Of a stretch of 64,000 bases of DNA, positions 1 through 64,000 are shown piece after piece. Each line of letters begins with the position of its first letter. Position 1 is the first letter of the stretch. This stretch comes from Psammoneis japonica. Taxonomy: Eukaryota. Under the pieces are notes generated by a model. That model did not search any database, was not told where the DNA came from, and saw nothing but the letters and a program-made list of their open reading frames with translations. Both the position numbers and the translations under genes were made by a program. The DNA lies in NCBI GenBank assembly GCA_008632985.1, contig QPGO01000003.1, positions 186,001-250,000 on the forward strand. Direction: 5' to 3'.

Positions 1-668
1 CCACAAACGGCGACGGTTTGATTGCAAAAAACGCTCGGCGACTTGTACTCGGAGGAATGAATAATCTTCTCTTGATTGGGCGTAATCTCGGCTTTTGATG
101 TTGTGTCAGTAGTATCATTGGTATTCATGAGTGGCAGTCGTAGTAATCCTTCTGGCATGACTGGGGTGGAAAAGAATCCCGTAGCTACAATGACTCCATC
201 AAATTCCTCCGATTTCGTTACACCGTCTGGCTCTGCCCATTCCACTTGATATCGTCGTTGCTGAAACAATCCATCCTTATTCTCATTCTCCTTCGTATTG
301 CTACTACTTTTTTGTTTTATATTTGTCACTGTACATCCATATCGAAACCATGTTGGATCTAGAAACGCACTTGCATAGGATTCCAAATACCGGTGCATGT
401 CGTTGCGTGACACAAACGCCGCCGTCGGACTACTACTCTCTTGATGAGACCATGGTAATTCGGAAAAACAACACGTATATTTGGAAAGGTTGGGTGTCAA
501 ATTGTCCCACATTTTTCCTGACGAAACATTCCAAGCTCCACCCAAACCACTTTGTAGTTTATTAGCATGACATTCAAACACACAGGGTTGGAGACCACAT
601 TTTGCCAAGTGCCGACTTGCAACGAGACCCGCCGCTCCTGCTCCAATCACTGCCACTACAACTGTCAT
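1..668 (-). CDS. Flavin-containing monooxygenase (FMO family), 3' end runs off the window
   Basis: Hand translation from the ATG at 668: MTVVVAVIGAGAAGLVASRHL (GxGxxG FAD motif), GLGGAW, NLSKYTCCFSELPW, FVSRNDMHRYLESYA, FDGVIVATGFFSTP, IIHSSEYKSP (FMO signature region), TVAVC. It is absent from the ORF track because there is no stop inside the window. Confidence 0.9.
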   Translation of the reverse strand, partial: MTVVVAVIGAGAAGLVASRHLAKCGLQPCVFECHANKLQSGLGGAWNVSSGKMWDNLTPNLSKYTCCFSELPWSHQESSSPTAAFVSRNDMHRYLESYASAFLDPTWFRYGCTVTNIKQKSSSNTKENENKDGLFQQRRYQVEWAEPDGVTKSEEFDGVIVATGFFSTPVMPEGLLRLPLMNTNDTTDTTSKAEITPNQEKIIHSSEYKSPSVFCNQTVAVC

Positions 669-829
669 TATAGTATTTTTGCAATGGATATACAATGTCT
701 CAACAAGGAGCTCAACGAAGATTCAAAGATGAGTTTGTTAGATCTCAGATACGATCTGACAATAGTTTGGAAGATGTCCAGACTGCGGGACTCATTCAGT
801 CACGTGTGGGCATTGTTCCTCAAAACACC

Positions 830-2290
830 ACACACCACGAGAATCAGAGTGGCTTTTCAGACTGTTGCCAATGCCTTCAACAAAACCAATGCTGTTGTCA
901 TTTGGAATGAACATGCATTGCTTGTTTGATGGTTGGCAATCGGCGAATCGTTGCAGGAGCGCACTGCTTCGTCATGTGTCAAGAAGGAGCAGCCTTGCAT
1001 CTCAAGCAGGGCTTGCTGTTGCAATTGCACCATCTCAAGTGCTGTTGTGCTGAGGCACCTCACACACCTGGCTTGTTGGCCCAGACTCTCTCCTTTCAGC
1101 ACACCTTGTGATGTCACTTTGCGTTGTCATCATGTCTGAGCTCCTCTGCCATGCCGCACATTCTTGCGACCCCAAAAAAGGCACCTGCCATGTGCTTCTT
1201 GCACTCTGGCTGTTGCACATGTGCACCTGGTGGCCAACCTGAGGCAAGCATCCTCTGCACTGTTTTTTTCTTCACAATTGCTGCTGCTGCAAAATCTGAT
1301 GCTGTGGTCCAAAATGAGCATCTGTGCTTTTCTTCATGAACTGCTGGCTGCTGCTGCAGAATCTGATGCTGTGCAACAAGTCAGCCATCAATGAAAATGA
1401 CCACTGCAGCAGCTCTGCAGCTTCCACCTTCTCTGCTTGCCTTGCAAGCTGCAAATCCATCACTTGAATGCAGACTTAAAATGCAATGCCACCAGCATGC
1501 TGCAATTTTTGTTTCTTCCTTTGGTGCCCCTCTCTTCCTCCAATGCCTCATTGGTGCTGGTGCTGTCCACAGGCTTCCTGGAACAAGCACTTGATTGCAC
1601 AGGGTTCTTGCACTCCCATTTGGTGTAAGGCATGCTGTCAGATGCCTGTTTGCCCCAAAAACAAAGTGCTTGCAGAGCTCTTGGCAAGTTGCTTGTGTGT
1701 TTGCTGACCACCTCTGCTCATTTTTCCACCACCTTTTCCAAGTGCTCCATTGCTGTTTTTTTTTGTTGATGTTTCCCTCAGGCTTCCACATGTGTTTGCC
1801 CATCTCCAAAAGAATTCGGAACACTGTGTTAGAACTCTTGTCACTGGCTGTGTCTTTTGCAAGAGATGCTGATCTTTGTGGAGGTCTTCCCACAGGTTTG
1901 CAGATGTGTTGTTGCACCTGGGTGTTGCCTCCACCTCACTTGCATCTTGTTTGTCTGTGCTGGCCTTGTTGCTCTGTCTGCCCCACTGTTTGTGTCTTGG
2001 TGATGGTTTTTCTTGTTCGTTTGGATTGCATGCCCTCTTTTTCGAATTTTCATGCTGCTCTCCTGTTGCTCCCATTTTCCCAGAGAGAGCTGTGAACTTG
2101 CACACATTTGTTGCTCTGACGGGGAGACATTGAGCTGACACACTGGCTTGGCAGGGCTGTCGAAGGATGTTGGCTGGGAACAAGGAACTCATGTGTGTCG
2201 ACTGTCGACGGCGTGATTGTTGGCAGCAAGAAAACAGGCATGACCAGACAGAATGCATGGAATTGGTGCATCTCATCACATGTTGTTGCT
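830..2290. other. TpA-depleted degenerate sequence, origin unrecognised
   Basis: Only a few TA dinucleotides (e.g. about 1477, 1626, 1830) in about 1.45 kb; TG/CA-rich; many overlapping Cys/His-rich spurious ORFs. Confidence 0.75.
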
Positions 2291-2579
2291 GTCAACAGGC
2301 TAGCGCTTCTGTTGCATTGGTGATTGGAGCTGCTGAAGAATCTTCAGTCATCAGTCATGATGCTTCTCGAGAACAGCGTTTGTTGGTAGATTCGGATTTT
2401 TGCTGTGCTCCTTATCTGCGGTTTTGTATATTCTTAAATGTTCCGTATCTTTTTTGTGCAATGATCGCGAACGCGAGCGAATCTTTTTCTCTTTGCTGCT
2501 TATTCTCATCATCATTCATCATACTATTCACCTACTACCTACTCTCTTATTTCTGATTCATACACAGAACAACAACACC

Positions 2580-4076
2580 ATGACAACCTCCGCACCGCCC
2601 ACGACGTGGAACACGAAAATCGTTTGCACGCTCGGACCGGCGTCATCCACAGATGAAACATTGGAGCAGATGATTGTTGCGGGGATGGACGTTTGTCGTT
2701 TGAATTTTAGCCACGGAGAGCATGCGTCCCACAAGGAAACCTTTGATCGGATTCGTCGCTTATCGGCCAAGTACGACAACCAAGTTGCCATTCTGTGTGA
2801 CGTCCAAGGACCCAAGATTCGAACGGGAAACATGGAAGCGCCCTTTGAAATTTACCGCGGAGACACGATTCGCGTTACTCCCGACGAGATTCTGGGCAAC
2901 AAGCAGCGCATCCAAATCAGTTACCAAACCATGCTGCAAGATCTTCATGTCGGTGATGTCATTTACATTAACGACGGCATCATCAAGCTCGTTGTGGTCG
3001 ATAAGGATGAGCCCGAGAACGATTTGATTTGTGTCTGCGAGGCTCCCGGCAGCATCTCTAACCACAAGGGATGCAACCTGCCCTCGGGAAACTTGTCCGT
3101 CAATGTGGTGACACCCAAGGATTACGCCGATCTCGAATTCATTGCCGGTTTGGATCCCGAGTACGTCGCCGCCTCCTTTGTCGGGTGTGCCGAGGACGTT
3201 CGACAAGTTCGGGCCCGTCTCGTGGAGTGCGGCAATCCCAACATCAAAATTATTTCCAAGGTGGAGCGTCCCGTGGCACTCGAAAACATTGACGAGATTA
3301 TTCAAGAAAGCGACGGCGTCATGGTGGCGCGGGGTGATTTGGGAGTCGAGATTGCTGCGTGGGACGTTCCCACGTGGCAAAAGAAAATTGTGGCCAAGAG
3401 CAACCGCGAGAGCAAGCCGGTGATTGTTGCGACTCAAATGCTCGAAAGCATGACGGAAAACTCCCGCCCGACGAGAGCCGAAGCCAGTGACGTGTACAAT
3501 GCGGTACTGGATGGAGCCGATGCCGTCATGCTCTCGGGCGAGTCGTCCGTCGGCAAGGACCCCGTCAATGCCGTCCGGACCATGGACAATATTGTCAGTG
3601 TCGCACAGGACCACATGCCCAAGCGCGATCCCAATGACTTTGATTCGTCCGTCCAAGCCGTCACAGAGACGCTTTGTCACGCGGCGTACTCGATTTCGAG
3701 TGAATTTATCGACATCAATTTCAAGGGAAAGATTGTCGTCATTACAAAGACGGGCAAAGCCGCGAGACTTATTAGCAAGTACCGGCCGGCGCTTCCCATG
3801 CTGGCCTTCTCCGAGTCCTTGCGTGCCGTCCGGGAATTGTCCTTGTCTTGGGGGGTTCGAGCGCACCATTTGCCGCAAATTCTAGGCCTTCCTTTGGAAG
3901 AACGGGCCCTCAGAGCCATTGAAACGGCCTGCCAGCTCCAGTACCTGAGTGCGGATGACACCAAAGTTTGTGTCTTATCGTCTTCCCTGTACAATTCGAA
4001 ATGCCAGGGGTTGGGATACTTCACAGGGGTCTATGACGTGTCGGAATTGGTAAAGGAAGGCCTCATTGACATCTGA
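2580..4076 (+). CDS. PK: Pyruvate kinase (498 aa, intronless)
   Basis: TKIVCTLGPAS, RLNFSHG, DVQGPKIRTG, IISKVE, DGVMVARGDLGVE, ATQMLESM, PTRAEASDVYNAVLDGADAVMLSGES; first ATG at 2580. Confidence 0.97.
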   Translation: MTTSAPPTTWNTKIVCTLGPASSTDETLEQMIVAGMDVCRLNFSHGEHASHKETFDRIRRLSAKYDNQVAILCDVQGPKIRTGNMEAPFEIYRGDTIRVTPDEILGNKQRIQISYQTMLQDLHVGDVIYINDGIIKLVVVDKDEPENDLICVCEAPGSISNHKGCNLPSGNLSVNVVTPKDYADLEFIAGLDPEYVAASFVGCAEDVRQVRARLVECGNPNIKIISKVERPVALENIDEIIQESDGVMVARGDLGVEIAAWDVPTWQKKIVAKSNRESKPVIVATQMLESMTENSRPTRAEASDVYNAVLDGADAVMLSGESSVGKDPVNAVRTMDNIVSVAQDHMPKRDPNDFDSSVQAVTETLCHAAYSISSEFIDINFKGKIVVITKTGKAARLISKYRPALPMLAFSESLRAVRELSLSWGVRAHHLPQILGLPLEERALRAIETACQLQYLSADDTKVCVLSSSLYNSKCQGLGYFTGVYDVSELVKEGLIDI

Positions 4077-4223
4077 ATCTCGAGTGTATCATATGAATTA
4101 AATTGTTGTTAGTTTCCGGCGGATGCATGATGCTCTAGTTTATTGTCGTCTTCGGCGTTAGTTTGTAGATTACGTTGTTTCATCTGATTTGGCAGGGAAA
4201 AAGAAGATACGTACCGGTAAGCC

Positions 4224-4400
4224 CTCTACTCTCTAGAGAGTAGCTAGCTAGTAGTAGGTGGCCAATTGCTGCGTCATCTCGCATTGGGTTATCAGGTTAT
4301 TATTTCCCGCAACCTTTTCTGAGATGGTCGTGCATCTTCTTGCTCTCCACTCTAACTCTAGAGCTAGAGAGAAGAGAGAGGGACACCTCTCTAGAGTGGA
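4224..4400. repeat. CTAG/TAG/GA-rich low-complexity tract
   Basis: ctctactctctagagagtagctagctagtagtag ... ctctaactctagagctagagagaagagagag. Confidence 0.7.
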
Positions 4401-4547
4401 GCAGGTGGGCCCCATCGGCAACTGCTCGCCACCGCCAGAGCAGACAGAGAGAGCGGCGGAGAGTCCAGTTGTAGAGAGCATGTCTCGCACTTGCGCTGTG
4501 CAGCCCATGACTCTCACAGAGCATCAGAGCAAGTTGCCAGAGTGCAA

Positions 4548-4650
4548 AACGTTTTGTGCCCTGAAATTGATCTTTTGCATGCCCAGGAGAGGGAGAAAAA
4601 AGTGCAAAGCCACATGGGTTGATCCAGAATGTCTTGCAACCATCCGCACC
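4548..4650 (+). repeat. About 100 bp dispersed repeat, TpA-mutated copy of 13571-13680
   Basis: tcttttgcatgcc...gagggaga...aaaaagtgcaaagccaca...gatccagaatgtcttgcaaccatc aligns with aaaaagtacaaagccaca...gatctagaatgttttgtaactatc. Confidence 0.85.
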
Positions 4651-4729
4651 GCATCATGTGTTTGCTCCAAGCCCAGCATGTCAAGTTGCAGAGCAAACCA
4701 CTTTGCCCATTTGGCAAAACAATTCCGCT

Positions 4730-5880
4730 GATCCATGTTCACATTTGCAAACATTGTCTCCCTCATTGTCCCTGCAGTGCCATTGACATTTACTTTCACA
4801 AGTGATTTTGCCACCACTTGCTTTTGTGCACAGACAACTGCCCCTGTCATGCTCACAGAAACCTCCACAGCTGTCGCCATCCAGTTCAATGCAGGCTGAA
4901 CATTGGGTTTTTGCGTGTTTGCACAAGAGGAAGTTTTTGCCATTGCAGCTTGCTCAGAGCAAATGATGTTTCCACCACGTGCCGCCTTGACTCTCACAGC
5001 AGCAATCACAGCTGCCTCCTTGAAAGCAAACAAAAGCTGAACATTCTGATTCAGCATCTTCGCACAAAAGGAACTCTTTGCCATTGTGGCTTCTGCAGGA
5101 TGGAGACTTTGTGCTGTGTTTTTGGGTGGAGGCAGGTGCCAGCTAGAATTTCCAACTGAGCAAGATCAAATGTTGTCTTTCAGTTCATTGCTGCATTTTG
5201 TTGGCCCTTTGCTCAAACAAGAATGACCTGCATTTGTTCTTGCCAAGATGCAGTGCCAGGCTTGCTTCACGCAAAAGCCATCACTGCTGTTGCCATTTAA
5301 TTTGACAGAAGCGGTGCACTCATTTTGGCTTTCATCTTCATCACATCAGAGGAAGCCATTTCCACATCCAGTGCCACACAGTGTCGAGGGTGTGAACGAC
5401 GTTGCTGGGCACTTGTTGCAAGCTGGCAGACAAGCCTCGCATCCAGACAGAGCAAAGCCTTCGGCATTCTTGCTGCACTCCGCAAGAGGACGGTTCAGCC
5501 TCCAGGTGTTTGCAATTTTTGTGACAAAGAAAAAAATGTCTTGCCCAATCTTTGTCATCTTGACATTCAATGCTGTCGGTTGCTTGGAGATTTTTGACGG
5601 AACAGGCATTGTTTTGTGCTGGTTTGCAGGATTTGGCACAGGATGAATCACAGAGTCAAAGTGGATGGTGCCGCCGTTTGTTTTGAGACTCTCGTGAAAC
5701 TGCATTTTCCACACAAGAGGGACAACCGTTGAAGGCGGATGCAGAGTTGTTCTTCTCATCCTGCCCAACAAGCTTGCACGGCGTGCCGGGATTCTTTGCA
5801 AAAAACTTGCACTTCATTTTTGAACCATTCTTCTTGCAGACCCACTCATCATTGTGACCCTTGTTTGTCCTGGTGATGGA
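4730..5880 (-). pseudogene. Degenerate tandem duplicate of the 3' Cys-rich part of the subtilisin gene (copy of about 5950-7240)
   Basis: ttgtttgtcctggtgatgg at both 5861 and 7222; WVCKKNGSKMKCKFFAKNP vs WVFKKNGSTKKCRFVAKNP; GCEACLPAC vs GYEACPVAC; broken by stops and frameshifts. Confidence 0.85.
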
Positions 5881-5949
5881 CCATTTGATCATTTCTAAAA
5901 GGAGCATCTGCAAATGTTGTCGTCTGCCCCGGCAGCGCTCTGGACGATT

Positions 5950-8900
5950 GGTTTCGCAAGTGATTTTGCGGCCGTTTTCTTGCGCAGAAAGACAGCTGCC
6001 CCCGTTGCACTCGCAGAAATGGTCAAAGGTGTCGCGGTCTAGTGCAACGCAGGCTGAACATGCGGTTTCCGTTTGTTCACACAAGAGGAAGTTTTTGCCA
6101 TTGTGGCTTGCACAGGATGAAGATTCCACCGAGCATGTGCAAATCTTATCTTTGGCTCTCTCTCTGCAAGCCTTTCCACTGTGGCACGTGATTTCACCAC
6201 CGTTTGTTTCAGCGGAAATACATGCACCGCCTTGACTCTTACAGCAGTCATCACAGCTGTCTCCTTCCAAGCAAAAACACAGGCTGAGCATTCTGTCTCC
6301 GTTTCCTCACACAAAAGGAAGTCTTTGCCATTGTGACTTCTACATGACAGAGGCTTCTTCGATGACGCCGGCGCCAGAGGAGCTGTGTTTTTGGGTGGAT
6401 GTGGTGGCGGGGGCTCAAGAGAACATCCATTCCAGCACAAGCAGACATTGTCTTTCAGTTTGTCACTGCACTTTGTTGGCCCTTTTTCCGTGCACGAATC
6501 ACCTGCATTTGCTCGTGCTGAGATGCAGCATCCGCCTTGCTTCGCACAAAAGTCATCGCAGCTGTCACCATTTAATTTCACAAAAACAGTGCATTCATTT
6601 TTGCTTTCATCTTCTTCACATGGGAGTGTGCCGTTCTCACATCCAGTGCCACACAGTGTCAACGGTGTGAACGACGTCACTGGGCACGCATTGCAAGCGA
6701 CCGGACAAGCCTCGTAGCCAGACAGAGTGAAGCCTTCCGCATTCTTGCCTGTTGCCCCGCAAGAGGACGGTTTTGCCTCCAGGCATTTGCAATCCTTTCG
6801 AATGAAGAAAAAACATCCCACCCAATCTTTGTCATCTTGACATTCAATGCCATCCGTTGTTGTGAGAGGTTTTGACGGAGCAGGCGTGGGTGATGCTGTT
6901 GGTGCAAGCGTTGGAGAATTTGTGGGTGTCGTTGCAGGCTCATTTGTCGGATGCGACGTAGGGTGAATCATTGGAGGTGGAGTCAAAGCGGATGGTGCCT
7001 CCGTTTGTTCTGAGACCCTCGTGAAACTGCATTTTCCACACGAGAGTGGACATCCGTCGAAGGCCGATACAGAGTTGTTCTTCTCATCTTGCCCGACAAG
7101 CTTGCACCGCGCGTCGGGATTCTTTGCCACAAACCTGCACTTCTTTGTAGAACCATTCTTCTTGAAGACCCAGTTGCCATCGTTGCTGCATTTGAAAGGT
7201 ACCTTTTCTGTGCTGTGAGCCTTGTTTGTCCTGGTGATGGTCGGGGTGTCAGTGGCAGATGTTGTTGGGCGTGACGTCGGCGCTCGGGATGATGGAGCGT
7301 GGGTCGGGCACTTGGTCGGGGCCGACGTTGCTGACATTGTAGGGCGTGACGACGGCTCTCGAAGTGATGGAGCGTGGGTCAGGTACTTGGTCGGGGCCAA
7401 CGTTGCTGTTCTTGTTGGTGCCGATGTTTCAATGACATCATTTGTCAAGCAAGTCCCACACGTCAGTGGACAGGCCTCGTAGCCACATGCATCATTTCCA
7501 AAAACGCATCTGTTCCGATTAGTTGGCACCGCGATTCAGATTTGATTTTAAATACCTGCATGGCTTGCTCACCCCGGCTTTCGTTGTAAAGATCCAGAGC
7601 TTATCATCGATACACTCGTCTTTTGGTGCGGGACGAAACTGCGTTCTTGTTTCTTCTCCCGACACCGTAGATAGTGTCGCTGACGTGGGTGTTGGCGACA
7701 TGGACGGCACAAAAGTCGCGGGTTCTCCCGAAGGTGCCGGCGAAGGAGAGGAAGATTCTTCAATTTTCAAACCAAACCTGACTTTGTCCATGGGCCCAAA
7801 ATTCCCACCTTTTTTCTCCAGTTTTCCGTCAAAGTAAACCGAGTAACGTCCTTCGCCATAGTTGCAACAGATACCGTCGTTCTCGCGGTCTCGAATGGTA
7901 AAGGTGTATCCGTCGACTGGCAAGCACAATCTGGTGATGATGGTCTTCTCACTCCGAAGCCCATAAGCAGATTCAATGACGTCGTTCTTGGAATTCGTTA
8001 GAATCCAAGACGTTTCCTCCCCCCACTTATCGGTCGTCAGATTAAACATAAAGACCTTATCTTCGCAAAGGAACTCCGTCGGTGAAGGTGTTGGAGGTTG
8101 GGTGTAAAGAGGATCTTGCTTGCAACCACCAAGCCCTCCATTCGAGAGTGGCTTTGGGGATTCGCCGCCGGCTGAACATCCATCGAGCTTCAACCGATCA
8201 TAGGCTTCCCTTGCTTGGACCATCCCAAATCCGGACTCTGTGTCGCAACCGGATTCTTGTATATCCTTAGCAGTTCGTATTAACGTTTCTGATTTGGTGG
8301 TTCGAGCATTCTTCAAAGTGAGACCACAACAAGGCAGCAATGCCAGCTACAAATGGCGTTGCCATGGAAGTGCCTTTTCTCCGAGAGAAACAACGGAGAA
8401 ACCAATGAGACCTAGTGCATAACGTTTAAAATTAACTCATTCATCTGCAGACTTACCACTCCAGCTATCATAGCCATACTCTGCCCCCCCAAACTTTGGC
8501 ACTGTAGAAACAATGTCGATTCCTGGTGCAGCAATCTCCACTTGATCGTTGTACTGAGAGAATTGTGCAACTGTTTCATCCGGTCCAGTTGCTGCTACCG
8601 ACATAACGGAAGGGAAAGATGCTTGAAAGGCGTATGATGTGTCGCCTGCATTCCCAGAAGCAGCAATCAATAAAACACCTTCGTCGTATGCGGTTTGGAA
8701 TGCATTGCGAGCTACGTCACTTGTTTCGTCTCCTCCAATACTCATACTTATCACCTTGGAACCGGCCGCGATACAACCTTTGAGTGCCTTCAAGACAAGG
8801 AATTCAGATCCATCACCCCGCGCGTCCAAAACTTTTGCAATATGGAAACTGAAGCCTGACATGTTTCGTAGAACACCCGCAACACCAATGTCGTTGTTTC

Positions 8901-9597
8901 CTAGCGCCCCAATTGTACCAAGACAATGTGTGCCGTGGCCATAATCATCCACCCTCCAATCACCAATCCCGGTTTTTGTTCCGGTCACGCCTTCAGTGGG
9001 AAGATCCGGATGTCCCAGAGCCATCCCACTGTCAATAATACAAATCGTCATATTTCCAGTTAGAGAAGCGCTCCTCGGAATGCCCCATATTTGATCCGCT
9101 TGCACCATTTTCATGCCATATCCGACATGTTCAAGCACGCGACGGCGTTGCTCTTCCGGTGCGAGTGGTTTCTTGGGACGCTTCTGCGGTTGCAGTGCAT
9201 GTACTTTGTGATTGAGCTCGACAAAATCAATATTAGCATCGTCCAACAAAGTTCTAATTGCTTCTCGGTCGTTCGTCTCGATCGACATAATGGGATGGTG
9301 GGGTAGTCTCTTGGATTTGACTCTCGACACCTTTCTCGCCAAAGACTTCCCTCTTCCATTTTTGTACTTTACGAACAATGATATTGCCTCGGTCAGTTCC
9401 TTGTCATCATCCGCGGCGATTCGAAGGATCTCATCGCTTCCCGCGGACTCTTTTAGCCACTTCTCTTTGCTCCTTTTTCTAAGCATCGACACGGGAGGAT
9501 CAGTCTCGCTTGAAGGCAATTGGCAATCTGCGACATGCAACATCACGAGTGATAGCACCGCTCCGATCCATGGTGTGCGGAGAAAGAAGAATGCCAT
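5950..9597 (-). CDS. Secreted subtilisin-like S8 serine protease with a DGICC-type beta domain, PT linkers, ShK-like and Cys-rich modules; frameshifted and 3'-degenerate (possible pseudogene)
   Basis: Signal peptide; catalytic motifs IIDSG, HGTHCLGTI and AASGN; GTSMATP is formed across an 83-bp GT-AG intron (8374-8456); TTDKWGEETSW...DGICCNYGEGRY; frameshifts near 8282, 7525 and 6270; 3' end uncertain. Confidence 0.85.
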
Positions 9598-10017
9598 GGG
9601 CGATTTAAAAAAATAGTTCCGTCAAATGAAGAGTAGAGATGAAGAACAGCGGATCTCTGTGTATCGCATCAAGAAAAAGGAGGAGGGCAAATATGAAAAA
9701 ATTGTGACTATCGAAATCTCAGAAGTGAGAAAATGTCCCATTTAGAATGACTTGAGCAGTGCCGGCCGAAAGAGCATCAGGCAGGTAGGCAGGGGCAATA
9801 ATTTGAAACTGTGACTCCTTTTTTCTATTATTTGTATCCGTGAGAGTCATCAACCACAGACACTTTGGACATCGAGAGGGTTACTGTAAATCCATTAACT
9901 GGTCGCTAACGACGGACCAAATTGCTCACATCATTGTGTGGCATGCTCTCACAGTTGTTTGATCAAATCTAGAAAAGCTTTGCCCATGCAGGCATTGAAA
10001 TGGGATCTCATTGACTC

Positions 10018-12896
10018 ATGAATCCATCTCGCATCCAACGACATCAACTCCTTTTTGTCGCCGTGTTCTCGGCGTCAGTGTTGTGGGCCAAAGGCACAAA
10101 TCCCTGTGTCGACGAGTGCGGGACAAAAGAGCGCTTCTGTGGAGAGACATCGTCAGAGTGCACCTTTGCTGTCAACTTGGGTGGTGACAGCTGCAATGAC
10201 TTTTGTGGGCGACATGGGGGGCGATGCATCACCACCAAAGCTGCTGGAAGTTCCAGTTGCAACACAAAGGGCGCGAACTCTTGTTCTCATGGCTGCAAAA
10301 ACAACGCGTGTGTGTGCTCACTTCAAGACGTCACCAAGGGAGGCAACCAGCCTCCGAAAGAAGAAGAGGCCAAAGTGACTGCTCTAACACCCTGTGTCAA
10401 ACAGTGTGGTGAAGAAAGTTCACTGTGCGAAGAAACGTCGCAGCAACGTTCCTTTTGTGTTGTTTTGAAAAAAAGGAGTTGTGGTGACTTTTGCGAACAG
10501 CATGGCGGCACTTGCTTGGAAGCGCGGGTGGCATCGGAAGCTTCCTGCACAGCACGTGAAACCAACTCTGAGATGACTTTTGCGTTTGCACAAGAAACGA
10601 AGCGCATGCACCATCTCCCACCCCTGGTCCTGCACCACTTCCTGCGCCCTCTCCCACGCCGCAGTCACCTCCAGATCCGACTGGGCCACCTGCTCAGCTT
10701 CCGACATTTCAGCCAACAGAAAAATCAATGGATTGTGTCGACGTTCCACAAGGTTGGCATGACCCTGATGGCGAGATCTGCAATTGTGCTTGGCACAGTT
10801 TGGATGACAACTGCAAAGAATGAGGAGATTTCTTTGAAAATTTTGGAGCCACGGCGAGTGCAGCCTGCTGTGGATGCGGTGGAGGGAACCTTCTGTCAGT
10901 CGATGGGATTGCACAAACGCCATCCCCGACGCCACGGCCTTCGCCACTGCCGACAAGCAGCCCTGCCCTCTCTCCCACTGCAGCTGCACCAACAGCCAAG
11001 CCGACCGACTGCCCTGCCATGGAATCAACAGCCAAGCCGACGAAAGGACCAACACGGGTTCCAACGAAGGCGCCCTCATCCAATCCGACTGAATTCCCAA
11101 CCCTGGAGCCATCAGCCAAGCCGACGCGAGGTCCAACACGAGTTCCGACATTGCCTCCCACGAGTTCAACTGTTTCACCGACACCAGTGCCAACGCTTGC
11201 TTTGACAACGCGTCCAACCTCGACCCCTACGAAGGGTCCGACTTTGACGCCATCAAATCCTCCTACTGCTCAAACACATGATCCGACGGTGCGTCCGACT
11301 TTAGCCCCAACTCTTTTGCCAACCGCAACGCAAACAACCAATCCTACAGTGAATCCCACACAGTCCCCTTTAGCATCAGCAACATCATCTCCGACCCAGA
11401 GATTGACGCCAGTTCCGAGTAGGAGACCAACAGCCTTCTCATCAAACAATGACCCTCCCCGCGCTTATACGGCGTATCCCACTCTTGCGCCAACAAATGC
11501 ACCCACGATCCTGATACCAATGGACGCCGGTGACGACGATATAAAAGGACAGGGTTCTTCAGAACCAGGATCCTTGAGTGTTGGTAGGGCGTGCTCGAAA
11601 AGTAATCAATGCAAGTCATCGACTTGTCGAAGTGGCGTTTGTATGGCGTCGCCGGCTTGCTATCCAATCAAACACACGTTTGGGAATCCATTCCACAAGA
11701 ATAAGATCAACATTGTGTTTGTTCCATCCGCATTCGCTTCATTTGGTCATGATGCTTGGCATGATCACGTCAATAAGACATATGGATTCATGCAAAACTA
11801 CAACATGTTTGCAGAAGATATCGACGAGCTCAACGTTTTTAGGGTGGATCCTTTGAATCTCGATGAGTCATTTTGTGCATTGGGATGTCAGGGATTCGAC
11901 CGACTCTTGTGCTGCGACGTAAAACGTACCCATGCGTTGGCCAGCAAGTGCTTCCCTGTCGGACCTAATCTTCAAACTGCTGTCATTCATAGCTCAAGGC
12001 AATATGGTGGTGCAGGATACACTAACGCAAACATTGCTACGGCGACAATGCATCCTGCCGCCCCTCTCGTATTAGTACATGAGCTTGGTCACTCGCTCTT
12101 TGAGTTGACCGATGAGTACTCGTACGGAGAAGGAAGTGCCTTTGAGGCAAATTGTGATTCTAGCAGATCTTGCGAGAAATGGTCAGACCTCATGGAGGAA
12201 AATTACAGACCGAAAGGTTACGAAAGAGTGAAATGCATTCCAGGATGTGAGGATGGGTACTACTTTGTTGGAGGCAAGACATTCATGAATGACTTGAGCG
12301 CTCCCGTTGGAGCGGTCAATGAACGGTTTAGTTGCTGTACATACTTGGCGTTGACGAAAAAGTTCCCTTCCTACTGTGATGTTTTTGATCCGTCCCCAAA
12401 CTATCTCTTGAACTATTGCAAGAAGGATTACCAAAACTATGGTGCCTCAAGCTACGAAAGTGAAGAGGTCCTTGCCATACCGGGGTACACAAACAATGAC
12501 AAGGCCGACGCTAAATACATGAGAGTGGTAGATCCAGCAATGGTGACAATTACATCCACAACAAAGCGCTCGGGGGTCACGGTATTCCGAACAAAAACAT
12601 CTCAATTAGAAACTGGAATCTTTCCTACGTCTCAGGTCAAAGGCGACTTTGTTAATCCAAGAGCCGCAATGAAACAAGGAGTAGATTCCTTGTTGAAAGT
12701 CTTGGTCTTTTATACAAGAGGAAAAGACACGCTGTTTGTTTCAAGAAAAATAACCATTGAAATACCCCCGCCTCCTCCCAACAGCACAACATTACAAGGA
12801 GTCCCTCACAGTGTTTCCGATGAACCCAATGTTTTCGAGTTGGTCTTGGACACCAAAGGACGGGCTGTAAAGAAGATTCGTGTCAAGGCAATCTGA
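10018..12896 (+). pseudogene. M64 metallopeptidase copy A: signal peptide, two Cys-rich modules, CxDxPxGWHD module, PT linker and intact M64 domain (ORF 11019-12896); 5' part TpA-mutated with a nonsense codon
   Basis: YGGAGY and HELGHSLFELTDEY motifs; TGA at 10821 where paralog B has TAC; frameshift near 10560. Confidence 0.8.
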
Positions 12897-13570
12897 ACGA
12901 CTTTATTTGACCACTGGAGTATGCTAATATTACACGAGACCACCGCCTTTTGTCGAAAAGCAAAACGATGGAGGCTTCTTTTCCGGTTCAAGAAACGAGT
13001 TCTGTTCAAAATACAAAACACCCGCAAAATGTTGAGATTTCACTTTTGCCTCCTCACAAATTCTAGCAATGGACACAGAAAGACAACAAACTAAAATGGA
13101 ATCATGCAAGGTCCATAAGCAAGACAAGGTTGATTGTATCATCAAGACTCTACTAGCCGCGGTTCAAACGCACTTTTCAACAAATTATTTTATAAGCTCG
13201 GACAGTAGTATAATGTAGCCACTGTGAGAATTGATTGAGCCATATATTCACTCGCCACACTTGGGTATAACTTTACAATAATAGTGTTCAAAGTACCGTA
13301 GCAACATGCTTGGGCTCACAGTCAACGGATTCCAAGTAAGTGCTTTTCGCAGTGCGGCCTTTTTTGCGTCGCAAGAGATCAAGATCCACCATATGACACC
13401 TGTGCATGTTGTCCTTCACAATCAAAACGGCCTCTTGCTCGTCAAGAATATAAACAAACAGCCCCATTTACTCGCTCTTTGTGTTGCTGAGGCCAAACGT
13501 TGTTGTCGTCGAGTGTGTCACACAAGGGAAAAGTGGGAAAAAAGTGTGTAATCAAGTGTGTATTAATAAA

Positions 13571-13680
13571 ACGCTTTACGCGCCAAAATGTATCTTTTGC
13601 ATGCCTCTAGAGAGGGAGAGAAAAAGTACAAAGCCACAGTAGTCGATCTAGAATGTTTTGTAACTATCAAGCCTAGCACA
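13571..13680 (+). repeat. About 100 bp dispersed repeat, TpA-intact copy of 4548-4650
   Basis: Direct alignment by eye with 4548-4650. Confidence 0.85.
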
Positions 13681-13812
13681 CCTACCAACTCGTAGAAACA
13701 AAGTACTTCACGATTCTACTAAAATCCATCCTATTCATGTCCTACCTTGAGCATACAAACCAACCAAAAACAACACAAGTCACACTCCAATCAACTCTCT
13801 TCCAACAATCTT

Positions 13813-14685
13813 TTACTTGGTATCAATTCCAAGCAACAAATTCGTCCCACCACCGTTTCCACTCGACCCACTCGCTCCTCCTCCACTGCTACTTCCACTG
13901 GGCAAGTAGACAATATTCCTCGAATTGGCCAATTTGCCTGCAATTTCCTTGGCGGCATCAATACGACGCACTTCCACAATGGCATTGCCCGTCTTTTCCA
14001 TGGCACTTGTAATGATTTGTGCCGCTTCGGCTTCCCCTTCGGCACGCGTCACAACGGCTTGACGTTCTTGTTCGGCACGTTTGACAACCCACTGTTGTCG
14101 TTCGGCTTCTTGTGATGCCACCTGTTTGGCTTCAATGGCACGCATAAATTCGACACCAAATGTCAAATGCGTAATGGCAACATCATCAAACTGTAAATGA
14201 AAATTCTTGGCTCTCTTGATCATTTCACCCTTGATGCGTTCCGAGACCTCGTGACGTTTGCTCAACAACTCTTCGGCATTGTACTGGGCCACGACACTTT
14301 TCAAAACTTCATTGCCGATACTCGGCAAGACACGTTCATCAAAGTCAACACCCAACTCTCTATAAAGACGTGGCAACTCTTCCACGACGGGTCTCCATAA
14401 TACCCTCAATTTGATGTTTACCATTTGCAAATCCTTGGTACCCGTCACAGAGGGAATTTCACGGGGTTTCGTACGGACATCCATGACGATGGGACGTTGA
14501 ATGACGGGAACCATAAAGTGCGTGCCTTCGCCAATCACATGAGGACGGATACCACCCTGGAGTGTATCAAACATGACGGCACGTTCACCGCCATCGACAT
14601 TGTAGATACAAGAATTGACGGTGAAAGCACCGACGGCCAATGCACCCGACATGGTTCCGAGAGAACGTAAAATCTTGTCCGACAT
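13813..14685 (-). CDS. PHB1: Prohibitin (SPFH/Band 7 family, PHB1-type)
   Basis: IYNVDGGERAVMFD, TGTKDLQMVNIKLRVL, DERVLPSIGNEVLKSVVAQYNA, AIEAKQVA, AEGEAEAA, NIVYLP. Confidence 0.96.
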   Translation of the reverse strand: MSDKILRSLGTMSGALAVGAFTVNSCIYNVDGGERAVMFDTLQGGIRPHVIGEGTHFMVPVIQRPIVMDVRTKPREIPSVTGTKDLQMVNIKLRVLWRPVVEELPRLYRELGVDFDERVLPSIGNEVLKSVVAQYNAEELLSKRHEVSERIKGEMIKRAKNFHLQFDDVAITHLTFGVEFMRAIEAKQVASQEAERQQWVVKRAEQERQAVVTRAEGEAEAAQIITSAMEKTGNAIVEVRRIDAAKEIAGKLANSRNIVYLPSGSSSGGGASGSSGNGGGTNLLLGIDTK

Positions 14686-14921
14686 GGTGCTAGTAGTAGT
14701 TGTTTGTTTGTTTCGAGTGTAGTAGAACGTTTAGAAGACGAACAACAATGTGTACAACAGCACCAACAAACAAAGAGCCTCTTGGTGCTGACGCTGTGAA
14801 CTGAGATTTTCGATCTTTTTCCACCTGCTTCCGACAACGTACATTTCTACGTGCTTCTGGTAGTCGTTCCAAACGTGTGGTGGATTGATTCTTCTCTGTT
14901 TGACTCGAACGGGCGACCGAC

Positions 14922-15010
14922 CGACAGTCAGACAGACAGACAGTCAGACAGACAGTCAGACAGACAGTCAGACAGACAGTCAGTCAGACAGTCAGACAGA
15001 CAGTCAGACA
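14922..15010. repeat. Minisatellite (CAGTCAGACAGA)n / CAGA-based
   Basis: About 7 tandem 12-bp units visible, at the left edge of the large TpA-depleted domain. Confidence 0.9.
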
Positions 15011-16191
15011 CGCACACCGACCTGCCATGCATTGCATGTGCGTGTTCTTCACATCATGACAACACACAAAAAAGGGGTGAGCCGCAGCAGAGGCCCTCTG
15101 ATGCTGTGCAGGTTGTTTGTCTCCAAACAAGAAGCAAAAGTGCCCAAACACCTCCTCCTCCTCCTTCTCTTCTTTTGTTGCCAGAGACTCTGCTTTTTGC
15201 GTTGCTCTGTGGTGGTGTGGCCAACTCTCCCGCTTTTGTTTTGCAAAAGAGCATGCACAGCCACACTTGTTTTGCAACAAGATTTTTTTTGCTGGACACA
15301 TGTTGTTTTTGGCAGGTGACTTGGTTTTTTTTCAGACACTGCCCCAAACTTTGAGTGCTGCTGGCGCTGCCACACACTGGTGCTTGGCTCTCTCTCTCTG
15401 CACAGCAGGTTCTCTTGCCTTCTTCTTGCACACCACCACACACACACACAGGGCAGCCCAAAACATGATCAAATTGACAATGCAGCAAGAAGCAACAACG
15501 TCAACAAGAAAATGTTCAGCACACATCACACGCAGCAGCAGGTGGCAGCAAAGCGGCGCTTTTCTGAGATGGTGTGCGTGAATTTCACAATTGAGCATGT
15601 GCACATGGGGTGATGTTTGCACAACAAATGTTGTGTCCAAGCAGTGCACAAATGTGAAATGACAACATTGGCACTGTCATGTGTGTGATGGGATTTTGGT
15701 TTGAGGTGGGGAGCAATGCACCAGACTTGGTCAATCATGGGGGGGGGGCTGTGTGTCAAAAAGAGCTGGTGTGTTGCAAGTTTGTGAGCCAAATTGTCAA
15801 AATGCTGTGTCACGAACAAGCCCCAAACACACACTGTGTTTGTGTGCCATCATGTGAGATGTCCCATGTCTGACTGGATGTTTGTGTCCCCAATCATGTT
15901 GGCCAGCTGCACAACTGGCATGCAAGAAGACTGCGCTCAAAACTGAGTTGCAGCATGATGATGCAAAGATGTGCACACAGCTGAAATCCCATCAACACCC
16001 ATTTTGTTGGAAGGAGCCACACCCCACACTGGACTTGGCAAAGAAAGTGATGGAAGATCAAGAAAGTTAAAGGAGACACACACTGGAGAGCGCCAGACAT
16101 GATGGGATGAAAGGGTGGCACAGCACTTGCACACAAGCCAAGAGGTGGCACAGTGCTTGCACAATCCACAATGCAGGGCAGCAGCAGCAGC

Positions 16192-16225
<34 letters not shown>

Positions 16226-17700
16226 CCAACCACAATGCCAAACACACAGAGCTTGTGAGGCAACAAACTGAGAACCGCAACAAGCAGTGGTCTTGGCAGC
16301 AACTTGCTTCTTTTGGAGAACAGGCCAACATGGCCAATCAGAAACTTGTTGAGGAACAGAGTGCAGAGTTCTTGCTCATCAGCTCCACCTCCAGATCCGA
16401 CTCACAGCTCCAGTGGGGATTTCAAAGCCACAATGCTTGTGGCAAGAAGGCACCACCACAGTGCAAAGGAGCCCAGCTTGGCTGTGATCTCCCTGCTGCT
16501 CTCCTGCTCAAGCATGATGCTGCAGCTTGAACATTTAAAACTTGGATGGCAAAACTTCACAATGGACCTTTGTGCAATGTGGTGCAATGCAAAAAGCTTC
16601 TTGGGTGTGATCCTGATCTTCCCATCTGACAAATTGGGCAAATTGTCCTGGCCAGATTTGACAATGGGTGAAGGTGACTCTCCACAAGTTGTCATCCTGC
16701 ATGGGAACCTTTTCACAACAGCAAGAACAGCAACAGGACCAGAGCACTTGGGAGCCAAAGCAATGTTGTGAGTTGCTGGAAACAAATTGATGTCACACCG
16801 CTGTTGCTCCCCAGGCAACAAAGGTCATGGAGAGTGACAGCTGCTGATTGACAAGGAGCATCATGGTCAACTTTGTGGGGCAGAGCCATTGAATGATCAC
16901 ATGGATGGGTGTGTTTCAATGGCCACATCTCTTCCACCACAAACCTCGTCACATGAACAAACCCTTGGTGCTTCCCCCCCCCCCCCCTTGTGTGTGAGAA
17001 ATCAGTTTCTGCTGTTCATTTTGTCCAAAAATTTGTGCTGAGTCTTTTTACGCAGACTTGGCAAAAATTGCACATCAGCATGTGATGCACAGATTTGTGC
17101 CAATTCACTCAGATCATGTTTTTCACAAAGGAGAGTGATTGAAAAATTCCTTGGGTGTGAAATGGGAGGCAAGCACTGAGGGTTTTGTTTGGGTGACAGG
17201 GTTTGTGGCAGAGACATGAGATCATTGAAAAACATCCATCCACTCAACAATTGCTCAAAGGCTCTGCTCCAGAAAATTGACTGTGAGATCCCTCGTGGAA
17301 ACTGGCAGTGCAGGGCATGCAGGGTTCAAAGACAATGGCCCCAACAGACAGGGAACAAGGTGTTTCCCAGATGTTGTGCTTGTCAGGTGGAGAGTTGAAA
17401 GAACACCAATGTCCAGCTGCAAGACAAGGGCCCAAAGTGTGGGACATGTTCATGCTGTGGGAGTCACAAGCCTGGACACTTGCAACATTGCTGTCAAAAA
17501 ACATGTCACCATCTGCATTGGAAGGTGCAAGGTTGGCACAGGGATGAGCCTGCATTGGAGCACGGGCAGTGCAGCTGGCAGCAGAATGGGCGGGACTTTT
17601 GGGGTGGCAGCAGAGAGCAACCAGTGCAGCACAGGAATGACAAAACCCAATGTCTGTGTTTTAAGTGCTGCTGCGCTTCCACCCTGCAACTCCGGCAACA
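15010..17700. other. TpA- and CpG-depleted degenerate sequence, probably an old transposon or gene relic; includes (CAG)n at about 16178-16222
   Basis: Almost no TA, very TG/CA-rich, no recognisable protein motif. Confidence 0.6.
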
Positions 17701-17749
17701 AGCTAACCCACACTCCCAGCACACAATGTGCGGCAGGAGCGCACAACAA

Positions 17750-20700
17750 TTGGCCATCATCGGCATCGCCGAAAGGCGATGCCAACCCGAAGCAGCTGGC
17801 AACAGAGCATGTGCCTCGCACGGCAAGCCGTTTGGCTTCCCGCAGACTAGACTTGAACATGGGCTTTGCCACAGCCAACCAATTTTGCATCCGATGGGTG
17901 GAATGGGTCAAATGCTCTTCAACTGAATCAAGGAGTTGGAGCTTGTCTCTTGCTGAGCACTCATCTGCCCTGGAACACATTTCTCTGACTTCAGCCTCCA
18001 CGTCACGGCGTTGAGCAGATCTCTTTGTTTCAGAATCGTGTCCATGCACGGCATCATTGTGCATGTCCCACAATTCCCACCACTGTGACCAGATGTAACT
18101 GCCAACAGTCGCCGCCCAATCAAGACGTTTCTCCCTGTCGGATGAAGCATGACACACACCTGCAGCTGGCAGGTGCGACCGCTGGGCCACATTCCATGAA
18201 GCAGAAAACCTGCCACTGAAAACGTGTCACCATCCAATCCTTTCTTGGGACCGAAAAGTTGCATGTGTGCTGCAATGAAATTCCTCAATGTGTGGCATTT
18301 CCTCACAAAACCACCCTTCTAGAGAACCCAGGAGCATGTCCCGCAAAGCCGGGGAGGCACTTGTGTCATCGCATTTCTTTCGAAGATCTTGAAGAAATTT
18401 GCGTCTCCATGCCTCATTGTGAGGGCAACAAAGGATGTGATTGCGGTCCTCCATCGGATGTTGACAATGGATGCAACAGTTGGGACGAGCAGGGTTGCAC
18501 CTCTGCACAATTTTGTTTGTTGGAAGGAGATCCTGGACTGGTTTGATGGTGCTCACCTTGCGCCGGATGTTCCTCGACATTAGTTTCGAATGCACTTGCC
18601 AATCGATCGACTGACGCGCAATGTCGGACCACCCATGCTTCTCTTTCACATGTTGTGTGAGAGCTGGACTGGATGCCTCATGCCGAAGGACAGTCTTGAA
18701 GTTTGAAGTCAAGGCACCCGCTGGAATGTTGAGCAATGCGGAGCAATTGGGCACACGGGGCACAATGGAAGTGTCACCATCGTGCTGGCCTTGGAATCCG
18801 GCAGCTAGCGTGTCTGCTCGAACGTTCAATTTAGCAGGGAGAGACAAGTGTTGATGCGGAATGGTGTCGTCTTGGTGCCCTTTCACCCAGGAAAGCATCG
18901 CTGGTGTGCCCTGCACACCTTCACTCTGCACACCTTGCAACTGTTGCAAAGAAATAAAAATTTCGTGAATGACATCCCAATCAGGAGCCAGGGCATTGGA
19001 AACATGGTGCCTCAGGCGAAAGTCCTGTTCACGGTGAGTCTCGTCCGCATCGTCGGGGTGTGGGGGCAGTGCCTCGAAGTTCTGAATGTTGCAGACCAAG
19101 GAAGAGTTGTCGCAGCGACACTCTGTCCCAAGTGGAAAGGTCCGATTGCAAAATGTCACAACACAAAGAAGGAACCGCACCACTGAAAGGCAACCACAAG
19201 CCTCTGTGCGATGTGAGGAAGGACGAAATCCAAAGACTGGGCCTGCACAATCCACCAGAAAAACTCCCCGGACAGATGACGTCCAGAAAAAGGCGCCATT
19301 GTGCTGCACCACCGAGCCATCACTGCCGACCATTGCACGAGAGTTGGCCAATGTTTCCGCCAGTTCAAACACTGACACGTGCAGCATCAAGTCTTGAAAC
19401 AGGGCCGATTCCCGTTTGGGCAAAGAACGGACCCAAGCAACAAATTCACCCGGGACAGGGAGACTCGGAGGAATTGACACTTTAGAGAATGATGATTGAA
19501 GACGCCACTTTCCATTGTCGGTGGTGTCAACCAAAACGGGAGATGCCAAAGGCGACAAGTCTGGAACAGTCTCCAGGTGCCTCAAAGATTCCGCGCATCC
19601 GTCTCGGACGGGGTGTGCATTGCATCCAATGTCAGACCGGATGTACAAAAACTGTTCGCTCGGTTCAAAGCAAGCCGGGAATTGTGCGCGCATGTCGGCA
19701 GTGGCAACAATCCGTTGTCCCAATGGATGTTTCAGTGAAGAAGTGTCATCCTTGCAAAACAAGGCACACGCTCGATGCCACTGCTTCCAAGCTCTGGGAG
19801 ATGGAGACGGCTGTTCCACTGGGTCACTCAATGAAAAACTGCTGAGGAGGGAGCAATCACCTGCCAATTCAAACTCATCAATGGACAGACCGTCTGGAAG
19901 AGCAATGTCAGAAACCGTGAGCACGTTGAGATGCAATCAACAGCAGTTGATCCAGCGGATCTCTTTGTTGGAGAATTCGCCAGACTCAAGCACAACATCC
20001 ATGATGTGCTGATCGTTGTCCCGCTGAAGGGGTGACACACCCGCATCGTCCAAGTCGAGAGAGGCATTGATCCAAACCAGAAAAGATTGCAGAGACATGA
20101 ACCATTTAGATTCAGAATGAGGCAGTTTGGAATGAACATCCACTAAAAAGCTGATGCCAGTGCCCAATTGAAGCTGTGTCCAAGCCACCGTAATGCATGA
20201 TAAAACATGAGGTTGACCCCTGCCGTGCCAGTGCCGAGTGAACTGTGTGCATTGGGGTGTGCCTTGTTCCACATCTAACGACCGAAAACCGCCTCCACCA
20301 AGAGCACACGGACCAAACAGCACGTCTCGTTTTGTGTTTCGGTTGTGCCCACACTTCGCAAAAATTGTCTGCATCGCTTTCCACTGAACCTCCAACAACT
20401 CCTTTGGCAAGAAGTGAGTGTTCGGGAGATCACAAGACATGGACGACAAGTGGCAGGCGAAGCAATGCGTCCAAGCTTCGTGCCTGTCAAGAGGACACGC
20501 TCTAAGGAACAAGGCAATGTCATTGCTCTTCCTCTTTGATGCCAAGTGTTGTGTTTTCTGAGTGCCAGCGGGAGACTTGCAATGCCCTGAGGTCTTGTGA
20601 GATGAGCAAGCTGAAAGCTGGGTGCTAGACCTCTTGGCAGTGCGGTCGGCGGAGAAAATTTCAATGTCAATTTTGTCGTTAAAGGGGCGCAAGTGAGGTT

Positions 20701-23700
20701 CGCCATCCTCCATGAAAATCCATTCAATGGCATGAAATGAGCATTTGGGAAGCTCAAGTTCGTGGCCAGCAGCATTGAGAAGGTCACACCACATTTGGTT
20801 GTCTTCCTGCATTTTTGGAACCAGGTCCATGGCGGACGGCTGAGGGGAGGCACAAAAGTCATTGACTTGCTTCGAGGTGTCGTCCACGCATCCTCTGATG
20901 AACAGTTTGAGGGACTGTTGTCGGTCAGGAGATTCGAAACAGGTGCTGTGAGCTTTCTCATTGAATGGCCAGAACAGACTGTTGCACATTTGATTCCAGT
21001 AGAATGGGGAATTGCCACTGCCCTGTCCCGTGCCACAGATCGAGAACTCAGAAGAGTGAGAGCATGAGGTTGCAGACAGGCCGAGAACCGTTTTTGGCCA
21101 ATGCCAGGCGCCCTCCAAGGTGGCGTCAGCGGACTGTGTGATCTGCTTGGGCATGCTGTCACTTCTGCTCTCCAGTGCCGCTAAAGCAGGGACATTTCTG
21201 TCATGACAAGAAGTGCAGTCATCATCACTGTGGATGGCAGTCTTCCTCGACACTCTGCTGATTTCCAGCATTAATTCCTCGAGGTAAACGGGAGTGTTGG
21301 CGTTTAAGAATGGTCTTGTGCCACAAACTCCTGGATTGCACAGATGCTGATGCTCCATGTTCTGAGCAAGGGACCGCCATTTCACAGGTGAATTTTGGTG
21401 TTGCCAGGTTCTTTGAAGATCACAATGTTGGCGATGTCTTTCCAACGATCATGCGAGTGCCCCCAGCGCAGGGCGTAATTGAGCAAGTTCAAACGGGTTT
21501 GAGTCAAGGTGCGTTGGACTTTGTCCAATGAAGCACATTCCGGAGCAGGTTCACCATCAGCAGTTTGGGAATGAGAGTGAGCGTGGGAAGCATGCATTGC
21601 TTTCCAATGGCCCAGATGAAGGCCTGAGAAAAGCGACGTCGATGCAGACTCTTTCCACGGCTTGATCTTGCCTTCCAAATCCTGAGCCATTAAAAACTGT
21701 GACACAGACACTGGAGAACGGCATTGCAAATGAGTGACAAACCGAGACGCAGCTTCATTGAGCACAGACGTGTCATGCTCTCCATCCAGAATAAGATCCG
21801 CCACAACAGTGTCCCCTGAATGACCTAAGTCCACAGACAGAGGGGGAACAGTGGGAGGCGTCCCATCAGCTTGCCCAAAATGTTTCTGATTCCGTGTGCG
21901 CAGTGCCGAAGCTGCTTCATCCGGAGCATCAACAGTGATCCAATCCATGCATTCCTTTGGAGGGATCGCCAGATTCAGTGGAACTTGAACACTGTTGATC
22001 CCAGTGTCACGTTCAGCTCCGCATGACTTGATCTTTTGGAACAGTTGGCGGTCTCTGCTGCCTTGCGAAGGTTGCGTAGAACAGTTGCCTTTTTACGAGA
22101 AGCTGCAGCACCCTCCATTTCTAGCCGAGCAATCTTGTCAGCAATTTCATTGTCTTGATGCTTGATGCTCTCAGCCGCGACCTGTTGACACTCATTCTGC
22201 GCTTGTCGCAAAGCTTGTTGGCACTCTTCAAAGGCAGATGGGATCATGAATTTGCCACTCAGGCTGGCGCGGACATTTTGAATCTGAGCCGTGTGATCAA
22301 TGCGGGTGCACATCACAGACAACACATGGGACAAGATGCACACTCAACAACGTAAATCCGCCAACTGAGTCAACCACTCCGGTTCTCGGTGAAGGCGACA
22401 CTTCTTCGCTGCTGCTAAAGAAAACTGCAACAGATCCCTGTCCAGCCTTTCTGCCAATTCATGATCAGGAGTGATGGACTCCAGGAGTGAAGCGGACCTC
22501 TCCAAAACGTTCCGACTCTCTAGCATGGGATCGATGGTTTGCAGGCAGGTGGTGACTTGAGGTTTCAAAGACACTTGCAGGTCTCGAAAGGCTGCCTTCG
22601 GAAGATCAACGGTCGGGTTGCCAAACAAAGTGATGGCATCAAAGTCCACGAAGTGAGCACGATGATCCGAAGCAATGCAGTGTCCAAATGCTTCATGGCC
22701 ACCAAATCGTGCAGCGGCCAAAGCACCAGGGGTGGCTAAAACGAAATCCAAGGGTTTTGACCCCCTTGTGCAAGTAGAAAATGCCGTGTCTCCTGTGAGA
22801 GAAAACATTGCATCGGAGAGATTGAACCGTTGGGCCAAAGCAGACAGAGAGTCGGTGTCAATGACGAAGTCCGTGTTAAAGTTCCCAAACAAAATAACCT
22901 CACGGTTGGAATCTGCAAGAAACTCTTGCAACAAACGAGATGGATCGGTGCAGAATGCTTTGCAAGGGTCAAGGTGTTGTTGGCCCTGCTGACGCAAAAG
23001 GTGAAGCTGCTGAGTGCATGCTGTTGTTTTCCCAGGCCGTGTTTGATTTTTGGCACACACTCTGCAGCAGGAAATGAACATGACTTGTCTGCCATTTCTG
23101 CCATCAAATGTCTGGATGGACCAACGGCCCAACAGATCAGCCTCCTGAGAACAGCAGCGAGCAGACACCGCATTGCATGACAGCAAAGCCGTGCCACCAG
23201 GCTCACATTGTGTAGAGAAAGGAGTTGAGCTGCAGGAAAAGGTGCCTCTGCCGTGATGAAGGGAGTTTGTCACCGTGGAACGGCAAACTGATAAAACCGA
23301 ACATTGGGTGGTGTCCAAACAAACCTCTGACATGCCCACAATGTCAGCCTGCATCTCGTTCGTGATCTGACAGTGTGCAGCGAAGTCTCCTTTACATTTG
23401 TCAAACTTGCTGCCATTTGCATTGAAGGTGCACAGTCTGGTGTGATGTGACAGCTCAGGCCCCACAGAGTCGCCAACGGAAACGTTTGTCTTCAGGCGGG
23501 AGAAATCAATGCGTCGTCCGGCAGAGGATTGAAACCGCCTGCCATCCAAGAGTGTCTGCCATGTGGAAGACATGTCTGTTGAAATGGTGCTGCTCATGGT
23601 TGGGCCACGCTCCTCTGAAGAGAAGACTGGGGCTTGCAGCACTGCCAGCAGGTTGAACCGAAGAATGAGGGCACAGAGAAGACTGGGGCTTGTCGCAATG

Positions 23701-25740
23701 CAACGGGTGTGAGGCAGCATGAAAGGAGAACTTGCGATGTTGAGATGTGCGTCAAAAAACGTGTGCCAAAGTGTGGGACTCTTGAAGTCGTGAGGCAACA
23801 TCAGGAGGATGCCCAATCTTTTGAGGGGGTGGAGGCGGCGAAGTCCAACCCCGCGCTAAAAATCCTTCTCCTTGTCTTGATGGTCGCCAGGCCTTTCTGG
23901 TGTTTCGTTGTTGTTGGGACGTTTCCGTGCGACACTCTGTGTGGGTTGGCTTGCCTGTGACAGTTGGACAATCTGATTCATCTGTGACTGCATGCCAGAC
24001 AGTTGTTGCGAGCAGTGGTCCCGTGTGGCCATCATGTCATTCGTGTGCTGAGTGGTGAAAGTGTCATTCAATGCTTCCATGTGCCGAGAATGTTGTGCAC
24101 GTAACTCAGTGAGGGCTTTGTCATGTTTCTCTTGCATTTGGTTCATTGTCTGTTGCACTTCTGCCAACTGTGCTGCAGTGATTGACGAGCCAGCGGTCGA
24201 CTGTGTTGCCTGTGCATGAGAGTGCTGGGAAGACGTCAAGCTTTGACATCCGGGAATGCCATGGGAAGGTGGGGAGAACTGGGAATGCTGAGTGAAAATG
24301 TGAGGAGGCACCGCCAAGCCTTGAGTCGTCCCTCGTCCAGGGTGACCTTGTCCTTCATGACCACGTCCGGCAAGTGGTTTCGAAGCAGGTTGTGTCAAAC
24401 TGGGAGCCTGATTGTCAGTCAGCGGAGAAACGTCCGAAAATGTGAGAGATTCGAGACTGCGAATGCCAGCCAAAACGACAGATTTACTTGTGTCAGACAA
24501 TTCTTCGAAAACACCTGACACTTGAGGAGGTTCCAAAAACAGGGGAGATGGGCAAGATTCTTTCGAAACAGAAGGGATCAGATTCACAACGCACGTGGAA
24601 ATGGCTGCTCGGATGGTGTCAAAGTTCCGACGGTCCACTAGAATGTTGTGTCATCCATCAACAATCGTTGATTTGAAAATGTCCTTCACTCCAGTCAGCG
24701 CTTTAAGGTGATGTTCAAAACAAAACATCATGTCCGGGGCAGTGTTCAACAGTGGCACCACAAAGGCATCTTCATTGTGACGAGCTTGCATCTTGACGGC
24801 ATTGTAAAATGCAAGAGGGGAGACATGACGAGTTTTTGCCATCACGACATGAGTCGGGAGTTTGTTCGAAGCACAGAGCAAAGCCTTGCCCGCAGTGCGA
24901 CATTCTTCGCGCAAGACTTCAACGGCAAAAGTCGCTGTCCGAAGCGGGGTGGCAAGTCCATCATTGTCGGCACGGATCAAAGCAGGTGCCAACCGAAATT
25001 GCGGCATTTTAGTGCGGAAGCCTCCGAGATCACTGATGAATGATTTGGCAGCTTCGTCGACTGGAGTGTGTTTGGTGGATGCAGCAACATGACATGCCGG
25101 AGCAGCCGTGTCAATGTCGGACTCGTTCCAGAAATGACGTTTCACACCCATGTTGTTGGAATCCAAAACACTCTGGACATGTGGATGGGAACGAATTTCG
25201 TGCAGTGGAGTCTCAGTGAGAATGCGGTGACATGGGCAATGAGTTGCCGGGCGTTTCTCGCCACTGTGATTCGTTGTGACAACAAAGTGTTGTTTGTGTT
25301 GGAGGGAAGCAATCCATTCTGCCACGTTGACATTCGTAATGCAGTTGTTGTGGTTGTCAAGAATCTGAGCATCCTTGCAGCAAGTGAACAGAATTTGCTG
25401 TAAGACTTGCAAATGGGCAGCAACAAGAGTCATGGGCTTGCACGACAATTCTTTGCCACGAATTTCAAAACGGAGGGTGATCTCTTCGAACTGACACTCA
25501 GTTGGCTCAGAAGAAAGCTTGATGGAAGACTGGTCAACAGCAACATCATCTGCCACAATGGCATCTTTGTTGCGAGCAGGGGTGTGGCTGCCGTCAGCGA
25601 CGGAAGAAGACGCCGTGGTGGTTGGCTGTTCTGCGGGGAACCTGGTGTTAAAATTGCGTGGGTAATGTCAATGCGAGTGTGCGCAGAATTGTGGTGCAGC
25701 ACAGGAAAGAGATGCTGCCACACACAACCCAGGTGAAGAC
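17750..25740 (-). mobile_element. Degenerate non-LTR retrotransposon (LINE; APE-RT-RNase H-zinc knuckle, Ambal-like)
   Basis: ORF1 about 25556-23856. ORF2 in one frame broken by TGA stops: APE (RLCTFNANG, DIVGMSE, VILFGNFN, LDFVLAT, ASDHRAHFVDF), RT (GTGQGSGNSP, GCVDDT, LELPKC), RNase H (VGSDGSV, SSHRTEACG, CDNSSLV, WVKGHQD, LNVRADTLA), CIHC...EDRNHILCCP. Ends are approximate. Confidence 0.9.
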
Positions 25741-26472
25741 GACCATCTTGAAACTTCTCATGAGTGAACATTGCAGCCTTTGGGAGCATGAAAGCTGATG
25801 AAAGCCACCAGAAGCAGACCCTTGCAAGCACGAGGCAGAGTTGCAAGGGCGCCATTGCTGCTGTCATGCCAGAGGGCATCAGCGGTGCTGGGAGCAAAGG
25901 ATTGCTGCCAATCATGACACCCAATGGCACCATCAATCAGTGGTCAAAGCAGAGTGGGGAAGACCATCAGCAGGTCAATCCAACGCAGCACCACCAATCA
26001 CATGCTTGAAGCTGCCAGGAGGGGGAAGGTGGAACTTTCTTGGCAGGGTCAAGAAGGAAGAAGCTTGGGCTTGAGTTTTGCAAACTGTGGCATGCTCTCA
26101 CATTGGCATTTCTGGCTTTTGCACTTGGTGCACCGCCATTTGGTTTGGCAACAGGTGCTGCATTTGGAGCATCGTGCACTGAATGTGACAAGGAATGCCC
26201 AGGTGCACACCACATCCAACATTTGTCCAGCGGCTGAGCTGCAAAGAACTCAAAGCTGCAGCACACAAACACATGTCCTGGCATGACTTTTCCTTCCCAG
26301 CTGTGTCAATGAAAAACCTTCCAACCATTCAAGAAGAGGTCAAGAAGGCATTGCAGCAGCACGCCATGTGCAAAAGAAGGGCAGCAAATTGTTGCATGCC
26401 GCACACAGGGCCCTGCCGGAGCTGCAGGCTGTTTCTTGCCGAAGATGAAAAAAATGTGCGCAGCCCTGCACA

Positions 26473-27458
26473 GTGCAATGTAATGGATGCACAAACATGA
26501 GGGACACCCCTCCCCTTTCGACGGATGCCGTCGTAAGAACTGTCGGTGGGTGTCTCAACCAACGCTTCCAAACGAGAGAGTTCATCATTGTGGGATCCCA
26601 TCCAGCTGCCGTGCAATGCTTCCAAACTGATCAGACCAATCTCCTCTACAATGACATTGACGTGCATTTCGAGAAACCTGGCACTGCACAGGAAACTCGA
26701 AACTCCAATCAACTCTGTGACTGTGAAGCTGCCTCTTTGAACTCGTCGGTGGTGCCAGCTGACCCCTGGGTTAACCACATTCTGAACACGAGCATTGAAC
26801 ACTTCCAGACAAATGACAGGCCCACAGAAGTGAACTTCATTGAGCTCAGAAGTGGTTGCCTGGACCTTGAGAGGTTGATTGGCGGATTTGACTGCAGTGC
26901 AGTTCAGGTTGGATTTTTGGCTGAGCCATCTTGAACGCAACCAACGCGATCGTCCGCTGGCATGCTCATTCAGAGTTTGAGCAATTTCGGTTGACTCGTG
27001 GAGATTCAAAGATCCTCAAGATCTCAAATGTTGCCCATCCCGGTGCAAGCCCTGCCTCGGCTTTTATTCGCCTGATGCACAAAGCCGAAACATTGGGATT
27101 GCGCCATCAGCTCCCGGAAGAAAAGCTGTTGTTGAGAACGGTTGACGGCCACTTTTTTGGTGAAAAGAACAAAAGGAAATTGAAAAACCTTCACCCTCAC
27201 TTAAAGAGGGAGATTCTCTCCCGTTTCCAAGTGCAGCGAGTCCTGCTCTACGGCAAAACAATGCCCGGTTTGATCAGAAAGGATGACCAACAGCCCATCA
27301 AATTTGCTCAACAAGTGTCTGCTTTCAGCGCTCTGCTCACATCAAACCGTCCTCGCCAAGCTTCTTTTACCTCTGCTTTGCCCACATTGGGTCATCCTCA
27401 TGACTCTCCCCGCCACCAAGCAAATGAGCAGAACCCATGCCTGCGCTTCTGTTGCTGA
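26473..27458 (+). pseudogene. Degenerate ORF with a nucleotidyltransferase-like motif
   Basis: IIVGSHPAA...LLYNDIDVHF and later FDCSAVQVGF resemble the hG[GS]...DhD pol-beta-type motif; interrupted at about 26932. Confidence 0.4.
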
Positions 27459-27574
27459 TGAAACCTTCACTGTGAACATCTCTCCACCCATCCGTTTGCT
27501 CTGTCAGCAAGTTGCACAGCCCGGGCACAGCATTTGCAGCATTCCACCCCAAGAGTGCAATCACTGTTTGTAGC

Positions 27575-27887
27575 ACGATGGCACGTTCTCAGCCATCAAC
27601 ATCGCAAGTGTTCGACATTCCACGGCAAGGCACCCAGACACCCACAGCCAGTGGTGCGTCAACATGGTTTCAAGAGAACGTGAAATCTTGTCTGACATGG
27701 TTGCCGGCATGGCAGTTGTTGTTTGTTTTCTTCGAGCAGAACAATTGAGCAGACTGACAACAACATAAACAGCAACAACAACAACAACAGAGCGAGCCTC
27801 TTTTTTGGTGCTGATGCACTGTGTGACCTGTGTGAGATAGATTCGATCTTTTTCCACCTGCTTCCGACAGCTTGCATTTCCATGCTG
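27575..27887 (-). pseudogene. Truncated, mutated duplicate of the prohibitin 5' end and upstream region
   Basis: MSDKISRSLETM vs MSDKILRSLGTM; ttcgatctttttccacctgcttccgaca is shared with 14809-14836. Confidence 0.9.
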
Positions 27888-27891
27888 AAAG

Positions 27892-28049
27892 TGTTTTGAC
27901 AGAGCAAATCAGTGACAAAACATGATCTGTTCAAATTGTGAGACGAGCCTCAAGTGGATCTCGGTCTTCTGCCAATGTCCTCAGAAAATGTCAAAGACAT
28001 CCGAGAACCAAGCCAACATTGTCTGTCAAGCAACGGACAGACTAAAACA
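27892..28049 (-). repeat. 3' LTR of the Copia element, preceded by a polypurine tract (28050-28057)
   Basis: TGTTTT...AAAACA termini; minus strand reads GAGGGGAA|TGTTTTAG; aligns with 33982-34172. Confidence 0.85.
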
Positions 28050-30127
28050 TTCCCCTCAATCTAGCTGGCTGGACTTGGTCACATCGACAAGCTAGATTGC
28101 TGACAAAGGAAATCATCAACATCATGTGACAGCAAATTTCAAACAAACATCCAAATGGGAAACTCCAGGCAAAACCCACGTCATTGGCACGGAACTCCAA
28201 ATGAAACCCTCTGCGTTGGCACTTTGTTCAGCCGACCATGGCCTGCTCCACCTTCCCACCAAGACAGTGCAGAATCATTCCCACCAACCAACATGCACAG
28301 TTTGCCACTCATCATGTGCTGCACCCTTTGAACAAAGTGGTGCCACACCAAGCTGTGACATTTCTTCTTCAACATTGAGAAGGGGACAGAGTGGCTGTTT
28401 GCCAGGACGACAGACTGGTTGTTCCCTGTGACAAATGCCAGCCCAATGACCGGAATCCCCATCACCCGGAGCTCATGCCAAAGCCCACAAATGCACTCCG
28501 TGCATTGCTTCATGCTGGCAAACTGTTGGACCCAAACAAGCTTGTCTCAATGCTCATCTGCTTCTTGGACATCCAGCACACAGGAGAAGAGTTGAGATGC
28601 ACTGCAAGGAATCCAGCACACGAATGGCAAGTGATTGAGTCACCTGCATGGTCTGCATCCATGAAAGCTCACAAAATCACAATGAGACCTCTGGCTTCAG
28701 GCATGTTGGCAGTCATCTTCTCCCACATGGCAAGGCCAAACTTGGAGGTTGTCCAGTCCTGTCGTGCAAACAGTGCTTCATCAATGACAGGGTCACTGGG
28801 GTCAAACACCATCTCCATGTTGTGGCACTTCTTGAGGTGTGCAAAGATGCAGTGCACCTGTTCAAGGTGTCCCTCTCATGGCAGCACCAAGTGCAAGGAC
28901 ATCGTCAACACTTCAAGACAGATGCCAACACACCCAAGCTCAACTGTCCAATGCAGGACACCATTGAGCAATTGACAGTGGGCTGCATCTGCTGGTGACA
29001 GCTCCACACTCGCATCAAGTTCAGGATGGCATGAGCTGCTGAAGGGAGTTGGGGCCTTGGCTGGCAGCTTCTTGCCCCTTGATGCCAATCAGGTCTCCAC
29101 ATTCTTGACCACCGCCTGGGTGTGCTGAGAAGAGCTGAAAGCCCATGCCTTGACTCCATTCTCAAGCTCTGCTTTTCACAAGTGACCACCCAGGTGCAAG
29201 CCAGGAGGGCCAATCAAGGCCTCCTTCAGTGGGAAGTTCTCACCAATCTCACTCCACAGAATCTTCTCAGCATTGTTTGAGATGCACAGCACATTGTCCG
29301 TGCACAGAAGAACATGCTCCCAGCACTCAGTGCCATCCTCCTCTCAAGGGCCACACACATCCACACATCAGGGTCAGCCTCACAAGGCTCAAACCCAAGG
29401 TGTGAGACACACACATGCAGGTGATTCTGGAAGTCACACCCAGCCAACTTGCCTCCATGCAAAGCCACCTTTTTGCAAGTGGAGAATGTGGTTTTGATGC
29501 AATGGTGATGCAATGTTCACGTCGTGAATTTTTTGTGTGATGTGGTGTCACTGAATTTTGCATTTGCACACAAATGCTGCCAACAGCAACAGAAAAAATC
29601 CTGAACGATGGGAGTTTTTACTTGATGACACAGGCACACATTTGCAAGAACATGATGAATGTGCCCAACTCAATGCATGTGATGATGTCATCACACATCA
29701 CCCACACCCACATCCCATGGGACCACTTGCGAAGGGGTGATGCTGAACAAATGCTGACATGCTGTCACGAACAGGCAATTTATGTGCTGTTGGTGATTGG
29801 TCCACTGTCGCTTGTTCAGTGGTCCCAGTGGCGTGACATCTCACAATTCTAGAACCTGTTGATGCTGCTCAACACTCTGTCTTGTCTTGCGCCCAATTCT
29901 TGGCTGTCATGGTGGCATTTGTTCAATGCAAAGCATGGTGAATGAGAGCATGCTTGCCCACATTCTCAAGTCCAAATTCAGGGCCACAAATGACACAGTG
30001 CTTCTGAGATGATGGAGCCTGCAAGTGTGCATTCTGGATGTTGGCCGTCATTGCATTGATGTCATTCAGGGCAGCATGCATCAATGTGGTTCTGACACTC
30101 TCCCTGGATGCAACCCCAGCGTGCATT

Positions 30128-31357
30128 GAACCCTCAGGACTGGAGGTCTTGTGGCCATCAAGCACCCATCTGGCCATCCTGTCCTTGGTCATCTTGACAT
30201 CAAAGACCAAGTGACCAGACTGCTTGGACCAGCCAACCAGAGCTGGGGTGATGTCATCAAGGACCTCAAACACAACACCTGCATCACGCATCTCCTTTGC
30301 AATTGCATGCTCCCACAGCTTGTTGCCATTCTGGTGATCGAGTTCCGGTGCTTCTTCCACAGTGTCAGGAAGCTTGACTCTGCACTTGTGTGCAACACAT
30401 CGCACACGCGCCTTGACCGCCAACACTGTGACATCTCACTTGTGCAGTGTGTGAGGTGTCCCCACCATCAGAGGGCTGGCTCATCATCCATGCCCCTCAC
30501 CTTGGCAAACTTGGCTGTTTCCACCGGACGAGCATCATGAACCCCCTCAGGACTGGAGGTCTTGTGGCCATCAAGCACCCATCTGGCCGTCCTGTCCTTG
30601 GTCATCTTGACATCAAAGACCAAGTGACCAGACTGCTTGGACCAACCAACCAGAGTTGGGGTGTTGTCATCAAGGACCTCAAACGCAACACCTGCATCAC
30701 GCATCTCCTTTGCAATTGCATGCTCCCACAGCTTGTTGCCATTCTGGTGATCGAGTTCCGGTGCTTCTTCCACAGTGTCAGGAAGCTTGACTCTGCACTT
30801 GTGTGCAACACATTGCACATGCGCCTTGACCGCCAACACTGTGACATCTCACTTGTGCAGTGTGTGAGGTGTCCCCACCATCAGAGGGCTGGCTCATCAT
30901 CCATGCCCCTCACCTTGGCAAACTTGGCTGTTTCCACCGGACGAGCATCATGAACCCCCTCAGGACTGGAGGTCTTGTGGCCATCAAGCACCCATCTGGC
31001 CGTCCTGTCCTTGGTCATCTTGACATCAAAAACCAAGTGACCAGACTGCTTGGACCAACCAACCAGAGTTGGGGTGTTGTCATCAAGGACCTCAAACGCA
31101 ACACCTGCATCACGCATCTCCTTTGCAATTGCATGCTCCCACAGCTTGTTGCCATTCTGGTGATCGAGTTCCGGTGCTTCTTCCACAGTGTCAGGAAGCT
31201 TGACTCTGCACTTGTGTGCAACACATCGCACACACGCCTTGACCGCCAACACTGTGACACATCTCACTTGTGCAGTGTGTGAGGTGTCCCCACCATCAGA
31301 GGGCTGGCTCATCATCCATGCCCCTCACCCTGGCAAACTTGGCTGTTTCCACTGGAC
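30128..31357. repeat. Tandem triplication, 413-bp period, inside Copia pol
   Basis: ccctcaggactggaggtcttgtggccatcaagc at 30131, 30544 and 30957. Confidence 0.95.
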
Positions 31358-33981
31358 AAGATTCCTTCATGTCCTCAAGGGAGACCTGCGACTCGGTCTC
31401 ATCCCTCCACAGCACAAGGAACTTCCATCCGCAGGTCATCTTGCATGTTCATTGCCACTTGCCCACCTTGGCATGCATGTTGTCCTTGGTCACAGCAGTG
31501 TCATCCTTGGCAAAATTGAGTGTGCTGTCAAAAACATTGAGTGTGCAGCCTTCAGAGTCAACTTGAGAAAGCAAGTTCTCTGTGATGACATTGGCGGCAT
31601 GTTCCTTCACCTCCCCATCAGGAAACTTGACTTCACACACTGAGGTGTTCATGATCGGGTTGTCACTGTGCACGCCAACAGCTCAGCCATCCGGGTCCAC
31701 AGCACAGCCAACAACTTTGGCTTGTTGGATCCTGTCACCTTGAGGTGGGGCAAGCTCAGCGTGAATCATCTCATTGTGCAATGGAGCTGGGTTGATGGCA
31801 CTCCCTTCAGCATCAACAGGGTCGTCAAAAATGCACTGGGTGTGTTCTTTAATGTCTGAAGAATGTGCTTGCCACCCCCACTTCTCACAGCACAAAGAGT
31901 GGCAGCAAGTTGTGGTCCATCATCAGAATGTGAAGGGCATTGTGCAGGACCAACAGGTGCATTGTCAATGAGTGTGGACAGTCATGTGCAAGAAGCACAT
32001 CAACAATCCTGATGTCCTTCATCGACTCATGCTTGGGGCTGAAGGGACTGACTTGAGCTGTGTGACTGGCATCACTCAGGACATGTGATCCCTTGCCAAC
32101 AATGACCATGTCAGCATGTGAGTCCAGTTCGGTGCACGATTCACTTTTGTCTTGAGTCTCTTTGTTTGTCTCCATTGTGACATCAGAGATTGCATGTCAA
32201 GCAATGAATTTAAAAGAAGAACAGAGTGATTGGGAACAGACAACTGCAACTTCATGGCACAAAAGATGCAATTTCTCCCCTCAAGCAAAGAGACATGGGA
32301 ACAAAGTGCCATCCCTGCATTTCATTTCTTGTTTCTGGCACAACACAAAATGAATTGCAGCGTGATGGATGGAGGCTTGAACTGGACTGACGCTGCCTGA
32401 GCAGGGGCAGCAGCAGGGGCAGGAGGTGGAGAAGGGGGAAGTGGCTGAGATGCAGATGATGCGGCCTGGACAAGGGAGAGCAGGTGGGCTCCAGCCTTGG
32501 CATCATTGGACTCAGCATCGGGCTGCTCTTCTTTCTTGTCATGGGAAGCCAGCTCAGAGGCCACAGCTTCTGAAATCATTTTCTTGATTTTCTTGTGTTG
32601 GCCACGCACCACTGCTGGCGCAACTTTGGATCCTCCTTCTTCTGAGACAAAGTCTCTTGAGTCTCCCTCCCACCCTTCAGTTCAGTCTTCTGTTTGGAGT
32701 TCGGTTTCCAGCATTTGGTCTGAGTGTGCCGGAGCTCCACACCTGCACTGCCAATCCCGGACTTGACAGTGATGAAGTGAGCTGCAGAGACTTCAGCATG
32801 AGGATGTTTTGCAGTGTGCTTCTTTGTCACAGGATCACAGGGCCAAAGACAGGTGGCTGTGGCCTTGAAGTCACTTTGTTTTCCATTTGGTCTGTGGCAT
32901 TGTTGTGAACCAGAGCCATTGCAGCCTGCAATGGCACATCAGACATCTCAACAGCATCCAGGAGATGCGTGACATGTGCACACTCATTTGGAAGCTGGTG
33001 GGTGACATGTTCCATGCACTGTTGCACAGAGACAAAGGCGTTGTGATGCTGGACAACAAATTGATCAAGAGAGAAGTTCAGTTGGGCCCTCCACTTGCAA
33101 GTGTGGATGAAATCCTCTTGCTTCTTGACTTTGGCTGCCCGCTTGTCCTTGCTGGCATGCTGCAATGTCAATGCAATCCACGCCGCTCTTCCATCCTTCC
33201 TGCACTGAAAAGGCTTGATTGACGCTGCATGTGAAGTCCCATGAGTGGCTTGCTTGAGTGCACAATGCACCAAGGAGTTGTCCTCTCAAAACAATGGGTG
33301 AGCATGGCCAGAGCAAGCCATGAGCTTGTCTTTGACAGAACCATGTGCATCAGAGCAGGGTTGATTTGCAGTGAGTGCTGGCACCGCAGGGTCAACTGCA
33401 ACAGTCTCTCAGGTGACACATGAGAGTGGAGTGACCTGACCTCCAATGACAGGCTGCAGGTGATCACGGAATGCTTCAGCCCATTTCACAATCAGTGGTG
33501 ACATGGTGATCCCAGGAACTTCTGGGTCATCCTTGTTCTTCCTGCCTTTGAGAGCCTCCCAGGCGCCTGTTGGAAATTCTTGAGGACCAGATTCCAGCTC
33601 ATGTTGGTGGCAGACAACTCACAACCCACAGCCTCATGGCAGTGCGCCGCCTGCCTTGCAACCTTGAGACGCGCCATGCTCTTGGTTCCAACAACAAATG
33701 TTGGTGTTTGCCAAATGACAGCACCAGCAGCTGTGCCAGGATTGGGGTCTGGAACAGCACTCTCTGGTTGTTTGAGGTTCTCAAAGACTTGATTGAGACC
33801 ATCCTTGTTGAAGTCAGTGAGGTCAGCAACACATTTGAGACCTTTGACAGCCAGCTGCAACCGAGTTGAATTGGGCAGACCCATTTCTTGGTCATCCTCC
33901 TTGAAGAACAAGGTGGTCTGTGCCACAGCAAATGCCATTGCTTCAGCAAGTCAGGGCATGGCTCTGACAAAGGGCCAAAAG

Positions 33982-34172
33982 TGTTTTGATGGAGCAAATC
34001 AAAAACAAAATGTGATCCATTCAAATTGTGAGATGATCCTCAAGTGAATCTCTCGGTCTTCTGCCAATGTCCTCAGAACGTCAAAGACATCTTACAGAGT
34101 CTTGCTTTCTGAGAACCAAACCAACAAGTGTGCCAGTCACTTTGTCTGTCAAGCAACAGTCAGACTGAAATG
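33982..34172 (-). repeat. 5' LTR of the Copia element
   Basis: tgttttga...tcaaattgtgaga...cctcaagtg...tcggtcttctgccaatgtcctcagaa...tgtctgtcaagcaac...cagact shared with the 3' LTR; TGG (PBS-like) a few bases inside on the minus strand. Confidence 0.85.
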
Positions 34173-35428
34173 TCTGCATGCATCTGGTGGTCGTTCCAAA
34201 CATTTGGCAGATTCTTCGTCGTCGTCATGTTGTTTTGTGTTTGACTTTGGGCACCTGACAGATGCGCGCACACGATGTGCCATGTGCTGACCTTTGCTTG
34301 TTGTTGGTTTGGGTGGCAGACAAAAGTTTTCCAGAAAAACACAGAAATGGAGTGCTTGCTGTTGGCCACAAATGACTTGGCTGCCTGGACTGGGATGGCA
34401 CACCTGTGAGCATCACATGGGGAGATTCTTCTTTGCAAAGAAGGCAGCCCCTTGACTTCTTGATGCGGCATGCAAACCACCTTGTGTGTTTCTGAGGCTG
34501 AGAGGTGGGTGAGTTCTTGCCCGATGAGTGTGTCAGAGCCAGGAGTGATCATTTTGTCATGCCAAGTCCCCTCTGAGCCCCCAAGTGCTCACAGAGAATT
34601 GTTTGCACGCCCATTTGCACGGAGAAAATCAAATCCCACAATTTGGGTGTGCGGCCTTCAAACATCTCAAAAAAAGAAAGCCGAGTGGGCCATTTTGTGT
34701 GGAAAGTGACCAGATGAAGCAGGGTGGTGTGTGAAAGATTTCTGCCAAATCACAGCTCTCGGTGTGATGTCACAACCTCTGTCTGTCACTCCCGAAGTTG
34801 TGCAGCAAACACACACCACATGCTCCATGCTGTGCACAAAAAGACAGGCTCCAAATGCTGGCATGTCATGTTTGCTGGTCAATTTGTTGAGTTGTTTGGG
34901 ATCCCTTCCTTTTTTCTGTGCATTTCCTGTGCAAAGTTGGCTCCACAATTTCCCGCCTCGTGAGAAAGCACAGTGTGCTGTGTGTGTGAGAAGAATGATG
35001 GCTGACACCGACAGAAGAACGCTTTTCCAGAACTTTTGCACTTAGAAGCAGACAGCGTTGCTTGACAGATGTGCTTTTTGGTTTCGAAATGTCTGATTGT
35101 CAATCGCAAGTGATTGTTGAATTTCACGGAAGAAGCACGATGGAAATCTTTCGCTCACCCCCGCCCGCCGCGCCCTTTTCAAAATTATCCATCTGCCATC
35201 ACGGATGGACATCTATGAGGTCATTGTGGCATGTTTTGTCGGATCTCGGGTCATCGGGGCTTAAGTGACAGTCTCAATCAAGCAATCAAGTGCTTCCATC
35301 ACCCGAAACAAAAATTTCATCACTGTGCGGTGCCGTATCATCAATATAATGCGGCATCGTTTCACAACAAAGAGGATGGTCATGTCTTTGGATCGAATGT
35401 GCAGAAGTCAGAATTAAATGTCATATTC

Positions 35429-38400
35429 ATGATGCTATCAACTTGGTGGCGTGGTGGGTTCATCCTACTGCGCTGCATAGTCGTGTCTATTTTGCTCGGC
35501 GTCGCATCTGGAGAATACGACGAGGGAATAGCTATTTGGGAAACGCGAGGTTCAGCACCCCCGGGTTACGCCGTTTGGAATGGTACTGAGTTCTCCACAA
35601 TTGACAATATGAAAGGGACGGGGGGAGTTGAATGGCGAGTGACTCGCGGCGCTTACGCGCCCACACGTGATGAAGCCATCGTTGTTGGTCTTACTTCACA
35701 AAGAGTAGTCACAGCCCAAATGTACTCTGGAGGAATTTGGAATGATCTCCCCTTCTCACCTCTGGATGACAACGCACACAACTCCTATAGGCATCATTTG
35801 ATGTTGCGTACGAATCTCAAAGCGGAAACGCCATTCTGGTTTACAGTAAAGGTGTCGAAGACGCTATATATTTTCGAACCTATGATGGTGCGACTTGGAG
35901 CTTGGAATCTCGAATGGATTCTCCAGTCACTAGTGACTCTAGCAATCGACTGAATTTGGTTGCAAATCCAAAGTCAAATGAAATGGTTCTAGTTGGCGGC
36001 GTAAAACAAGGCTCTGACTTTTGCATGGTGTGGAATGGGAAACGATGGGACAATGTGTTAGTTTTAGAAAACGACAGCAGGGCTGCGAAAACACTTCTGT
36101 TGCTTATGAACAACAGAGTGGCAGAGCACTAGCTGTTTTCGCCAAGGAATTATCTATGAACCTAGGATATCGAATATGGACTGGTTTCAGTTGGAGTAAC
36201 GAATATTCGCTTGCCCCACCAAGTGAAATCTCGGGTTATCGCGTTTTGCACGTGATCTTGCGTTCGGACGCTTCATCTGATCGAATTGCGATGGGGGTAA
36301 CAACTTATGCTGACAACGCCTTCTGGGTGCCGTCTGGGACGGAAACCTTAGTTGGGGATCGACTAAAGTAACCGCTTCTGGCTTGGATAGTAAGCCTCAA
36401 CAAGCCATTGACGTCGCCTTTGAATCCGCATCTGGCATGGCTCTTGCGACGTACAAAAAGACTTCGTCGAACTACGTATATTACAGATTTTGGAGGAGCA
36501 GTTGGTCAGATGAGTATGTTGGACCTAATATTGGAGACGAACCAAGTACGATACTGTTATCGTCTTCGCCGAACGGACATGACATCATGCTTTCCGTCCA
36601 AAACAATAACGAAGAGACCAGCTTTTGCAGGTGGAACGAGAATGGCTGGGGCAAGGCTTACAAAATGACCAGTGACACAGATGTGAGTGTCCCTCGTTTT
36701 AGCTTCAGTCAGTTATTCTTGTGGAAGCGAACATTGGTTACAAGTAGTCCTACTACTACACCGTCGGCGTCGCTGACAGTGCAACCTTCAAAATCTCCAA
36801 CAATACGGCCAACCGAAAAATCAACGGTTGTGTCGACGTTCCACAAGGTTGGCATGACCCTGATGGCGAGATATACAATTGTGCTTGGTATAGTTTGGAT
36901 GACAACTGCAAAGAATACGGAGATTTCTTTGAAAATTTTGGAGCCACGGCGAATAGAGCCTGCTGTGGATGCGGTGGAGGGAACCTTCTGCCAGTCGATC
37001 AGACTACACGAAGATTACAGTCCAAACCCCCATCCTGCCGACTCCACGGCCTTCGCCACTACCGACAAGTGGCCCTCCCTCCTCCCACTACAGCTACACC
37101 AACAGCCAAGCCGACCGACCGCCCTACCATGGAACCAACAGCCAAACCGACGAAAGGACCAACACGGTTTCCAACGAAGGCGCCCGTCATCCAATCCGAC
37201 TGAATTCCCAACCCTGGAGCCATCAGCCAAGCCGACGCGAGGTCCAACACGAGTTCCGACACTGCCTCCCACGAGAAGTGCAACTGTTTCACCGACATCA
37301 GCTCCAACGCTTCCTTTGACAATGCGTCCAACCATGACCCCTACGAAGAAGCCGACTTCGACACCTTCAAATCCTTCTTCTGCTCCTACGGCTCAAACAC
37401 ATGATCCGACGGTGCGACCAACGTTAGCCCCAACTATTTTGCCGACCGCCCCGGCGGCAACGAATCCTACAGTGTATCCCACACAGTCCCCTTTAGCATC
37501 AGCGACACCATCTCAGACTCAGAGACTGACGCCAGTTCCGAGTCAGGGGCCAACACCCTTCTCATCAAACAATGAAACACCTTATCCAGTGCATCCCACT
37601 CTTACGCCAGCCAATATATCCAAGTTCACTCTGCCGCCTGACGCTGGCGACTCCGACAATAAAGTGCGAGTAGACGTAGAGCCGGATCCTTGGGTGCTGG
37701 TAAGCCGTGCTCAGACAATAGGCAGTGCAAGTCCTCTACTTGTCGGAGTGGCGTTTGTATGGCATCGCCGGATTGCTATCCGATCAAACACACGTTTGGG
37801 ACTCCATTTTACAAACACAAAATTAACATCGTGTTTGTTCCATCCGCATTCGCTTCATTTGGTCATGATGCTTGGCATGATCACGTCAATAAGGCATATG
37901 GATTCATGCAAAACTACAACATGTTTGCAGAAGATATCGACGTGCTCAACGTTTTTAGGGTGGATCCTTTGAATCTCGATGAGTCATTTTGTGCATTGGG
38001 ATGTCAGGGATTCGACCGACTCTTGTGCTGCGACGTAAAACGTACCCATGCGTTGGCCAGCAAGTGCTTCCCTGTCGGACCTAATCTTCAAACTGTTGTC
38101 ATTCATAGCTCAAGGCAATATGGTGGTGCAGGATACACTAACGCAAACATTGCTACGGCTACAATGCATCCTGCCGCCCCTCTCGTATTAGTACATGAGC
38201 TTGGTCACTCGCTCTTTGAGCTGACCGATGAGTACTCGTACGGAGAAGGAAGTGCCTTTGAGGCAAATTGTGACTCAAGCTTATCATGTAAGAAATGGTC
38301 CGATCTGATGAAGAAAAAGAACAGACCGCAAGGTTACGAGAGAGTGCAATGTATTCCTGGATGTGAGGACAACAACTACTTTGTAGCAGGCAAGACATTC

Positions 38401-39027
38401 ATGGCCGACTTGAGCGCTCCCGTTGGAGCGGCAAATGAAAGGTTTAGTTGCTGTACGTATTTGGCTTTGACGAAGCAGTTCCCAAAATACTGCGAGGTTT
38501 TTGATCTATCTCCTAATTATCTCCGTGACTACTGCAAAACCAACGATTACCAAAACTATGGCAGCTCAAGCTATGAAAGCGACGAGGTTCTTGCCATACC
38601 GGGTTATGTGAATAACGACAAGGTAAACGCGAAATATGTGCAGGTCTCAGATCCAGTGTTGGTGACCATTGAATCCAAGATGAAACGTTCGGGCACTGTG
38701 AGATTCAGAACCAAGGTCTCGACATTAGAGTCGAGGATGTTTCGAAAGTCTCAGGTCAATGGCGATTACCCCAGCCCGAAAGCTGCTGCAAATGACGGGG
38801 TCCAATCCTTGTTGAAAGTGATTATCGTATACCGAACTGGAAAAGAAACGCTGTTCTTCTCAAGGGATCAAAGAATTGAAATTCCATTGCCAGATCCGAA
38901 TCATGCCGGTTCAGTCACACAAGATGCACCTCTGAGCGTGACAAGACAATCGAACGTCTTTGAATTGGTCATTGACAGAAAGGGTCGAGACGTAAAAAAG
39001 ATTCGGGTGCTGTCAATGGAACTGTAA
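35429..39027 (+). CDS. M64 metallopeptidase copy B: signal peptide, (D)VAYEqqSG-repeat domain, CxDxPxGWHD module, PT linker, M64; several 1-nt frameshifts (probably assembly errors)
   Basis: MMLSTWW...LLGVASG; FDVAYESQSG / SVAYEQQSG / DVAFESASG repeats; HELGHSLFELTDEY; frameshifts near 35795, 36080, 36327, 36827, 37185 and 37685. Confidence 0.85.
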
Positions 39028-39837
39028 TATATCTCACAGACCATTTGCGTCAACGAAAGAATGGCGCGAGTCGACTTTAATTCTGACAAAGAGCAGGAGC
39101 CTGCCATCTCCCTCTCAGAGCTTCAGAGCTGCTATTGCAGATCAACTCTACAGTAAAAACCGAAATATTTGGAATATTGAGAAAAGCCAGTTGATAACTG
39201 AAGATTCTTTTGAACACAAAGTTTCTTCAAGGAGACTTGTCACTGTTTCGTTCAACGCATTAGCTTTTCTCCCAAGAAACTTTTTTTTCAATCGAACGAG
39301 AGAAATCATAATTGACGGAAAAGAGCAGTTCTGCAACAGGCGCACGTGCAAGCCTTCGTCGTTGACTACTGGGTTGGACAGAATGCAATGCAGCCAAGAG
39401 AAATGTTCGGCTCCAACAGTGATAGAGTTGCTATTTAGGCGAACGGTTGGGTGGTTGAGAATGGACGCTTTCCTTCGGACAGGCTAACGCAGCCGCGACG
39501 ATGCGGATAATAGTTCAATACGAATCGTCCTTCAAAGACCACGAGTTATTGACGAAGTGTTAAAATCATCAATATGCCCTTACTATTTTGGTGTGAACAC
39601 ATAACTGACTGTAGCCACTGGAGTAGTGTATGTCAATTCGTTCCTCCAAATCTGCATGGCTAGAGCTAGAGGCATTCATGTCGAAGCAGAAGCGCACCCC
39701 AAAAGAAAAGCTAATTCATAGTACCAGGGATAGAGAAAACAAGATAATTCGTTTTAGCTTAAAGAATAGCTTTTGAGTTTGAAGAGTAGCTCAGGGGGCG
39801 CAAAAAAGAAGAGCCCATCATGGTTGACATGTGCAGT

Positions 39838-40707
39838 CTACAGCTCATGATCTTCCACTTCCTCACCCCAACCTCCAAGGCCAAGTTTCACCCATCCCTC
39901 ATCATCATCAAAACTCATGTAATCCACAAGAATTTCATCGCCCACCAAAATGTTTCGAGTGGCGCTCCCCATGTGCATGTTGGGTCGATCGTTCTGAGAT
40001 TCCCAATAGTAGCGTTTTTCGGTTGCACTCGCGTGGTTCACCAAGGAACCCTCGTCCAAATCGACGCAAGCTCCGTAACTTGGACCGGCATATGCCCAAC
40101 TCAACACGTCACAAGCTATGGAGGGAGGAATGGACGCTAAGAAGTGTCTAAAATGACGACCCTCCATAAAACAGGCTTCATATTCTTGATCGTAAATCAA
40201 ATCTCCCTCTTGAAAGGCTCGATTGGCGTACACCGCCCGTCCTTTTGTAGGATGGTACTTTACAGTAACTGCGTCGCTTTCCATAAATCCACTGCAATAA
40301 TCTTCTTCACAATATGGAATGCTAGAATTGGAATACCCGACTGTAGCAATATAAGCTCCTCGTAAGAAGGCCCATGTTGAAAGAGTCGGAATGGGCATTT
40401 GCTTCTCGTGCGTTTGTTCGCATTCGTAAAGTCCCCAAATGTCAAGAAGGTCCGTAGTTTCATCCATGATCTCGTCATACAACTCTTGCAGATCTTCATA
40501 ATCGTTGTTATCAAGATTTATGGACAGCGACATTGTGCTACATAGCACTGCCAATGCTGCTGTGATGTAGCAGGTTCTGGTAAGGAAGCGGAGCGCATCA
40601 TATTGCGTGTTCTTTTTCGCATACGCGGCTGAAAGTGAACTGTTTTCTTCTTGCACGCTTTTCTTCTCATGTGAATGTTCTAGTAGAGTACTCCTATCTA
40701 GTAGCAC
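39838..40707 (-). CDS. SET-domain protein with an N-terminal hydrophobic/TM segment (5' end uncertain)
   Basis: KGRAVYANRAFQEGDLI, GSLVNHA and ATRNILVGDEILVDY match SET motifs; TM-like YITAALAVLCSTMSL. Confidence 0.8.
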   Translation of the reverse strand: MLLDRSTLLEHSHEKKSVQEENSSLSAAYAKKNTQYDALRFLTRTCYITAALAVLCSTMSLSINLDNNDYEDLQELYDEIMDETTDLLDIWGLYECEQTHEKQMPIPTLSTWAFLRGAYIATVGYSNSSIPYCEEDYCSGFMESDAVTVKYHPTKGRAVYANRAFQEGDLIYDQEYEACFMEGRHFRHFLASIPPSIACDVLSWAYAGPSYGACVDLDEGSLVNHASATEKRYYWESQNDRPNMHMGSATRNILVGDEILVDYMSFDDDEGWVKLGLGGWGEEVEDHEL

Positions 40708-41149
40708 TGTTTACCTGTTTGCTTGTTGAGACTTGTCCTTTTGTCTCTTGTGTTCATTACCGTTTTTCATGGCGAGCATGGGAGCAGCAGGGGGACACGA
40801 TTTCAAACGCCGAGGCGGCGCGGCGCGACCGTTAATGGGCTTGCGGGGTAAAAACAAAAGTTGACCCCACTGAAGGATCCGGAGCAAGTGAATCAGTACC
40901 GGTACTGTGACACGTGTCCCGGAGCAATGCGGGGCTTCCCGATCAATCTACCGGACCCCCCCCCCGCAAAGGTCCAATGTGCCCACTGTGCGTCATGCGT
41001 CTATTTTCGCTTTCATTTCGCGCGTTTCCCGCGCGGTCGTGCGCTGAAGTTGAACTCGCTTGTTTATCATCCAAGCAACAGGCTGCGAGGTATGAGACGA
41101 CAACCACCATACACAAGATTAGTGAATTACTGTGCATTTTCTGCATTTC

Positions 41150-43538
41150 CTATTTTTGCTGTAATGCCGCAAGATCTCCTTCAGTCAAATCTGGAATGTC
41201 CATGTACTCGTCCAGATTCAGGGAACTCCTAAAGATCCTGCTGTTGCTTGCTGGTATACTACGAAAGAGAGTAGATTCGCGAACACGCCGATTGAAACCC
41301 TTGTTGCAACGCATAGCAGCAACAAACCCAATACACCCGCCCAACAAGGAAGCCGCAACAACGGTCACAACAATCCACCACACTTTGGGTTGGACATATA
41401 CAATGTAAGAATCGTCGTCAAACTCTGGCCAGTCCTCTTGTTCATCCGAAACAGTTCGGTTGAGTTCCACAAGGGTTGCGACTCCACCAAAGTCACACGT
41501 GACACCCTTCATGTGGTTCACCGTCCAAAACTCTTGAAAGACCTCGTTGCACTTGTCCACTAGATCCTTTCCTTTTAACTGAAACACCCATGTCACATTG
41601 TTGCGGTCGTCTTCGTCATCCTTATTTTCTTGTTGTAAACAATAAGCTAGTGCATTTTGTAAATTTTCATCCGGCGATCCGGGTAGGACGACACACTTGT
41701 ATTCGCCAGTGTCTTCTTTGTGGCATGCATTGGTAATTCGTGCGTCATTCAAATCACCCGAGGGAATCCATCCTCGTTCAAATGCCGCCATGTACGACCA
41801 ATGGGGATCATACAGGTCGGTCCTAAAGTTCCAAAAGTAAAAGCCGTGTCCAATGTTGGAAAAGGCATTGATCTTTTTGTAAGCCAATCGTACCATGACA
41901 TTGTCAGAATCATCCCGACGAGGCGGAGCGTGCGGTGGTGCACGGATCCAATCTTGACCCGTTGTGGGATTCCCCGACGATTCCTTGATCCAATCGCGAT
42001 TGACGGGACACTGTCCATAAATGGGTCCCGACAATCCCGTCCCATACGGGCCCTGCAGAGCCTTGCCCGGATCGGGTGGAGCACCGGGCTGTTCTTCACC
42101 CATGTACGGATCCGAGCAAGGAATGTACTTGCAAGGCAAACGGGAAAACCGGGTAAGTTGTCATTGAACCCATTGAGCCACATGGCGCAATTGTCGGTCG
42201 CCAAACTCCATTCTCCGACAATGACAGGTCCAAAGGCTTGTTCCATGGCGAGAATGGCACTCTTTTGTGAACAGGCATTGGTGTAAAAGGAAATACGAGA
42301 GGCTGGTTCTCGCCACGCTTGGTAAATGTGTGTATCCAAGCCCGATCGGGCAGCTGCAGAAAAGAGTTAAACAGGAATATGAGCGACAATGAAACACGTA
42401 ACAAACAAACAGTAGAACGTGCACTGTACGGTAGTTGATACTCACCCGTGCATAAATCCACCCCATAGAGTCGTATCAAACCGAAACGAATCATGAATGA
42501 CATACTTCCAATAGGGAGCCTTTGACTTCATAATCATGTATCCTTCCCAATAGAAGCGTTTGAGCTCGTGGATAGGAGTGTACTGCCACGGCTCATTGAC
42601 AGGTTCCAACCCTAGCACTGCCGGATGTCCCGAGAACCTGTCGACAACAGCTTCAATCACCTCTAGAGCGTGTTGAATGTTATCGTAATTGATCTTGGGA
42701 TAGGTCAATTGTTCAAAGTCAAATTTACCCATCCATTCGGCCGTACGAATCGGCCAATGTTCAAAGGTATCGAGTCCACCAAATTCGGACGTTAAACTCG
42801 ACGTCCAACGGAATCCCATGGATTGTCCCGAATTGTCAAAGCCATTTTGGGAATCCCTTAGCGTATGAATGTCCAGCAAAACAGACAAACCAAACTCGTG
42901 CGCCCAATCCAAAAGCGTTTCGACATAGTCGAGCGATCCATCAAAGCAGCCGTCGACTAGTAAAGAAAAATAATTTGAGCATAGTGATGTGTTTGGTAAA
43001 CGTTATGTTGGTAACAAGCACCATAACAATCAACAACAACATTTTCAAGAAATACATTACACATACCATATGGACCATACGGCTTGAACTGATAATCCCC
43101 CACAGGCAAACGCAAACTATTCACAGCACCACTTTCCGCCAATTGCTTGATGATATCTTCCGTCACCCACGTGTCCCAGTGACGTTTGAGCTGCTTGTTT
43201 GCTTCGGTGGCACCCAGCACTCGACAAAACCCGTACGTATCGGTCGCTGTGTCGTTTTCGTTGCTGCCCAAAAATTGATAAAACATGCTGGGCGTAATCC
43301 ACGGCTCGAGCACCATCCACCCACCCAGATTGACACCGCGCACCTGATTGTTGAAGGGCGTCGAATGCTCGTCGCCCGTGCAAGTCATGTTGTCGAGATG
43401 AGCCAGAAAGTGACGAAATTGCTTGGTTCCTTTGGAATTTTCATCATCCTTGTTGGTGGTGGCATGCACCGACCAAACGAGACTACTCAACAACAACAGC
43501 GCAGTCGTTCTCAGCAACACGCACTGAGATAACCTCAT
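41150..43538 (-). CDS. Glycoside hydrolase family 5 exo-1,3-beta-glucanase with signal peptide and C-terminal TM anchor; 2 introns
   Basis: VRGVNLGGWMVLEPWITPS, LRLPVG, LLDIH..SQNGFDNSG, LEPVNEP (acid/base), DTHIYQAW, IVGEWS (nucleophile); GT-AG introns 42957-43066 and about 42354-42445; homopolymer frameshifts at about 42340 and 42142. Confidence 0.93.
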
Positions 43539-44000
43539 GGCTATAATAAAGCTCTCACGTACAGGCTTTCCAAGACGTCAAAACCTGCGAATTGACACGA
43601 GGTTACTCTATGTTATTAACGACACTCTTTAGGTTCGTTGAACGGCTCAAGGTGCTGTAATCTAACCAACAAACATCAGACTCTGATGTTTATTAGATTT
43701 GTTGTCACGGAGGGATCAACGATCAAACGAAATATTTTGGATAGATTCTGTCCAAAGAATCTTTTGTAGAATTTGTATTGACCAAGTCTGTCACTCATTG
43801 CGTTTAGGTTTTCTGTGAACGCAGAACAGACTCCTTGTATATGTTTGACGTAGAAGTTGTACAACAAAAGAAGATATCGCACTGGAGAACAGAATTTCTT
43901 CAGACATGTTATGCTCAGAGTCTTATGTTGGACTGACCTCATTCATCTTTTTGCGCGTGCGTGTTCACGTCGCCGCGCAAAAGGGTGTTGGCCCAATGTT

Positions 44001-44135
44001 TCTCTCTACTCTACCTACTAGCTACTCTCTAGAGTAGAGAGAGAAGTAGTAGCAGCTAGTAGTAGCTCTAGCTAGAGCTCTACAGTACATTTTGCTCTAG
44101 AGTAGAGGCAAGCTACTTCTACCTAGAGCATGTAG
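44001..44135. repeat. CTAG/TAG-rich low-complexity tract
   Basis: tctctctactctacctactagctactctctagagtagagagagaagtagtagcagctagtagtagctctagctagagctctac. Confidence 0.8.
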
Positions 44136-44285
44136 TTGGTGACCTCAAAGCCAAAAGCCACGCGGTGTAGTGAATGGTGCGTCAAGACGACCACAACCAC
44201 GATGGTGAAAGAGGTTGTAGAGGAAAAATTGGTCGAGGCGGACAATGCTTCCGATCCTGGACCGCCAAGCTGCCGGATTCTTCCG

Positions 44286-44532
44286 GGAGGAGTAGCAGTC
44301 TGAGGTTGGTGGCATTTATGCTCCCTTTAGTTTTTCCTGCTTCCTTGTTTCTGGCTTTTTCTGTCTCCAGTCGTCAGCACTGCCCGAAAATAGAAGCTGC
44401 CAGAATCATCTTCTTGGAGGAGCAGCAGTCTTAGGTTGGTAGCATTTATACTCCTTTTCCCTTTTGGTTTTCCTGATACCTAGTTTCCGGCTTTTTTCCA
44501 TCTCCAGTCGTTAGCACTGCACCAAATAGAAC
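44286..44532 (+). repeat. Imperfect tandem duplication (about 110-130 bp x2)
   Basis: ggaggag.agcagtct.aggttggt.gcatttat.ctcc...tctccagtcgt.agcactgc...aaatagaa at 44287 and 44416. Confidence 0.85.
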
Positions 44533-44566
44533 TTTGTGCTGGATCGTTCCACCGCTGTTGATGTTT

Positions 44567-46138
44567 TCACTTTTCATTTCGCGGTGCAGTAATGTCAACC
44601 GTCTGCCCACGAACTCTCCTTAGCTTTCTACCATTTGTGGCCACAATTACCTCGATAACTTTTGACTGTCCAAAAATGCGGCGGGGCTCATCATTTCGAG
44701 TGGTGTTGCCGTCACTGGGTTGCATTGGGATTTCGATTCGGGTCTTCTGGGAGAAGAGCAATGTCTCCTTTCCGGAGCTGTAGAAGATCTTCACTTTTAC
44801 CACGGAATCCAAACCGTCTTTTGCGGCATCCTTAAGCCGAAAATAATCCCCTTTTACTTGATTCTTACGATACAGTCCTGTTGGCAAAGGTACAGGGTCA
44901 TCCCTGACAACTGCCTTGCCATTTCTCCGCAATTTCACTTTTACAAGCATTGGATCTCTCACGAAAATGAATTTGGAGAGATCAACACGACCTTCGTCAA
45001 CGGGCATTGAATTTCCACCAAGACGGGCCGTAGCGTCATCATTGTAGCTCGCTCCGCCATAGTTCTGATAGTCGTTCGTTTGGCAGTAGTTCAACAGATA
45101 TCCTGGCGCAAAATCAAACGCCTGGCAGTACGGCGGCATTGTCTTTGTTATGACAAGATATGTGCAGCAAGTGAAACGAAGGTTCACCGCCCCCACACCT
45201 TGGCTTAAATCGCGCATGTTAGAGTTGGACCCAACGTAATATTTACCGTCTTTGCAACCAGGGACACACCTCACAGCAGGGTACCCGGGAAAAGTATTCC
45301 TTCTTCCAATAAGATCCGCCCACTTTTCACATGTTTCGCTAGCGTCACAGTTCGGGTCCTTGTCTGTTCCGTCACCGTACACGTATTCATCACCAAATTC
45401 AAAGAGCGAATGCCCGAGCTCATGTATTGCTGCCAATGGAGCTTGTGGATGCATGGAAACAGTTGCAACATTTTGATCGACGTAGCCTGCGCCACCGTAC
45501 CTCAATGAATTATGGATGAGAATAGTTTGTAGATTAGACCCAACAGGAAAGCATCTGCTGGCCAAGTCGTGCGCTCGGTTGACGTCACAGCACATCAACC
45601 GATCAATCTCGTAGCATCCAAAATGGCAAAAGCTCGAATCCAACTTGTCTGGATTCACGATGAAGGCGTTGAGCGTTTCGATTTCCTTGTCAAACATTTT
45701 GAAATTTTCAAAGTAGTCAAACGTCCGGTCGACCTGAGCACGCCACACTTCATGATCGTCGGTATTAAAACCGGAGCCAACGAACACAATATTTATCCTG
45801 TGCTTGTCAAAGGGAGACCCATATTTGTGCCTTATCGGATAGCATTCCGGCGTCGCCATGCAGACACCGCTCCGGCATGTTTTCGACTTGCAATCCGAAT
45901 TGCTATAACAAAACTTTCCAGTGCCGCGTGTTCCTTGTCTTGAATCAGGTGCCGTGGAGTTTGATGGCACAGGGTCAGGTCGTGGGGATGATGTTGAATC
46001 CGGCAGAGGGGAAGGAGGATTACCCGGCGTAGTCGTAGGCTATTGAGATGGATCTCTTGTAGGTGATGGAGTTGGTGCAGCGAGAACGAGGATCAATCCA
46101 AGAATCAAATGCAAACTGCACATAAAATGCCAGAGCAT
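44567..46138 (-). pseudogene. M64 metallopeptidase copy C: signal peptide, short PT linker and M64; single in-frame TAG at codon 33
   Basis: MLWHFMCSLHLILGLILVLAAPTPSPTRDPSQ*PTTTPG...; TAG at 46042-46040; the same frame continues through YGGAGY and HELGHSLFEFGDEY to 44567. Confidence 0.8.
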
Positions 46139-46537
46139 CACTTCTTTGCATTTGAAGGTAAATTCTTGTCGATGGGCAGCCAAATGATCGTTAAGTGCCA
46201 AGCAGGATAACAGTCTCTAGCCTGGGACGATATTGCATCAATGACAGTTGAAAGTTGCAACAGAGTGACGATGTGTGATACATACGGTAATTTGCTCGAC
46301 TTGATTGCTTACTCACACAAATTGTTTCTCTGCTCGAGACCTTGTGACTGGAAATGAGACATTCCGAACGGGCTTAATTCTAAATAATGTCTCGAGGTTG
46401 CAAAGTGTCTAATTAATTTACGACCACGACTGAAAGCCCTGTATTACCAAACCACCATAACCCATAACACGTCTCGCATCACCGCGCAGTGCGGCACTCA
46501 TCCGCCTTGTCAGGCCTCCACATCAAATCGACATTAA

Positions 46538-48468
46538 CGGGGACCCCCCGTAAGTCTGTACAACCATCCGATGGAGCATTTTTTGCGAGTTGAACGCAAC
46601 TCTTCTCGTGTTGTCACCGCGACAACCTTCCTTTGAAGTCTGTTGCATGCCAACCTTGTTGTGGCTGTCCTGCTGGTGATCCTTTTCGATAAATCGTTTA
46701 TTCTACTCCTGTTGCTGATGTTTAGTGAAAAGGATCACCAGCAGAAAGTGTTTTGCAACAACAACAATTGCACCTCAATGTCGCCGTCACCAACCAGCAG
46801 CGACACCCCAAACGCCTCCAAGCCGACTCAAATGGAAGAAAAAGCCGACGAACAGAAGCATGCAATCCCGGTGGATGATGCATGGGGCCAGCATGGAAGA
46901 AAACCAGGGTTTCAGTGCCATGGGCAAGTCGCAAAACATCAATGTTCCTTGTCAGTGTTGCGCCAACGTCTCGCATCTCACAAACGTTCGTTTGGTCGTT
47001 GCAACTGTCCTGCTGTCAACACTTTCATATAAGTCGTTTTTTCTGCTCCTGTTGGTGACGTTTGATCGAAAGGATTGACAGCAGCAGGTGTTTTTATGAC
47101 AACAATTGTTTGTCTCTATGTCGCCGTCGCCAAGCCAGCGACACAAAAAACGCCTCCACCAGGTCACCCAAATGGAAGGTGAAGCCGATGGAAAGAAATG
47201 AAGGAAGAGGCGCAAGCAAGAGACACAGAATGCCCTAAGCTGTTCCTTTGTTGATGGAGAAGTTTTGAATGTGAAAATCACCACAAGCTCTGTCTTTTGT
47301 GGATTGGTGGCAAAAAACAAACACGCATTCAGTCAGAGGCGCCGGAAACAAAAAAGGAAAGTCAAGATGTCTCCTGTGGGACATTCACAATGCCTGCCCA
47401 TCAGAGAATGACAGTTTAAGGGTTTGAAACATGGTCTGAGCTGGGACAACTGCAACTAGAAACACTGCTGTTTGTCAGCATGTGCAGCATTCGCCGTGAC
47501 TCCACATTCTAGGTTTTGTTTCTGCAACTCTCATTCTAGGTTGTGTCCAACAGAAAGACTCCACAGAGCATTGCGTTGGTGTCTTACAATGGCAATTGCT
47601 GCAGTGCTTGAGCAACTCCTGCACAGAGAAACACCCAACACACCAGTCGTGCTGCGTTCTCGCTGGTGGGCTTGACTCCGGTCATTGTCGAATAGAAACA
47701 CTCTACAAAGCATCACATTGGTGTCTTGTGATCATGTGTGAACAGTTGTTGCTGTGCTCAAGCAACTCCCACACAGAGAAACCGCTCTCAAGCGTCATCC
47801 TGCCGCATGCCGGCACGCAAGGGCATGCTGCTCCACCGCAGCTCATTTGCAGAAGCAATCGACTGATCAACCAATTTCTCACCCGATTCTTTGGATCCGC
47901 CATCATCAACAGTCTCGGAATCTGACTCAATGTGACGTGTTTCCGAATTGCCAGAAGCATCGGGAGAAGCACAACCTTTGTTCTTCTTGCGTGTGCGAGT
48001 GGCCTGCTTCCGACAAAGTCTGAATTGCCTCCACCACTGCCGCGCCGTCCTTTTCCCTCGCATTGCTGAGGAGATGTTTGTCCCCAATCCTTTGAGGAAG
48101 ACACCCTTCAAAATTCTGTGCATCACAGCAACTGCATTGGAGTTCTTCACCCGCCAGAGCGACAGTGCAGTGGCACTTGCCTCTGCAGTCGTTTGCTGGG
48201 AGGGCAACTGAATTTGATGCGCCTTAGAGGCAGATGAGACATTGGACTTGTGGAGTCCTGGAAAGCCACCAGATTGCAGTGACTTCAGCACAAGGTCACC
48301 ATCCATCCATCCACATGGAACCGCAGCTGGAAAAGCGGCAATAAGAAGCCATGCGGCCTCGACAATCTCCATGGTTGGTTTGCTGTTTTTGTGACAAAAA
48401 AAATGTCACGCAGCAACCACGGAGCTGAAGGAGCCATGGACAACGCACAGACTTGCGGGGGGTCCCCG
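46538..48468. mobile_element. Non-autonomous TIR DNA transposon (about 1.93 kb) flanked by TTAA on both sides
   Basis: TTAA|CGGGGACCCCCCGTAAGTCTGTA (46538-46560) ... CACAGACTTGCGGGGGGTCCCCG|TTAA (48446-48468): 23-bp inverted repeats matching at 21/23; internal direct repeats at 46690-46860 and 47030-47200; no transposase recognised. Confidence 0.8.
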
Positions 48469-48479
48469 TTAAATGCGAA

Positions 48480-51400
48480 ATGCACGCACCATTGAATCAC
48501 GCTGACACGAGTTTGAGCACCCACGCCACCGAGTTTGTTGTGTCCAAACATGAAGCAGAACACAGGAAAAGGACAACAAGCAATGCACCTCAGTTTGGTT
48601 TTGCCCATTTGGGGTTTTCCCAAAATGGCCAGGGCAAGGGGAAGTCAACTTGTCCTTTTGGGAAACACCCAGGAAATGAGGGCAATTTTGTGGGAAGGAA
48701 TGCATGAAAGGGCTCAGGGGAGGGGAACAAAAATGAATGGAGTGCGGCAATGCACAGTGATTGCAGTTAGGCGGGTGTGCTTTTGTCCCCATGACGACTG
48801 ACCGAGTGACCGACGCATGACAATGACCACGTTGTTGAATGCATCGACACATCAACACAAAGCGAGCACCTTGTGGGGGAGTGAGGAAAGAAGAAACTTT
48901 GCCATTAAATCAGCCATGTTAGTGTTGCTTGTGTGCGAGGTTCTGTTTTTGCCTTGTCCTTTGCTGCTCAAGAGCCCCCTTGCGGTTTTTGCACTTGTGG
49001 CCAGCACGTGATGCTGACACACTGTGTTCTGCACATGAGGCAGGTCAAAGGAAAGAACATGCATGACCAGTCAATCCAACACATTTTTGTTGGCCTTGTG
49101 AGGCTGTGCTTTTGCCTTGGCCTTTGCTCTCTAGATGCCTCATGATGGCTTGCATTTGTGGCTGAGAGACAACAACAGAATGATCCCACATGACCCGCTT
49201 CATTCTGCACGCAAGATGTGTCAATTGGAAGAACAAGCATGACTGTTTCAATCTGCCACATTTTCATTGGCCACACACAGCTCTGCTTTTGCCTTGGACT
49301 TTGCTGTGAATGCTGCATGGCTTGCATTTGTGACTGCACGACAAAAGAACAAGTGTGCAGAGACCAATGCACTGGTTTTCTGATCAACATCATTGGCCAC
49401 ACTTCCACTTCATTCTATCTTTTACACCAGCCACAGATCACAAAGTCATTCACAAGATTGACTGGTGTCACTGTTGCTTGACAAAAGCTGTCACAAATGG
49501 GGTGCAAATGTGCCATGGTGTGTTGCCCATTTTTTTGTTGCAACCAGTCGATTGTCAATTTCCGCATCTGCAGAATGCACAGAAATGCACAAGAGGGGAA
49601 GCATGGGGAATCACCAATGCATTGGTTTTTGTTCACATGTGATGTGCATGTGTGACAAAGCATCATTTGTGCTTGCACAAAAGGTGGCAATCCCAGGGAA
49701 TTTTTGGGAGCCCCACAGCAAAACCAAACCAAGCAACACACAGCATGCTGAAAGAAGAGCTTGCTGTGGCCAACATGTGCATGCACAGTGCATGGAACAG
49801 CTTGTGCCAGGCAAGCACTGCTGTGTTGTTTGTCACAGATCTTGTGCAGGGCACACCAGAAGAACTTTGCAACACCTGTCCCTGACAACACCAGAGGCAG
49901 TTTTTTGACACACCAGAAGTGCAGGAAAAAGCACGGCAATTTCAGCCACAGCAGCACTGCAGAAATTGCAGGATTTGGCATCTTGCCATTGAGGTGCCCA
50001 CCAAGAGTCCCGCCAGATTTTTTTTTGCTGGCAGCAAGCCCAATTGCTCACATCTGGACACCATTGACATGTGGCATGCCTGGAAGTCAATGCTTGCACA
50101 TTGCACATTGCTTTGTTGCATTGAGTTGTGGCATGTTTGAAAAGTGTGTGTGCTCTGCACATGAAGCTGTGCTCAACATGAAGAAACTGTGCTCAACTGC
50201 ATGCCCACAAATGTGGTTGTTGAGATTTCAAATTTTCCATTGCTTGTCAAAGTGCAATGACAATGGTGATCATGAACGCAATGTGCTCCATCAATGACCA
50301 CAAACTCACCATGATGCTGACATGTGTGGACAGCTTGCATTTAATTTCATGTGTGTGTGCCTTGCCGGCTTTGAAATTGATTGATCACAGTGAAAAGAGC
50401 TGAAATGTTCAATTTTTTGCCAATCACTTTTTGACTGCATGAGTCAACAACAAGCCCATCACACTCTCATCATGTGCCAAATCTGCCATGCATGAGTTCA
50501 TGAGATGCAATGTGCTGTTGATTGTTGTGGCTGTTGAAGGTGACACCATTGAAAAAATGGCAACAGCAGAGTTGCCATGGCAAGGTGATTTCCATGGTTT
50601 CCAACTGCAGCACACCTGCAGAAATTTGCACTGAAACTGAGTCATGCTTGTTGAGAGTTGGCATGGCTGCGCCACTTTGCACATCATGCCCCCACCATTT
50701 TCTGAGTTGAAGGGCCGGCAGAAAAATGCAATCATGATTCAGCCAGAAAAACAATGACTGGGGCCAAGAGCTCATTTTCCATGTCCCAAAAAAATGCTTC
50801 TGTTGTGAGCATGCCAGGCAATTTGCTCAGAGAGAGTGTGCCTTGCCCCCCTTGGACCATGTGCCGCCCACCACTGCTCTGTGACTTTTTTGCCAAAAAA
50901 TGCAAGGACATGTTCCAGCCCCAGGTGGGAGCTAACAGCACTGACGTGTGACACAATTGTTTTTTGTCATGTCATCTGTCACATGTTTTGCATGTGCTCT
51001 CCCACAGATTTGATCCAGACTTGCTGTTTTGCAAAGCCCCAGACATTTCATTTGACAAATTTGTGGGAAGAACAATGCGCCAGGTGCATTCTTCAACATC
51101 TGAGGAGCACTCCAGGCTGCCAAGCAAAAAATGCAGTGCTTCAACCATGGGCAAGTTTGTGCATTTGCAAAATTGCCTCTTTTTCTGTTGGCAATCATCA
51201 ACACATTCACTGCCTGGTGATTTTTGGTGCTGCCGAGCTCACATGCAGAATTTTGTGGGCCCAATGTCACACGGATTTCTGCCTTCATCTGGAACATGTT
51301 TGAGCACACCCAAGCAAGTGTCAGCCCACACAGTGTTGCTTGCTGTGTTTTGACTTTGACTGTCATTTTTGTGCTTTTTGCAATGCTGTTGACACTTTTC

Positions 51401-51800
51401 AACAAGGGCTTCATTGTGGCATTGGTCGTCTTGATTCCTTTTTCTTGTTCATTCGAGCTTCAGTCATGAGCATGACACTCACAATGTGAACAATCACTGC
51501 AATGAACAACACATCATAAAATTTTCACTCTTGTGTGAAACTGGGTGTGTGCGCGCCACACCCAAGTCTGGAACAAGTTTTCGCATGGGCGCCGTGCGAG
51601 CTGAGTTGTGAGGGAAAGCTGGCTGGGTGTGGGTGCAGCTGATGCAGCCATGTTTTTTCCGACACTCTCACTTTGGGGTTTTGCACAGCAAGTGTGTTTT
51701 CCTGTTTTGCGTGACAAGAAGAAGACTGGTGTGATTTTTTGTGAGTTGTGGGTCGGTCGCATCATTCCTGCACTGGATGTCGTTGCCCTCAAGCCTGCGT
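48480..51800. other. TpA- and CpG-depleted degenerate sequence with an imperfect repeat pair (about 49070-49165 and 49248-49340)
   Basis: Very few TA, TG/CA-rich; tgcttttgccttgg..tttgct...atggcttgcatttgtg.ctg occurs twice. Confidence 0.65.
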
Positions 51801-52230
51801 CATTGTAGGATGCTATTCGTACAAATTCTACATACATGATCTTTGTGTAGAGTCAGTAATGCTGACATCCATTCTGTTGGGATTGATTCATCGTCATCGT
51901 GAAGCTCACGTAAAAAAGACACAAAATTTGCATACGTGGCAGGTCGTAGTTCCATGGGTATGACTGTGTTCATACTCTTATACTCTATTGACATTTTCCT
52001 TCTGATTTCTTGGTACAGATACATCATGAAATGTACGTATGTATCACTAAAAGAGATAATTTCTAAACATTACGACCAACAGCCACGACACAAAATTTTT
52101 CGCACAAAACCGGGATCGCGTCGACGATATCTTTCGACTTGTGCGGTTGGTGTCATAAATCCCGGCCGTTGTCGCTGTTGACAGCAAAGACCGTTTCTGT
52201 TGTTTTTTTTGCTCTATCAACAGCACTACC

Positions 52231-54576
52231 ATGGCTGACGACGCGGAACCCGTGATTGTATCATGGTCAAGTATCTATGTGACTCTCATCATTTCCTTTG
52301 CTCAGGGTCTTATCTTTTATTGGTTCTTCGTCAAGCAACGTTCCAAAGAACAAGCCAAGAACTCGTATGATTTGTACGAACCCCGTCAGCACGCTCGCAA
52401 GCACCGTTCGCCGGAACCCTTTTCGTCCCATTGGATCAAGGATGCGTGGAATTTGGGGGAAGAAGAAACGTTGAGATGTGTCGGATTGGACTCGTACATG
52501 TTTATTCGATTCTTTCGTCTCGGAGCACGAATCACGCTGGTGGGGACCGTACTTTCTCTCATTTTGATTCCCGTCTATGCCACGGGCGAATTGCGGGGAG
52601 ACGAGACGGAACAATTCAATCAGTGGACACTGGCGCGTGTCGAGGAAGGATCCGATCGCATGTGGGCGACGCTCATTTGTTGGTGGATTTATTGTGCCTT
52701 TATTCTCTACGAGTTTTGGACCGAATGGGCGCTCTATTCAAAAAATCGCTCCAAATTCTTAGCTCGTGGAGACGAGGACATGTCGACCGAATTCAAGTAC
52801 GCCGCTGTGGTGGAACAGATTCCAAAGCCCTACCGGAATTCGAGCAAGCTCCAACAATACTTTGAACGGCTCTTTCCCAACAAGGTGCGACAGGCTACCG
52901 TGTATTTGCATGCCGAAGAATTGCAGAGTCTGGTGGACGAACGCCAGACGGTACTGGTGAATATGGAAAAGGCAACCGCCTTTACCAAGGCCAAGCCGGA
53001 AAAGCCCGCGCCTCAAGTCAAGATCAACAAAAACAAGGCGGGGTGTGGAGGTGAAAAGGTGGATGCTCTGGATTACTACCCCGGTGAATTGGAACGTCTC
53101 AATGGTGAAATTGATGAAAAGCGTGCCGAGCTCTTGGGGCAGTTGCAACAAGAAGCAGACGAGGCAAAGCAGCCAACCGAGGAGAACCAAGCCAATGGAG
53201 AAATGGTAGAAGTTGAAGTGGATGACAAGGTCAACATAGTCACCAATAAGGAAGATGAATACGACGAGGACGATGGACTGGCATCCTCCACTGGTATCGT
53301 TACCTTTACCAGTCTCCGCGCCAAACAGGCTGCCGTGCAGTGTGAAATGACGGGCAAGATTGATTCCTTCACGGTCATTCCCGCTCCAGATCCCAAGGGA
53401 ATCCTTTGGAACAACATCACCGTGCCACTGGGTCATCAGCAAAAGTTTCAAATGATCGCGGCAGCGTTTTGGACGGTCGGAGTCTTGTTTTGGGCGGTAC
53501 CCGTTTCCTTTGTCACGTCGCTGGCCAATCTCAATTCCATCTTGACCGCGGCCGGTGCGGGCGAGGTGGATCCCGATACATTTTGGTATGGACTCGTCAG
53601 TGGATTGTTGCCCGTGATCTTTTTAGCCATTCTCATGGCGGTCCTCTACTTGGCCATTGTCGCGTGTGCGACCTACTTTGTCAAGTACAAGAGTATGCCC
53701 CAAGTGGACTCGTACGCGTTCTTTTGGCACATGCTGTACCAATTTGCCAACTTGTGGCTCATTCTGATTGGTGGCAGTGCCGTCAATCAAATTGATGCTT
53801 TAATCAAGGATGTCGGCAGCGTGGTGAATATCTTGGCCACGGCTCTGCCCGGTGCGTCTATTTTCTTTTGCAACATGATTATCGTCGGGTCCTTTGGACA
53901 ATTCGGATTGGAACTGTCCATGCTTCCACAATATGGTGTCACGCTCATTATGAATATCATTCAACCAGAAGAAATGCGGACCCAGCGCATGTTGGATGAA
54001 GCCAAGGTGCCTCCGTTCATTATTTGGGGAAAGGAAGTTCCTCGAGTCGTCTTTATCTTTTTGGTGGCTGTCTTGTATCTACCCATTGTGCCCATTACGC
54101 AAGTCCTTGCTCTCGTGTACTTTGCCGGCAAGTACATTGTGTACAAGCACCAATGTCTTCACGTCTACGCACAAGAATTTGAGGGCGGCGGACAAGCCAC
54201 GTGGCAACAGCTGTTTGGATTCCTCATGGCGTGTCTCTACATGGGACAAGTCGTTTTCATTGCCTACTTGGGAATCAAGGAAGCCGCGGCTCAAGCCGCA
54301 CTCGGGTTTGTGCCTCTGGCCATTTCCATTCTCTTCCATGTCTACCTATCCAAGACGGTGATTGCGCCCCTCAAGAATTTGTCGCTCGAAGTCGCGGCCG
54401 ATGTCGACTTGGTGGATGGTGAACTTGACCGCGATGATGCCAGTGGACAAGAGACCTATGGTCAGCCCGCCTTGAATCCGGATTTGGATGAACGGGAACC
54501 CATGCCTCATCGTCGTGATGCTGCTCTTGTGGAAGAAGCGTCCTTGGAAAAGGAATCAACGGCTGCAGAAGTCTAA
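52231..54576 (+). CDS. OSCA/TMEM63 (CSC1-like) mechanosensitive calcium-permeable channel
   Basis: LYEPR, VGLDSYMFIRFF, ILIPVYATG, KVDALDYY, GIVTF, PAPDPKGILWNN, FWAVPV, KYIVYKHQCLHVY..EFEGGG..W; multiple TM helices; 781 aa, intronless. Confidence 0.95.
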   Translation: MADDAEPVIVSWSSIYVTLIISFAQGLIFYWFFVKQRSKEQAKNSYDLYEPRQHARKHRSPEPFSSHWIKDAWNLGEEETLRCVGLDSYMFIRFFRLGARITLVGTVLSLILIPVYATGELRGDETEQFNQWTLARVEEGSDRMWATLICWWIYCAFILYEFWTEWALYSKNRSKFLARGDEDMSTEFKYAAVVEQIPKPYRNSSKLQQYFERLFPNKVRQATVYLHAEELQSLVDERQTVLVNMEKATAFTKAKPEKPAPQVKINKNKAGCGGEKVDALDYYPGELERLNGEIDEKRAELLGQLQQEADEAKQPTEENQANGEMVEVEVDDKVNIVTNKEDEYDEDDGLASSTGIVTFTSLRAKQAAVQCEMTGKIDSFTVIPAPDPKGILWNNITVPLGHQQKFQMIAAAFWTVGVLFWAVPVSFVTSLANLNSILTAAGAGEVDPDTFWYGLVSGLLPVIFLAILMAVLYLAIVACATYFVKYKSMPQVDSYAFFWHMLYQFANLWLILIGGSAVNQIDALIKDVGSVVNILATALPGASIFFCNMIIVGSFGQFGLELSMLPQYGVTLIMNIIQPEEMRTQRMLDEAKVPPFIIWGKEVPRVVFIFLVAVLYLPIVPITQVLALVYFAGKYIVYKHQCLHVYAQEFEGGGQATWQQLFGFLMACLYMGQVVFIAYLGIKEAAAQAALGFVPLAISILFHVYLSKTVIAPLKNLSLEVAADVDLVDGELDRDDASGQETYGQPALNPDLDEREPMPHRRDAALVEEASLEKESTAAEV

Positions 54577-54964
54577 ATGGGGACTAAGATCGCGAGACAA
54601 TAGTATACGATGGGAGTGTATTGTTGTCGGTTGAATGTAAAAGATTGTAGCGTGTGCATGTTGAGAATAGGAAATCTCGAAAAAGATGGAAAATGTGGTT
54701 CTGGTTTTGGAGTGTGCAGTGGCGCATTTTCAACAGGAATAGTCGAGATGTAAATCTTTAGATTTTCTTTTGTCGTCACGAATTTGGTCTACGTGTCATG
54801 TGCCTCTACTCTCTCTAGCTCCAGCAGCAACCTTTTGGTTTGCTTTGACAGGTTGTCGTGTTTTAGCCTTGATGATTGCCATGTTTACAGTGGCATCCAA
54901 CCACTGGACAGAGTTGCAACCCGACACAAGCAATCAAGTAACTTCAGCGAGCATTTTTAACTGA

Positions 54965-56560
54965 TGCACAGTGAATCAGAGGGGAAGATAAAGTGGCAGT
55001 GGAAGGAGCAGCAGAGTGCAATGCCCCCAAAGGTGAGAGCTCCATCAAATCAGGGATCAACTGCCACAAAAGTCCCACCCCAAACAAGAATCCACCCACT
55101 CAAGCTTTGAATTTGAAGTCCTGGATTTTCACATGCTCTTGTTGTGGAAGGGTTTTTCAAAAGAACAATTAAAACAATGTGGCAAAAAAAAAGAATGTGG
55201 CCAACAGCTTTCATGCCTCCAGAAAGTGATTTCTCCTTTGCCTGTCTTTGTCAATCAATTTTTGCACATCCACAACAAAGTTCTCCCATTTTCCCACATG
55301 CCTCAGGAGCAAAGAGTTGTGCTGTGCTTTTTTTTCTGCCAATTGCCAGCTGCCATGCAACAGGCTTTAGATCTGTCAATGACACCAAGCAACTGTGAGA
55401 AAATGAATTGTCCAGCACTGCTCCACTCTGGCAAACTGGGCTCTGAGTCTGCACCTCTTTCTGAGGTGCCTTGGCTGGCTCAAGACTTGCAAGTGCATGC
55501 TTTCTCAAAGGACTGGGTCACATGCACCATCATGGAGATGAAAAAATGACACTCAGCACTGGTTGGAGGAAAGTGCCTGGAGCACAAGAATGCTGCTGAT
55601 GGAGGAGCCAGCTGCTGGCACAAAACTGCGCTTGAGTCTGGTGGCCACATGCTTGCATCTGCAGATCCTTGGCTCAAACTCAGGCTGCAATGTTGCAGCC
55701 ATGTGAAGCTGTGGTTTTTTGATCTGCATTTGGTGCTTTGCAAGCCTCTGCAAGGGGAAGATCTGTGTTGAACTTGTGAGCTCTCAGGAAGCTGCACAAA
55801 AGACATGTGCGCCAGCAAACTTAGCTGCAAGGGGAAAAATCACAGCTGAAAGACTTTTGCACCAGCTGTTTGTGAAATGTGCAACAATGTGCACATGCAG
55901 CTGAAATGCAAAAAGTGCTGACAGCACCAAAAACAGCCCAAAACAAGCTGCCTGGGTTGCAAGTGACAAGCAACCTGCACGCACAAAACTGCAGCTGCTC
56001 GTGGTCGAGGTGCTTTGAGTCCTTGGCTCTGTTTTGTGCAAGAAGACACCAGTTGGGCAAAAGCAGCTTGTGAGAAAGCAAGATTGTTTTGCCATTTTGA
56101 GAAAGATGCCAGCCCAGGTGTGTGTGGCACAGCACGCTTGCAAAAGAGCAAAAAGCAGCTGCCTCGACAAACCAAGCAAAGGCGCAGCATGTTTGTGGGT
56201 GCAGAAGTGCAGATGCTCCTCTGCGCCACCATGCTTTTTTCTTGCACCCAACAAGGAGCCGTGCCAACAAACACCCAACAAAGCGCGCGCAAAGTGTCCA
56301 GACAAATTGAGCGCCAGCAGCGTCTGCACCACTCGGCTCAAACTGCATGGCTGCTGCTGCTTTTCTCAAATGTAATTCGAGCTGCATGGCTCAGCAGAAA
56401 CAGAGCCAGGCATGCTTCTTGCAGGATCAAAAGAGATGCCTGGCATGCTCTGCAGTGAAGCACACCTTGAAGGTGTCTGGAGTGGAGATGGCTTCGCTGG
56501 CATTTCTCCCAAACCAAAAGCTGCACGGCAGGGCCTCCAGCGCCATCGAGGACAGCATCT
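54965..56560. other. TpA- and CpG-depleted degenerate sequence, origin unrecognised
   Basis: About five TA seen in about 1.6 kb, lying between two normal-composition genes. Confidence 0.75.
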
Positions 56561-56794
56561 TCTTTCCTTTGCGAGTCATCAAAGAGTCATAAAGACAAAA
56601 ATGCATCGGAAAGAATTACGCCCACAAGGTCATGCAACGAAAATAATGACTTTGACATCCGCGGAATGGCATCATTTTTTCTATCACAACACATCGTGAC
56701 GGTTTAGCTTGTGGACCTCTAGATAGGAAACAAGATTGAGGTGATAGGTGCCAATGCATAATGCTGGTTCATCAGTAATCAAACGTTTTTCAAT

Positions 56795-59700
56795 ATGATT
56801 TTCTATGGCCATGTTATTGGCGTTGCTCGTTTCGCTGTACTGGCGGTTTGGATCGTGTTGCCGCACTTGGCCCACGCAGCTCCGAGAGTTGGCGTTTACG
56901 TTCAAGACAATGATATGACGGCGCCTGGTGTTGGTGATTGCAAAGATGAAACTGCCAACGTTATGTCTCTCTTAGAATACTTGAAAGAAACAAACGACAG
57001 TTTCAGGGACTATGAGTGGGACTACTCGATCACGAGATTTAGCGATTCCAAACTAGCATCAAAGCTTGCAGGTTTTGACGCGTTTATCATACCTCGAGTG
57101 TTCATTGGCACGATTCTTACAATCAATGGTTGGGGGACTAAATCGCAAGATCATGTAAGGAACTACGTAGAAAATGGAGGGGCGCTGATTGTGGTGGCCA
57201 ATAGAGAAAGCGCCGTCAGTGGCGTAGTAAACCCAGTTTTTCCCGGTTGGGATACGAGCGACGCTGGCTGGTGTCACGGAACATTCAATATTAACAACGC
57301 AGAAGCTTTCAGAACACCATTCGAAGGAGGACCCGAAATTTTGGATTGTCCGTTAGCGACAAAGCTGATCAATTGTGGAAGCGTCCAGTGCACCCCAATA
57401 TTCGGAAGCAAAACGTCTACCCCATTGGCGTTCGTCCCATACGGAGAAGGGATTGTCATATTTCTTTCGTGGGATTACTTTCGAGGAGGTCGTGGGGTTA
57501 ACATTCCAGGAGTAGGTGTGCATGTTGACTGTCCTGAGATGAATAGCAAGTGGGCAACAGAGATCCTCCCCCGAGCAGTGCAGTTCGCGACATCTCCAAA
57601 TGTTGCAGTTGATATGGTGTGCCTTGATGAACCAGAAGGATGGCATGACTCTGATGGTGAACAGTACAACTGTGCTTGGTATTCAGCCAACAATAATTGC
57701 GAGCAATTTGGTGATTCGTTTACGAACATGGGTGCGACAGCGAATGAGGCTTGCTGCGCCTGTGATGGCGGCCGAAAGGTTGCTTCTCAGGACTCCTCAG
57801 CAACCCGAGAGACATCTGCTCCAACATTTCTACAAACGAGTTCTCCCACATACTCTCCAACAATTGCGCCATCAAGTCGTCCGACCCAAAACCCAACTTC
57901 ATCGCCAACATCCAAACCTTCACCCGTACCCACAGTGCCGCCAACATCTTTACCAACGAAGTATCCGACGAAGTTGCCTACAAAAATACCTACATCAGCT
58001 CCAACAAAGACACCGACATCCAAGCCTTCGCCCGTACCCACAGTGCCGCCAACGTATTTACCAACGCAACATCCGACGAAGATGAATACAAGAATACCTA
58101 CATCAGCTCCGACAAAGTCACCGACATCCAAACCGTCGCCCGGACCAACAGTGCCGCCAACATCGTTACCAACGCAATATCCGACGAACACGCCTACAAA
58201 GGTACCTACACCAGCTCCGACAAAGTCGCCGACACTCACGCCAACGCGATACGTGACGGAGCCTCCGACAGCATTGCCGTCATCAGTAGCCGCAGAGATC
58301 TCGACACATGTAACTACCACTCAACCTACACAGCAGCCGACACCCTCGCCAAGCTCTACGCTAAAGAAAAATCCAACACCGTTCCCCACACGCATTACAA
58401 CAAGGCAGGCTACTACACCAATACCTGCAAAAACAGGGCAAGTATGCTCCAAAAACGGGGACTGCACGTCCAAGGTATGCCGGAGTGGTGTGTGCATGGC
58501 CTCTTCAGAATGCTACCCACTCAAGCACCAATATGGAAAGCGGTTTGATATCCACACTGTGAACCTAGTGTTTGTTGGGTCGGCATTTAACGGAACAACC
58601 CACGAGGCTTGGCGCGGTGAGGTCAAAAAGACATACAGGTTCTTTCGTACTTACAACGCTTTCGGGAAAGATGTTAAACAGCTCAACGTATTTCTTGTAG
58701 ATCCTATTGAGCTGAGTCATTCTTTCTGTCAATATGGATGCCAAGGTGTGGATCGATTGCTGTGTTGCGACGTTGAGATCGCCGAAACACTTGCAAGCAA
58801 GTGCTTCTCTGTAGGTCCCAACCTTCAAACATTGGTGATCCACAACGATTTGAAGTACGGAGGAGCAGGTTACCCCTTTCTCAACATTGCCACAATGTCT
58901 ACGCATGCACTTGGAAGTTTAATTGCCGTTCATGAACTTGGCCATGCACTTTTTGAGCTAAACGATGAATACAGGTACGGAGACGGAAACGACAACGACC
59001 CGAACTGTGATGCCTCTTCAGATTGTTCAAAGTGGGCCGACCTCATTGAAAGCACACCACCGCCGTACACCAAAGTGGAATGCGTTCCGGGATGCCAGAA
59101 CAATCAATATTTTGTTCCCGGTTTCACCTATATGAAAGATCTTGGCGGACCGGTGGGGGTGAGTAGCCCTTGTTCTGCAGCTGCATCTTGGAAAGCCTTC
59201 TGCAAGGCTGATCCATAGGCATCCGTCACAAACAAGACTCGCTCAACCTTTCCATTGCCCCTTTTTCGTTCTTTTCGTTTCGTTCAGGCGGTGAATGAAA
59301 GGTTCTCGTGCTGTACCTATTTGGCGCTCACGAAATCCTTCCCTCCTTATTGCGAGGCCTTCAACGTGTCGCCCGACTATCTTCAAAATTATTGCCAAGG
59401 CAATGACTTCCAGCGATACGGAAGAACCAGCTACGACAAAGAGACGGCTCTTCAAATCAAAGCATCCTTTTCACACTCGAATGAAACTTTGAATCCTAGC
59501 AAGTTTATGTTTGTGAGAGATCCGGTATTGGTCAAGGTGAGGTTGCGGAGAAATGGCAAGGTTATAGTACGCGATGAGCCGTATCCTTTGCCTTCAGGAA
59601 TGTACAAGACTAGGCAGGTGCAAGGTGACTTTAGCAACATCAAAGACGCTTCCCGCCAAGGTGCTGACTCCATAGTGAAGGTCAAAATATTTTACAAAAC

Positions 59701-59908
59701 GGGGAAAGAGATTCTGTACTTCTCGCGCAACTTGACAGTCGACGTTCCGTTGTTACCCCCGACGATGGAACAATTTACTCAGAACGAAGCTGGTCCCAGG
59801 CGATTTTATCCAAAGGCCAAATCCATAGAGATGGTTCTCGAGAGGAACGAAAGAAAGATACGACGGTTCCGTGGACAGATCATTGAAACAGCTGCTACCA
59901 AAACATGA
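56795..59908 (+). CDS. M64 metallopeptidase copy D: signal peptide, class-I glutamine-amidotransferase-like fold domain, CxDxPxGWHD module, PT linker, M64; one intron at 59159-59287
   Basis: LAGFDAFIIP...VRNYVENGGALIV...YGEGIVIFLSWDY; CLDEPEGWHDSDGEQYNCAWY; HELGHALFELNDEY; splicing GGG|GTGAGT...TTCAG|GCG restores PVGAVNERFSCC as in the paralogs. Confidence 0.92.
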
Positions 59909-60376
59909 AGCCTCTACAAAAATGGCCGTGCTGAGAGCACTGCCCATTTCAATAGTGCTAGCGCAATGGAAACGATGTACTTTTGTCAATAGCATCAATG
60001 AGAGGGATTCGGTCGTTGCCTTTGCTTCGTCCAACGATATCTACAGATTGCCACGTTTTGTGTGATGGAACTATGAGGACTGCTTTGCTTGAGTAATACA
60101 CCATCGCCGCTCTCCAACGAAGAATACAAACCGTTTTGGAATTAAAGTTCTAGCCCATTTGTTCACTTGCAATCTAACAAAATGCTTGTTATGGCGTCGC
60201 ACTTTGTTCTGGCGGCCATAGTATGAACCGTTATGAACTTATTGCAACCCTTGTGCACCTTGCCTAACGCGTTTCAAAAAGCACAGCAGGCCTTTGCGGT
60301 ATCAAAAGATTGATCTTTTGCAATTCGATACATGCTTCCAAATAAAGCTGTTCCTTCGAGAAAACGAGCAAATCTA

Positions 60377-60988
60377 CTACACCAGCCGTGTATCCATCAG
60401 CTCGTAGTCGGTCGTGCTATCCTTCGGCTCTGACATAGGAGGCATCTCCTTTCCAACAACATTTTCCGCTTGTTGCTCTCCTTGTTCCGTGCTTTCCGTC
60501 TTTTTCTTTTGTCTTGCTAGAATTGCCATGACAAAAAAGTAGGTATAAAACAACAATTCCACTCCCGACCAAACGAGAATTTCCCAACGGCGAATGGGTT
60601 CAGACCAAATCAACCATGCAATGCCTTCGACGATGTAGTAGAATGCAAAAACAAACTCGATTGTATTTTGCCAGACGTGACTCTTGTCGAACACCATCCA
60701 CAGGGCAGCCTCGCAAAACCACACAATGCAAACGACGAGATTAAAGGAAATGTAGTAATCTGATGCAAGCACATAACCTGGATTGGTTTCGGGAAGCCAA
60801 CCCAAGACAAAAAACGTGGCACTCAATGCACAGCAGAAGGCATTAATGTAAATCCATACGAGTGGTGCGTGTGGTGGCGAATAGGGTGCCAAAAAGGCTA
60901 GCTTGACTCGAAGCATTCCCGTGATGAGCTCGAGAAACGCAATAGCCGATGCGAACCATTCCTTGATGCTTGTTGTAATCATCGTCAT
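60377..60988 (-). CDS. Hypothetical multi-pass membrane protein (about 203 aa)
   Basis: ATG at 60988; 4-5 hydrophobic segments, then a basic patch (RQKKK) and an acidic tail; normal Tyr content. Confidence 0.65.
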   Translation of the reverse strand: MTMITTSIKEWFASAIAFLELITGMLRVKLAFLAPYSPPHAPLVWIYINAFCCALSATFFVLGWLPETNPGYVLASDYYISFNLVVCIVWFCEAALWMVFDKSHVWQNTIEFVFAFYYIVEGIAWLIWSEPIRRWEILVWSGVELLFYTYFFVMAILARQKKKTESTEQGEQQAENVVGKEMPPMSEPKDSTTDYELMDTRLV

Positions 60989-62121
60989 GCAGCGCGTTAT
61001 TTTTCGCCAACGCCAAGAACGTGGATCAATACAGTAAAAGCAACGATAAAATTCTTCAGGGATTGGACCACATTGGCGATGTTCCACAGAAGCAGCGGCA
61101 CATGCGAGGGGTGTCAGCGGCCAGCGACCGTCGAACGAAGTGGTATGGGGGCGGATCGGGTCGCGTTTTATTGGCTGATCGCGACTTAGCTTAGTGAATG
61201 AAGCATGAACACGACTCAGTCCATAAAAATAAAAAAATTCATATATATATATAACATAAAACGGTTGCAGTCTTGAAAAAGCCTTTGAGTCCCGCAACCG
61301 GCTCATGAGCCGACCGTCACCGCACGCAAGCTTGGCAACCCACTCTGTCTGAAACAATGGTGGCAACAGCCATCTAGAAAAGCAAAAAAAAACAGGAGAT
61401 TGCATTTGTCGGCATGACTTCGTGCCCGCCCAACGTGATTGATGCAATGAAAAACGACACTTGCAGGGACTCAATGTGGGGGGGCCTGTTTTCTGCCCCC
61501 AGCTCTAGACCAGATTTTTGCACGCAAAAGCAACGCATTTGGTTGGACATTGTGGCTGACATTCCCCAAAAGAAAATGCCACCTTTCATGTTGTGGGGAG
61601 CACACACACGTCAGTTGGCACTCGCTCTGGCCTCCGGCGCTGGCTTCATTGTTTTCGACCTTCCAAACAAACAGGAGCAACCAGCCTGATCAGAGAGTGG
61701 TGGCTGTGGATCTTGTCATTTTCTTCGCATTGCAACAACAATGTCACCAGCAGTGCTGCATGACTGATTCAAACGCATCGTACAAGCAGTGCTGTGAATT
61801 GTGGTCGATGAACTCAATTTACGAGTCATTTACATAATTATTATTTGTACTCGCGGTTGTGTTATTTCAGGTGGGGCTTAAGTACCACAATCTCAAAGTC
61901 ATTTGTCTCAACACTGTAAAATCAAAAGTCAACAGGAGCATTTATTTTTGATGAGTTTTGTTTGTGCGGGTTAAGACAACGAACAACAGCGGCGCGTTAG
62001 AGACTACCGGTACAACTTGCACTTTTGTAGCAAGGACAACCTACAAAATTGGCCATTCTCTGAGTCAAAGAGTCCCCATAGAACATACAACAGATACAAT
62101 TTCCTTGCAATCAAAAGGACA

Positions 62122-64000
62122 ATGGCAAATGCGAAGCTAATTGGATGTCTCGGGTTCCTTTTGTTTTGCAGCGCAGTCTCTACAAATCCATGCGCTACGC
62201 AGTTTCCAAATCCGATCATATCAATTGCTCACGTTGAACGCTATAGAGGTGGTGATAGATTGAAATATCGTATGAGCGTTGATAACTACCAAAACATACC
62301 GGACAGCCTTTTTGCTCCTTCTCCAGATCTTGCACCTTGTGGCCGAAACACCGAGGCATCACGAACATTTATCAATATCTACAGTGGCACTGGAAAAAGA
62401 CTCTTTGGGTATTGCGCAATAACTTACACTCCTCAAGATCTCTACTTTTTTGCAGACCCTGGAGAAGTGACATCTGCCTATGTTCTTTTCTTTGACCGTC
62501 GTTGCAACAGGAGATACGTTTCAAATACAATCCGTGCTCCAGTAACTGCAACTCCGACGCCTCAACCGACGGTGACTCCGACGCATATACCGACGCACTT
62601 TCCAAGTCGCGCTCCCTCGCCAGGGCCTACAAAGCAACCTACAAAAGAGCCATCCAGATATCCGACCCCTGACCCAAGTCGTTCGCCGACGAGAGAACCA
62701 ACAAATTCGCCCACTGTTTCGCCGACACAATCGCCAACGGCACCCCCAACAACTCAGTATCCAACTCTGCAACCGACAAAGTATGTTCCAAGCCAGGTTC
62801 CTACTTCACTGTCAACAGTGGCACCGACAGAAATTACCCAGAAAGCGGATGAGACAAATTTCACAAAGGATTCACAAGAGATGAATCGTGAAGTCGGAAG
62901 AGTATGTGACGGAAATGGCGATTGCCGTTCGAATACATGCCGAAACGGCGTGTGTATGTCATCGCCGGATTGCTTCCCCGTAAAGCACACTTATGGGTCC
63001 CCATTTCACAAACACAGGATCAACATCGTATTTGTTCCTTCCGCATTCGGCTCGGTTGGTCATAATGCGTGGCATGAACAGGTCAATCGTACTACTCGTT
63101 TCATGCAAAACTACAATATGTTTGCGGAAGAGATCGATGAGCTCAATGTCTTCATGGTGAATCCATTGAAACTCGATGTGTCATTTTGCAATTTGGGCTG
63201 TCGGGGATACGATCGACTCTTGTGCTGCGATATCAGACTCACGCATGCGTTGGCCGGCAAGTGCTTTCCAGTGGGTTCAAACCTCCAAACTATAGTCATT
63301 CATAACTCAAGGCAATATGGTGGTGCTGGATACACCAATGCAAATGTTGCCACTGCGACAATGCATCCTGCTTCCCCTCACGTATTAGTACATGAGCTTG
63401 GTCACTCACTCTTTGAATTGGCCGACGAGTACTCGTATGGAGACGGAACTGGACTTGAAGCTAATTGTGACACCGGATCGTGTGAGAAATGGTCAGACCT
63501 GATGGGAAGAAAGAACAGACCACTAGGATACGAGACAGTGAAGTGCATTCCTGGATGCGAGAATGGTAACTACTTTGTTGGAGGCCTAACATTCATGGAC
63601 GACTTGCTCTCTCCAGTTGGAGCCGTAAATGAACGATTTAGTTGCTGTACATATTTGTCGTTGACGAAAACGTTCCCATCCTACTGCGACGTTTTCAATC
63701 CATCTCCGAATTATCTCCGAGACTACTGCAAGAAGGATTACCAAAACTATGGCTTCTCAAGCTATGACAGCGAAGAACTTCTTACCATTCCAGGTTATGC
63801 GAACCAAGACAAGGCCAGCGCAAAGTACGTACAAGTTTCAGACCCAGTATTGGTGACAATTACATTCAGGTGGAAACGTCCGGGTGTCATGAAATTCAGA
63901 TCCAAGATCTCTTCATTAGAGTCGAGGATGTTCCGTAAGTCTCAGGTAAAAGGTGATTACCCTAGCCCGAAAGCTGCCGCAAAGGAAGGGGTCCAATCCT
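62122..64000 (+). CDS. M64 metallopeptidase copy E: signal peptide, LFAPSPDLAPCGRN domain, PT linker, M64; runs off the window
   Basis: Hand translation: MANAKLIGCLGFLLFCSAVS...LFAPSPDLAPCGRNTEASRTFINIYSGTGKRLFGYCA...DRRCNRRYVSN; HELGHSLFELADEY at 63391 in the same frame. Confidence 0.92.
   Translation, partial: MANAKLIGCLGFLLFCSAVSTNPCATQFPNPIISIAHVERYRGGDRLKYRMSVDNYQNIPDSLFAPSPDLAPCGRNTEASRTFINIYSGTGKRLFGYCAITYTPQDLYFFADPGEVTSAYVLFFDRRCNRRYVSNTIRAPVTATPTPQPTVTPTHIPTHFPSRAPSPGPTKQPTKEPSRYPTPDPSRSPTREPTNSPTVSPTQSPTAPPTTQYPTLQPTKYVPSQVPTSLSTVAPTEITQKADETNFTKDSQEMNREVGRVCDGNGDCRSNTCRNGVCMSSPDCFPVKHTYGSPFHKHRINIVFVPSAFGSVGHNAWHEQVNRTTRFMQNYNMFAEEIDELNVFMVNPLKLDVSFCNLGCRGYDRLLCCDIRLTHALAGKCFPVGSNLQTIVIHNSRQYGGAGYTNANVATATMHPASPHVLVHELGHSLFELADEYSYGDGTGLEANCDTGSCEKWSDLMGRKNRPLGYETVKCIPGCENGNYFVGGLTFMDDLLSPVGAVNERFSCCTYLSLTKTFPSYCDVFNPSPNYLRDYCKKDYQNYGFSSYDSEELLTIPGYANQDKASAKYVQVSDPVLVTITFRWKRPGVMKFRSKISSLESRMFRKSQVKGDYPSPKAAAKEGVQS

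Follow-up and report, generated by a model that had tools for sequence, protein, structure and literature searches.

In the single 64-kb window of Psammoneis japonica DNA from which all of our evidence comes, sharply bounded domains very likely record a DNA-level, domain-restricted hypermutation, in which TpA appears to have been converted to TpG or CpA almost to completion (A:T>G:C, on either strand) with adjacent genes spared. Comparison of related copies shows, as far as can be read from their sequences, that the change acted after insertion and after duplication. Since both strands are affected and DNA other than retroelements is included, the process would have operated in place on the DNA, confined to the domains. 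Protein similarity places the source of the window among the diatoms. A preliminary description of the window had already proposed a targeted A:T>G:C change at TpA on both strands in transposon-holding domains, and this part of its interpretation stands; its suggestion of Pol-eta and its statement that no such mechanism had been described do not, for reasons given below.

A two-state HMM on TA occurrence assigned six segments totalling 32,973 bp (about 33 kb, 51% of the window) to a TpA-depleted state and the remaining 31,026 bp to a normal state. The depleted segments contain 127 TA, with ~1,330 expected at flanking-gene density, and TA observed/expected (o/e) is 0.06 in them versus 0.58 in normal DNA. 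In 500-bp windows inside the domains as originally reported, TpA o/e is 0.00-0.17 and TG/CA o/e 1.4-2.25, and in flanking genes and ordinary intergenic DNA TpA o/e is 0.4-1.0, consistent with the original remark that adjacent genes use TA normally. Seven domains had been listed; the HMM recovered six, with limits ~50-450 bp from the earlier coordinates, and the seventh, a small stretch at 61258-61780 missed by the HMM, is significant by a Poisson test (2 TA in 523 bp, ~21 expected; P = 1.7e-7). Domain 1 (764-2386; 4 TA, TA o/e 0.04, CG o/e 0.24), whose ORFs match no Pfam family, has its right edge 194 bp upstream of the pyruvate kinase start codon (ATG at 2580). It is followed by domain 2 (4393-7479; 18 TA, TA o/e 0.096, CG 0.62) and domain 3 (9971-11227; 1 TA, TA o/e 0.015, CG almost intact at 0.75). 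The 20.3-kb domain 4 (14862-35185; 76 TA, TA o/e 0.061, CG 0.43) starts 176 bp upstream of the ATG of a Band_7 gene and ends 34 bp before ORF 35219-35953. Domain 5 (46724-51805; 24 TA, TA o/e 0.07, CG 0.40) stops 426 bp upstream of the ATG (52231) of an RSN1-type channel gene, and domain 6 (54990-56589; 4 TA, TA o/e 0.039, CG 0.23) lies between the stop of the RSN1-type gene (54576) and the next M64-like ORF (56762). The edges are steps, within 35-430 bp of gene ORFs; at one of them, a 289-bp gap is followed by TA at 51806, 51814 and 51820. The longest TA-free runs reach 2,000 bp (29850-31850), compared with a density of 0.040 TA per bp in normal DNA.

The missing TpA is accounted for by TpG and CpA. 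Their enrichment in the depleted segments is equal (o/e 1.72 for TG, 1.71 for CA), deficits of 1,203 TA and 886 CG are set against surpluses of 1,170 TG and 946 CA, and total YpR density is 0.2456 in depleted versus 0.2448 in normal DNA. Losses of TA and CG are matched by the gains of TG and CA, a mass balance that supports a transition process at TpA. GC content is 50.2% in the domains and 47.3% elsewhere. These segments show no depletion of AA, GA or CA-type contexts, and strand clustering of TG and CA is no stronger than in normal DNA (runs-test z -1.5 vs -3.5).

The only two recognisable transposons, a LINE and a Copia element, both lie inside a depleted segment, and no TE family was found among ORFs of at least 200 aa outside, in agreement with the initial observation that every transposon sits in a domain. 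A Pfam scan of 142 ORFs of at least 98 aa returned the LINE endonuclease as its sole TE-type match, the depleted sequence outside the TEs and repeated modules gave no Pfam hit at all, and no viral insert was recognised in the window. The view of the domains as transposons and repeats was correct in part: transposons and repeated modules are present, along with the first 500 bp of a gene paralogue (paralogue A) and much unannotated sequence. Recognisable TEs make up ~29% of the depleted sequence, host-gene-like repeated modules ~12% and unannotated sequence ~59%, with repeat nature established for the annotated share only.

Conserved residues of the two elements provide the polarity. The LINE (17789-23504, minus strand; Pfam Exo_endo_phos, E 1.4e-5, with weak RVT_1 and zf-RVT) is nearly full length: three pieces, with two frame shifts, align to residues 13-1929 of a relative 1,934 aa long. 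It has 2,795 relatives at E<=1e-3. Against 38 long relatives, the element has lost all 16 conserved Tyr (8 to Cys, 6 to His), while other conserved residues persist at 294 of 353 positions (Fisher P = 2e-12); in the reverse-transcriptase piece, compared with 150 relatives, Tyr is kept at 0/13 positions (5 Cys, 4 His), Phe at 8/10 and Trp at 5/5. The degenerate, RVT_2-type Copia element (28340-32151, minus strand), which lacks the parts matching residues 150-718 of its relatives, has likewise lost all 38 conserved Tyr (23 to His, 10 to Cys), while 545 of 803 other conserved residues remain (P = 1e-18, 53 relatives). It reads NAHLQAP at 30013-30033 and CEVKFPDGEVKEH at 31614-31637 (both minus strand), where the consensus of 40 relatives is NAYLQAP and YEVEFPDGQVKEY, so that Tyr is indeed read as Cys or His, as first described. 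Along each element, sites that became Cys are intermingled with sites that became His. Such hypermutation destroys TE genes: no Tyr codon remains, those Ile, Leu and Val codons that include a TA are altered, and TAA and TAG stops disappear. Among 73 related Copia loci from metagenomes, a control skewed in favour of intact copies by the presence of Tyr in one search pattern, TA o/e is 0.44-0.99 and never below 0.4, which indicates that TA poverty is not a family trait.

The direction of change can also be read from duplicated host-type sequence, as the preliminary description had noted. Domain 3 holds an inverted copy of a domain-2 module (10093-10557), on the far side of a subtilase ORF from domain 2, and the first 500 bp of copy A of an M64-like gene. 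Pairwise alignment of this hypermutated 5' part of paralogue A (10725-11227, plus strand) with its unmutated counterpart in paralogue B (36815-37343, plus strand), the reference state for the pair, revealed that all 12 TA sites of B are lost in A (10 TG/CA, 1 TC, 1 gap); in the motif CVDVPQGWHDPDGEIYNCAWYS...KEYG, for instance, Tyr has become Cys, His or a stop. Outside domain 3 the changes between A and B are symmetric (8 vs 7) and TA is mostly retained; the switch from mutated to unmutated sequence falls between 11015 and 11228, i.e., within ~200 bp. Domain 2 consists of tandem ~1.28-kb units encoding Cys-rich and PT-linker modules, and its right edge falls within ORF 6042-7535 (minus strand). 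The two units (4700-5900 and 5860-7230) share 75.6% identity, with 27 CA-versus-TG double differences between them, the next class numbering at most 6.

Provided that a DNA-level TpA hypermutation took place, we lean slightly toward chromatin rather than homology as its guide. The domains may represent heterochromatic or 5mC-methylated chromatin, to which a mutator would be recruited, rather than to sequence homology as such; silenced repeat domains containing the LINE, Copia, unannotated relics and locally repeated host-type gene modules would then be its targets. The evidence for this link with chromatin is the co-located CpG decay. In a RIP-like scheme, duplicates above a length and identity threshold would instead be mutated, perhaps at a sexual stage, with chromatin having no primary role. 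We consider this unlikely, even though everything recognisable in the depleted segments is repeated: LINE relatives are abundant in the public sequencing run X1 (1,200 contigs at >=90% over 9001-29000), and Copia, the tandem 1.28-kb modules and the inverted module copy beyond the subtilase ORF complete the set. Paralogues A and B share ~2 kb, with 76-99% identity per 100 columns over 11306-12500, yet their 97-99% identical 400 bp (11706-12106) keeps TA, and the mutation boundary cuts mid-way through the homologous segment. In addition, stretches such as 25581-28275 are represented by one contig without variants. A recent gene-conversion tract could account for the homology that keeps TA.

As for the chemistry, adenine deamination is our tentative proposal, again given a DNA-level process. 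Adenine in DNA would be deaminated to hypoxanthine and then read as G, with a TadA/ADAT2-like protein as candidate enzyme. In the tRNAs that such enzymes naturally modify, the target A34 is invariably preceded by U33, and this would account for the T-A context. An alternative with rather little probability starts from thymine, a JBP/TET-type dioxygenase or other T-modifying enzyme marking the T of TpA in silenced chromatin as 5hmU, 5fU or a derivative, and mispairing or faulty repair giving T>C, with A>G on the opposite strand. Because TpA is palindromic, T>C and A>G are indistinguishable from sequence, and the composition, paralogue, Copia, tandem, LINE and mass-balance results fit this chemistry equally well. 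5-Formyluracil can pair wrongly with G, and in the DNA of dinoflagellates hydroxymethyluracil occurs preferentially at TpA. However, we found no sign that diatoms have such bases or enzymes, and the only paper with this signature, a preprint on Bigelowiella natans, favours adenine deamination as a candidate chemistry (bioRxiv 10.64898/2026.01.13.699255).

A modified base in the domains leading to a sequencing, base-calling or polishing artefact is very improbable. K-mer contigs from X1 at a depth of 24-62 reproduce 0.5-2.7 kb of TA-free sequence at a time with 0-1 differences, including 25581-28275 (0 differences in 2,695 bp) and 14954-16172 (1 difference, 1 gap). The library type of X1 is unrecorded and the run may itself underlie the assembly, so this check excludes assembly error and lacks independence. 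A modified palindromic TA would, moreover, yield conflicting TG and CA reads by strand and not one clean state, and the changes act as inherited mutations, common to three 413-bp copies within Copia and discordant between older copies. Error-prone repair of the Pol-eta type (WA>WG) in methylated chromatin, as suggested earlier, does produce A>G after T but has a similarly small chance of being correct. WA includes ApA, which is not depleted (o/e 1.20 in depleted versus 1.16 in normal DNA); ApG rises only from 0.88 to 1.02, and the YpR mass balance leaves no space for a large AA>AG flux. Still less probable is RNA-level A-to-I editing of transposon transcripts by ADAR-like or TAD-like enzymes, fixed through reverse transcription and re-insertion; ADARs are a metazoan family. 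RNA editors of the ADAR or TAD kind do prefer a U ahead of the A that they edit (bioRxiv 10.64898/2026.01.13.699255), but both strands of each element are affected (8 Cys and 6 His in the LINE, 10 Cys and 23 His in Copia). Non-retroelement DNA is affected too, a gene paralogue being mutated in place up to a boundary within it, and the tandem copies acquired their CA-versus-TG differences once they had been duplicated. That the TA-poor state is native composition or selection against TA without mutation has nothing but composition itself in its favour and is hardly credible, as Copia relatives elsewhere have TA o/e of 0.44-0.99, Tyr is replaced at 54 of 54 polarised sites (16 + 38) with destruction of the proteins, and a host-gene segment is changed likewise relative to its own paralogue.

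The preliminary statement that no mechanism had been described is superseded by a 2026 preprint on a distantly related alga, so far the one known report of such a DNA-editing defence. There, TpA>TpG/CpA hypermutation was seen directly in mutation-accumulation lines of B. natans: two integrated viral regions gained 231 mutations, 230 of them A>G or T>C and those all at TpA; 324 low-TpA CDS were enriched in reverse-transcriptase and DDE domains, and an ADAT2-like DNA deaminase was proposed as candidate, with a genome-defence reading (Mettrop et al., bioRxiv 10.64898/2026.01.13.699255). By analogy, the diatom repeats match what would be a genome defence of this type. The two systems share a local rather than genome-wide change of TpA to TpG or CpA on both strands, long-term TpA depletion with CpA/TpG enrichment, and reverse-transcriptase and DDE-type sequences among the depleted set in B. 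natans. They differ in lineage, rhizarian there and stramenopile (diatom) here, and in that new mutations were observed there, whereas here the process is known from its accumulated signature. The giant-virus insert of B. natans has a Rho of 0.45, in contrast to near saturation here (o/e 0.06 over half of the 64-kb window); the targets there are viral or foreign DNA, here LINE, Copia and repeated host-type gene modules; and the accessible text of the report does not mention a co-located CpG decay such as that found here. In our literature search, no report of this signature in diatoms was found.

RIP in ascomycetes and the TCG-type hypermutation of some basidiomycetes likewise inactivate transposons in place by transitions on both strands in a dinucleotide context, producing sharply bounded compositional domains beside normal genes, with leakage of a few hundred bp into neighbouring sequence. 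RIP runs in the opposite direction, C>T at CpA creating TpA, whereas here TpA is destroyed and GC raised; RIP is also homology-dependent, which is not evident here for the 2-kb paralogue pair, and its lineage differs. We know of no RID or DIM-2 link for the present process. Animal ADAR (on repeat RNA) and APOBEC (on retroelement cDNA) are similar as base-editing hypermutation against selfish elements, and ADAR, too, favours a U immediately before the A that it edits (bioRxiv 10.64898/2026.01.13.699255). They act on RNA or single-stranded cDNA before integration and leave strand-specific changes, in contrast to the changes on both strands of resident chromosomal DNA, including non-retroelement DNA, seen here.

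The surviving TA sites have a context of their own. Sorted by 3' base, residual TA relative to normal DNA numbers 108/516 for A, 78/536 for G, 47/766 for C and 21/678 for T; TTAA is 5.2-fold over-represented among them, and ATAT and ATAC stand at 0.1-fold. RTAY is thus nearly erased and YTAR survives 3-5 times better, which suggests that A followed by a pyrimidine is preferred, a pattern drawn from survivors and perhaps partly explained by back-mutations. A polarised test on 42 Tyr codons pointed in the predicted direction but was non-significant (odds ratio 2.9, P = 0.16). The +1 order that results (T>C>G>A) disagrees with the contexts in which ADAT2 substrates carry A34.

The domains also underwent a second process, slower than the first, in which CpG decayed to TpG/CpA; CG o/e in them is 0.44 compared with 0.98 in normal DNA, and TA and CG o/e correlate inside the depleted segments (rho 0.55, 64 windows). 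The conserved Arg of Copia are kept at 16 of 46 positions and are replaced by His (9), Cys (8), stop (7), Gln (4) and Trp (2), alongside Ala>Val, Ser>Leu, Thr>Met and Pro>Leu changes. This resembles the methylation-driven CpG decay of silenced transposons, which differs in being incapable of removing TpA. As a cause of the TpA loss it was rejected: in domain 3, TA is lost and CpG is intact (32 vs 33 in the paralogue pair), and some of the metagenomic Copia loci are strongly CpG-depleted with normal TpA. Sequence comparison also identified the tandem triplication of 413 bp inside Copia (30131-31369), the copies of which have the same Cys/His states, copies 1 and 2 differing at 7 sites, 4 of them CpG<>TpG/CpA. 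Since the copies share these states and differ mostly at CpG, the triplication postdates the TA loss, and CpG decay continued after it.

TpA loss in the window is confined to sharply bounded domains. Whole-window observed/expected (o/e) ratios were 0.33 for TpA, 1.47 for TG, 1.46 for CA and 0.69 for CG, and the TpA deficit was uneven, with 500-bp windows giving 0.00-0.17 in the domains reported in the preliminary description versus 0.4-1.0 outside. A two-state HMM on TA occurrence called six depleted segments (764-2386, 4393-7479, 9971-11227, 14862-35185, 46724-51805 and 54990-56589; domains 1-6), which total 32,973 bp and contain 127 TA against 1,330 expected from the density of the remaining 31,026 bp. 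Their pooled o/e values were 0.06 for TA (at most 0.10 in each of the six), 0.44 for CG (versus 0.98 in the rest of the window), 1.72 for TG and 1.71 for CA. Only TA and CG were depleted and only TG and CA enriched; AA (1.20, versus 1.16 outside), GA (1.01) and AT (0.84) showed no depletion comparable to that of TA, and GC content was 50.2% versus 47.3% outside. The losses and gains (TA -1,203, CG -886; TG +1,170, CA +946) left the density of pyrimidine-purine (YpR) steps at 0.2456 versus 0.2448 outside, which indicates that transitions at TA and CG steps make up nearly all of the contrast between the domains and the DNA around them. The longest stretches lacking TA extend to 2,000 bp, and the domain edges, which fall 35-430 bp short of gene ORFs, are step-like, with the change completed within a few tens of bp. 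Because TAA and TAG have been erased, the depleted half also holds 264 of the 413 window ORFs of at least 70 aa. The 500-bp profile, the HMM and the mass balance thus bear out the domain-restricted TpA loss that had been described, and the seventh domain listed with it is real though short (61258-61780; 2 TA in 523 bp, Poisson P = 1.7e-7).

The direction of change was read from conserved tyrosines, where A>G yields Tyr>Cys if it falls on the coding strand and Tyr>His if it falls on the opposite one. Domain 4 contains a LINE (23504-17789, minus strand), which aligns with residues 13-1929 of a 1,934-aa relative with two frame shifts, and a degenerate Copia element (32151-28340, minus strand) with an internal deletion and a 413-bp triplication. 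At LINE codons for which 20 or more long relatives were available and at least 60% of them agreed, none of the 16 conserved Tyr was kept (8 Cys, 6 His, 1 Phe, 1 Trp) versus 294 of 353 non-Tyr residues (Fisher P = 2e-12). For the LINE reverse transcriptase (RT) piece alone, compared with 150 relatives, Tyr was kept at 0 of 13 sites (5 Cys, 4 His, 2 Phe, 1 Leu, 1 Asp), Phe at 8 of 10 and Trp at 5 of 5. Using 53 Copia relatives of at least 1,300 aa, out of 120 relatives listed, we found Tyr kept at 0 of 38 sites, four of them repeat counts from the triplication (23 His, 10 Cys, 2 Trp, 1 Asn, 1 stop, 1 Phe), versus 545 of 803 other conserved residues (P = 1e-18). Tyr had thus become Cys or His at 14/16 LINE and 33/38 Copia sites, changes consisting almost entirely of A>G or T>C, and the two outcomes are interleaved along both elements. 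The Copia examples in the preliminary description hold up, as the 40-relative consensus reads NAYLQAP and YEVEFPDGQVKEY where the window reads NAHLQAP and CEVKFPDGEVKEH.

Two paralogous M64-like gene copies, A (from 10725) and B (from 36815), carry the comparison beyond transposons; the 5' part of A lies in domain 3 and B in normal DNA. Within 10725-11227, the 12 TA sites of B correspond in A to TG (8), CA (2), TC (1) and a gap (1), so that none is kept and 10 of the 11 aligned sites are TG or CA, with CpG counts of 32 versus 33 between the copies. Changes in the Cys-rich motif of copy A convert Tyr to Cys, His or stop; no third paralogue spans this part to polarise the pair, and polarity there comes from the coding sense of the Tyr codons. 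From 11228 on, most TA sites are common to A and B and the TA<>TG/CA differences are symmetric (8 vs 7), which places the switch from mutated to unmutated sequence somewhere within 11015-11228, midway through the homologous segment. Tyr polarity, paralogues and mass balance together support the targeted TpA transition process proposed at the outset, and show that a TpA-specific A:T>G:C process has acted on both strands of resident chromosomal DNA, near saturation. The chemistry may be adenine deamination in DNA by a TadA/ADAT2-like enzyme, by analogy with the proposal made for Bigelowiella natans; the tRNA target of such enzymes, A34, always follows U33, so that the T-A context would fit. A chemistry on the thymine side of the step would account for the changes equally, as the sequence gives no distinction between the two.

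Targeting could in principle be triggered by homology, as in fungal RIP, for which the trigger is a duplication spanning a few hundred bp with an identity of at least about 80%. All recognisable content of the domains is indeed repeated, but the 2-kb A/B pair keeps TA, including a 400-bp tract (11706-12106 in A, 37822-38222 in B) of 97-99% identity between flanks of 60-86%, and the domain boundary cuts through the homologous segment. Judging by its identity profile, this tract looks like a recent gene conversion. We favour, by a narrow margin over homology as such, recruitment of the putative mutator through small RNAs or a silenced state of the chromatin. The domains are probably silenced, cytosine-methylated chromatin, as suggested by the CpG decay co-located with TpA loss, and the available text of one study describes diatom transposable elements (TEs) as methylated at CpG (PMC2806351).

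This CpG decay matches the 5mC-driven type and forms a second process within the domains, which does not explain the loss of TA. In Copia, Arg was kept at 16 of 46 sites and otherwise became His (9), Cys (8), stop (7), Gln (4) or Trp (2), alongside Ala>Val (9), Ser>Leu (8), Pro>Leu (6) and Thr>Met (4). The two processes are separable, since domain 3 lacks TA with CpG intact, and 73 metagenomic Copia loci have TpA o/e values of 0.44-0.99 even where CpG o/e is 0.05-0.36. None of these 73 loci, kept from 394 relatives by a search whose patterns and ranking favour intact copies, was TA-depleted. Five metagenomic Copia relatives (L066, L038, L058, L039 and L013) have CpG o/e values of 0.05-0.31 with normal TpA (0.56-0.81), and CpG decay without TpA decay seems to be common in related elements elsewhere. 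Within the domains, TA and CG depletion correlate (rho 0.55, 64 windows), indicating that both losses accumulate with time in the same state. TA loss outpaces CpG decay: the LINE keeps 83% of its conserved residues, with 17 of 24 Arg and no Tyr. The three copies of the 413-bp Copia repeat have their Cys/His states in common and differ mainly at CpG (4 of 7 differences between copies 1 and 2), indicating that TA loss preceded the triplication and that CpG decay continued afterwards.

The TA-free DNA is reproduced by contigs of the public sequencing run X1 at depths of 24-62 (one public study contains the stretch). Matches at 25581-28275 (2,695 bp), 16355-16987 and 28255-28759 show 0 differences, and that at 14954-16172 shows one difference and one gap. 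These contigs exclude assembly or polishing error, and as X1 may be the assembly's own source they are no independent proof. An artefact of modified bases, in which TA sites are misread, would predict that reads of a modified palindromic TA disagree between strands, giving TG from one and CA from the other, instead of the one clean state recovered. Among the 8 differences listed between this copy of the LINE region and other X1 copies, 3 are TA<>TG and 4 are CG<>TG/CA. A second run, X2, has no coverage over 15004-29000. At 9083-9557, in a subtilase ORF, a second X1 contig at about 40% of local depth carries about 26 differences, and X2 carries only this variant, an allele or close paralogue. 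The X1 contigs break at a (GACA)n / GACAGACAGTCA microsatellite (14915-15010) just within the left edge of the 20-kb domain.

The TA sites that survive are not a random sample of contexts. Relative to normal DNA, TTAA is over-represented 5.2-fold, CTAG 3.0-fold and CTAA/TTAG 2.7-fold, and ATAT and ATAC/GTAT stand at 0.1-fold, which suggests that A with a pyrimidine 3' is converted most readily. A polarised check of the preceding base against the Cys/His outcome in 42 Tyr codons showed the same trend, which was not significant (P = 0.16). Pol-eta-type repair (WA>WG), one of the mechanisms offered in the preliminary description, predicts A>G after A too and is disfavoured, as ApA is intact.

Host-type Cys-rich and PT-linker modules, arranged in domain 2 (4393-7479) as tandem units of about 1.28 kb, were likewise altered in place. 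The units are 75.6% identical over 1,189 aligned bases, and their commonest double difference is CA opposite TG (27 sites; every other class at most 6), the pattern expected if an ancestral TA or CG had been converted separately in each copy, on different strands. We found no strand-coordinated tracts in the domains: the variance of TG-CA skew was 1.8 versus 2.0 outside, and strand clustering of TG/CA was no stronger than in normal DNA (runs-test z -1.5 versus -3.5). RNA editing followed by retro-copying, which predicts strand-specific A>G in retro-copies only, is ruled out by changes on both strands (8 Cys:6 His in the LINE, 10 Cys:23 His in Copia) and by the gene paralogue and tandem modules altered in place, and editing of single-stranded cDNA before integration is ruled out by the paralogue, tandem-copy and strand results together.

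To our knowledge, the mutational genome defences known until 2026 were all cytosine-based, namely RIP, APOBEC and methyl-CpG decay. Fungal RIP, which is C>T at CpA, makes TpA and lowers GC, resembles the present case in outcome and anatomy, but its defining chemistry fails here, where TpA is removed, CpA/TpG is enriched and GC is higher in the domains. The preliminary description knew of no described mechanism; a precedent now exists, and the phenomenon, although real and striking, is of a kind described in one 2026 preprint on B. natans (10.64898/2026.01.13.699255). In its available text, 230 of 231 mutations in two integrated viral regions of mutation-accumulation lines are A>G or T>C, these all at TpA, at about 6e-7 per site per generation (range 1e-7 to 1e-6) in some lines only; the genome contains 124 TpA-poor clusters and 324 low-TpA CDS, among which RT and DDE domains are enriched; and the candidate enzyme is ADAT2-like, with HxE-PCxxC and an Asn linked to DNA editing (10.64898/2026.01.13.699255). 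Under the thresholds for low TpA and high TG+CA stated there, the depleted segments carry the signature. As far as sequence can tell, the window has each of its features, namely A>G/T>C transitions, restriction to TpA, TpA-poor and TG/CA-rich composition, and selfish DNA as target; the two cases differ in lineage, degree of saturation, recognised targets and the CpG decay that accompanies TpA loss here.

The host is a diatom and not Bigelowiella, as the nearest named relatives of its pyruvate kinase are all diatoms (Synedropsis sp., 72% identity; Helicotheca tamesis, 69%; Ditylum brightwellii, 66%; Thalassiosira sp., 61%); the best unnamed match reaches 74% and none 100%. In a search of main texts in PMC open access and bioRxiv, the TpA signature was found only in the B. 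natans preprint, and no report of it in diatoms was found. The available portions of three diatom sources contain no hypermutation or dinucleotide bias (Maumus et al., 2009, PMC2806351), no mention of TpA hypermutation (a 2025 TE preprint, 10.1101/2025.10.24.684338) and no TpA effect or hotspot (the P. tricornutum mutation-rate paper, PMC6604790). Two public TE proteins bear the same Tyr-loss mark, indicating that the process is present in at least some other public records: of 43 columns with conserved Tyr, the 1,362-aa Copia protein P0335 (17.4-kb ENA contig) has Cys in 25, His in 5, Tyr in 9 and gaps in 4, and the LINE fragment P0214 (14.1-kb JGI contig) contains 0.44% Tyr, with Cys at 3 and His at 2 of its 10 sites of conserved Tyr. 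The outcome in P0335 is strongly one-sided (Cys 25 vs His 5).

We propose, tentatively and as a possibility to which we give somewhat less than even weight, a RIP-like defence that edits adenine (or thymine) at TpA, that is an old shared SAR system or at least occurs also in diatoms, and that saturates every silenced repeat domain here, faster than methyl-CpG decay and guided by chromatin, not homology. If this is true, the enzyme would be the first natural eukaryotic DNA adenine editor against transposons. A diatom carrying this signature close to saturation would extend the process to a second major lineage of eukaryotes, which is of great ecological importance and includes some transformable species, and would show transposons, beyond viral inserts, as its main long-term targets. 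Step-like edges, a 3'-base preference and separate CpG decay would offer a clean anatomy for experiments, and a natural TA-context DNA adenine editor would interest base editing.

Both the LINE and Copia sit in depleted domains, where host-type repeated modules are affected too; about 59% of the depleted sequence is without annotation, and no viral insert was recognised in the window. Pfam scans of 142 ORFs of at least 98 aa in the domains returned the LINE endonuclease (E 1.4e-5) as the sole TE-type match, the few others being sub-cut-off and unrelated. In the region 18230-25667 (minus), the LINE RT ORF matched RVT_1 (E 0.063) and zf-RVT (E 0.035) only at a relaxed E<=5, despite 2,795 relatives at E<=1e-3 and 229 at E<=1e-30 in a HMMER library search; a word-based homologue search with the LINE endonuclease ORF as query found none at E<=0.001. 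Loss of Tyr and of TA-containing Ile/Leu codons blinds profile scans to such elements, so that TpA-depleted domains hide transposons from protein-family scans, and the erased TAA/TAG fill six-frame scans of these domains with false long ORFs.

Genes outside the domains are long unbroken ORFs, among them those for pyruvate kinase, a subtilase, Band_7 and SET-domain proteins, an RSN1-type channel and several M64-peptidase-like proteins with PT-repeat linkers. The M64-like genes form a local family in the window (10824-12896(+), 37663-39027(+), 44567-46039(-), 56762-59218(+) and 62584-64000(+)). The SET-domain ORF (39838-40710(-), Pfam E 4.9e-5) lies in a gene-rich stretch between two depleted domains. 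An inverted copy of the Cys-rich module (10093-10557) lies on the opposite side of the subtilase ORF (8437-9621, minus) from the tandem units, so that both TpA-depleted flanks of this ORF carry the module; the amino-acid identity between 6258-6632(-) and 10093-10479(+) is 31-38%, and such an inverted repeat could yield hairpin RNA and serve as a silencing trigger. A 108-bp coding tandem repeat inside an M64-like ORF (57908-58234; 3 copies, 86% matches) and a 136-bp intergenic tandem repeat (44279-44531) both have normal TpA, indicating that short tandem repeats as such are not targets.

Follow-up and report, generated by a model that had tools for sequence, protein, structure and literature searches.

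In the window, as the whole 64,000-nucleotide stretch of DNA analysed here from the diatom Psammoneis japonica is called, the dinucleotide TpA has nearly vanished from long, sharply bounded domains and has been replaced by TpG and CpA. Taken as a whole, the observations would best be explained by a TpA mutator that acts in situ on silent DNA, is delimited by chromatin and is most likely a deaminase; the probability of this reading is put at about 0.6. A regional mutational process specific to TpA is very likely real. The identity of the agent is more tentative, and the odds that it would be an adenine deaminase fall slightly short of even. All of the evidence consists of the end state of the process in one assembly.

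TA-poor domains account for 31,640 of the 64,000 bases, and within the 64-kb window they form eight sharp-edged segments. Their TA O/E is 0.06, compared to 0.57 elsewhere, with a minimum of 0.01 per 2 kb, and the longest stretches free of TpA reach 1999 bases (Table 1). Bins lying fully inside the main domain (16001-34000) have TA O/E values of 0.01-0.14 and TG/CA values of 1.44-2.0. AA, TT and AT have nearly the same O/E in depleted and normal DNA. With normal DNA's composition as the reference, the domains have lost 989 TA and 1061 CG and have gained 1016 TG and 994 CA; the loss of TA and CG together equals the gain of TG and CA. Two pairs of normal and depleted sequence, in addition to the pair of gene copies described below, give the same picture. 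No TpA was kept among eight when 13568-13668 was compared with its depleted counterpart at 4546-4644 (six are now TG or CA), and none among nine when 14649-14847 was compared with 27662-27880 (five are now TG or CA). Assignment of segment 4371-7140 to the process is uncertain, because part of it is minus-strand coding sequence for a Pro/Thr repeat and is TA-poor by composition, although it contains 4546-4644, where all eight TpA of the normal counterpart are missing.

Table 1. Features of the window that bear on the loss of TpA
Feature	Position	Strand	Remarks
TA-poor domain ending just upstream of pyruvate kinase ORF	741..2410	.	7 TpA, TA O/E 0.07, CG 0.25
TA-poor segment	4371..7140	.	15 TpA; assignment to process uncertain
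TA-free domain around copy A 5' end	9971..11227	.	one TpA (10385) in 1257 bases
Peptidase M64 paralogue A	10700..12896	+	
5' part of M64 copy A, covering Cys-rich domain and beginning of Pro/Thr linker	10711..11030	+	pair alignment
Main TA-free domain, 20 kb	14862..35042	.	1 to 17 TpA per 2 kb
Degenerate non-LTR retrotransposon	17450..25667	-	order: endonuclease, weak RT, weak zf-RVT
LINE zf-RVT, weak match	18227-19936	-	
LINE RT, weak match	19937-21448	-	
LINE endonuclease	22344-23855	-	
Peptidase M64 paralogue B, comparison copy in normal-TpA DNA	36796..38885	+	
TpA lost from copy A, copy-B positions	36872, 36874, 36889, 36891, 36916, 36954, 37005, 37060, 37089, 37095, 37125		
TA-poor domain, 4220 bases	47591..51810	.	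15 TpA, TA O/E 0.05, CG 0.35, without family match
TA-poor domain between RSN1-type channel gene and M64 copy D	54961..56610	.	6 TpA, TA O/E 0.06, CG 0.23
Cys-rich domain of intact paralogue D, polarity outgroup	57626..57785	+	within ORF 56762-59218

A mobile element, a degenerate LINE, can be identified in one of the domains, and another takes in a host gene copy's 5' end. A Pfam search of 36 ORFs of TA-poor DNA, at E up to 1, returned only weak RT and zf-RVT matches, both in the LINE, and at E up to 0.01 the remaining ORFs scanned in TA-poor DNA matched no Pfam family. The domains that do not contain the LINE may be foreign or silent DNA. DNA free of TA has TGA as its sole stop codon, and long spurious ORFs therefore appear in all frames. 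Of the window ORFs that were scanned, none matched a deaminase family.

A local record of the loss is preserved in two paralogues of Peptidase M64. Copy A has no counterpart of residues 1-284 of the intact paralogue D, and residues 285-818 of D align with it in one frame. The alignment of copy B with D is broken into three pieces, which lie in frames 1, 2 and 1, so that copy B has two frame changes. An initial sequence-only reading had counted by hand 11 TpA of copy B, all missing from copy A and ten of them converted to TG or CA. Global alignment of copy A 10650-12800 with copy B 36746-38920 by MAFFT, followed by formal substitution counts, gave the same figures: 11 of the 11 securely aligned TpA in copy B 36808-37140 are absent from copy A 10711-11030, where TG stands in place of eight, CA in place of two and TC in place of one. 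A twelfth TpA in the MAFFT alignment (B 37016) adjoins a 17-base gap and was treated as ambiguous, outside the 11. Substitutions are enriched at TA in the formal alignment, as that reading had predicted. In this stretch 12 of 24 sites inside the copy B TpA are changed, compared to 25 of 293 elsewhere (Fisher p = 1.1e-6), and with A/T sites alone the figures are 12 of 24 inside TpA and 8 of 126 outside (Fisher p = 1e-6). A stop codon was also said to have arisen from one of the losses, and TGA is indeed present at 10821-10823 of copy A, in the frame of the Cys-rich domain, opposite a TAC (Tyr) codon of copy B. The loss of 11 of 11 places the rate at no less than 1.4 per TpA, against a background of 0.08 per site, both lineages taken together; by this indirect estimate the TpA rate in the 5' end of copy A would have been raised at least about tenfold. 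Outside TpA, transitions in 10700-11227 are balanced, with A>G at about 5 sites and T>C at about 8, compared to about 10 for C>T and 3 for G>A, as obtained by subtraction of the TpA sites from the full substitution table. GC-biased gene conversion was rejected, since there is no excess of A/T-to-G/C changes outside TpA in 10700-11227.

The loss is not spread over the whole of copy A. From 10386 to 11227 it has no TpA, and the first that is kept is at 11228, which corresponds to B 37342. Over part of this interval, 11030-11227, copy B lacks TA as well, owing to its Pro/Thr coding. The 3' edge of the domain lies between 11015 and 11228, inside one gene copy. Downstream, in copy A 11228-12766, TpA retention is 44 of 67 counted from B and 44 of 64 counted from A, with no enrichment of changes at TpA (p = 0.29). 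This 3' part differs from B at 17.6% of sites, and its TpA loss is symmetric and no faster than that of other dinucleotides. The A/B homology starts at 10700, and the domain has its other end 730 bases upstream of that point. The loss in the 5' end of copy A, as first described, stands, but to regard it as a property of the paralogue pair was too narrow, since copy A is affected only inside a TA-free domain that starts upstream of the duplication. Judged from the alignments, the paralogue appears as a witness of a regional process and not as its target. The most similar block of the pair, 11690-12160, is identical at 457 of 471 positions, and yet 19 and 21 TpA have been kept there. In run X1 the word depth of the TA-free stretches is that of single-copy DNA or less. 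The process is independent of sequence duplication.

The LINE in the main domain is multicopy in run X1. Tyr makes up 0.26% of its 2678 residues, whereas nine normal genes of the window have 3.7% and the range among 61 homologues is 2.9-4.7%. At 47 columns of conserved Tyr, defined as Tyr in at least 60% of 27 homologues, the LINE has Cys at 15, His at 12 and Tyr at only three; its other conserved residues are retained at 510 of 819 positions (p = 5e-15). Fragments 24651-25667 and 23856-24650 aligned implausibly wide, and are included in the 47-column count but not in a 32-column count of sequence context. In the latter, which covers five well-aligned fragments, Cys (15, from A>G on the sense strand) and His (10, from A>G on the antisense strand) make up 25 of the 30 replaced Tyr. 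Both strands are thus affected, and the gains of TG and CA in the domains are likewise about equal. A scan of metagenomes for relatives of this LINE yielded 216 stretches, of which 172 could be confirmed, and 80 loci were retained. None of the 80 was TA-free; TA O/E was 0.48-0.91, and 0.33 in the lowest 1.5-kb window. These values serve as no more than a baseline for the family. Since Tyr is part of both scan patterns, hypermutated copies would be missed, and the scan is silent on other organisms.

Loss of TpA depends on the neighboring bases. In the depleted and normal compartments, which are about equal in size, RTAY occurs 5 and 391 times, YTAY 21 and 345 times, RTAR 34 and 325 times, and YTAR 60 and 201 times, respectively. 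For the classes that report on one strand, the gain is 750 in YTGY and RCAR compared to 267 in YCAY and RTGR, with 460 CpG lost in the same classes. YTAY was converted to YTGY at 5 of 5 sites in copy A, where one of two RTAR sites changed contrary to the TAY rule. In the LINE, Cys is found after Y 11 times and after R four times, and His after R seven times and after Y three times (p = 0.049). The counts suggest that the target base is an A before a pyrimidine, T[A]Y. The opposite T, in R-T-A, is equivalent on sequence alone, because TpA is its own reverse complement and the counts for T[A]Y and R[T]A are indistinguishable.

Motif counts therefore fit a chemistry of thymine equally well, in which a TET/JBP-type oxidase would modify the T of R-T-A in silent chromatin to 5-hydroxymethyl- or 5-formyluracil, and mispairing of the modified base with G would change T to C. 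In dinoflagellates T is exchanged for 5-hydroxymethyluracil preferentially at TpA and TpC, and 5-formyluracil causes T-to-C transitions. However, substitution of 5-hydroxymethyluracil for T is not in itself strongly mutagenic, and we know of no such enzyme or base in diatoms. In the sole published case of this signature, the main text of the preprint proposes adenine deamination (10.64898/2026.01.13.699255). An origin in thymine chemistry is considered unlikely.

The decay of CpG in methylated DNA, by deamination of 5-methylcytosine, gives the same products, TpG and CpA, in the same domains, in which CG O/E is 0.43 compared to 0.97 in normal DNA. It accounts for about half of the gain of TG and CA in the domains, but it cannot remove TpA. 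The two losses had been described as separable, and copy A bears this out: all 11 TpA are lost, whereas CpG is retained at 13 of 18 sites in 10711-11030 and at 28 of 34 in 10700-11227. The LINE has TA O/E values of 0.05-0.14 alongside CG values of 0.58-0.70. CpG decay thus trails TpA loss in these younger parts, and both dinucleotides are depleted in older parts (28-34 kb and 48-52 kb). The occurrence of both changes in the same domains is what would be expected if, in heterochromatin bearing methylation, deaminated 5-methylcytosine provoked long-patch repair synthesis with polymerase-eta-like errors at TA. WA motifs are sites of A-to-G errors by polymerase eta. These motifs include AA, however, and the AA O/E is 1.19 in depleted DNA and 1.17 in normal DNA, so that a polymerase-eta WA signature was rejected. 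The completeness of TpA loss in copy A, with most CpG kept, also argues against error-prone repair, and a TA O/E as close to saturation as 0.01 would be hard to reach as a by-product of it. The probability of such an origin is low.

The edges of the domains lie 130-640 bases from ORFs; those of the main domain are 132 bases from a Band-7 ORF and 177 bases from the next ORF. This closeness makes it hard to part 'domain' from 'non-genic' in one window, and it would also arise if a pressure from TA to TG and CA were genome-wide, with no targeting, and TpA were spared by selection or by transcription-coupled repair. Several observations make this improbable. Short intergenic spacers keep normal or high TpA, for example 34 in 44001-44500 and 25 in 39501-40000. 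The 3' part of copy A has diverged from copy B without faster TpA loss, and copy B itself, despite its two frame changes relative to D, has normal TpA.

The three sequencing runs come from one sample and one study. Run X1, whose library type is not on record, is probably from the same sample as the window assembly and is not fully independent of it. The records likewise name no platform for the assembly or for run X1, and a modification at TpA that makes the basecaller read TA as TG or CA would produce an artefact of the kind seen. Logan k-mer contigs of run X1, however, have 0 differences from the window over 9404-10759 and 25581-28275, at a word depth of 30-100 over the TA-free stretches, and exact matches of this kind require accurate reads. 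A strand-dependent miscall would also give mixed calls, with CG and TA random, whereas CG is depleted, and in this stretch the differences of copy A from copy B include five indels as well as ordinary substitutions. It is very unlikely that the TA-free domains were produced by sequencing.

The polarity of the change, from TA to TG and CA, had been proposed from paralogue D, and it is supported by D as an outgroup, by the derived stop codon and by the Tyr columns of the LINE. Of four informative TpA sites in a three-way alignment, D agrees with B at three, namely at the two conserved Tyr codons and, in the second of these, also at the third base; at the fourth (AATAG in B), A and D have TG. A query of the ESM Atlas with copy D gave no usable match. 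The LINE gives a much stronger indication of polarity than D. Reverse polarity, in which copy A would be ancestral and copy B would have gained TpA by RIP-like C-to-T changes at CpA and TpG, is hardly credible: TA against TG or CA in a pair alone is the exact fungal RIP signature, and one outgroup site agrees with copy A, but the TpA O/E of copy B, about 0.6, is like that of all other normal DNA while the A region has none, the two Tyr codons of B are common to D, the stop is in A, and Tyr in the LINE is replaced by Cys and His relative to 27 homologues.

If a mutator acting in place is accepted, the following sequence of events would explain the window. The domains would be silent intergenic DNA of the nuclear genome and would include a dead LINE, sequence that could not be classified and, from a truncated M64 copy, the 5' end; a mutator working on DNA would turn nearly every TpA in them into TpG or CpA. 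The A of 5'-T-A-Y-3' would be changed to G. RTAY, which could be attacked on both strands, would be lost first, and YTAR, a poor target, would make up the survivors. The mutator would act where the DNA lies, on both strands and with no need for duplication, and would halt within a few hundred bases of active genes, a behavior that fits targeting by chromatin state. TpA conversion would be faster than, and separate from, the decay of CpG to TpG and CpA that is also present in older domains. The enzyme may be an adenine deaminase acting on DNA, converting A to inosine, which is read as G, as proposed for Bigelowiella natans.

In B. natans, TpA-specific hypermutation of integrated giant-virus and virophage DNA has been described (Mettrop et al., bioRxiv 10.64898/2026.01.13.699255). 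According to the main text of this preprint, mutation-accumulation lines acquired de novo A/T to G/C mutations at TpA only, at about 1000 times the background, and TpA-poor clusters rich in CpA and TpG were enriched for RT and DDE domains (10.64898/2026.01.13.699255). As reported there, the two cases are alike in that the changes are almost only A>G and T>C, only at TpA, giving TpG and CpA. In B. natans they are confined to blocks of tens of kb, and single-copy DNA is affected, as it is in the diatom. Clusters that carry the long-term trace hold RT and endonuclease-RT domains, and the diatom domain holds a LINE. The authors of the preprint proposed a defence role and an adenine deaminase, and both may apply to the diatom.

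There are also differences. The host is a chlorarachniophyte (Rhizaria) in one case and a diatom (stramenopile) in the other. The trace in B. natans is weaker by the values the preprint gives, with a Rho TpA of 0.45 in a giant-virus block and a cut-off of 0.43, compared to a mean of 0.06 and local values of 0.01 in the diatom. The reported targets are viral in B. natans, whereas in the diatom a LINE is affected, together with unclassified DNA and a host gene copy at its edge. Mutations in B. natans were observed as they arose; the diatom case is known from its end state. The main text of the preprint has no mention of trinucleotide or flanking context, or of diatoms, and, compared with that text, only the diatom shows the asymmetry at TAY and sharp borders on the side of genes. 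No report of TpA loss in diatoms was found in the literature searched.

RIP, the repeat-induced point mutation of Neurospora and other fungi, likewise consists of regional, dinucleotide-specific transitions that ruin mobile elements and leave a dinucleotide skew, and RIP can leak into genes next to its targets. RIP makes TpA from CpA and TpG by C-to-T changes, whereas the diatom process removes TpA by A-to-G changes. RIP needs duplicated sequence; in the diatom a near-identical A/B block was spared and single-copy DNA was affected. ADAR editing fixed by reverse transcription is also A-to-G, with a preference for a 5' U/T, as noted in the B. natans preprint (10.64898/2026.01.13.699255). Editing of LINE RNA would leave changes on the retroelement's sense strand alone. 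It was rejected because both strands are hit about equally and the domains reach beyond the LINE into DNA that is not a retroelement and into a host gene.

If the diatom process is real, it would add to the TpA-directed A-to-G mutators a second case, phylogenetically distant from the first; the type was described only in 2026 (10.64898/2026.01.13.699255). The diatom case would be far more advanced, with whole 2-kb stretches that hold one TpA or none. The asymmetric target, A followed by a pyrimidine, points to an enzyme that acts on one strand at a time, the borders near active genes point to targeting by chromatin, and the independence from duplication sets the process apart from RIP. In genomes of this kind a TA O/E below about 0.1 together with a TG/CA above 1.5 would serve as a simple marker of dead DNA. 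Diatoms are transformable, and mutation-accumulation and methylome resources exist for them, so that a direct search for the gene behind the process would be feasible. For work on base editing, too, a DNA adenine deaminase found in nature would be of interest. With some hesitation, it may be suggested that diatoms have a natural, chromatin-guided, TAY-specific DNA adenine editor that erases TpA almost to saturation from silent and mobile DNA, and since the same signature occurs in a rhizarian alga, the editor may be old or widespread in the SAR supergroup. If that is true, genome defence by A-to-G change would be the mirror of fungal RIP and a natural counterpart of the adenine base editors made in the laboratory.

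The sequence-only reading had compared peptidase M64 copy A (10711-11030) with its paralogue copy B (36808-37140) and counted by hand that every aligned TpA of copy B is lost in copy A. Global alignment of the two copies bore this count out: all 11 securely aligned TpA are gone from 10711-11030, having become TG at eight sites, CA at two and TC at one; a twelfth adjoins a 17-base gap and, being ambiguous, was kept apart. Changes in this segment affect 12 of 24 sites inside TpA, compared to 25 of 293 elsewhere (p = 1.1e-6), and CpG is mostly kept in copy A (13 of 18 sites), as had also been claimed. With TpA sites subtracted from the substitution table, transitions from A/T to G/C and from G/C to A/T are balanced, which excludes a general GC drive. 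From 11228 on, copy A keeps 44 of 67 TpA, and the two copies have lost TpA alike (p = 0.29); the switch from TpA-erased to TpA-keeping DNA lies within copy A, between 11015 and 11228.

Mapping of TpA positions along the window revealed a TA-free domain with a single TpA (9971-11227), whose 3′ edge is formed by the 5′ end of copy A and whose start precedes the duplicated segment by 730 bases. The A/B pair is a fortunate internal control of a domain-wide process, not its object. Eight TA-poor segments, this domain among them, make up 31,640 of the 64,000 bases. The observed/expected ratio (O/E) of TA is 0.06 inside them compared to 0.57 outside, that of CG 0.43 compared to 0.97, and those of TG and CA 1.73 and 1.71 compared to 1.21 and 1.22; AA, TT and AT hardly change. 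With the normal half's composition as reference, TA and CG in the domains fall short by 989 and 1061, and TG and CA are in excess by 1016 and 994; two transition processes that both yield TG/CA explain this skew entirely. The largest domain (14862-35042) contains TpA-less stretches of 1999 and 1881 bases. Its most TA-free, CpG-poor part holds a tandem 413-base unit in three copies of 98% identity (30131-31357), without any TpA. The ORFs of apparently intact genes lie 130-640 bases from domain edges.

Intron-poor, eukaryotic and nuclear, the DNA of the window has a G+C content of 49%. The pyruvate kinase ORF at 2361-4076 (571 residues) has its best matches in the diatoms Synedropsis, Helicotheca and Ditylum (66-72% identity), and shares 61% identity with a protein of Thalassiosira; on these matches the organism is placed among the diatoms and not in Bigelowiella. 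Pfam identifies five M64 paralogues, as well as a subtilase, a Band-7 protein, a SET-domain protein and an RSN1-type channel.

Principal features of the window and the matches on which they rest
Feature	Coordinates	Strand	Basis
M64 copy A	10700-12896	+	Pfam
M64 copy B	36796-39027	+	Pfam
M64 copy E	44567-46039	-	Pfam
M64 copy D	56762-59218	+	Pfam; sole M64 copy with one full-length ORF
M64 copy C	62590 to end of window	+	Pfam
Degenerate non-LTR retrotransposon (LINE)	17450-25667	-	Endonuclease match, then weak RT and zf-RVT matches, in the correct order

Copy A is in one frame except for a TGA. When aligned to intact D, copy B (36787-38484) falls into three pieces whose frames are 1, 2 and 1, so that either two frame changes interrupt it or small introns are present; the ORF upstream (36314-36790) is unrelated to the N-terminus of D. 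The M64 catalytic-domain parts of A (11690-12160) and B (37806-38276) are identical at 457 of 471 positions, 296 of 300 within 11770-12069, between flanks of 60-90% identity, a pattern that suggests recent gene conversion between the copies or strong constraint.

Because TAA and TAG are nearly absent from the TA-poor segments (42 and 21 on the + strand in all frames, with 514 TGA), stop-to-stop ORFs of 100-570 residues occur in every frame, and an ORF in such DNA, for example 10015-11205, is no evidence for a gene. Pro/Thr-rich coding sequence with internal repeats occurs at 4982-5844 and 6227-7172 (74% identity over 946 columns) and at 57902-58242 (83-86% over 125-222 bases); these repeats are TA-poor by composition, and should be called hypermutated only on other evidence.

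Surviving TpA are not random in context. Between depleted and normal compartments of about equal size, the counts are 5 and 391 for RTAY, 21 and 345 for YTAY, 34 and 325 for RTAR, and 60 and 201 for YTAR, the distribution expected of attacks that each involve a single strand and depend on three bases of context. These survivors fit either an A followed by a pyrimidine or an A two bases after a purine; the products discriminate. Among single-strand classes, YTGY and RCAR gained 750 compared to 267 for YCAY and RTGR, with 460 CpG lost in the same classes; if CpG decay is split evenly over the product classes, about nine tenths of TpA conversions were of an A followed by a pyrimidine. All five YTAY sites of copy A are now YTGY; its two RTAR sites gave one RCAR and one RTGR. 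In the LINE, replacement by Cys follows Y 11 times and R four times, and replacement by His follows R seven times and Y three times (p = 0.049). Product gains, copy A sites and LINE contexts thus give T[A]Y as the motif, which is R[T]A on the opposite strand, the sequence leaving the chemically attacked base ambiguous.

That TA is ancestral had been argued from copy D, and D does share the state of B at three of four informative TpA sites, both conserved Tyr codons (Cys-rich domain) included, and that of A at one. The stop noted in copy A was confirmed as TGA opposite TAC in B. Stronger evidence comes from the LINE in the largest domain. Its RT-region ORF (19937-21448) has 61 homologues of 890-2190 residues, most without a name and many without a Pfam domain. 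Tyr makes up 0.26% of the LINE translation, compared to 3.7% in nine normal window genes and 2.9-4.7% in the homologues. At 47 columns with Tyr in at least 60% of 27 homologues, the LINE has Tyr at three, Cys at 15 and His at 12, while 510 of 819 remaining conserved residues are retained (p = 5e-15). A change of TAY to TGY gives Cys, and to CAY, His; therefore the original state was TA, and changes occurred on both strands. Two short pairs of normal and depleted copies kept none of eight and none of nine TpA.

The LINE family as such is not poor in TA, because TA O/E is 0.48-0.91 in 80 of 80 related metagenomic loci, found by a scan whose two patterns include Tyr and leave mutated copies undetectable. 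Members of the family, which is common in environmental contigs, encode an endonuclease, an RT and a zinc-binding tail in one ORF of about 1900-2100 residues. In sequencing run X1, word depth over 17672-25675 is 230-2700 compared to 25-100 over flanking unique DNA, and 1200 contigs match the LINE at 90-100% likeness, indicating many diverged copies in the genome. Among the eight differences listed for the LINE copies, a subset of the total, four are on the CG-TG/CA axis and three on the TA-TG axis.

A genome-wide bias masked by selection is probably not the explanation, since TpA is retained both in short spacers and in copy A's diverged 3′ part. Nor, probably, is sequencing artefact: Logan k-mer contigs of X1, likely the assembly's own sample, reproduce 9404-10759 and 25581-28275 with zero differences. 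X1 depth is lower over unique TA-free DNA (24-62 at 14954-17669 and 25581-28759) than over neighboring genes (86-98); depth taken from contigs is not a reliable gauge, and the block might be present, or identical, in one haplotype only. CpG decay does not explain copy A and the LINE, which have lost TpA yet retain most CpG. A polymerase-eta WA signature would affect AA, which is unaffected, and editing of the LINE transcript does not account for changes on both strands and in non-LINE DNA. RIP acts in the opposite direction, and here no duplication is needed, the most similar A/B part keeps its TpA, and TA-free stretches have single-copy word depth.

Taken together, these results support the interpretation of TpA loss as a process separable from CpG decay. 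A TpA-erasing signature has been reported in one preprint, on Bigelowiella natans, where 231 of 302 nuclear single-nucleotide mutations in mutation-accumulation lines fell in two integrated viral regions, 230 of the 231 being A>G or T>C, all at TpA, with a mild long-term trace (Rho TpA 0.45) (10.64898/2026.01.13.699255). The window's case belongs with this hypermutation, but is from a different supergroup lineage, is near saturation rather than mild, and combines a target resolved to three bases with borders at the gene side. The words "diatom", "trinucleotide" and "flanking" are absent from the preprint's main text (10.64898/2026.01.13.699255), and none of the papers listed in searches of one paper library describes a loss of TpA in diatoms.

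We propose that a DNA mutator acts in place, confined to silent DNA by chromatin state, and that across many generations it would replace T-A-Y by T-G-Y to the point where no preferred sites are left. The loss of 11 of 11 TpA gives a rate of at least 1.4 per TpA, compared to a background, summed over the two lineages, of 0.08 per site, and the mutator is estimated to be at least about tenfold faster. Adenine deamination to inosine would be the likeliest chemistry. TadA/ADAT edits A34 of its tRNA substrates in this setting, with a T on the 5′ side. The 5′ T context is likewise linked to ADAT2 and ADAR in the B. natans preprint (10.64898/2026.01.13.699255). The enzyme, its link to chromatin and a role of the TpA mutator in defence are putative.

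Follow-up and report, generated by a model that had tools for sequence, protein, structure and literature searches.

RIP, which is active in Neurospora and other fungi, converts CpA to TpA and raises the TA content of its targets. Mutagenesis by Pol eta produces A>G changes at both TA and AA (WA), and TadA prefers a C at the +1 position. Integrated giant-virus and virophage DNA undergoes TpA hypermutation in the rhizarian alga Bigelowiella natans (Mettrop et al., bioRxiv 10.64898/2026.01.13.699255). According to this preprint, the new mutations were measured in mutation-accumulation lines, some of which mutate de novo at a very high rate, and an ADAT-type adenine deaminase was proposed as the agent; the 5′ U of ADAR is cited and RIP is named as a comparator, and the main text does not include an analysis of the bases that flank the TpA.

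Here we describe a 64-kb window of genomic DNA from the diatom Psammoneis japonica (64,000 nucleotides, QPGO01000003.1:186001-250000 of GCA_008632985.1) in which nearly all TA steps found in transposon-rich stretches have become TG or CA. As reported in the B. natans preprint, the changes are nearly exclusively A>G and T>C, all of them turn TpA into TpG or CpA, and they are restricted to foreign or repeat-like DNA. Unlike the mutation-accumulation lines of B. natans as they are presented in that source, the evidence in the diatom is fossil, consisting of transposons and gene copies, and it includes CpG decay and a graded dependence on the flanking bases. The process resembles RIP in its dense transitions, confinement to repeats, sharp edges, dinucleotide target, and flank preference, but it runs in the opposite direction, since TA is destroyed (0.02–0.10 of expectation) while CA and TG are raised about 1.7–1.9-fold.

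TpA-Poor Domains in the P. japonica Window

Domains were called along the 64-kb window as a two-state Viterbi path using TA density as the sole input. Six sharp-edged TpA-poor domains were obtained, with a total length of 32,973 bp and 127 TpA, compared with 1,251 TpA in the remaining 31,027 bp. In all six domains the observed/expected ratio of TA was 0.02–0.10 and those of CA and TG were 1.3–1.9. CpG decay accompanied the loss of TpA, and a comparison of sub-regions showed the fewest TAs where CpG decay was strongest. The loss was limited to repeat or foreign-type DNA, namely LINE, Copia, and copies of pieces of host genes, while adjoining genes were spared; content was assigned in three of the six domains. 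The first domain (764–2386) has four TA left, three YTAR and one mixed, and a CG observed/expected ratio of 0.24. The second (4393–7479), which includes an internal repeat (74%, 4982–5844 versus 6227–7172), keeps 18 TA and is the least skewed (5 YTAR, 9 mixed, 4 RTAY). A single TA is left in the third (9971–11227), which comprises the 5′ part of an M64-peptidase paralog (copy A); the unmutated paralog (copy B, 36796–38885, plus strand) represents its reference state. The fourth and largest domain (14862–35185) has 76 TA in 20,324 bp and includes a LINE and a Copia element. The fifth (46724–51805) retains 24 TA (13 YTAR, 10 mixed, 1 RTAY) and the sixth (54990–56589) retains four (3 YTAR, 1 mixed).

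Both elements in the large domain are dead and lie on the minus strand. The LINE (17400–26000), where 52 TA are left, has an APE endonuclease at 22347–23855 and an RT/RNase H region at 18230–21448 (Pfam); its identity to the homologs P0001–P0037 is 30–41%, and tyrosine accounts for 0.3% of its residues compared with 4.1% in relatives. The Copia element, of the RVT_2 type (28340–32151), matches residues 661–1385 and 13–105 of its relatives, contains a 413-bp unit in three repeats (30131–31360), and shows 23 His, nine Cys, and no Tyr at Tyr columns. The same domain holds a plus-strand copy of a host-gene fragment (27662–27880), whose source is the end of a Band-7 gene (14649–14847); this copy carries TA to TG or CA changes that include GTAA>GTGA.

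Comparison with conserved positions showed that changes are confined to the TpA step, one or the other of whose A:T pairs is altered to leave TG or CA. A>G changes were found at 27 of 31 positions preceded by T, and at 4/30, 5/75, and 1/113 of those preceded by A, G, and C, respectively. Likewise, T>C changes were present at 34/36 positions followed by A, and at 1/44, 3/45, and 2/57 of those followed by C, T, and G, the TpC value being scored on 44 conserved TCN Ser codons. Tyr-majority columns numbered 81, and at 60 of them the element now encodes Cys or His and at two Tyr; thus, 60 of the 62 conserved Tyr (TAY) codons readable as one of these three residues were converted. The analogy with the WA preference of Pol eta that had been drawn in a reading of the sequence alone did not hold, because the contrast between A>G after A and after T identifies the motif as TA rather than WA.

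Bases Flanking the Surviving TpA

The 127 TpA inside the domains were distributed as 65 YTAR, 56 mixed, and 6 RTAY, compared with 194, 660, and 391 outside. The difference is highly significant (chi2 107, p=4.6e-24; p=5.7e-23 with ten strand-symmetric classes), and the inside classes also depart from equal use of flanks (25/50/25%, p=5e-13). All ancestral counts are proxies, taken from host DNA or intact Copia relatives, and host genes are an imperfect one; the skew was stronger against 29 intact Copia ORFs (p=2e-28), in which RTAY represents 39% of TpA and YTAR only 14.7%. When NTAN tetramers were counted inside and outside the domains, the ratio of densities was 0.49 for TTAA, 0.36 for CTAA, and 0.29 for CTAG, and it ranged from 0.03 to 0.00 for GTAC, ATAC, ATAT, and GTAT. 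Within the domains TA/(TA+TG+CA) varied 25-fold depending on the flanks, from 0.002 to 0.049. The equal depletion of all tetramers that would speak against a flank preference was therefore far from what was observed; RTAY was the most sensitive class and YTAR the most resistant. These results confirmed that the flank preference of TpA erasure is real.

The region 17700–34200, on which the sequence-only reading had been based, was tallied completely. That reading described the residual TAs as mostly TTAA, CTAG, TTAG, or CTAA with some GTAA and ATAA, and RTAY as nearly absent with one GTAC, and the counts agree with it. Thirty-six of the 71 TpA are YTAR (TTAA 11, CTAG 10, CTAA 10, TTAG 5), 34 are mixed (GTAA 12, ATAA 6, TTAC 6, GTAG 5, TTAT 2, CTAC 2, ATAG 1), and the only RTAY is a GTAC at 19644; ATAC, ATAT, GTAT, and CTAT are all absent from these 71.

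The survival of TpA was well described by multiplying two half-site terms, each belonging to one A:T pair and independent of the other. In this four-parameter additive model every pair has its own hazard, which is determined by the base 3′ of the A. The fitted hazards were 0.357 (SE 0.087) for A, 0.800 (0.104) for G, 1.777 (0.143) for C, and 2.425 (0.215) for T at +1, with an adequate fit (deviance 5.2, 6 df, p=0.52), while a uniform hazard was rejected (p=2e-23). The order A<G<C<T was recovered in three disjoint subsets (the LINE, the rest of the large domain, and the other five domains together), with p<=7e-6 in every case. The +2 base had a separate effect (LRT p=9e-9). On the strand of the A, a following T or C therefore gave the fastest loss, two pyrimidines increased it further, and a following A or G gave the slowest; the most resistant half-sites were TAAA, TAGA, and TAAG. 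Since RTAY is sensitive on both sides it would be lost first, and YTAR, TTAA above all, would last longest because it is resistant on both. That RTAY was hit first is something we infer from survival and not from a time course. The strand-specific T-A-Y target suggested earlier was supported in its flank preference and, more moderately, in a direction that fits A followed by a pyrimidine, but a plain Y/R split was insufficient: four parameters, ordered T > C > G > A, outperformed two (p=0.00075), and the +2 base counts too.

Origin of the Surviving TpA

Aligned LINE and Copia codons include 40 TA, and at 24 of these one residue is in the majority in the alignment column (rows sorted by hand). 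Fourteen of these 24 fit the majority residue, comprising Tyr at 19644 and 21476, eight Leu codons, and four T|A junctions. Three or four (20191, 23393, 31850, and perhaps 23213) have the appearance of new TAs that arose by G>A, and six do not permit a decision. The visibly new TAs, at most 4 of 18 decidable cases against the two-thirds expected if all had been re-created (p=1e-4), are GTAA, TTAC, TTAA, and GTAG and do not have the YTAR bias. Furthermore, conserved Leu columns retain eight YTA codons and Val/Ile columns retain no RTA, with about 42 and 34 expected ancestors, respectively (p=0.007). These alignments indicate that most survivors were inherited rather than re-created.

Direction of the Changes

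The hazards also predict which of the two A:T pairs should change at a given site. At mixed-class sites (YTAY or RTAR), 22 of 31 changes were in the predicted direction (p=0.029), and the hazards predict 78%. In Tyr-majority columns, codons preceded by Y became Cys 13 times and His 6 times, while those preceded by R became Cys 13 times and His 28 times (Fisher p=0.0115); the result was stable across thresholds (p 0.003–0.04). In a logistic test that had per-element strand-bias offsets and included the copy A/copy B pair, the flank term had an OR of 3.6 (p=0.018), and the mirror model was poorer by 6.6 log-likelihood units. A product index, defined as the share of Y after TG minus the share of Y after CA, was 0.096 inside the domains and 0.034 outside (Mann–Whitney p=0.005). 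It was above zero in all six domains and in 20 of 22 domain blocks; the two negative blocks lie in the Copia tandem repeat.

Other observations were less uniform. A test at T|A codon junctions gave a raw p=0.004, which became p=0.095–0.18 after correction for the T that precedes AA., AG., AC., and AT. codons in intact Copia. T>C at xTA codons showed no flank effect (8/169 versus 7/174), and when the hazards were set to the values estimated from the survivors, the 3′ model was only 0.75 log-likelihood units above no preference. Copia has a separate strand bias for which the model does not account: His outnumbers Cys 23 to 9 overall, and at RTAY sites the ratio is 21:7 versus the 1:1 expected. 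The per-flank product sums were unbalanced against either baseline, and C at +1 was in excess after TG and CA alike.

Repeat pairs were also compared directly. Copy A (10700–11227, within the third domain) was aligned to the untouched copy B (36796 onward), covering 12 TA sites of B. All five CTAC of copy B are CTGC (four) or TTGC (one) in copy A, in agreement with the sequence-only reading that CTAC never becomes CCAC. Both exceptions listed in that reading exist as well, in other repeat pairs. An alignment of one such pair shows CGTAAA at 14668 against CGTGAA at 27681. ACTATC at 13663 and ACCATC at 4639, the place predicted by the repeat 4546–4644/13568–13668, are matched by motif position only. 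The smaller repeat pairs offer seven informative sites, of which three (4995, 14668, and 13663) are opposite to the prediction. Taken together, the sequence comparisons give moderate support to a direction in which the A followed by Y becomes G. An A with a 3′ Y is the same as a T with a 5′ R on the opposite strand, and the attacked base is not readable from sequence.

Discussion

The flank pattern probably belongs to the mutational process itself, by which TpA is erased in the repeat domains, and the flanks of the surviving TAs would then serve as a sequence fingerprint of the candidate mutator. We infer that the agent may be an adenine deaminase that acts on DNA and prefers T-A-Y(-Y), working strand by strand, with the inosine then read as G. 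A candidate would be an enzyme related to the tRNA A34 deaminases (TadA/ADAT2), which always meet a U before the target A. According to a review, the motif of these enzymes is 5′-ACG and their substrates are listed as “RNA, DNA?” (PMC10661471). The process shares with TadA, ADAT2-ADAT3, and the TadA-derived base editors the T or U before the target A and, if the inferred deaminase is correct, the A-to-I chemistry; C at +1 is favored over purines here too. Unlike with TadA, a T at +1 shows no less sensitivity than a C (2.4 versus 1.8), and in nature these enzymes have tRNA loops as substrates; TACG is no more depleted than TACT or TACC, although G at +2 is confounded by CpG decay. Given the response to T at +1, the likeness to TadA appears only loose. 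The process is also similar to the action of APOBEC3 (PMC4866542), a strand-wise mutation of mobile DNA by a deaminase with a flank motif that acts as an enzyme fingerprint, but the chemistry of APOBEC3 as summarized in the review is on cytosine, C>T at TC/CC (PMC10661471), while here A:T is replaced by G:C at TpA.

Alternatively, lesions could arise uniformly at every TpA and be repaired better in YTAR and purine-run flanks. Every sequence result represents net fixation, lesion formation minus repair, so that the preferences of mutator and repair are inseparable by these data; an origin in repair nonetheless seems unlikely to us, as it requires an extra assumption, and the clean additive fit of two half-sites is expected from a single flank-reading step, albeit one that a flank-reading repair enzyme could also carry out. 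The target could also be the T, and not the A, if a thymine modifier, such as a TET/JBP-type hydroxylase that generates 5hmU, acted on R-T-A and the product were later read as C. Oxidised thymine mispairs with G, and because an A followed by Y is a T preceded by R on the opposite strand, the direction and product tests fit an attack on T equally well. In dinoflagellates, 5hmU marks and silences transposons, and in C. cohnii the thymines for which it is preferentially substituted are those of TA and TC (PMC11572971). The diatom process is likewise directed to transposons and to the T in TpA, but the dinoflagellate modification is described in that source as an epigenetic mark rather than a mutator, with a preference that extends to TpC (PMC11572971), and in the window TpC shows no elevation of T>C (1/44 Ser codons versus 34/36 at TpA). 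This departure from the dinoflagellate TA-and-TC pattern makes an attack on thymine improbable in our view.

The remaining explanations are weaker still. If the surviving TAs were later creations, made when damage of, for instance, the UV or CHG type caused C>T or G>A at YCA/TGR, they could yield 65 YTAR and 56 YTAY plus RTAR as the sum of two one-sided creation biases, and the three or four survivors that look new by G>A are of this kind. This is very unlikely to explain the pattern, since the conserved residue is matched by most of the informative survivors, those that are visibly new are too few and have no YTAR bias, the TAs are fewest where CpG decay is strongest, and the direction and product tests, which look at lost sites, yield the same flank rule. 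An artefact of the baseline, with ancestral elements poor in RTAY and rich in YTAR, could be entertained insofar as the ancestral state is seen through proxies, but it is hardly credible given the opposite composition of the intact Copia relatives, the conversion of nearly all conserved Tyr codons, and the same order of hazards in three disjoint subsets with different elements. Equally hard to credit are error-prone synthesis as by Pol eta (WA>WG) and editing of retroelement RNA of the ADAR type copied back into DNA. Both agents favor A>G where a T or U precedes the A, and ADAR, which edits dsRNA, often acts on repeat-derived sequence. Nonetheless, the low rate of A>G after A contradicts Pol eta. 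The 3′ preference of ADAR is the reverse of the one found here: its motif is given as 5′-UAG (PMC10661471), yet G at +1 is protective, with a hazard of 0.80 versus 1.8–2.4. The target in the window is DNA, both strands are hit, and so are the host-gene copies at 9971–11227 and 27662–27880, which are not retroelements.

An adenine deaminase acting on DNA remains our preferred, inferred reading of the flank pattern. More tentatively, and with considerable doubt, a natural DNA adenine deaminase of the tRNA A34 lineage may constitute a repeat-directed defence of diatoms and belong to an old family, shared within SAR, that is also behind the TpA hypermutation of B. natans. If this is true, one enzyme family would be an old defence common to SAR groups, diatoms as well as the rhizarian B. 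natans.

Results

The window consists of ordinary gene DNA interspersed with six sharp-edged domains that are nearly free of TpA. Their borders were taken from a two-state Viterbi path with TA density as the sole input, which placed them at 764-2386, 4393-7479, 9971-11227, 14862-35185, 46724-51805 and 54990-56589. The six domains hold 127 TpA in 32,973 bp, versus 1,251 in the other 31,027 bp. Ordinary DNA has an observed/expected ratio (o/e) of 0.5-0.6 for TA and about 1 for CG; within the domains TA falls to 0.02-0.10, CpG is down at 0.23-0.75, and CpA and TpG are up at 1.3-1.9. Among the CpG sites surviving in the six domains, CGC and CGG are kept at 0.55-0.85 of expectation versus 0.44-0.59 for CGA and CGT. 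Because this flank pattern is unlike that of the surviving TpA, the data suggest that CpG decay is a process separate from TpA loss. The erasure of TAA and TAG also leaves long spurious open frames throughout the domains, in each of the six reading frames (155 of at least 70 codons in 20 kb).

The largest domain (14862-35185) includes a dead LINE and a dead, internally deleted Copia, both on the minus strand. A Pfam search of the repeat domains, in open and read-through frames, matched only the LINE endonuclease domain (22347-23855, minus strand). Relatives of the LINE share 30-41% identity with it over 18230-21448 (minus strand); none were found for the upstream ORF at 24654-25667, which therefore supplied no additional Tyr sites. 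The stops that break the frame in 18227-25667 (minus strand) are five TGA and one TAG. In the organism's own run (X1), the summed contig depth over the LINE (17568-26238) was about 360-830, roughly 10-20 times that of its flanks (about 30-65), which marks the LINE as a multi-copy family whose members are 80-99% alike. The Copia (28340-32151) matches its relatives at 55-65% identity and lacks the part corresponding to their residues 105-661. A 413-bp piece of its reverse transcriptase is present three times between 30131 and 31360, the copies being 97-98% identical; two comparisons between copies gave 26 scored differences, of which 24 are transitions and 2 are A/T. No protein family was recognizable by Pfam in the domains at 46724-51805, 764-2386 and 54990-56589, and the ORF at 49418-50047 had just two weak, patchy matches among 1.84 billion proteins.

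Five paralogous M64-peptidase-domain genes are found in the window (10824-12896, 36314-39027, 44567-46039 on the minus strand, 56762-59218 and 61975-63999), at least four of them with Pro/Thr repeats. Of one M64-peptidase paralog (copy A, 10015-12896), the domain at 9971-11227 spans just the 5′ third, its edge falling inside the gene at about 11227; paralog B (36314-39027), 83% identical to copy A, is untouched. The mutation therefore reached a host gene copy and not transposons alone. The large domain also carries, at 27662-27880, a duplicate of the end of a Band-7 gene region (74% identity) with TA>TG/CA changes; the original (14649-14847), which lies outside the domain close to its edge at 14862, retains its TAs.

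The sequence-only reading had proposed that the surviving TpA sites carry a flanking-base preference, with YTAR the most resistant, and the counts bear this out. Between 17700 and 34200 there are 71 TpA, distributed as 36 YTAR (TTAA 11, CTAG 10, CTAA 10, TTAG 5), 34 mixed (YTAY or RTAR) and a single RTAY, the GTAC at 19644. Comparison of the inside with the outside of the six domains gave 65 vs 194 YTAR, 56 vs 660 mixed and 6 vs 391 RTAY sites (p = 4.6e-24), and equal flank use was rejected for the domain survivors (p = 5e-13). The skew was detected separately in three subsets, namely the LINE, the remainder of the large domain and the other five domains pooled (each p ≤ 7e-6); the least skewed domain was 4393-7479, with 5 YTAR, 9 mixed and 4 RTAY. 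Within the domains, TA as a share of TA+TG+CA in the same flanks ranged from 0.002 to 0.049, an internal baseline that agrees with the skew. Since host genes may poorly represent transposon ancestors, Copia relatives were chosen as a baseline, and 79 metagenomic relatives yielded 29 non-duplicate elements, 122 kb in all, whose open frame spans 1,000 codons or more. YTAR and RTAY account for 14.7% and 39% of TpA in these intact Copias, and the skew was stronger against them (chi2 153, p = 2e-28). None of the 79 relatives was TpA-poor (TA o/e 0.42-0.97), a set that serves as baseline only and is uninformative on the spread of the process, as the search patterns favor intact copies.

The survival of a TpA was modeled as exp(-(h(y)+h(x′))), where y is the top-strand and x′ the bottom-strand base immediately 3′ of the A and h is the hazard, the fitted loss term of one A:T pair. 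This four-parameter model fits the ten strand-symmetric classes (deviance 5.2, 6 df, p = 0.52), with hazards of 0.357 (SE 0.087) for A, 0.800 (SE 0.104) for G, 1.777 (SE 0.143) for C and 2.425 (SE 0.215) for T; with the Copia baseline they were 0.39, 0.78, 1.62 and 2.61, respectively. Equal depletion of all flanks, the outcome named beforehand as contrary to a preference, was not seen, a uniform TpA loss rate being rejected (p = 2e-23). A two-level R/Y hazard model fitted more poorly (p = 0.0125) and was worse than four levels (p = 0.00075). The +2 base had an effect of its own (likelihood ratio test, p = 9e-9), with extra hazards relative to A of 0.71 for C, 0.42 for G and 1.04 for T. TAAA, TAGA and TAAG were the most persistent half-sites and TATA, TACT and TATT the rarest. 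As read from the sequence, these fits show a TpA-specific A:T>G:C process in which the net rate at each pair is set by the outer flank, in the order T>C>G>A, and the two sides of the TpA act independently. Survivor totals are identical for "A then Y" and for "R before T-A on the A's own strand".

A rival account is that C>T or G>A at CA or TG made the residual TAs anew, in which case the skew would not describe survival. To assess origins, 37 LINE and 53 Copia relatives were aligned to the window by tblastn and their residues recorded per codon. Aligned codons hold 40 residual TAs, 24 of them, by our own sorting, in majority-residue columns. Fourteen of the 24 fit the majority residue, as expected of inherited sites: two Tyr codons (19644, 21476), eight YTA codons for Leu, and four T|A junctions preceding conserved Ser, Ile, Thr and Asn. 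Three or four appear to be new through G>A (20191, 23393, 31850 and perhaps 23213), and six differ in ways that favor neither origin. Total re-creation would make about two-thirds of the sites visible as residue changes, but only 4 of the 18 decidable sites were changed (p = 1e-4); at most about a quarter of the survivors may therefore be new. Newly made TAs, moreover, are not YTAR-biased, and the fewest TAs occur in the sub-regions of deepest CpG decay, both of which argue against re-creation as the source of the skew. Conserved Leu columns kept eight YTA codons and conserved Val/Ile columns no RTA codons (p = 0.007), where intact-Copia codon use predicts about 42 and 34 ancestral codons, respectively.

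At conserved codons starting with A, A>G was found in 27/31 cases after T, 4/30 after A, 5/75 after G and 1/113 after C. First-position T>C was found in 34/36 Tyr codons, where the T precedes A, and in 1/44 Ser TCN, 3/45 Phe, 0/16 Cys and 2/41 Trp codons. The target is therefore TpA alone. The analogy to Pol eta drawn in the sequence-only reading is contradicted, since a WA pattern would include A>G after A (4/30 vs 27/31 after T). In dinoflagellates, 5hmU is reported to prefer TA and TC (PMC11572971), unlike the 1/44 at Ser TCN here. A motif table in a review (PMC10661471) lists 5′-UAG for ADAR1/2 and 5′-ACG for TadA/ADAT2. An ADAR-like agent is contradicted, as G at +1 is protective here, the reverse of that listed motif. 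For TadA, C at +1 is favored in the listed motif and in the domains, but here T is favored at least as much. TadA thus appears loosely compatible with the flank pattern, and the enzyme analogies would serve as leads only.

Which A:T pair is hit can be read solely at YTAY and RTAR sites, which have one sensitive and one resistant side. Tyr-majority columns now read as Cys (TGY), His (CAY) or Tyr in 17, 11 and 2 cases in the LINE and in 9, 23 and 0 cases in the Copia, an opposite Cys/His bias in the two elements. Where the base before the Tyr codon is Y, the outcome is Cys 13 : His 6, and where it is R, Cys 13 : His 28 (Fisher p = 0.0115; p 0.003-0.04 under other thresholds); the test was non-significant in the LINE or the Copia alone (odds ratios 3.2 and 3.0). 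A separate strand bias in the Copia is not explained by the flank rule: at RTAY sites the model predicts a 1:1 ratio, and these read His 21 : Cys 7. The five CTAC sites of the A/B pair all became CTGC or TTGC, as had been noted from the sequence. Smaller repeat pairs followed the predicted direction at 5094, 5440, 46704 and 14694 and the opposite at 4995, 14668 and 13663, the last judged from motif positions and a repeat match rather than an alignment. Pooled, 22/31 informative sites changed in the predicted direction (p = 0.029), where the R/Y hazards predict 78%. A logistic model with a per-element offset (60 Tyr-column and 10 A/B sites) gave a flank odds ratio of 3.6 (p = 0.018), with the mirror model 6.6 log-likelihood units below the 3′ model; with hazards fixed from the survivors, the 3′ model was just 0.75 units above no preference.

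Mutation products also bear on the direction. Per-flank product sums were unbalanced against either baseline, so the analysis relied solely on contrasting TG with CA. With strands pooled, Y is commoner after TG than after CA, with an index of 0.096 inside and 0.034 outside the domains (Mann-Whitney p = 0.005), positive in 20/22 domain blocks and 6/6 domains; both blocks with a negative index fall within the tandem repeat of the Copia. Against either baseline, TGC was enriched 1.9-2.0 times and TGT 1.4-1.7 times, versus 1.0-1.25 for TGA and TGG. At T|A junctions, raw T|G events numbered 19/109 before conserved ACN/ATN vs 8/140 before AAN/AGN codons (p = 0.004). In intact Copias, T precedes 24% and 23% of AC. 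and AT. codons and 14% and 16% of AA. and AG. codons; after this correction p was 0.095, and 0.18 with the Ile>Val background removed. Visible T>C at xTA codons gave a null result (8/169 vs 7/174). The proposal that the A of A-then-Y is the base turned into G is thus moderately supported by the pooled sites, the odds ratio and the product index, and drew no support from the xTA codons or the corrected junctions.

Discussion

A DNA adenine deaminase that acts strand-wise and prefers T-A-Y(-Y) would account for this pattern, and it could be derived from tRNA A34 deaminases, an origin that a preprint proposes for hypermutation in Bigelowiella natans (Mettrop et al., bioRxiv 10.64898/2026.01.13.699255). 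Alternatively, the attacked base may be the opposite T instead of the A, and the flank rule may belong to repair instead of lesion formation. With respect to a deaminase, the rule leads to a concrete assay of candidates on TAT/TAC vs TAG/TAA oligonucleotides. A natural DNA adenine deaminase of known context, if real, would be of interest for base editing.

APOBEC enzymes were identified from mutation patterns by their flank fingerprint. The quantitative flank rule is a fingerprint of this kind, and agents resembling ADAR or Pol eta are already disfavored by it. Full-text literature searches turned up no account of TpA erasure in diatoms and none of the flanks it prefers; the sole published account found of TpA-erasing hypermutation is the single 2026 preprint on another alga, B. 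natans, which reports 231 new mutations and, in its main text, deals with the dinucleotide only and discusses no bases flanking TpA. Whether the processes in the diatom and in B. natans match could be tested quickly by looking for this bias in those 231 mutations. In the mutated repeats, the flank rule would explain why particular TpA sites, and hence particular codons and stop codons, persist, which is relevant to the annotation of such genomes and to the dating of their transposons.
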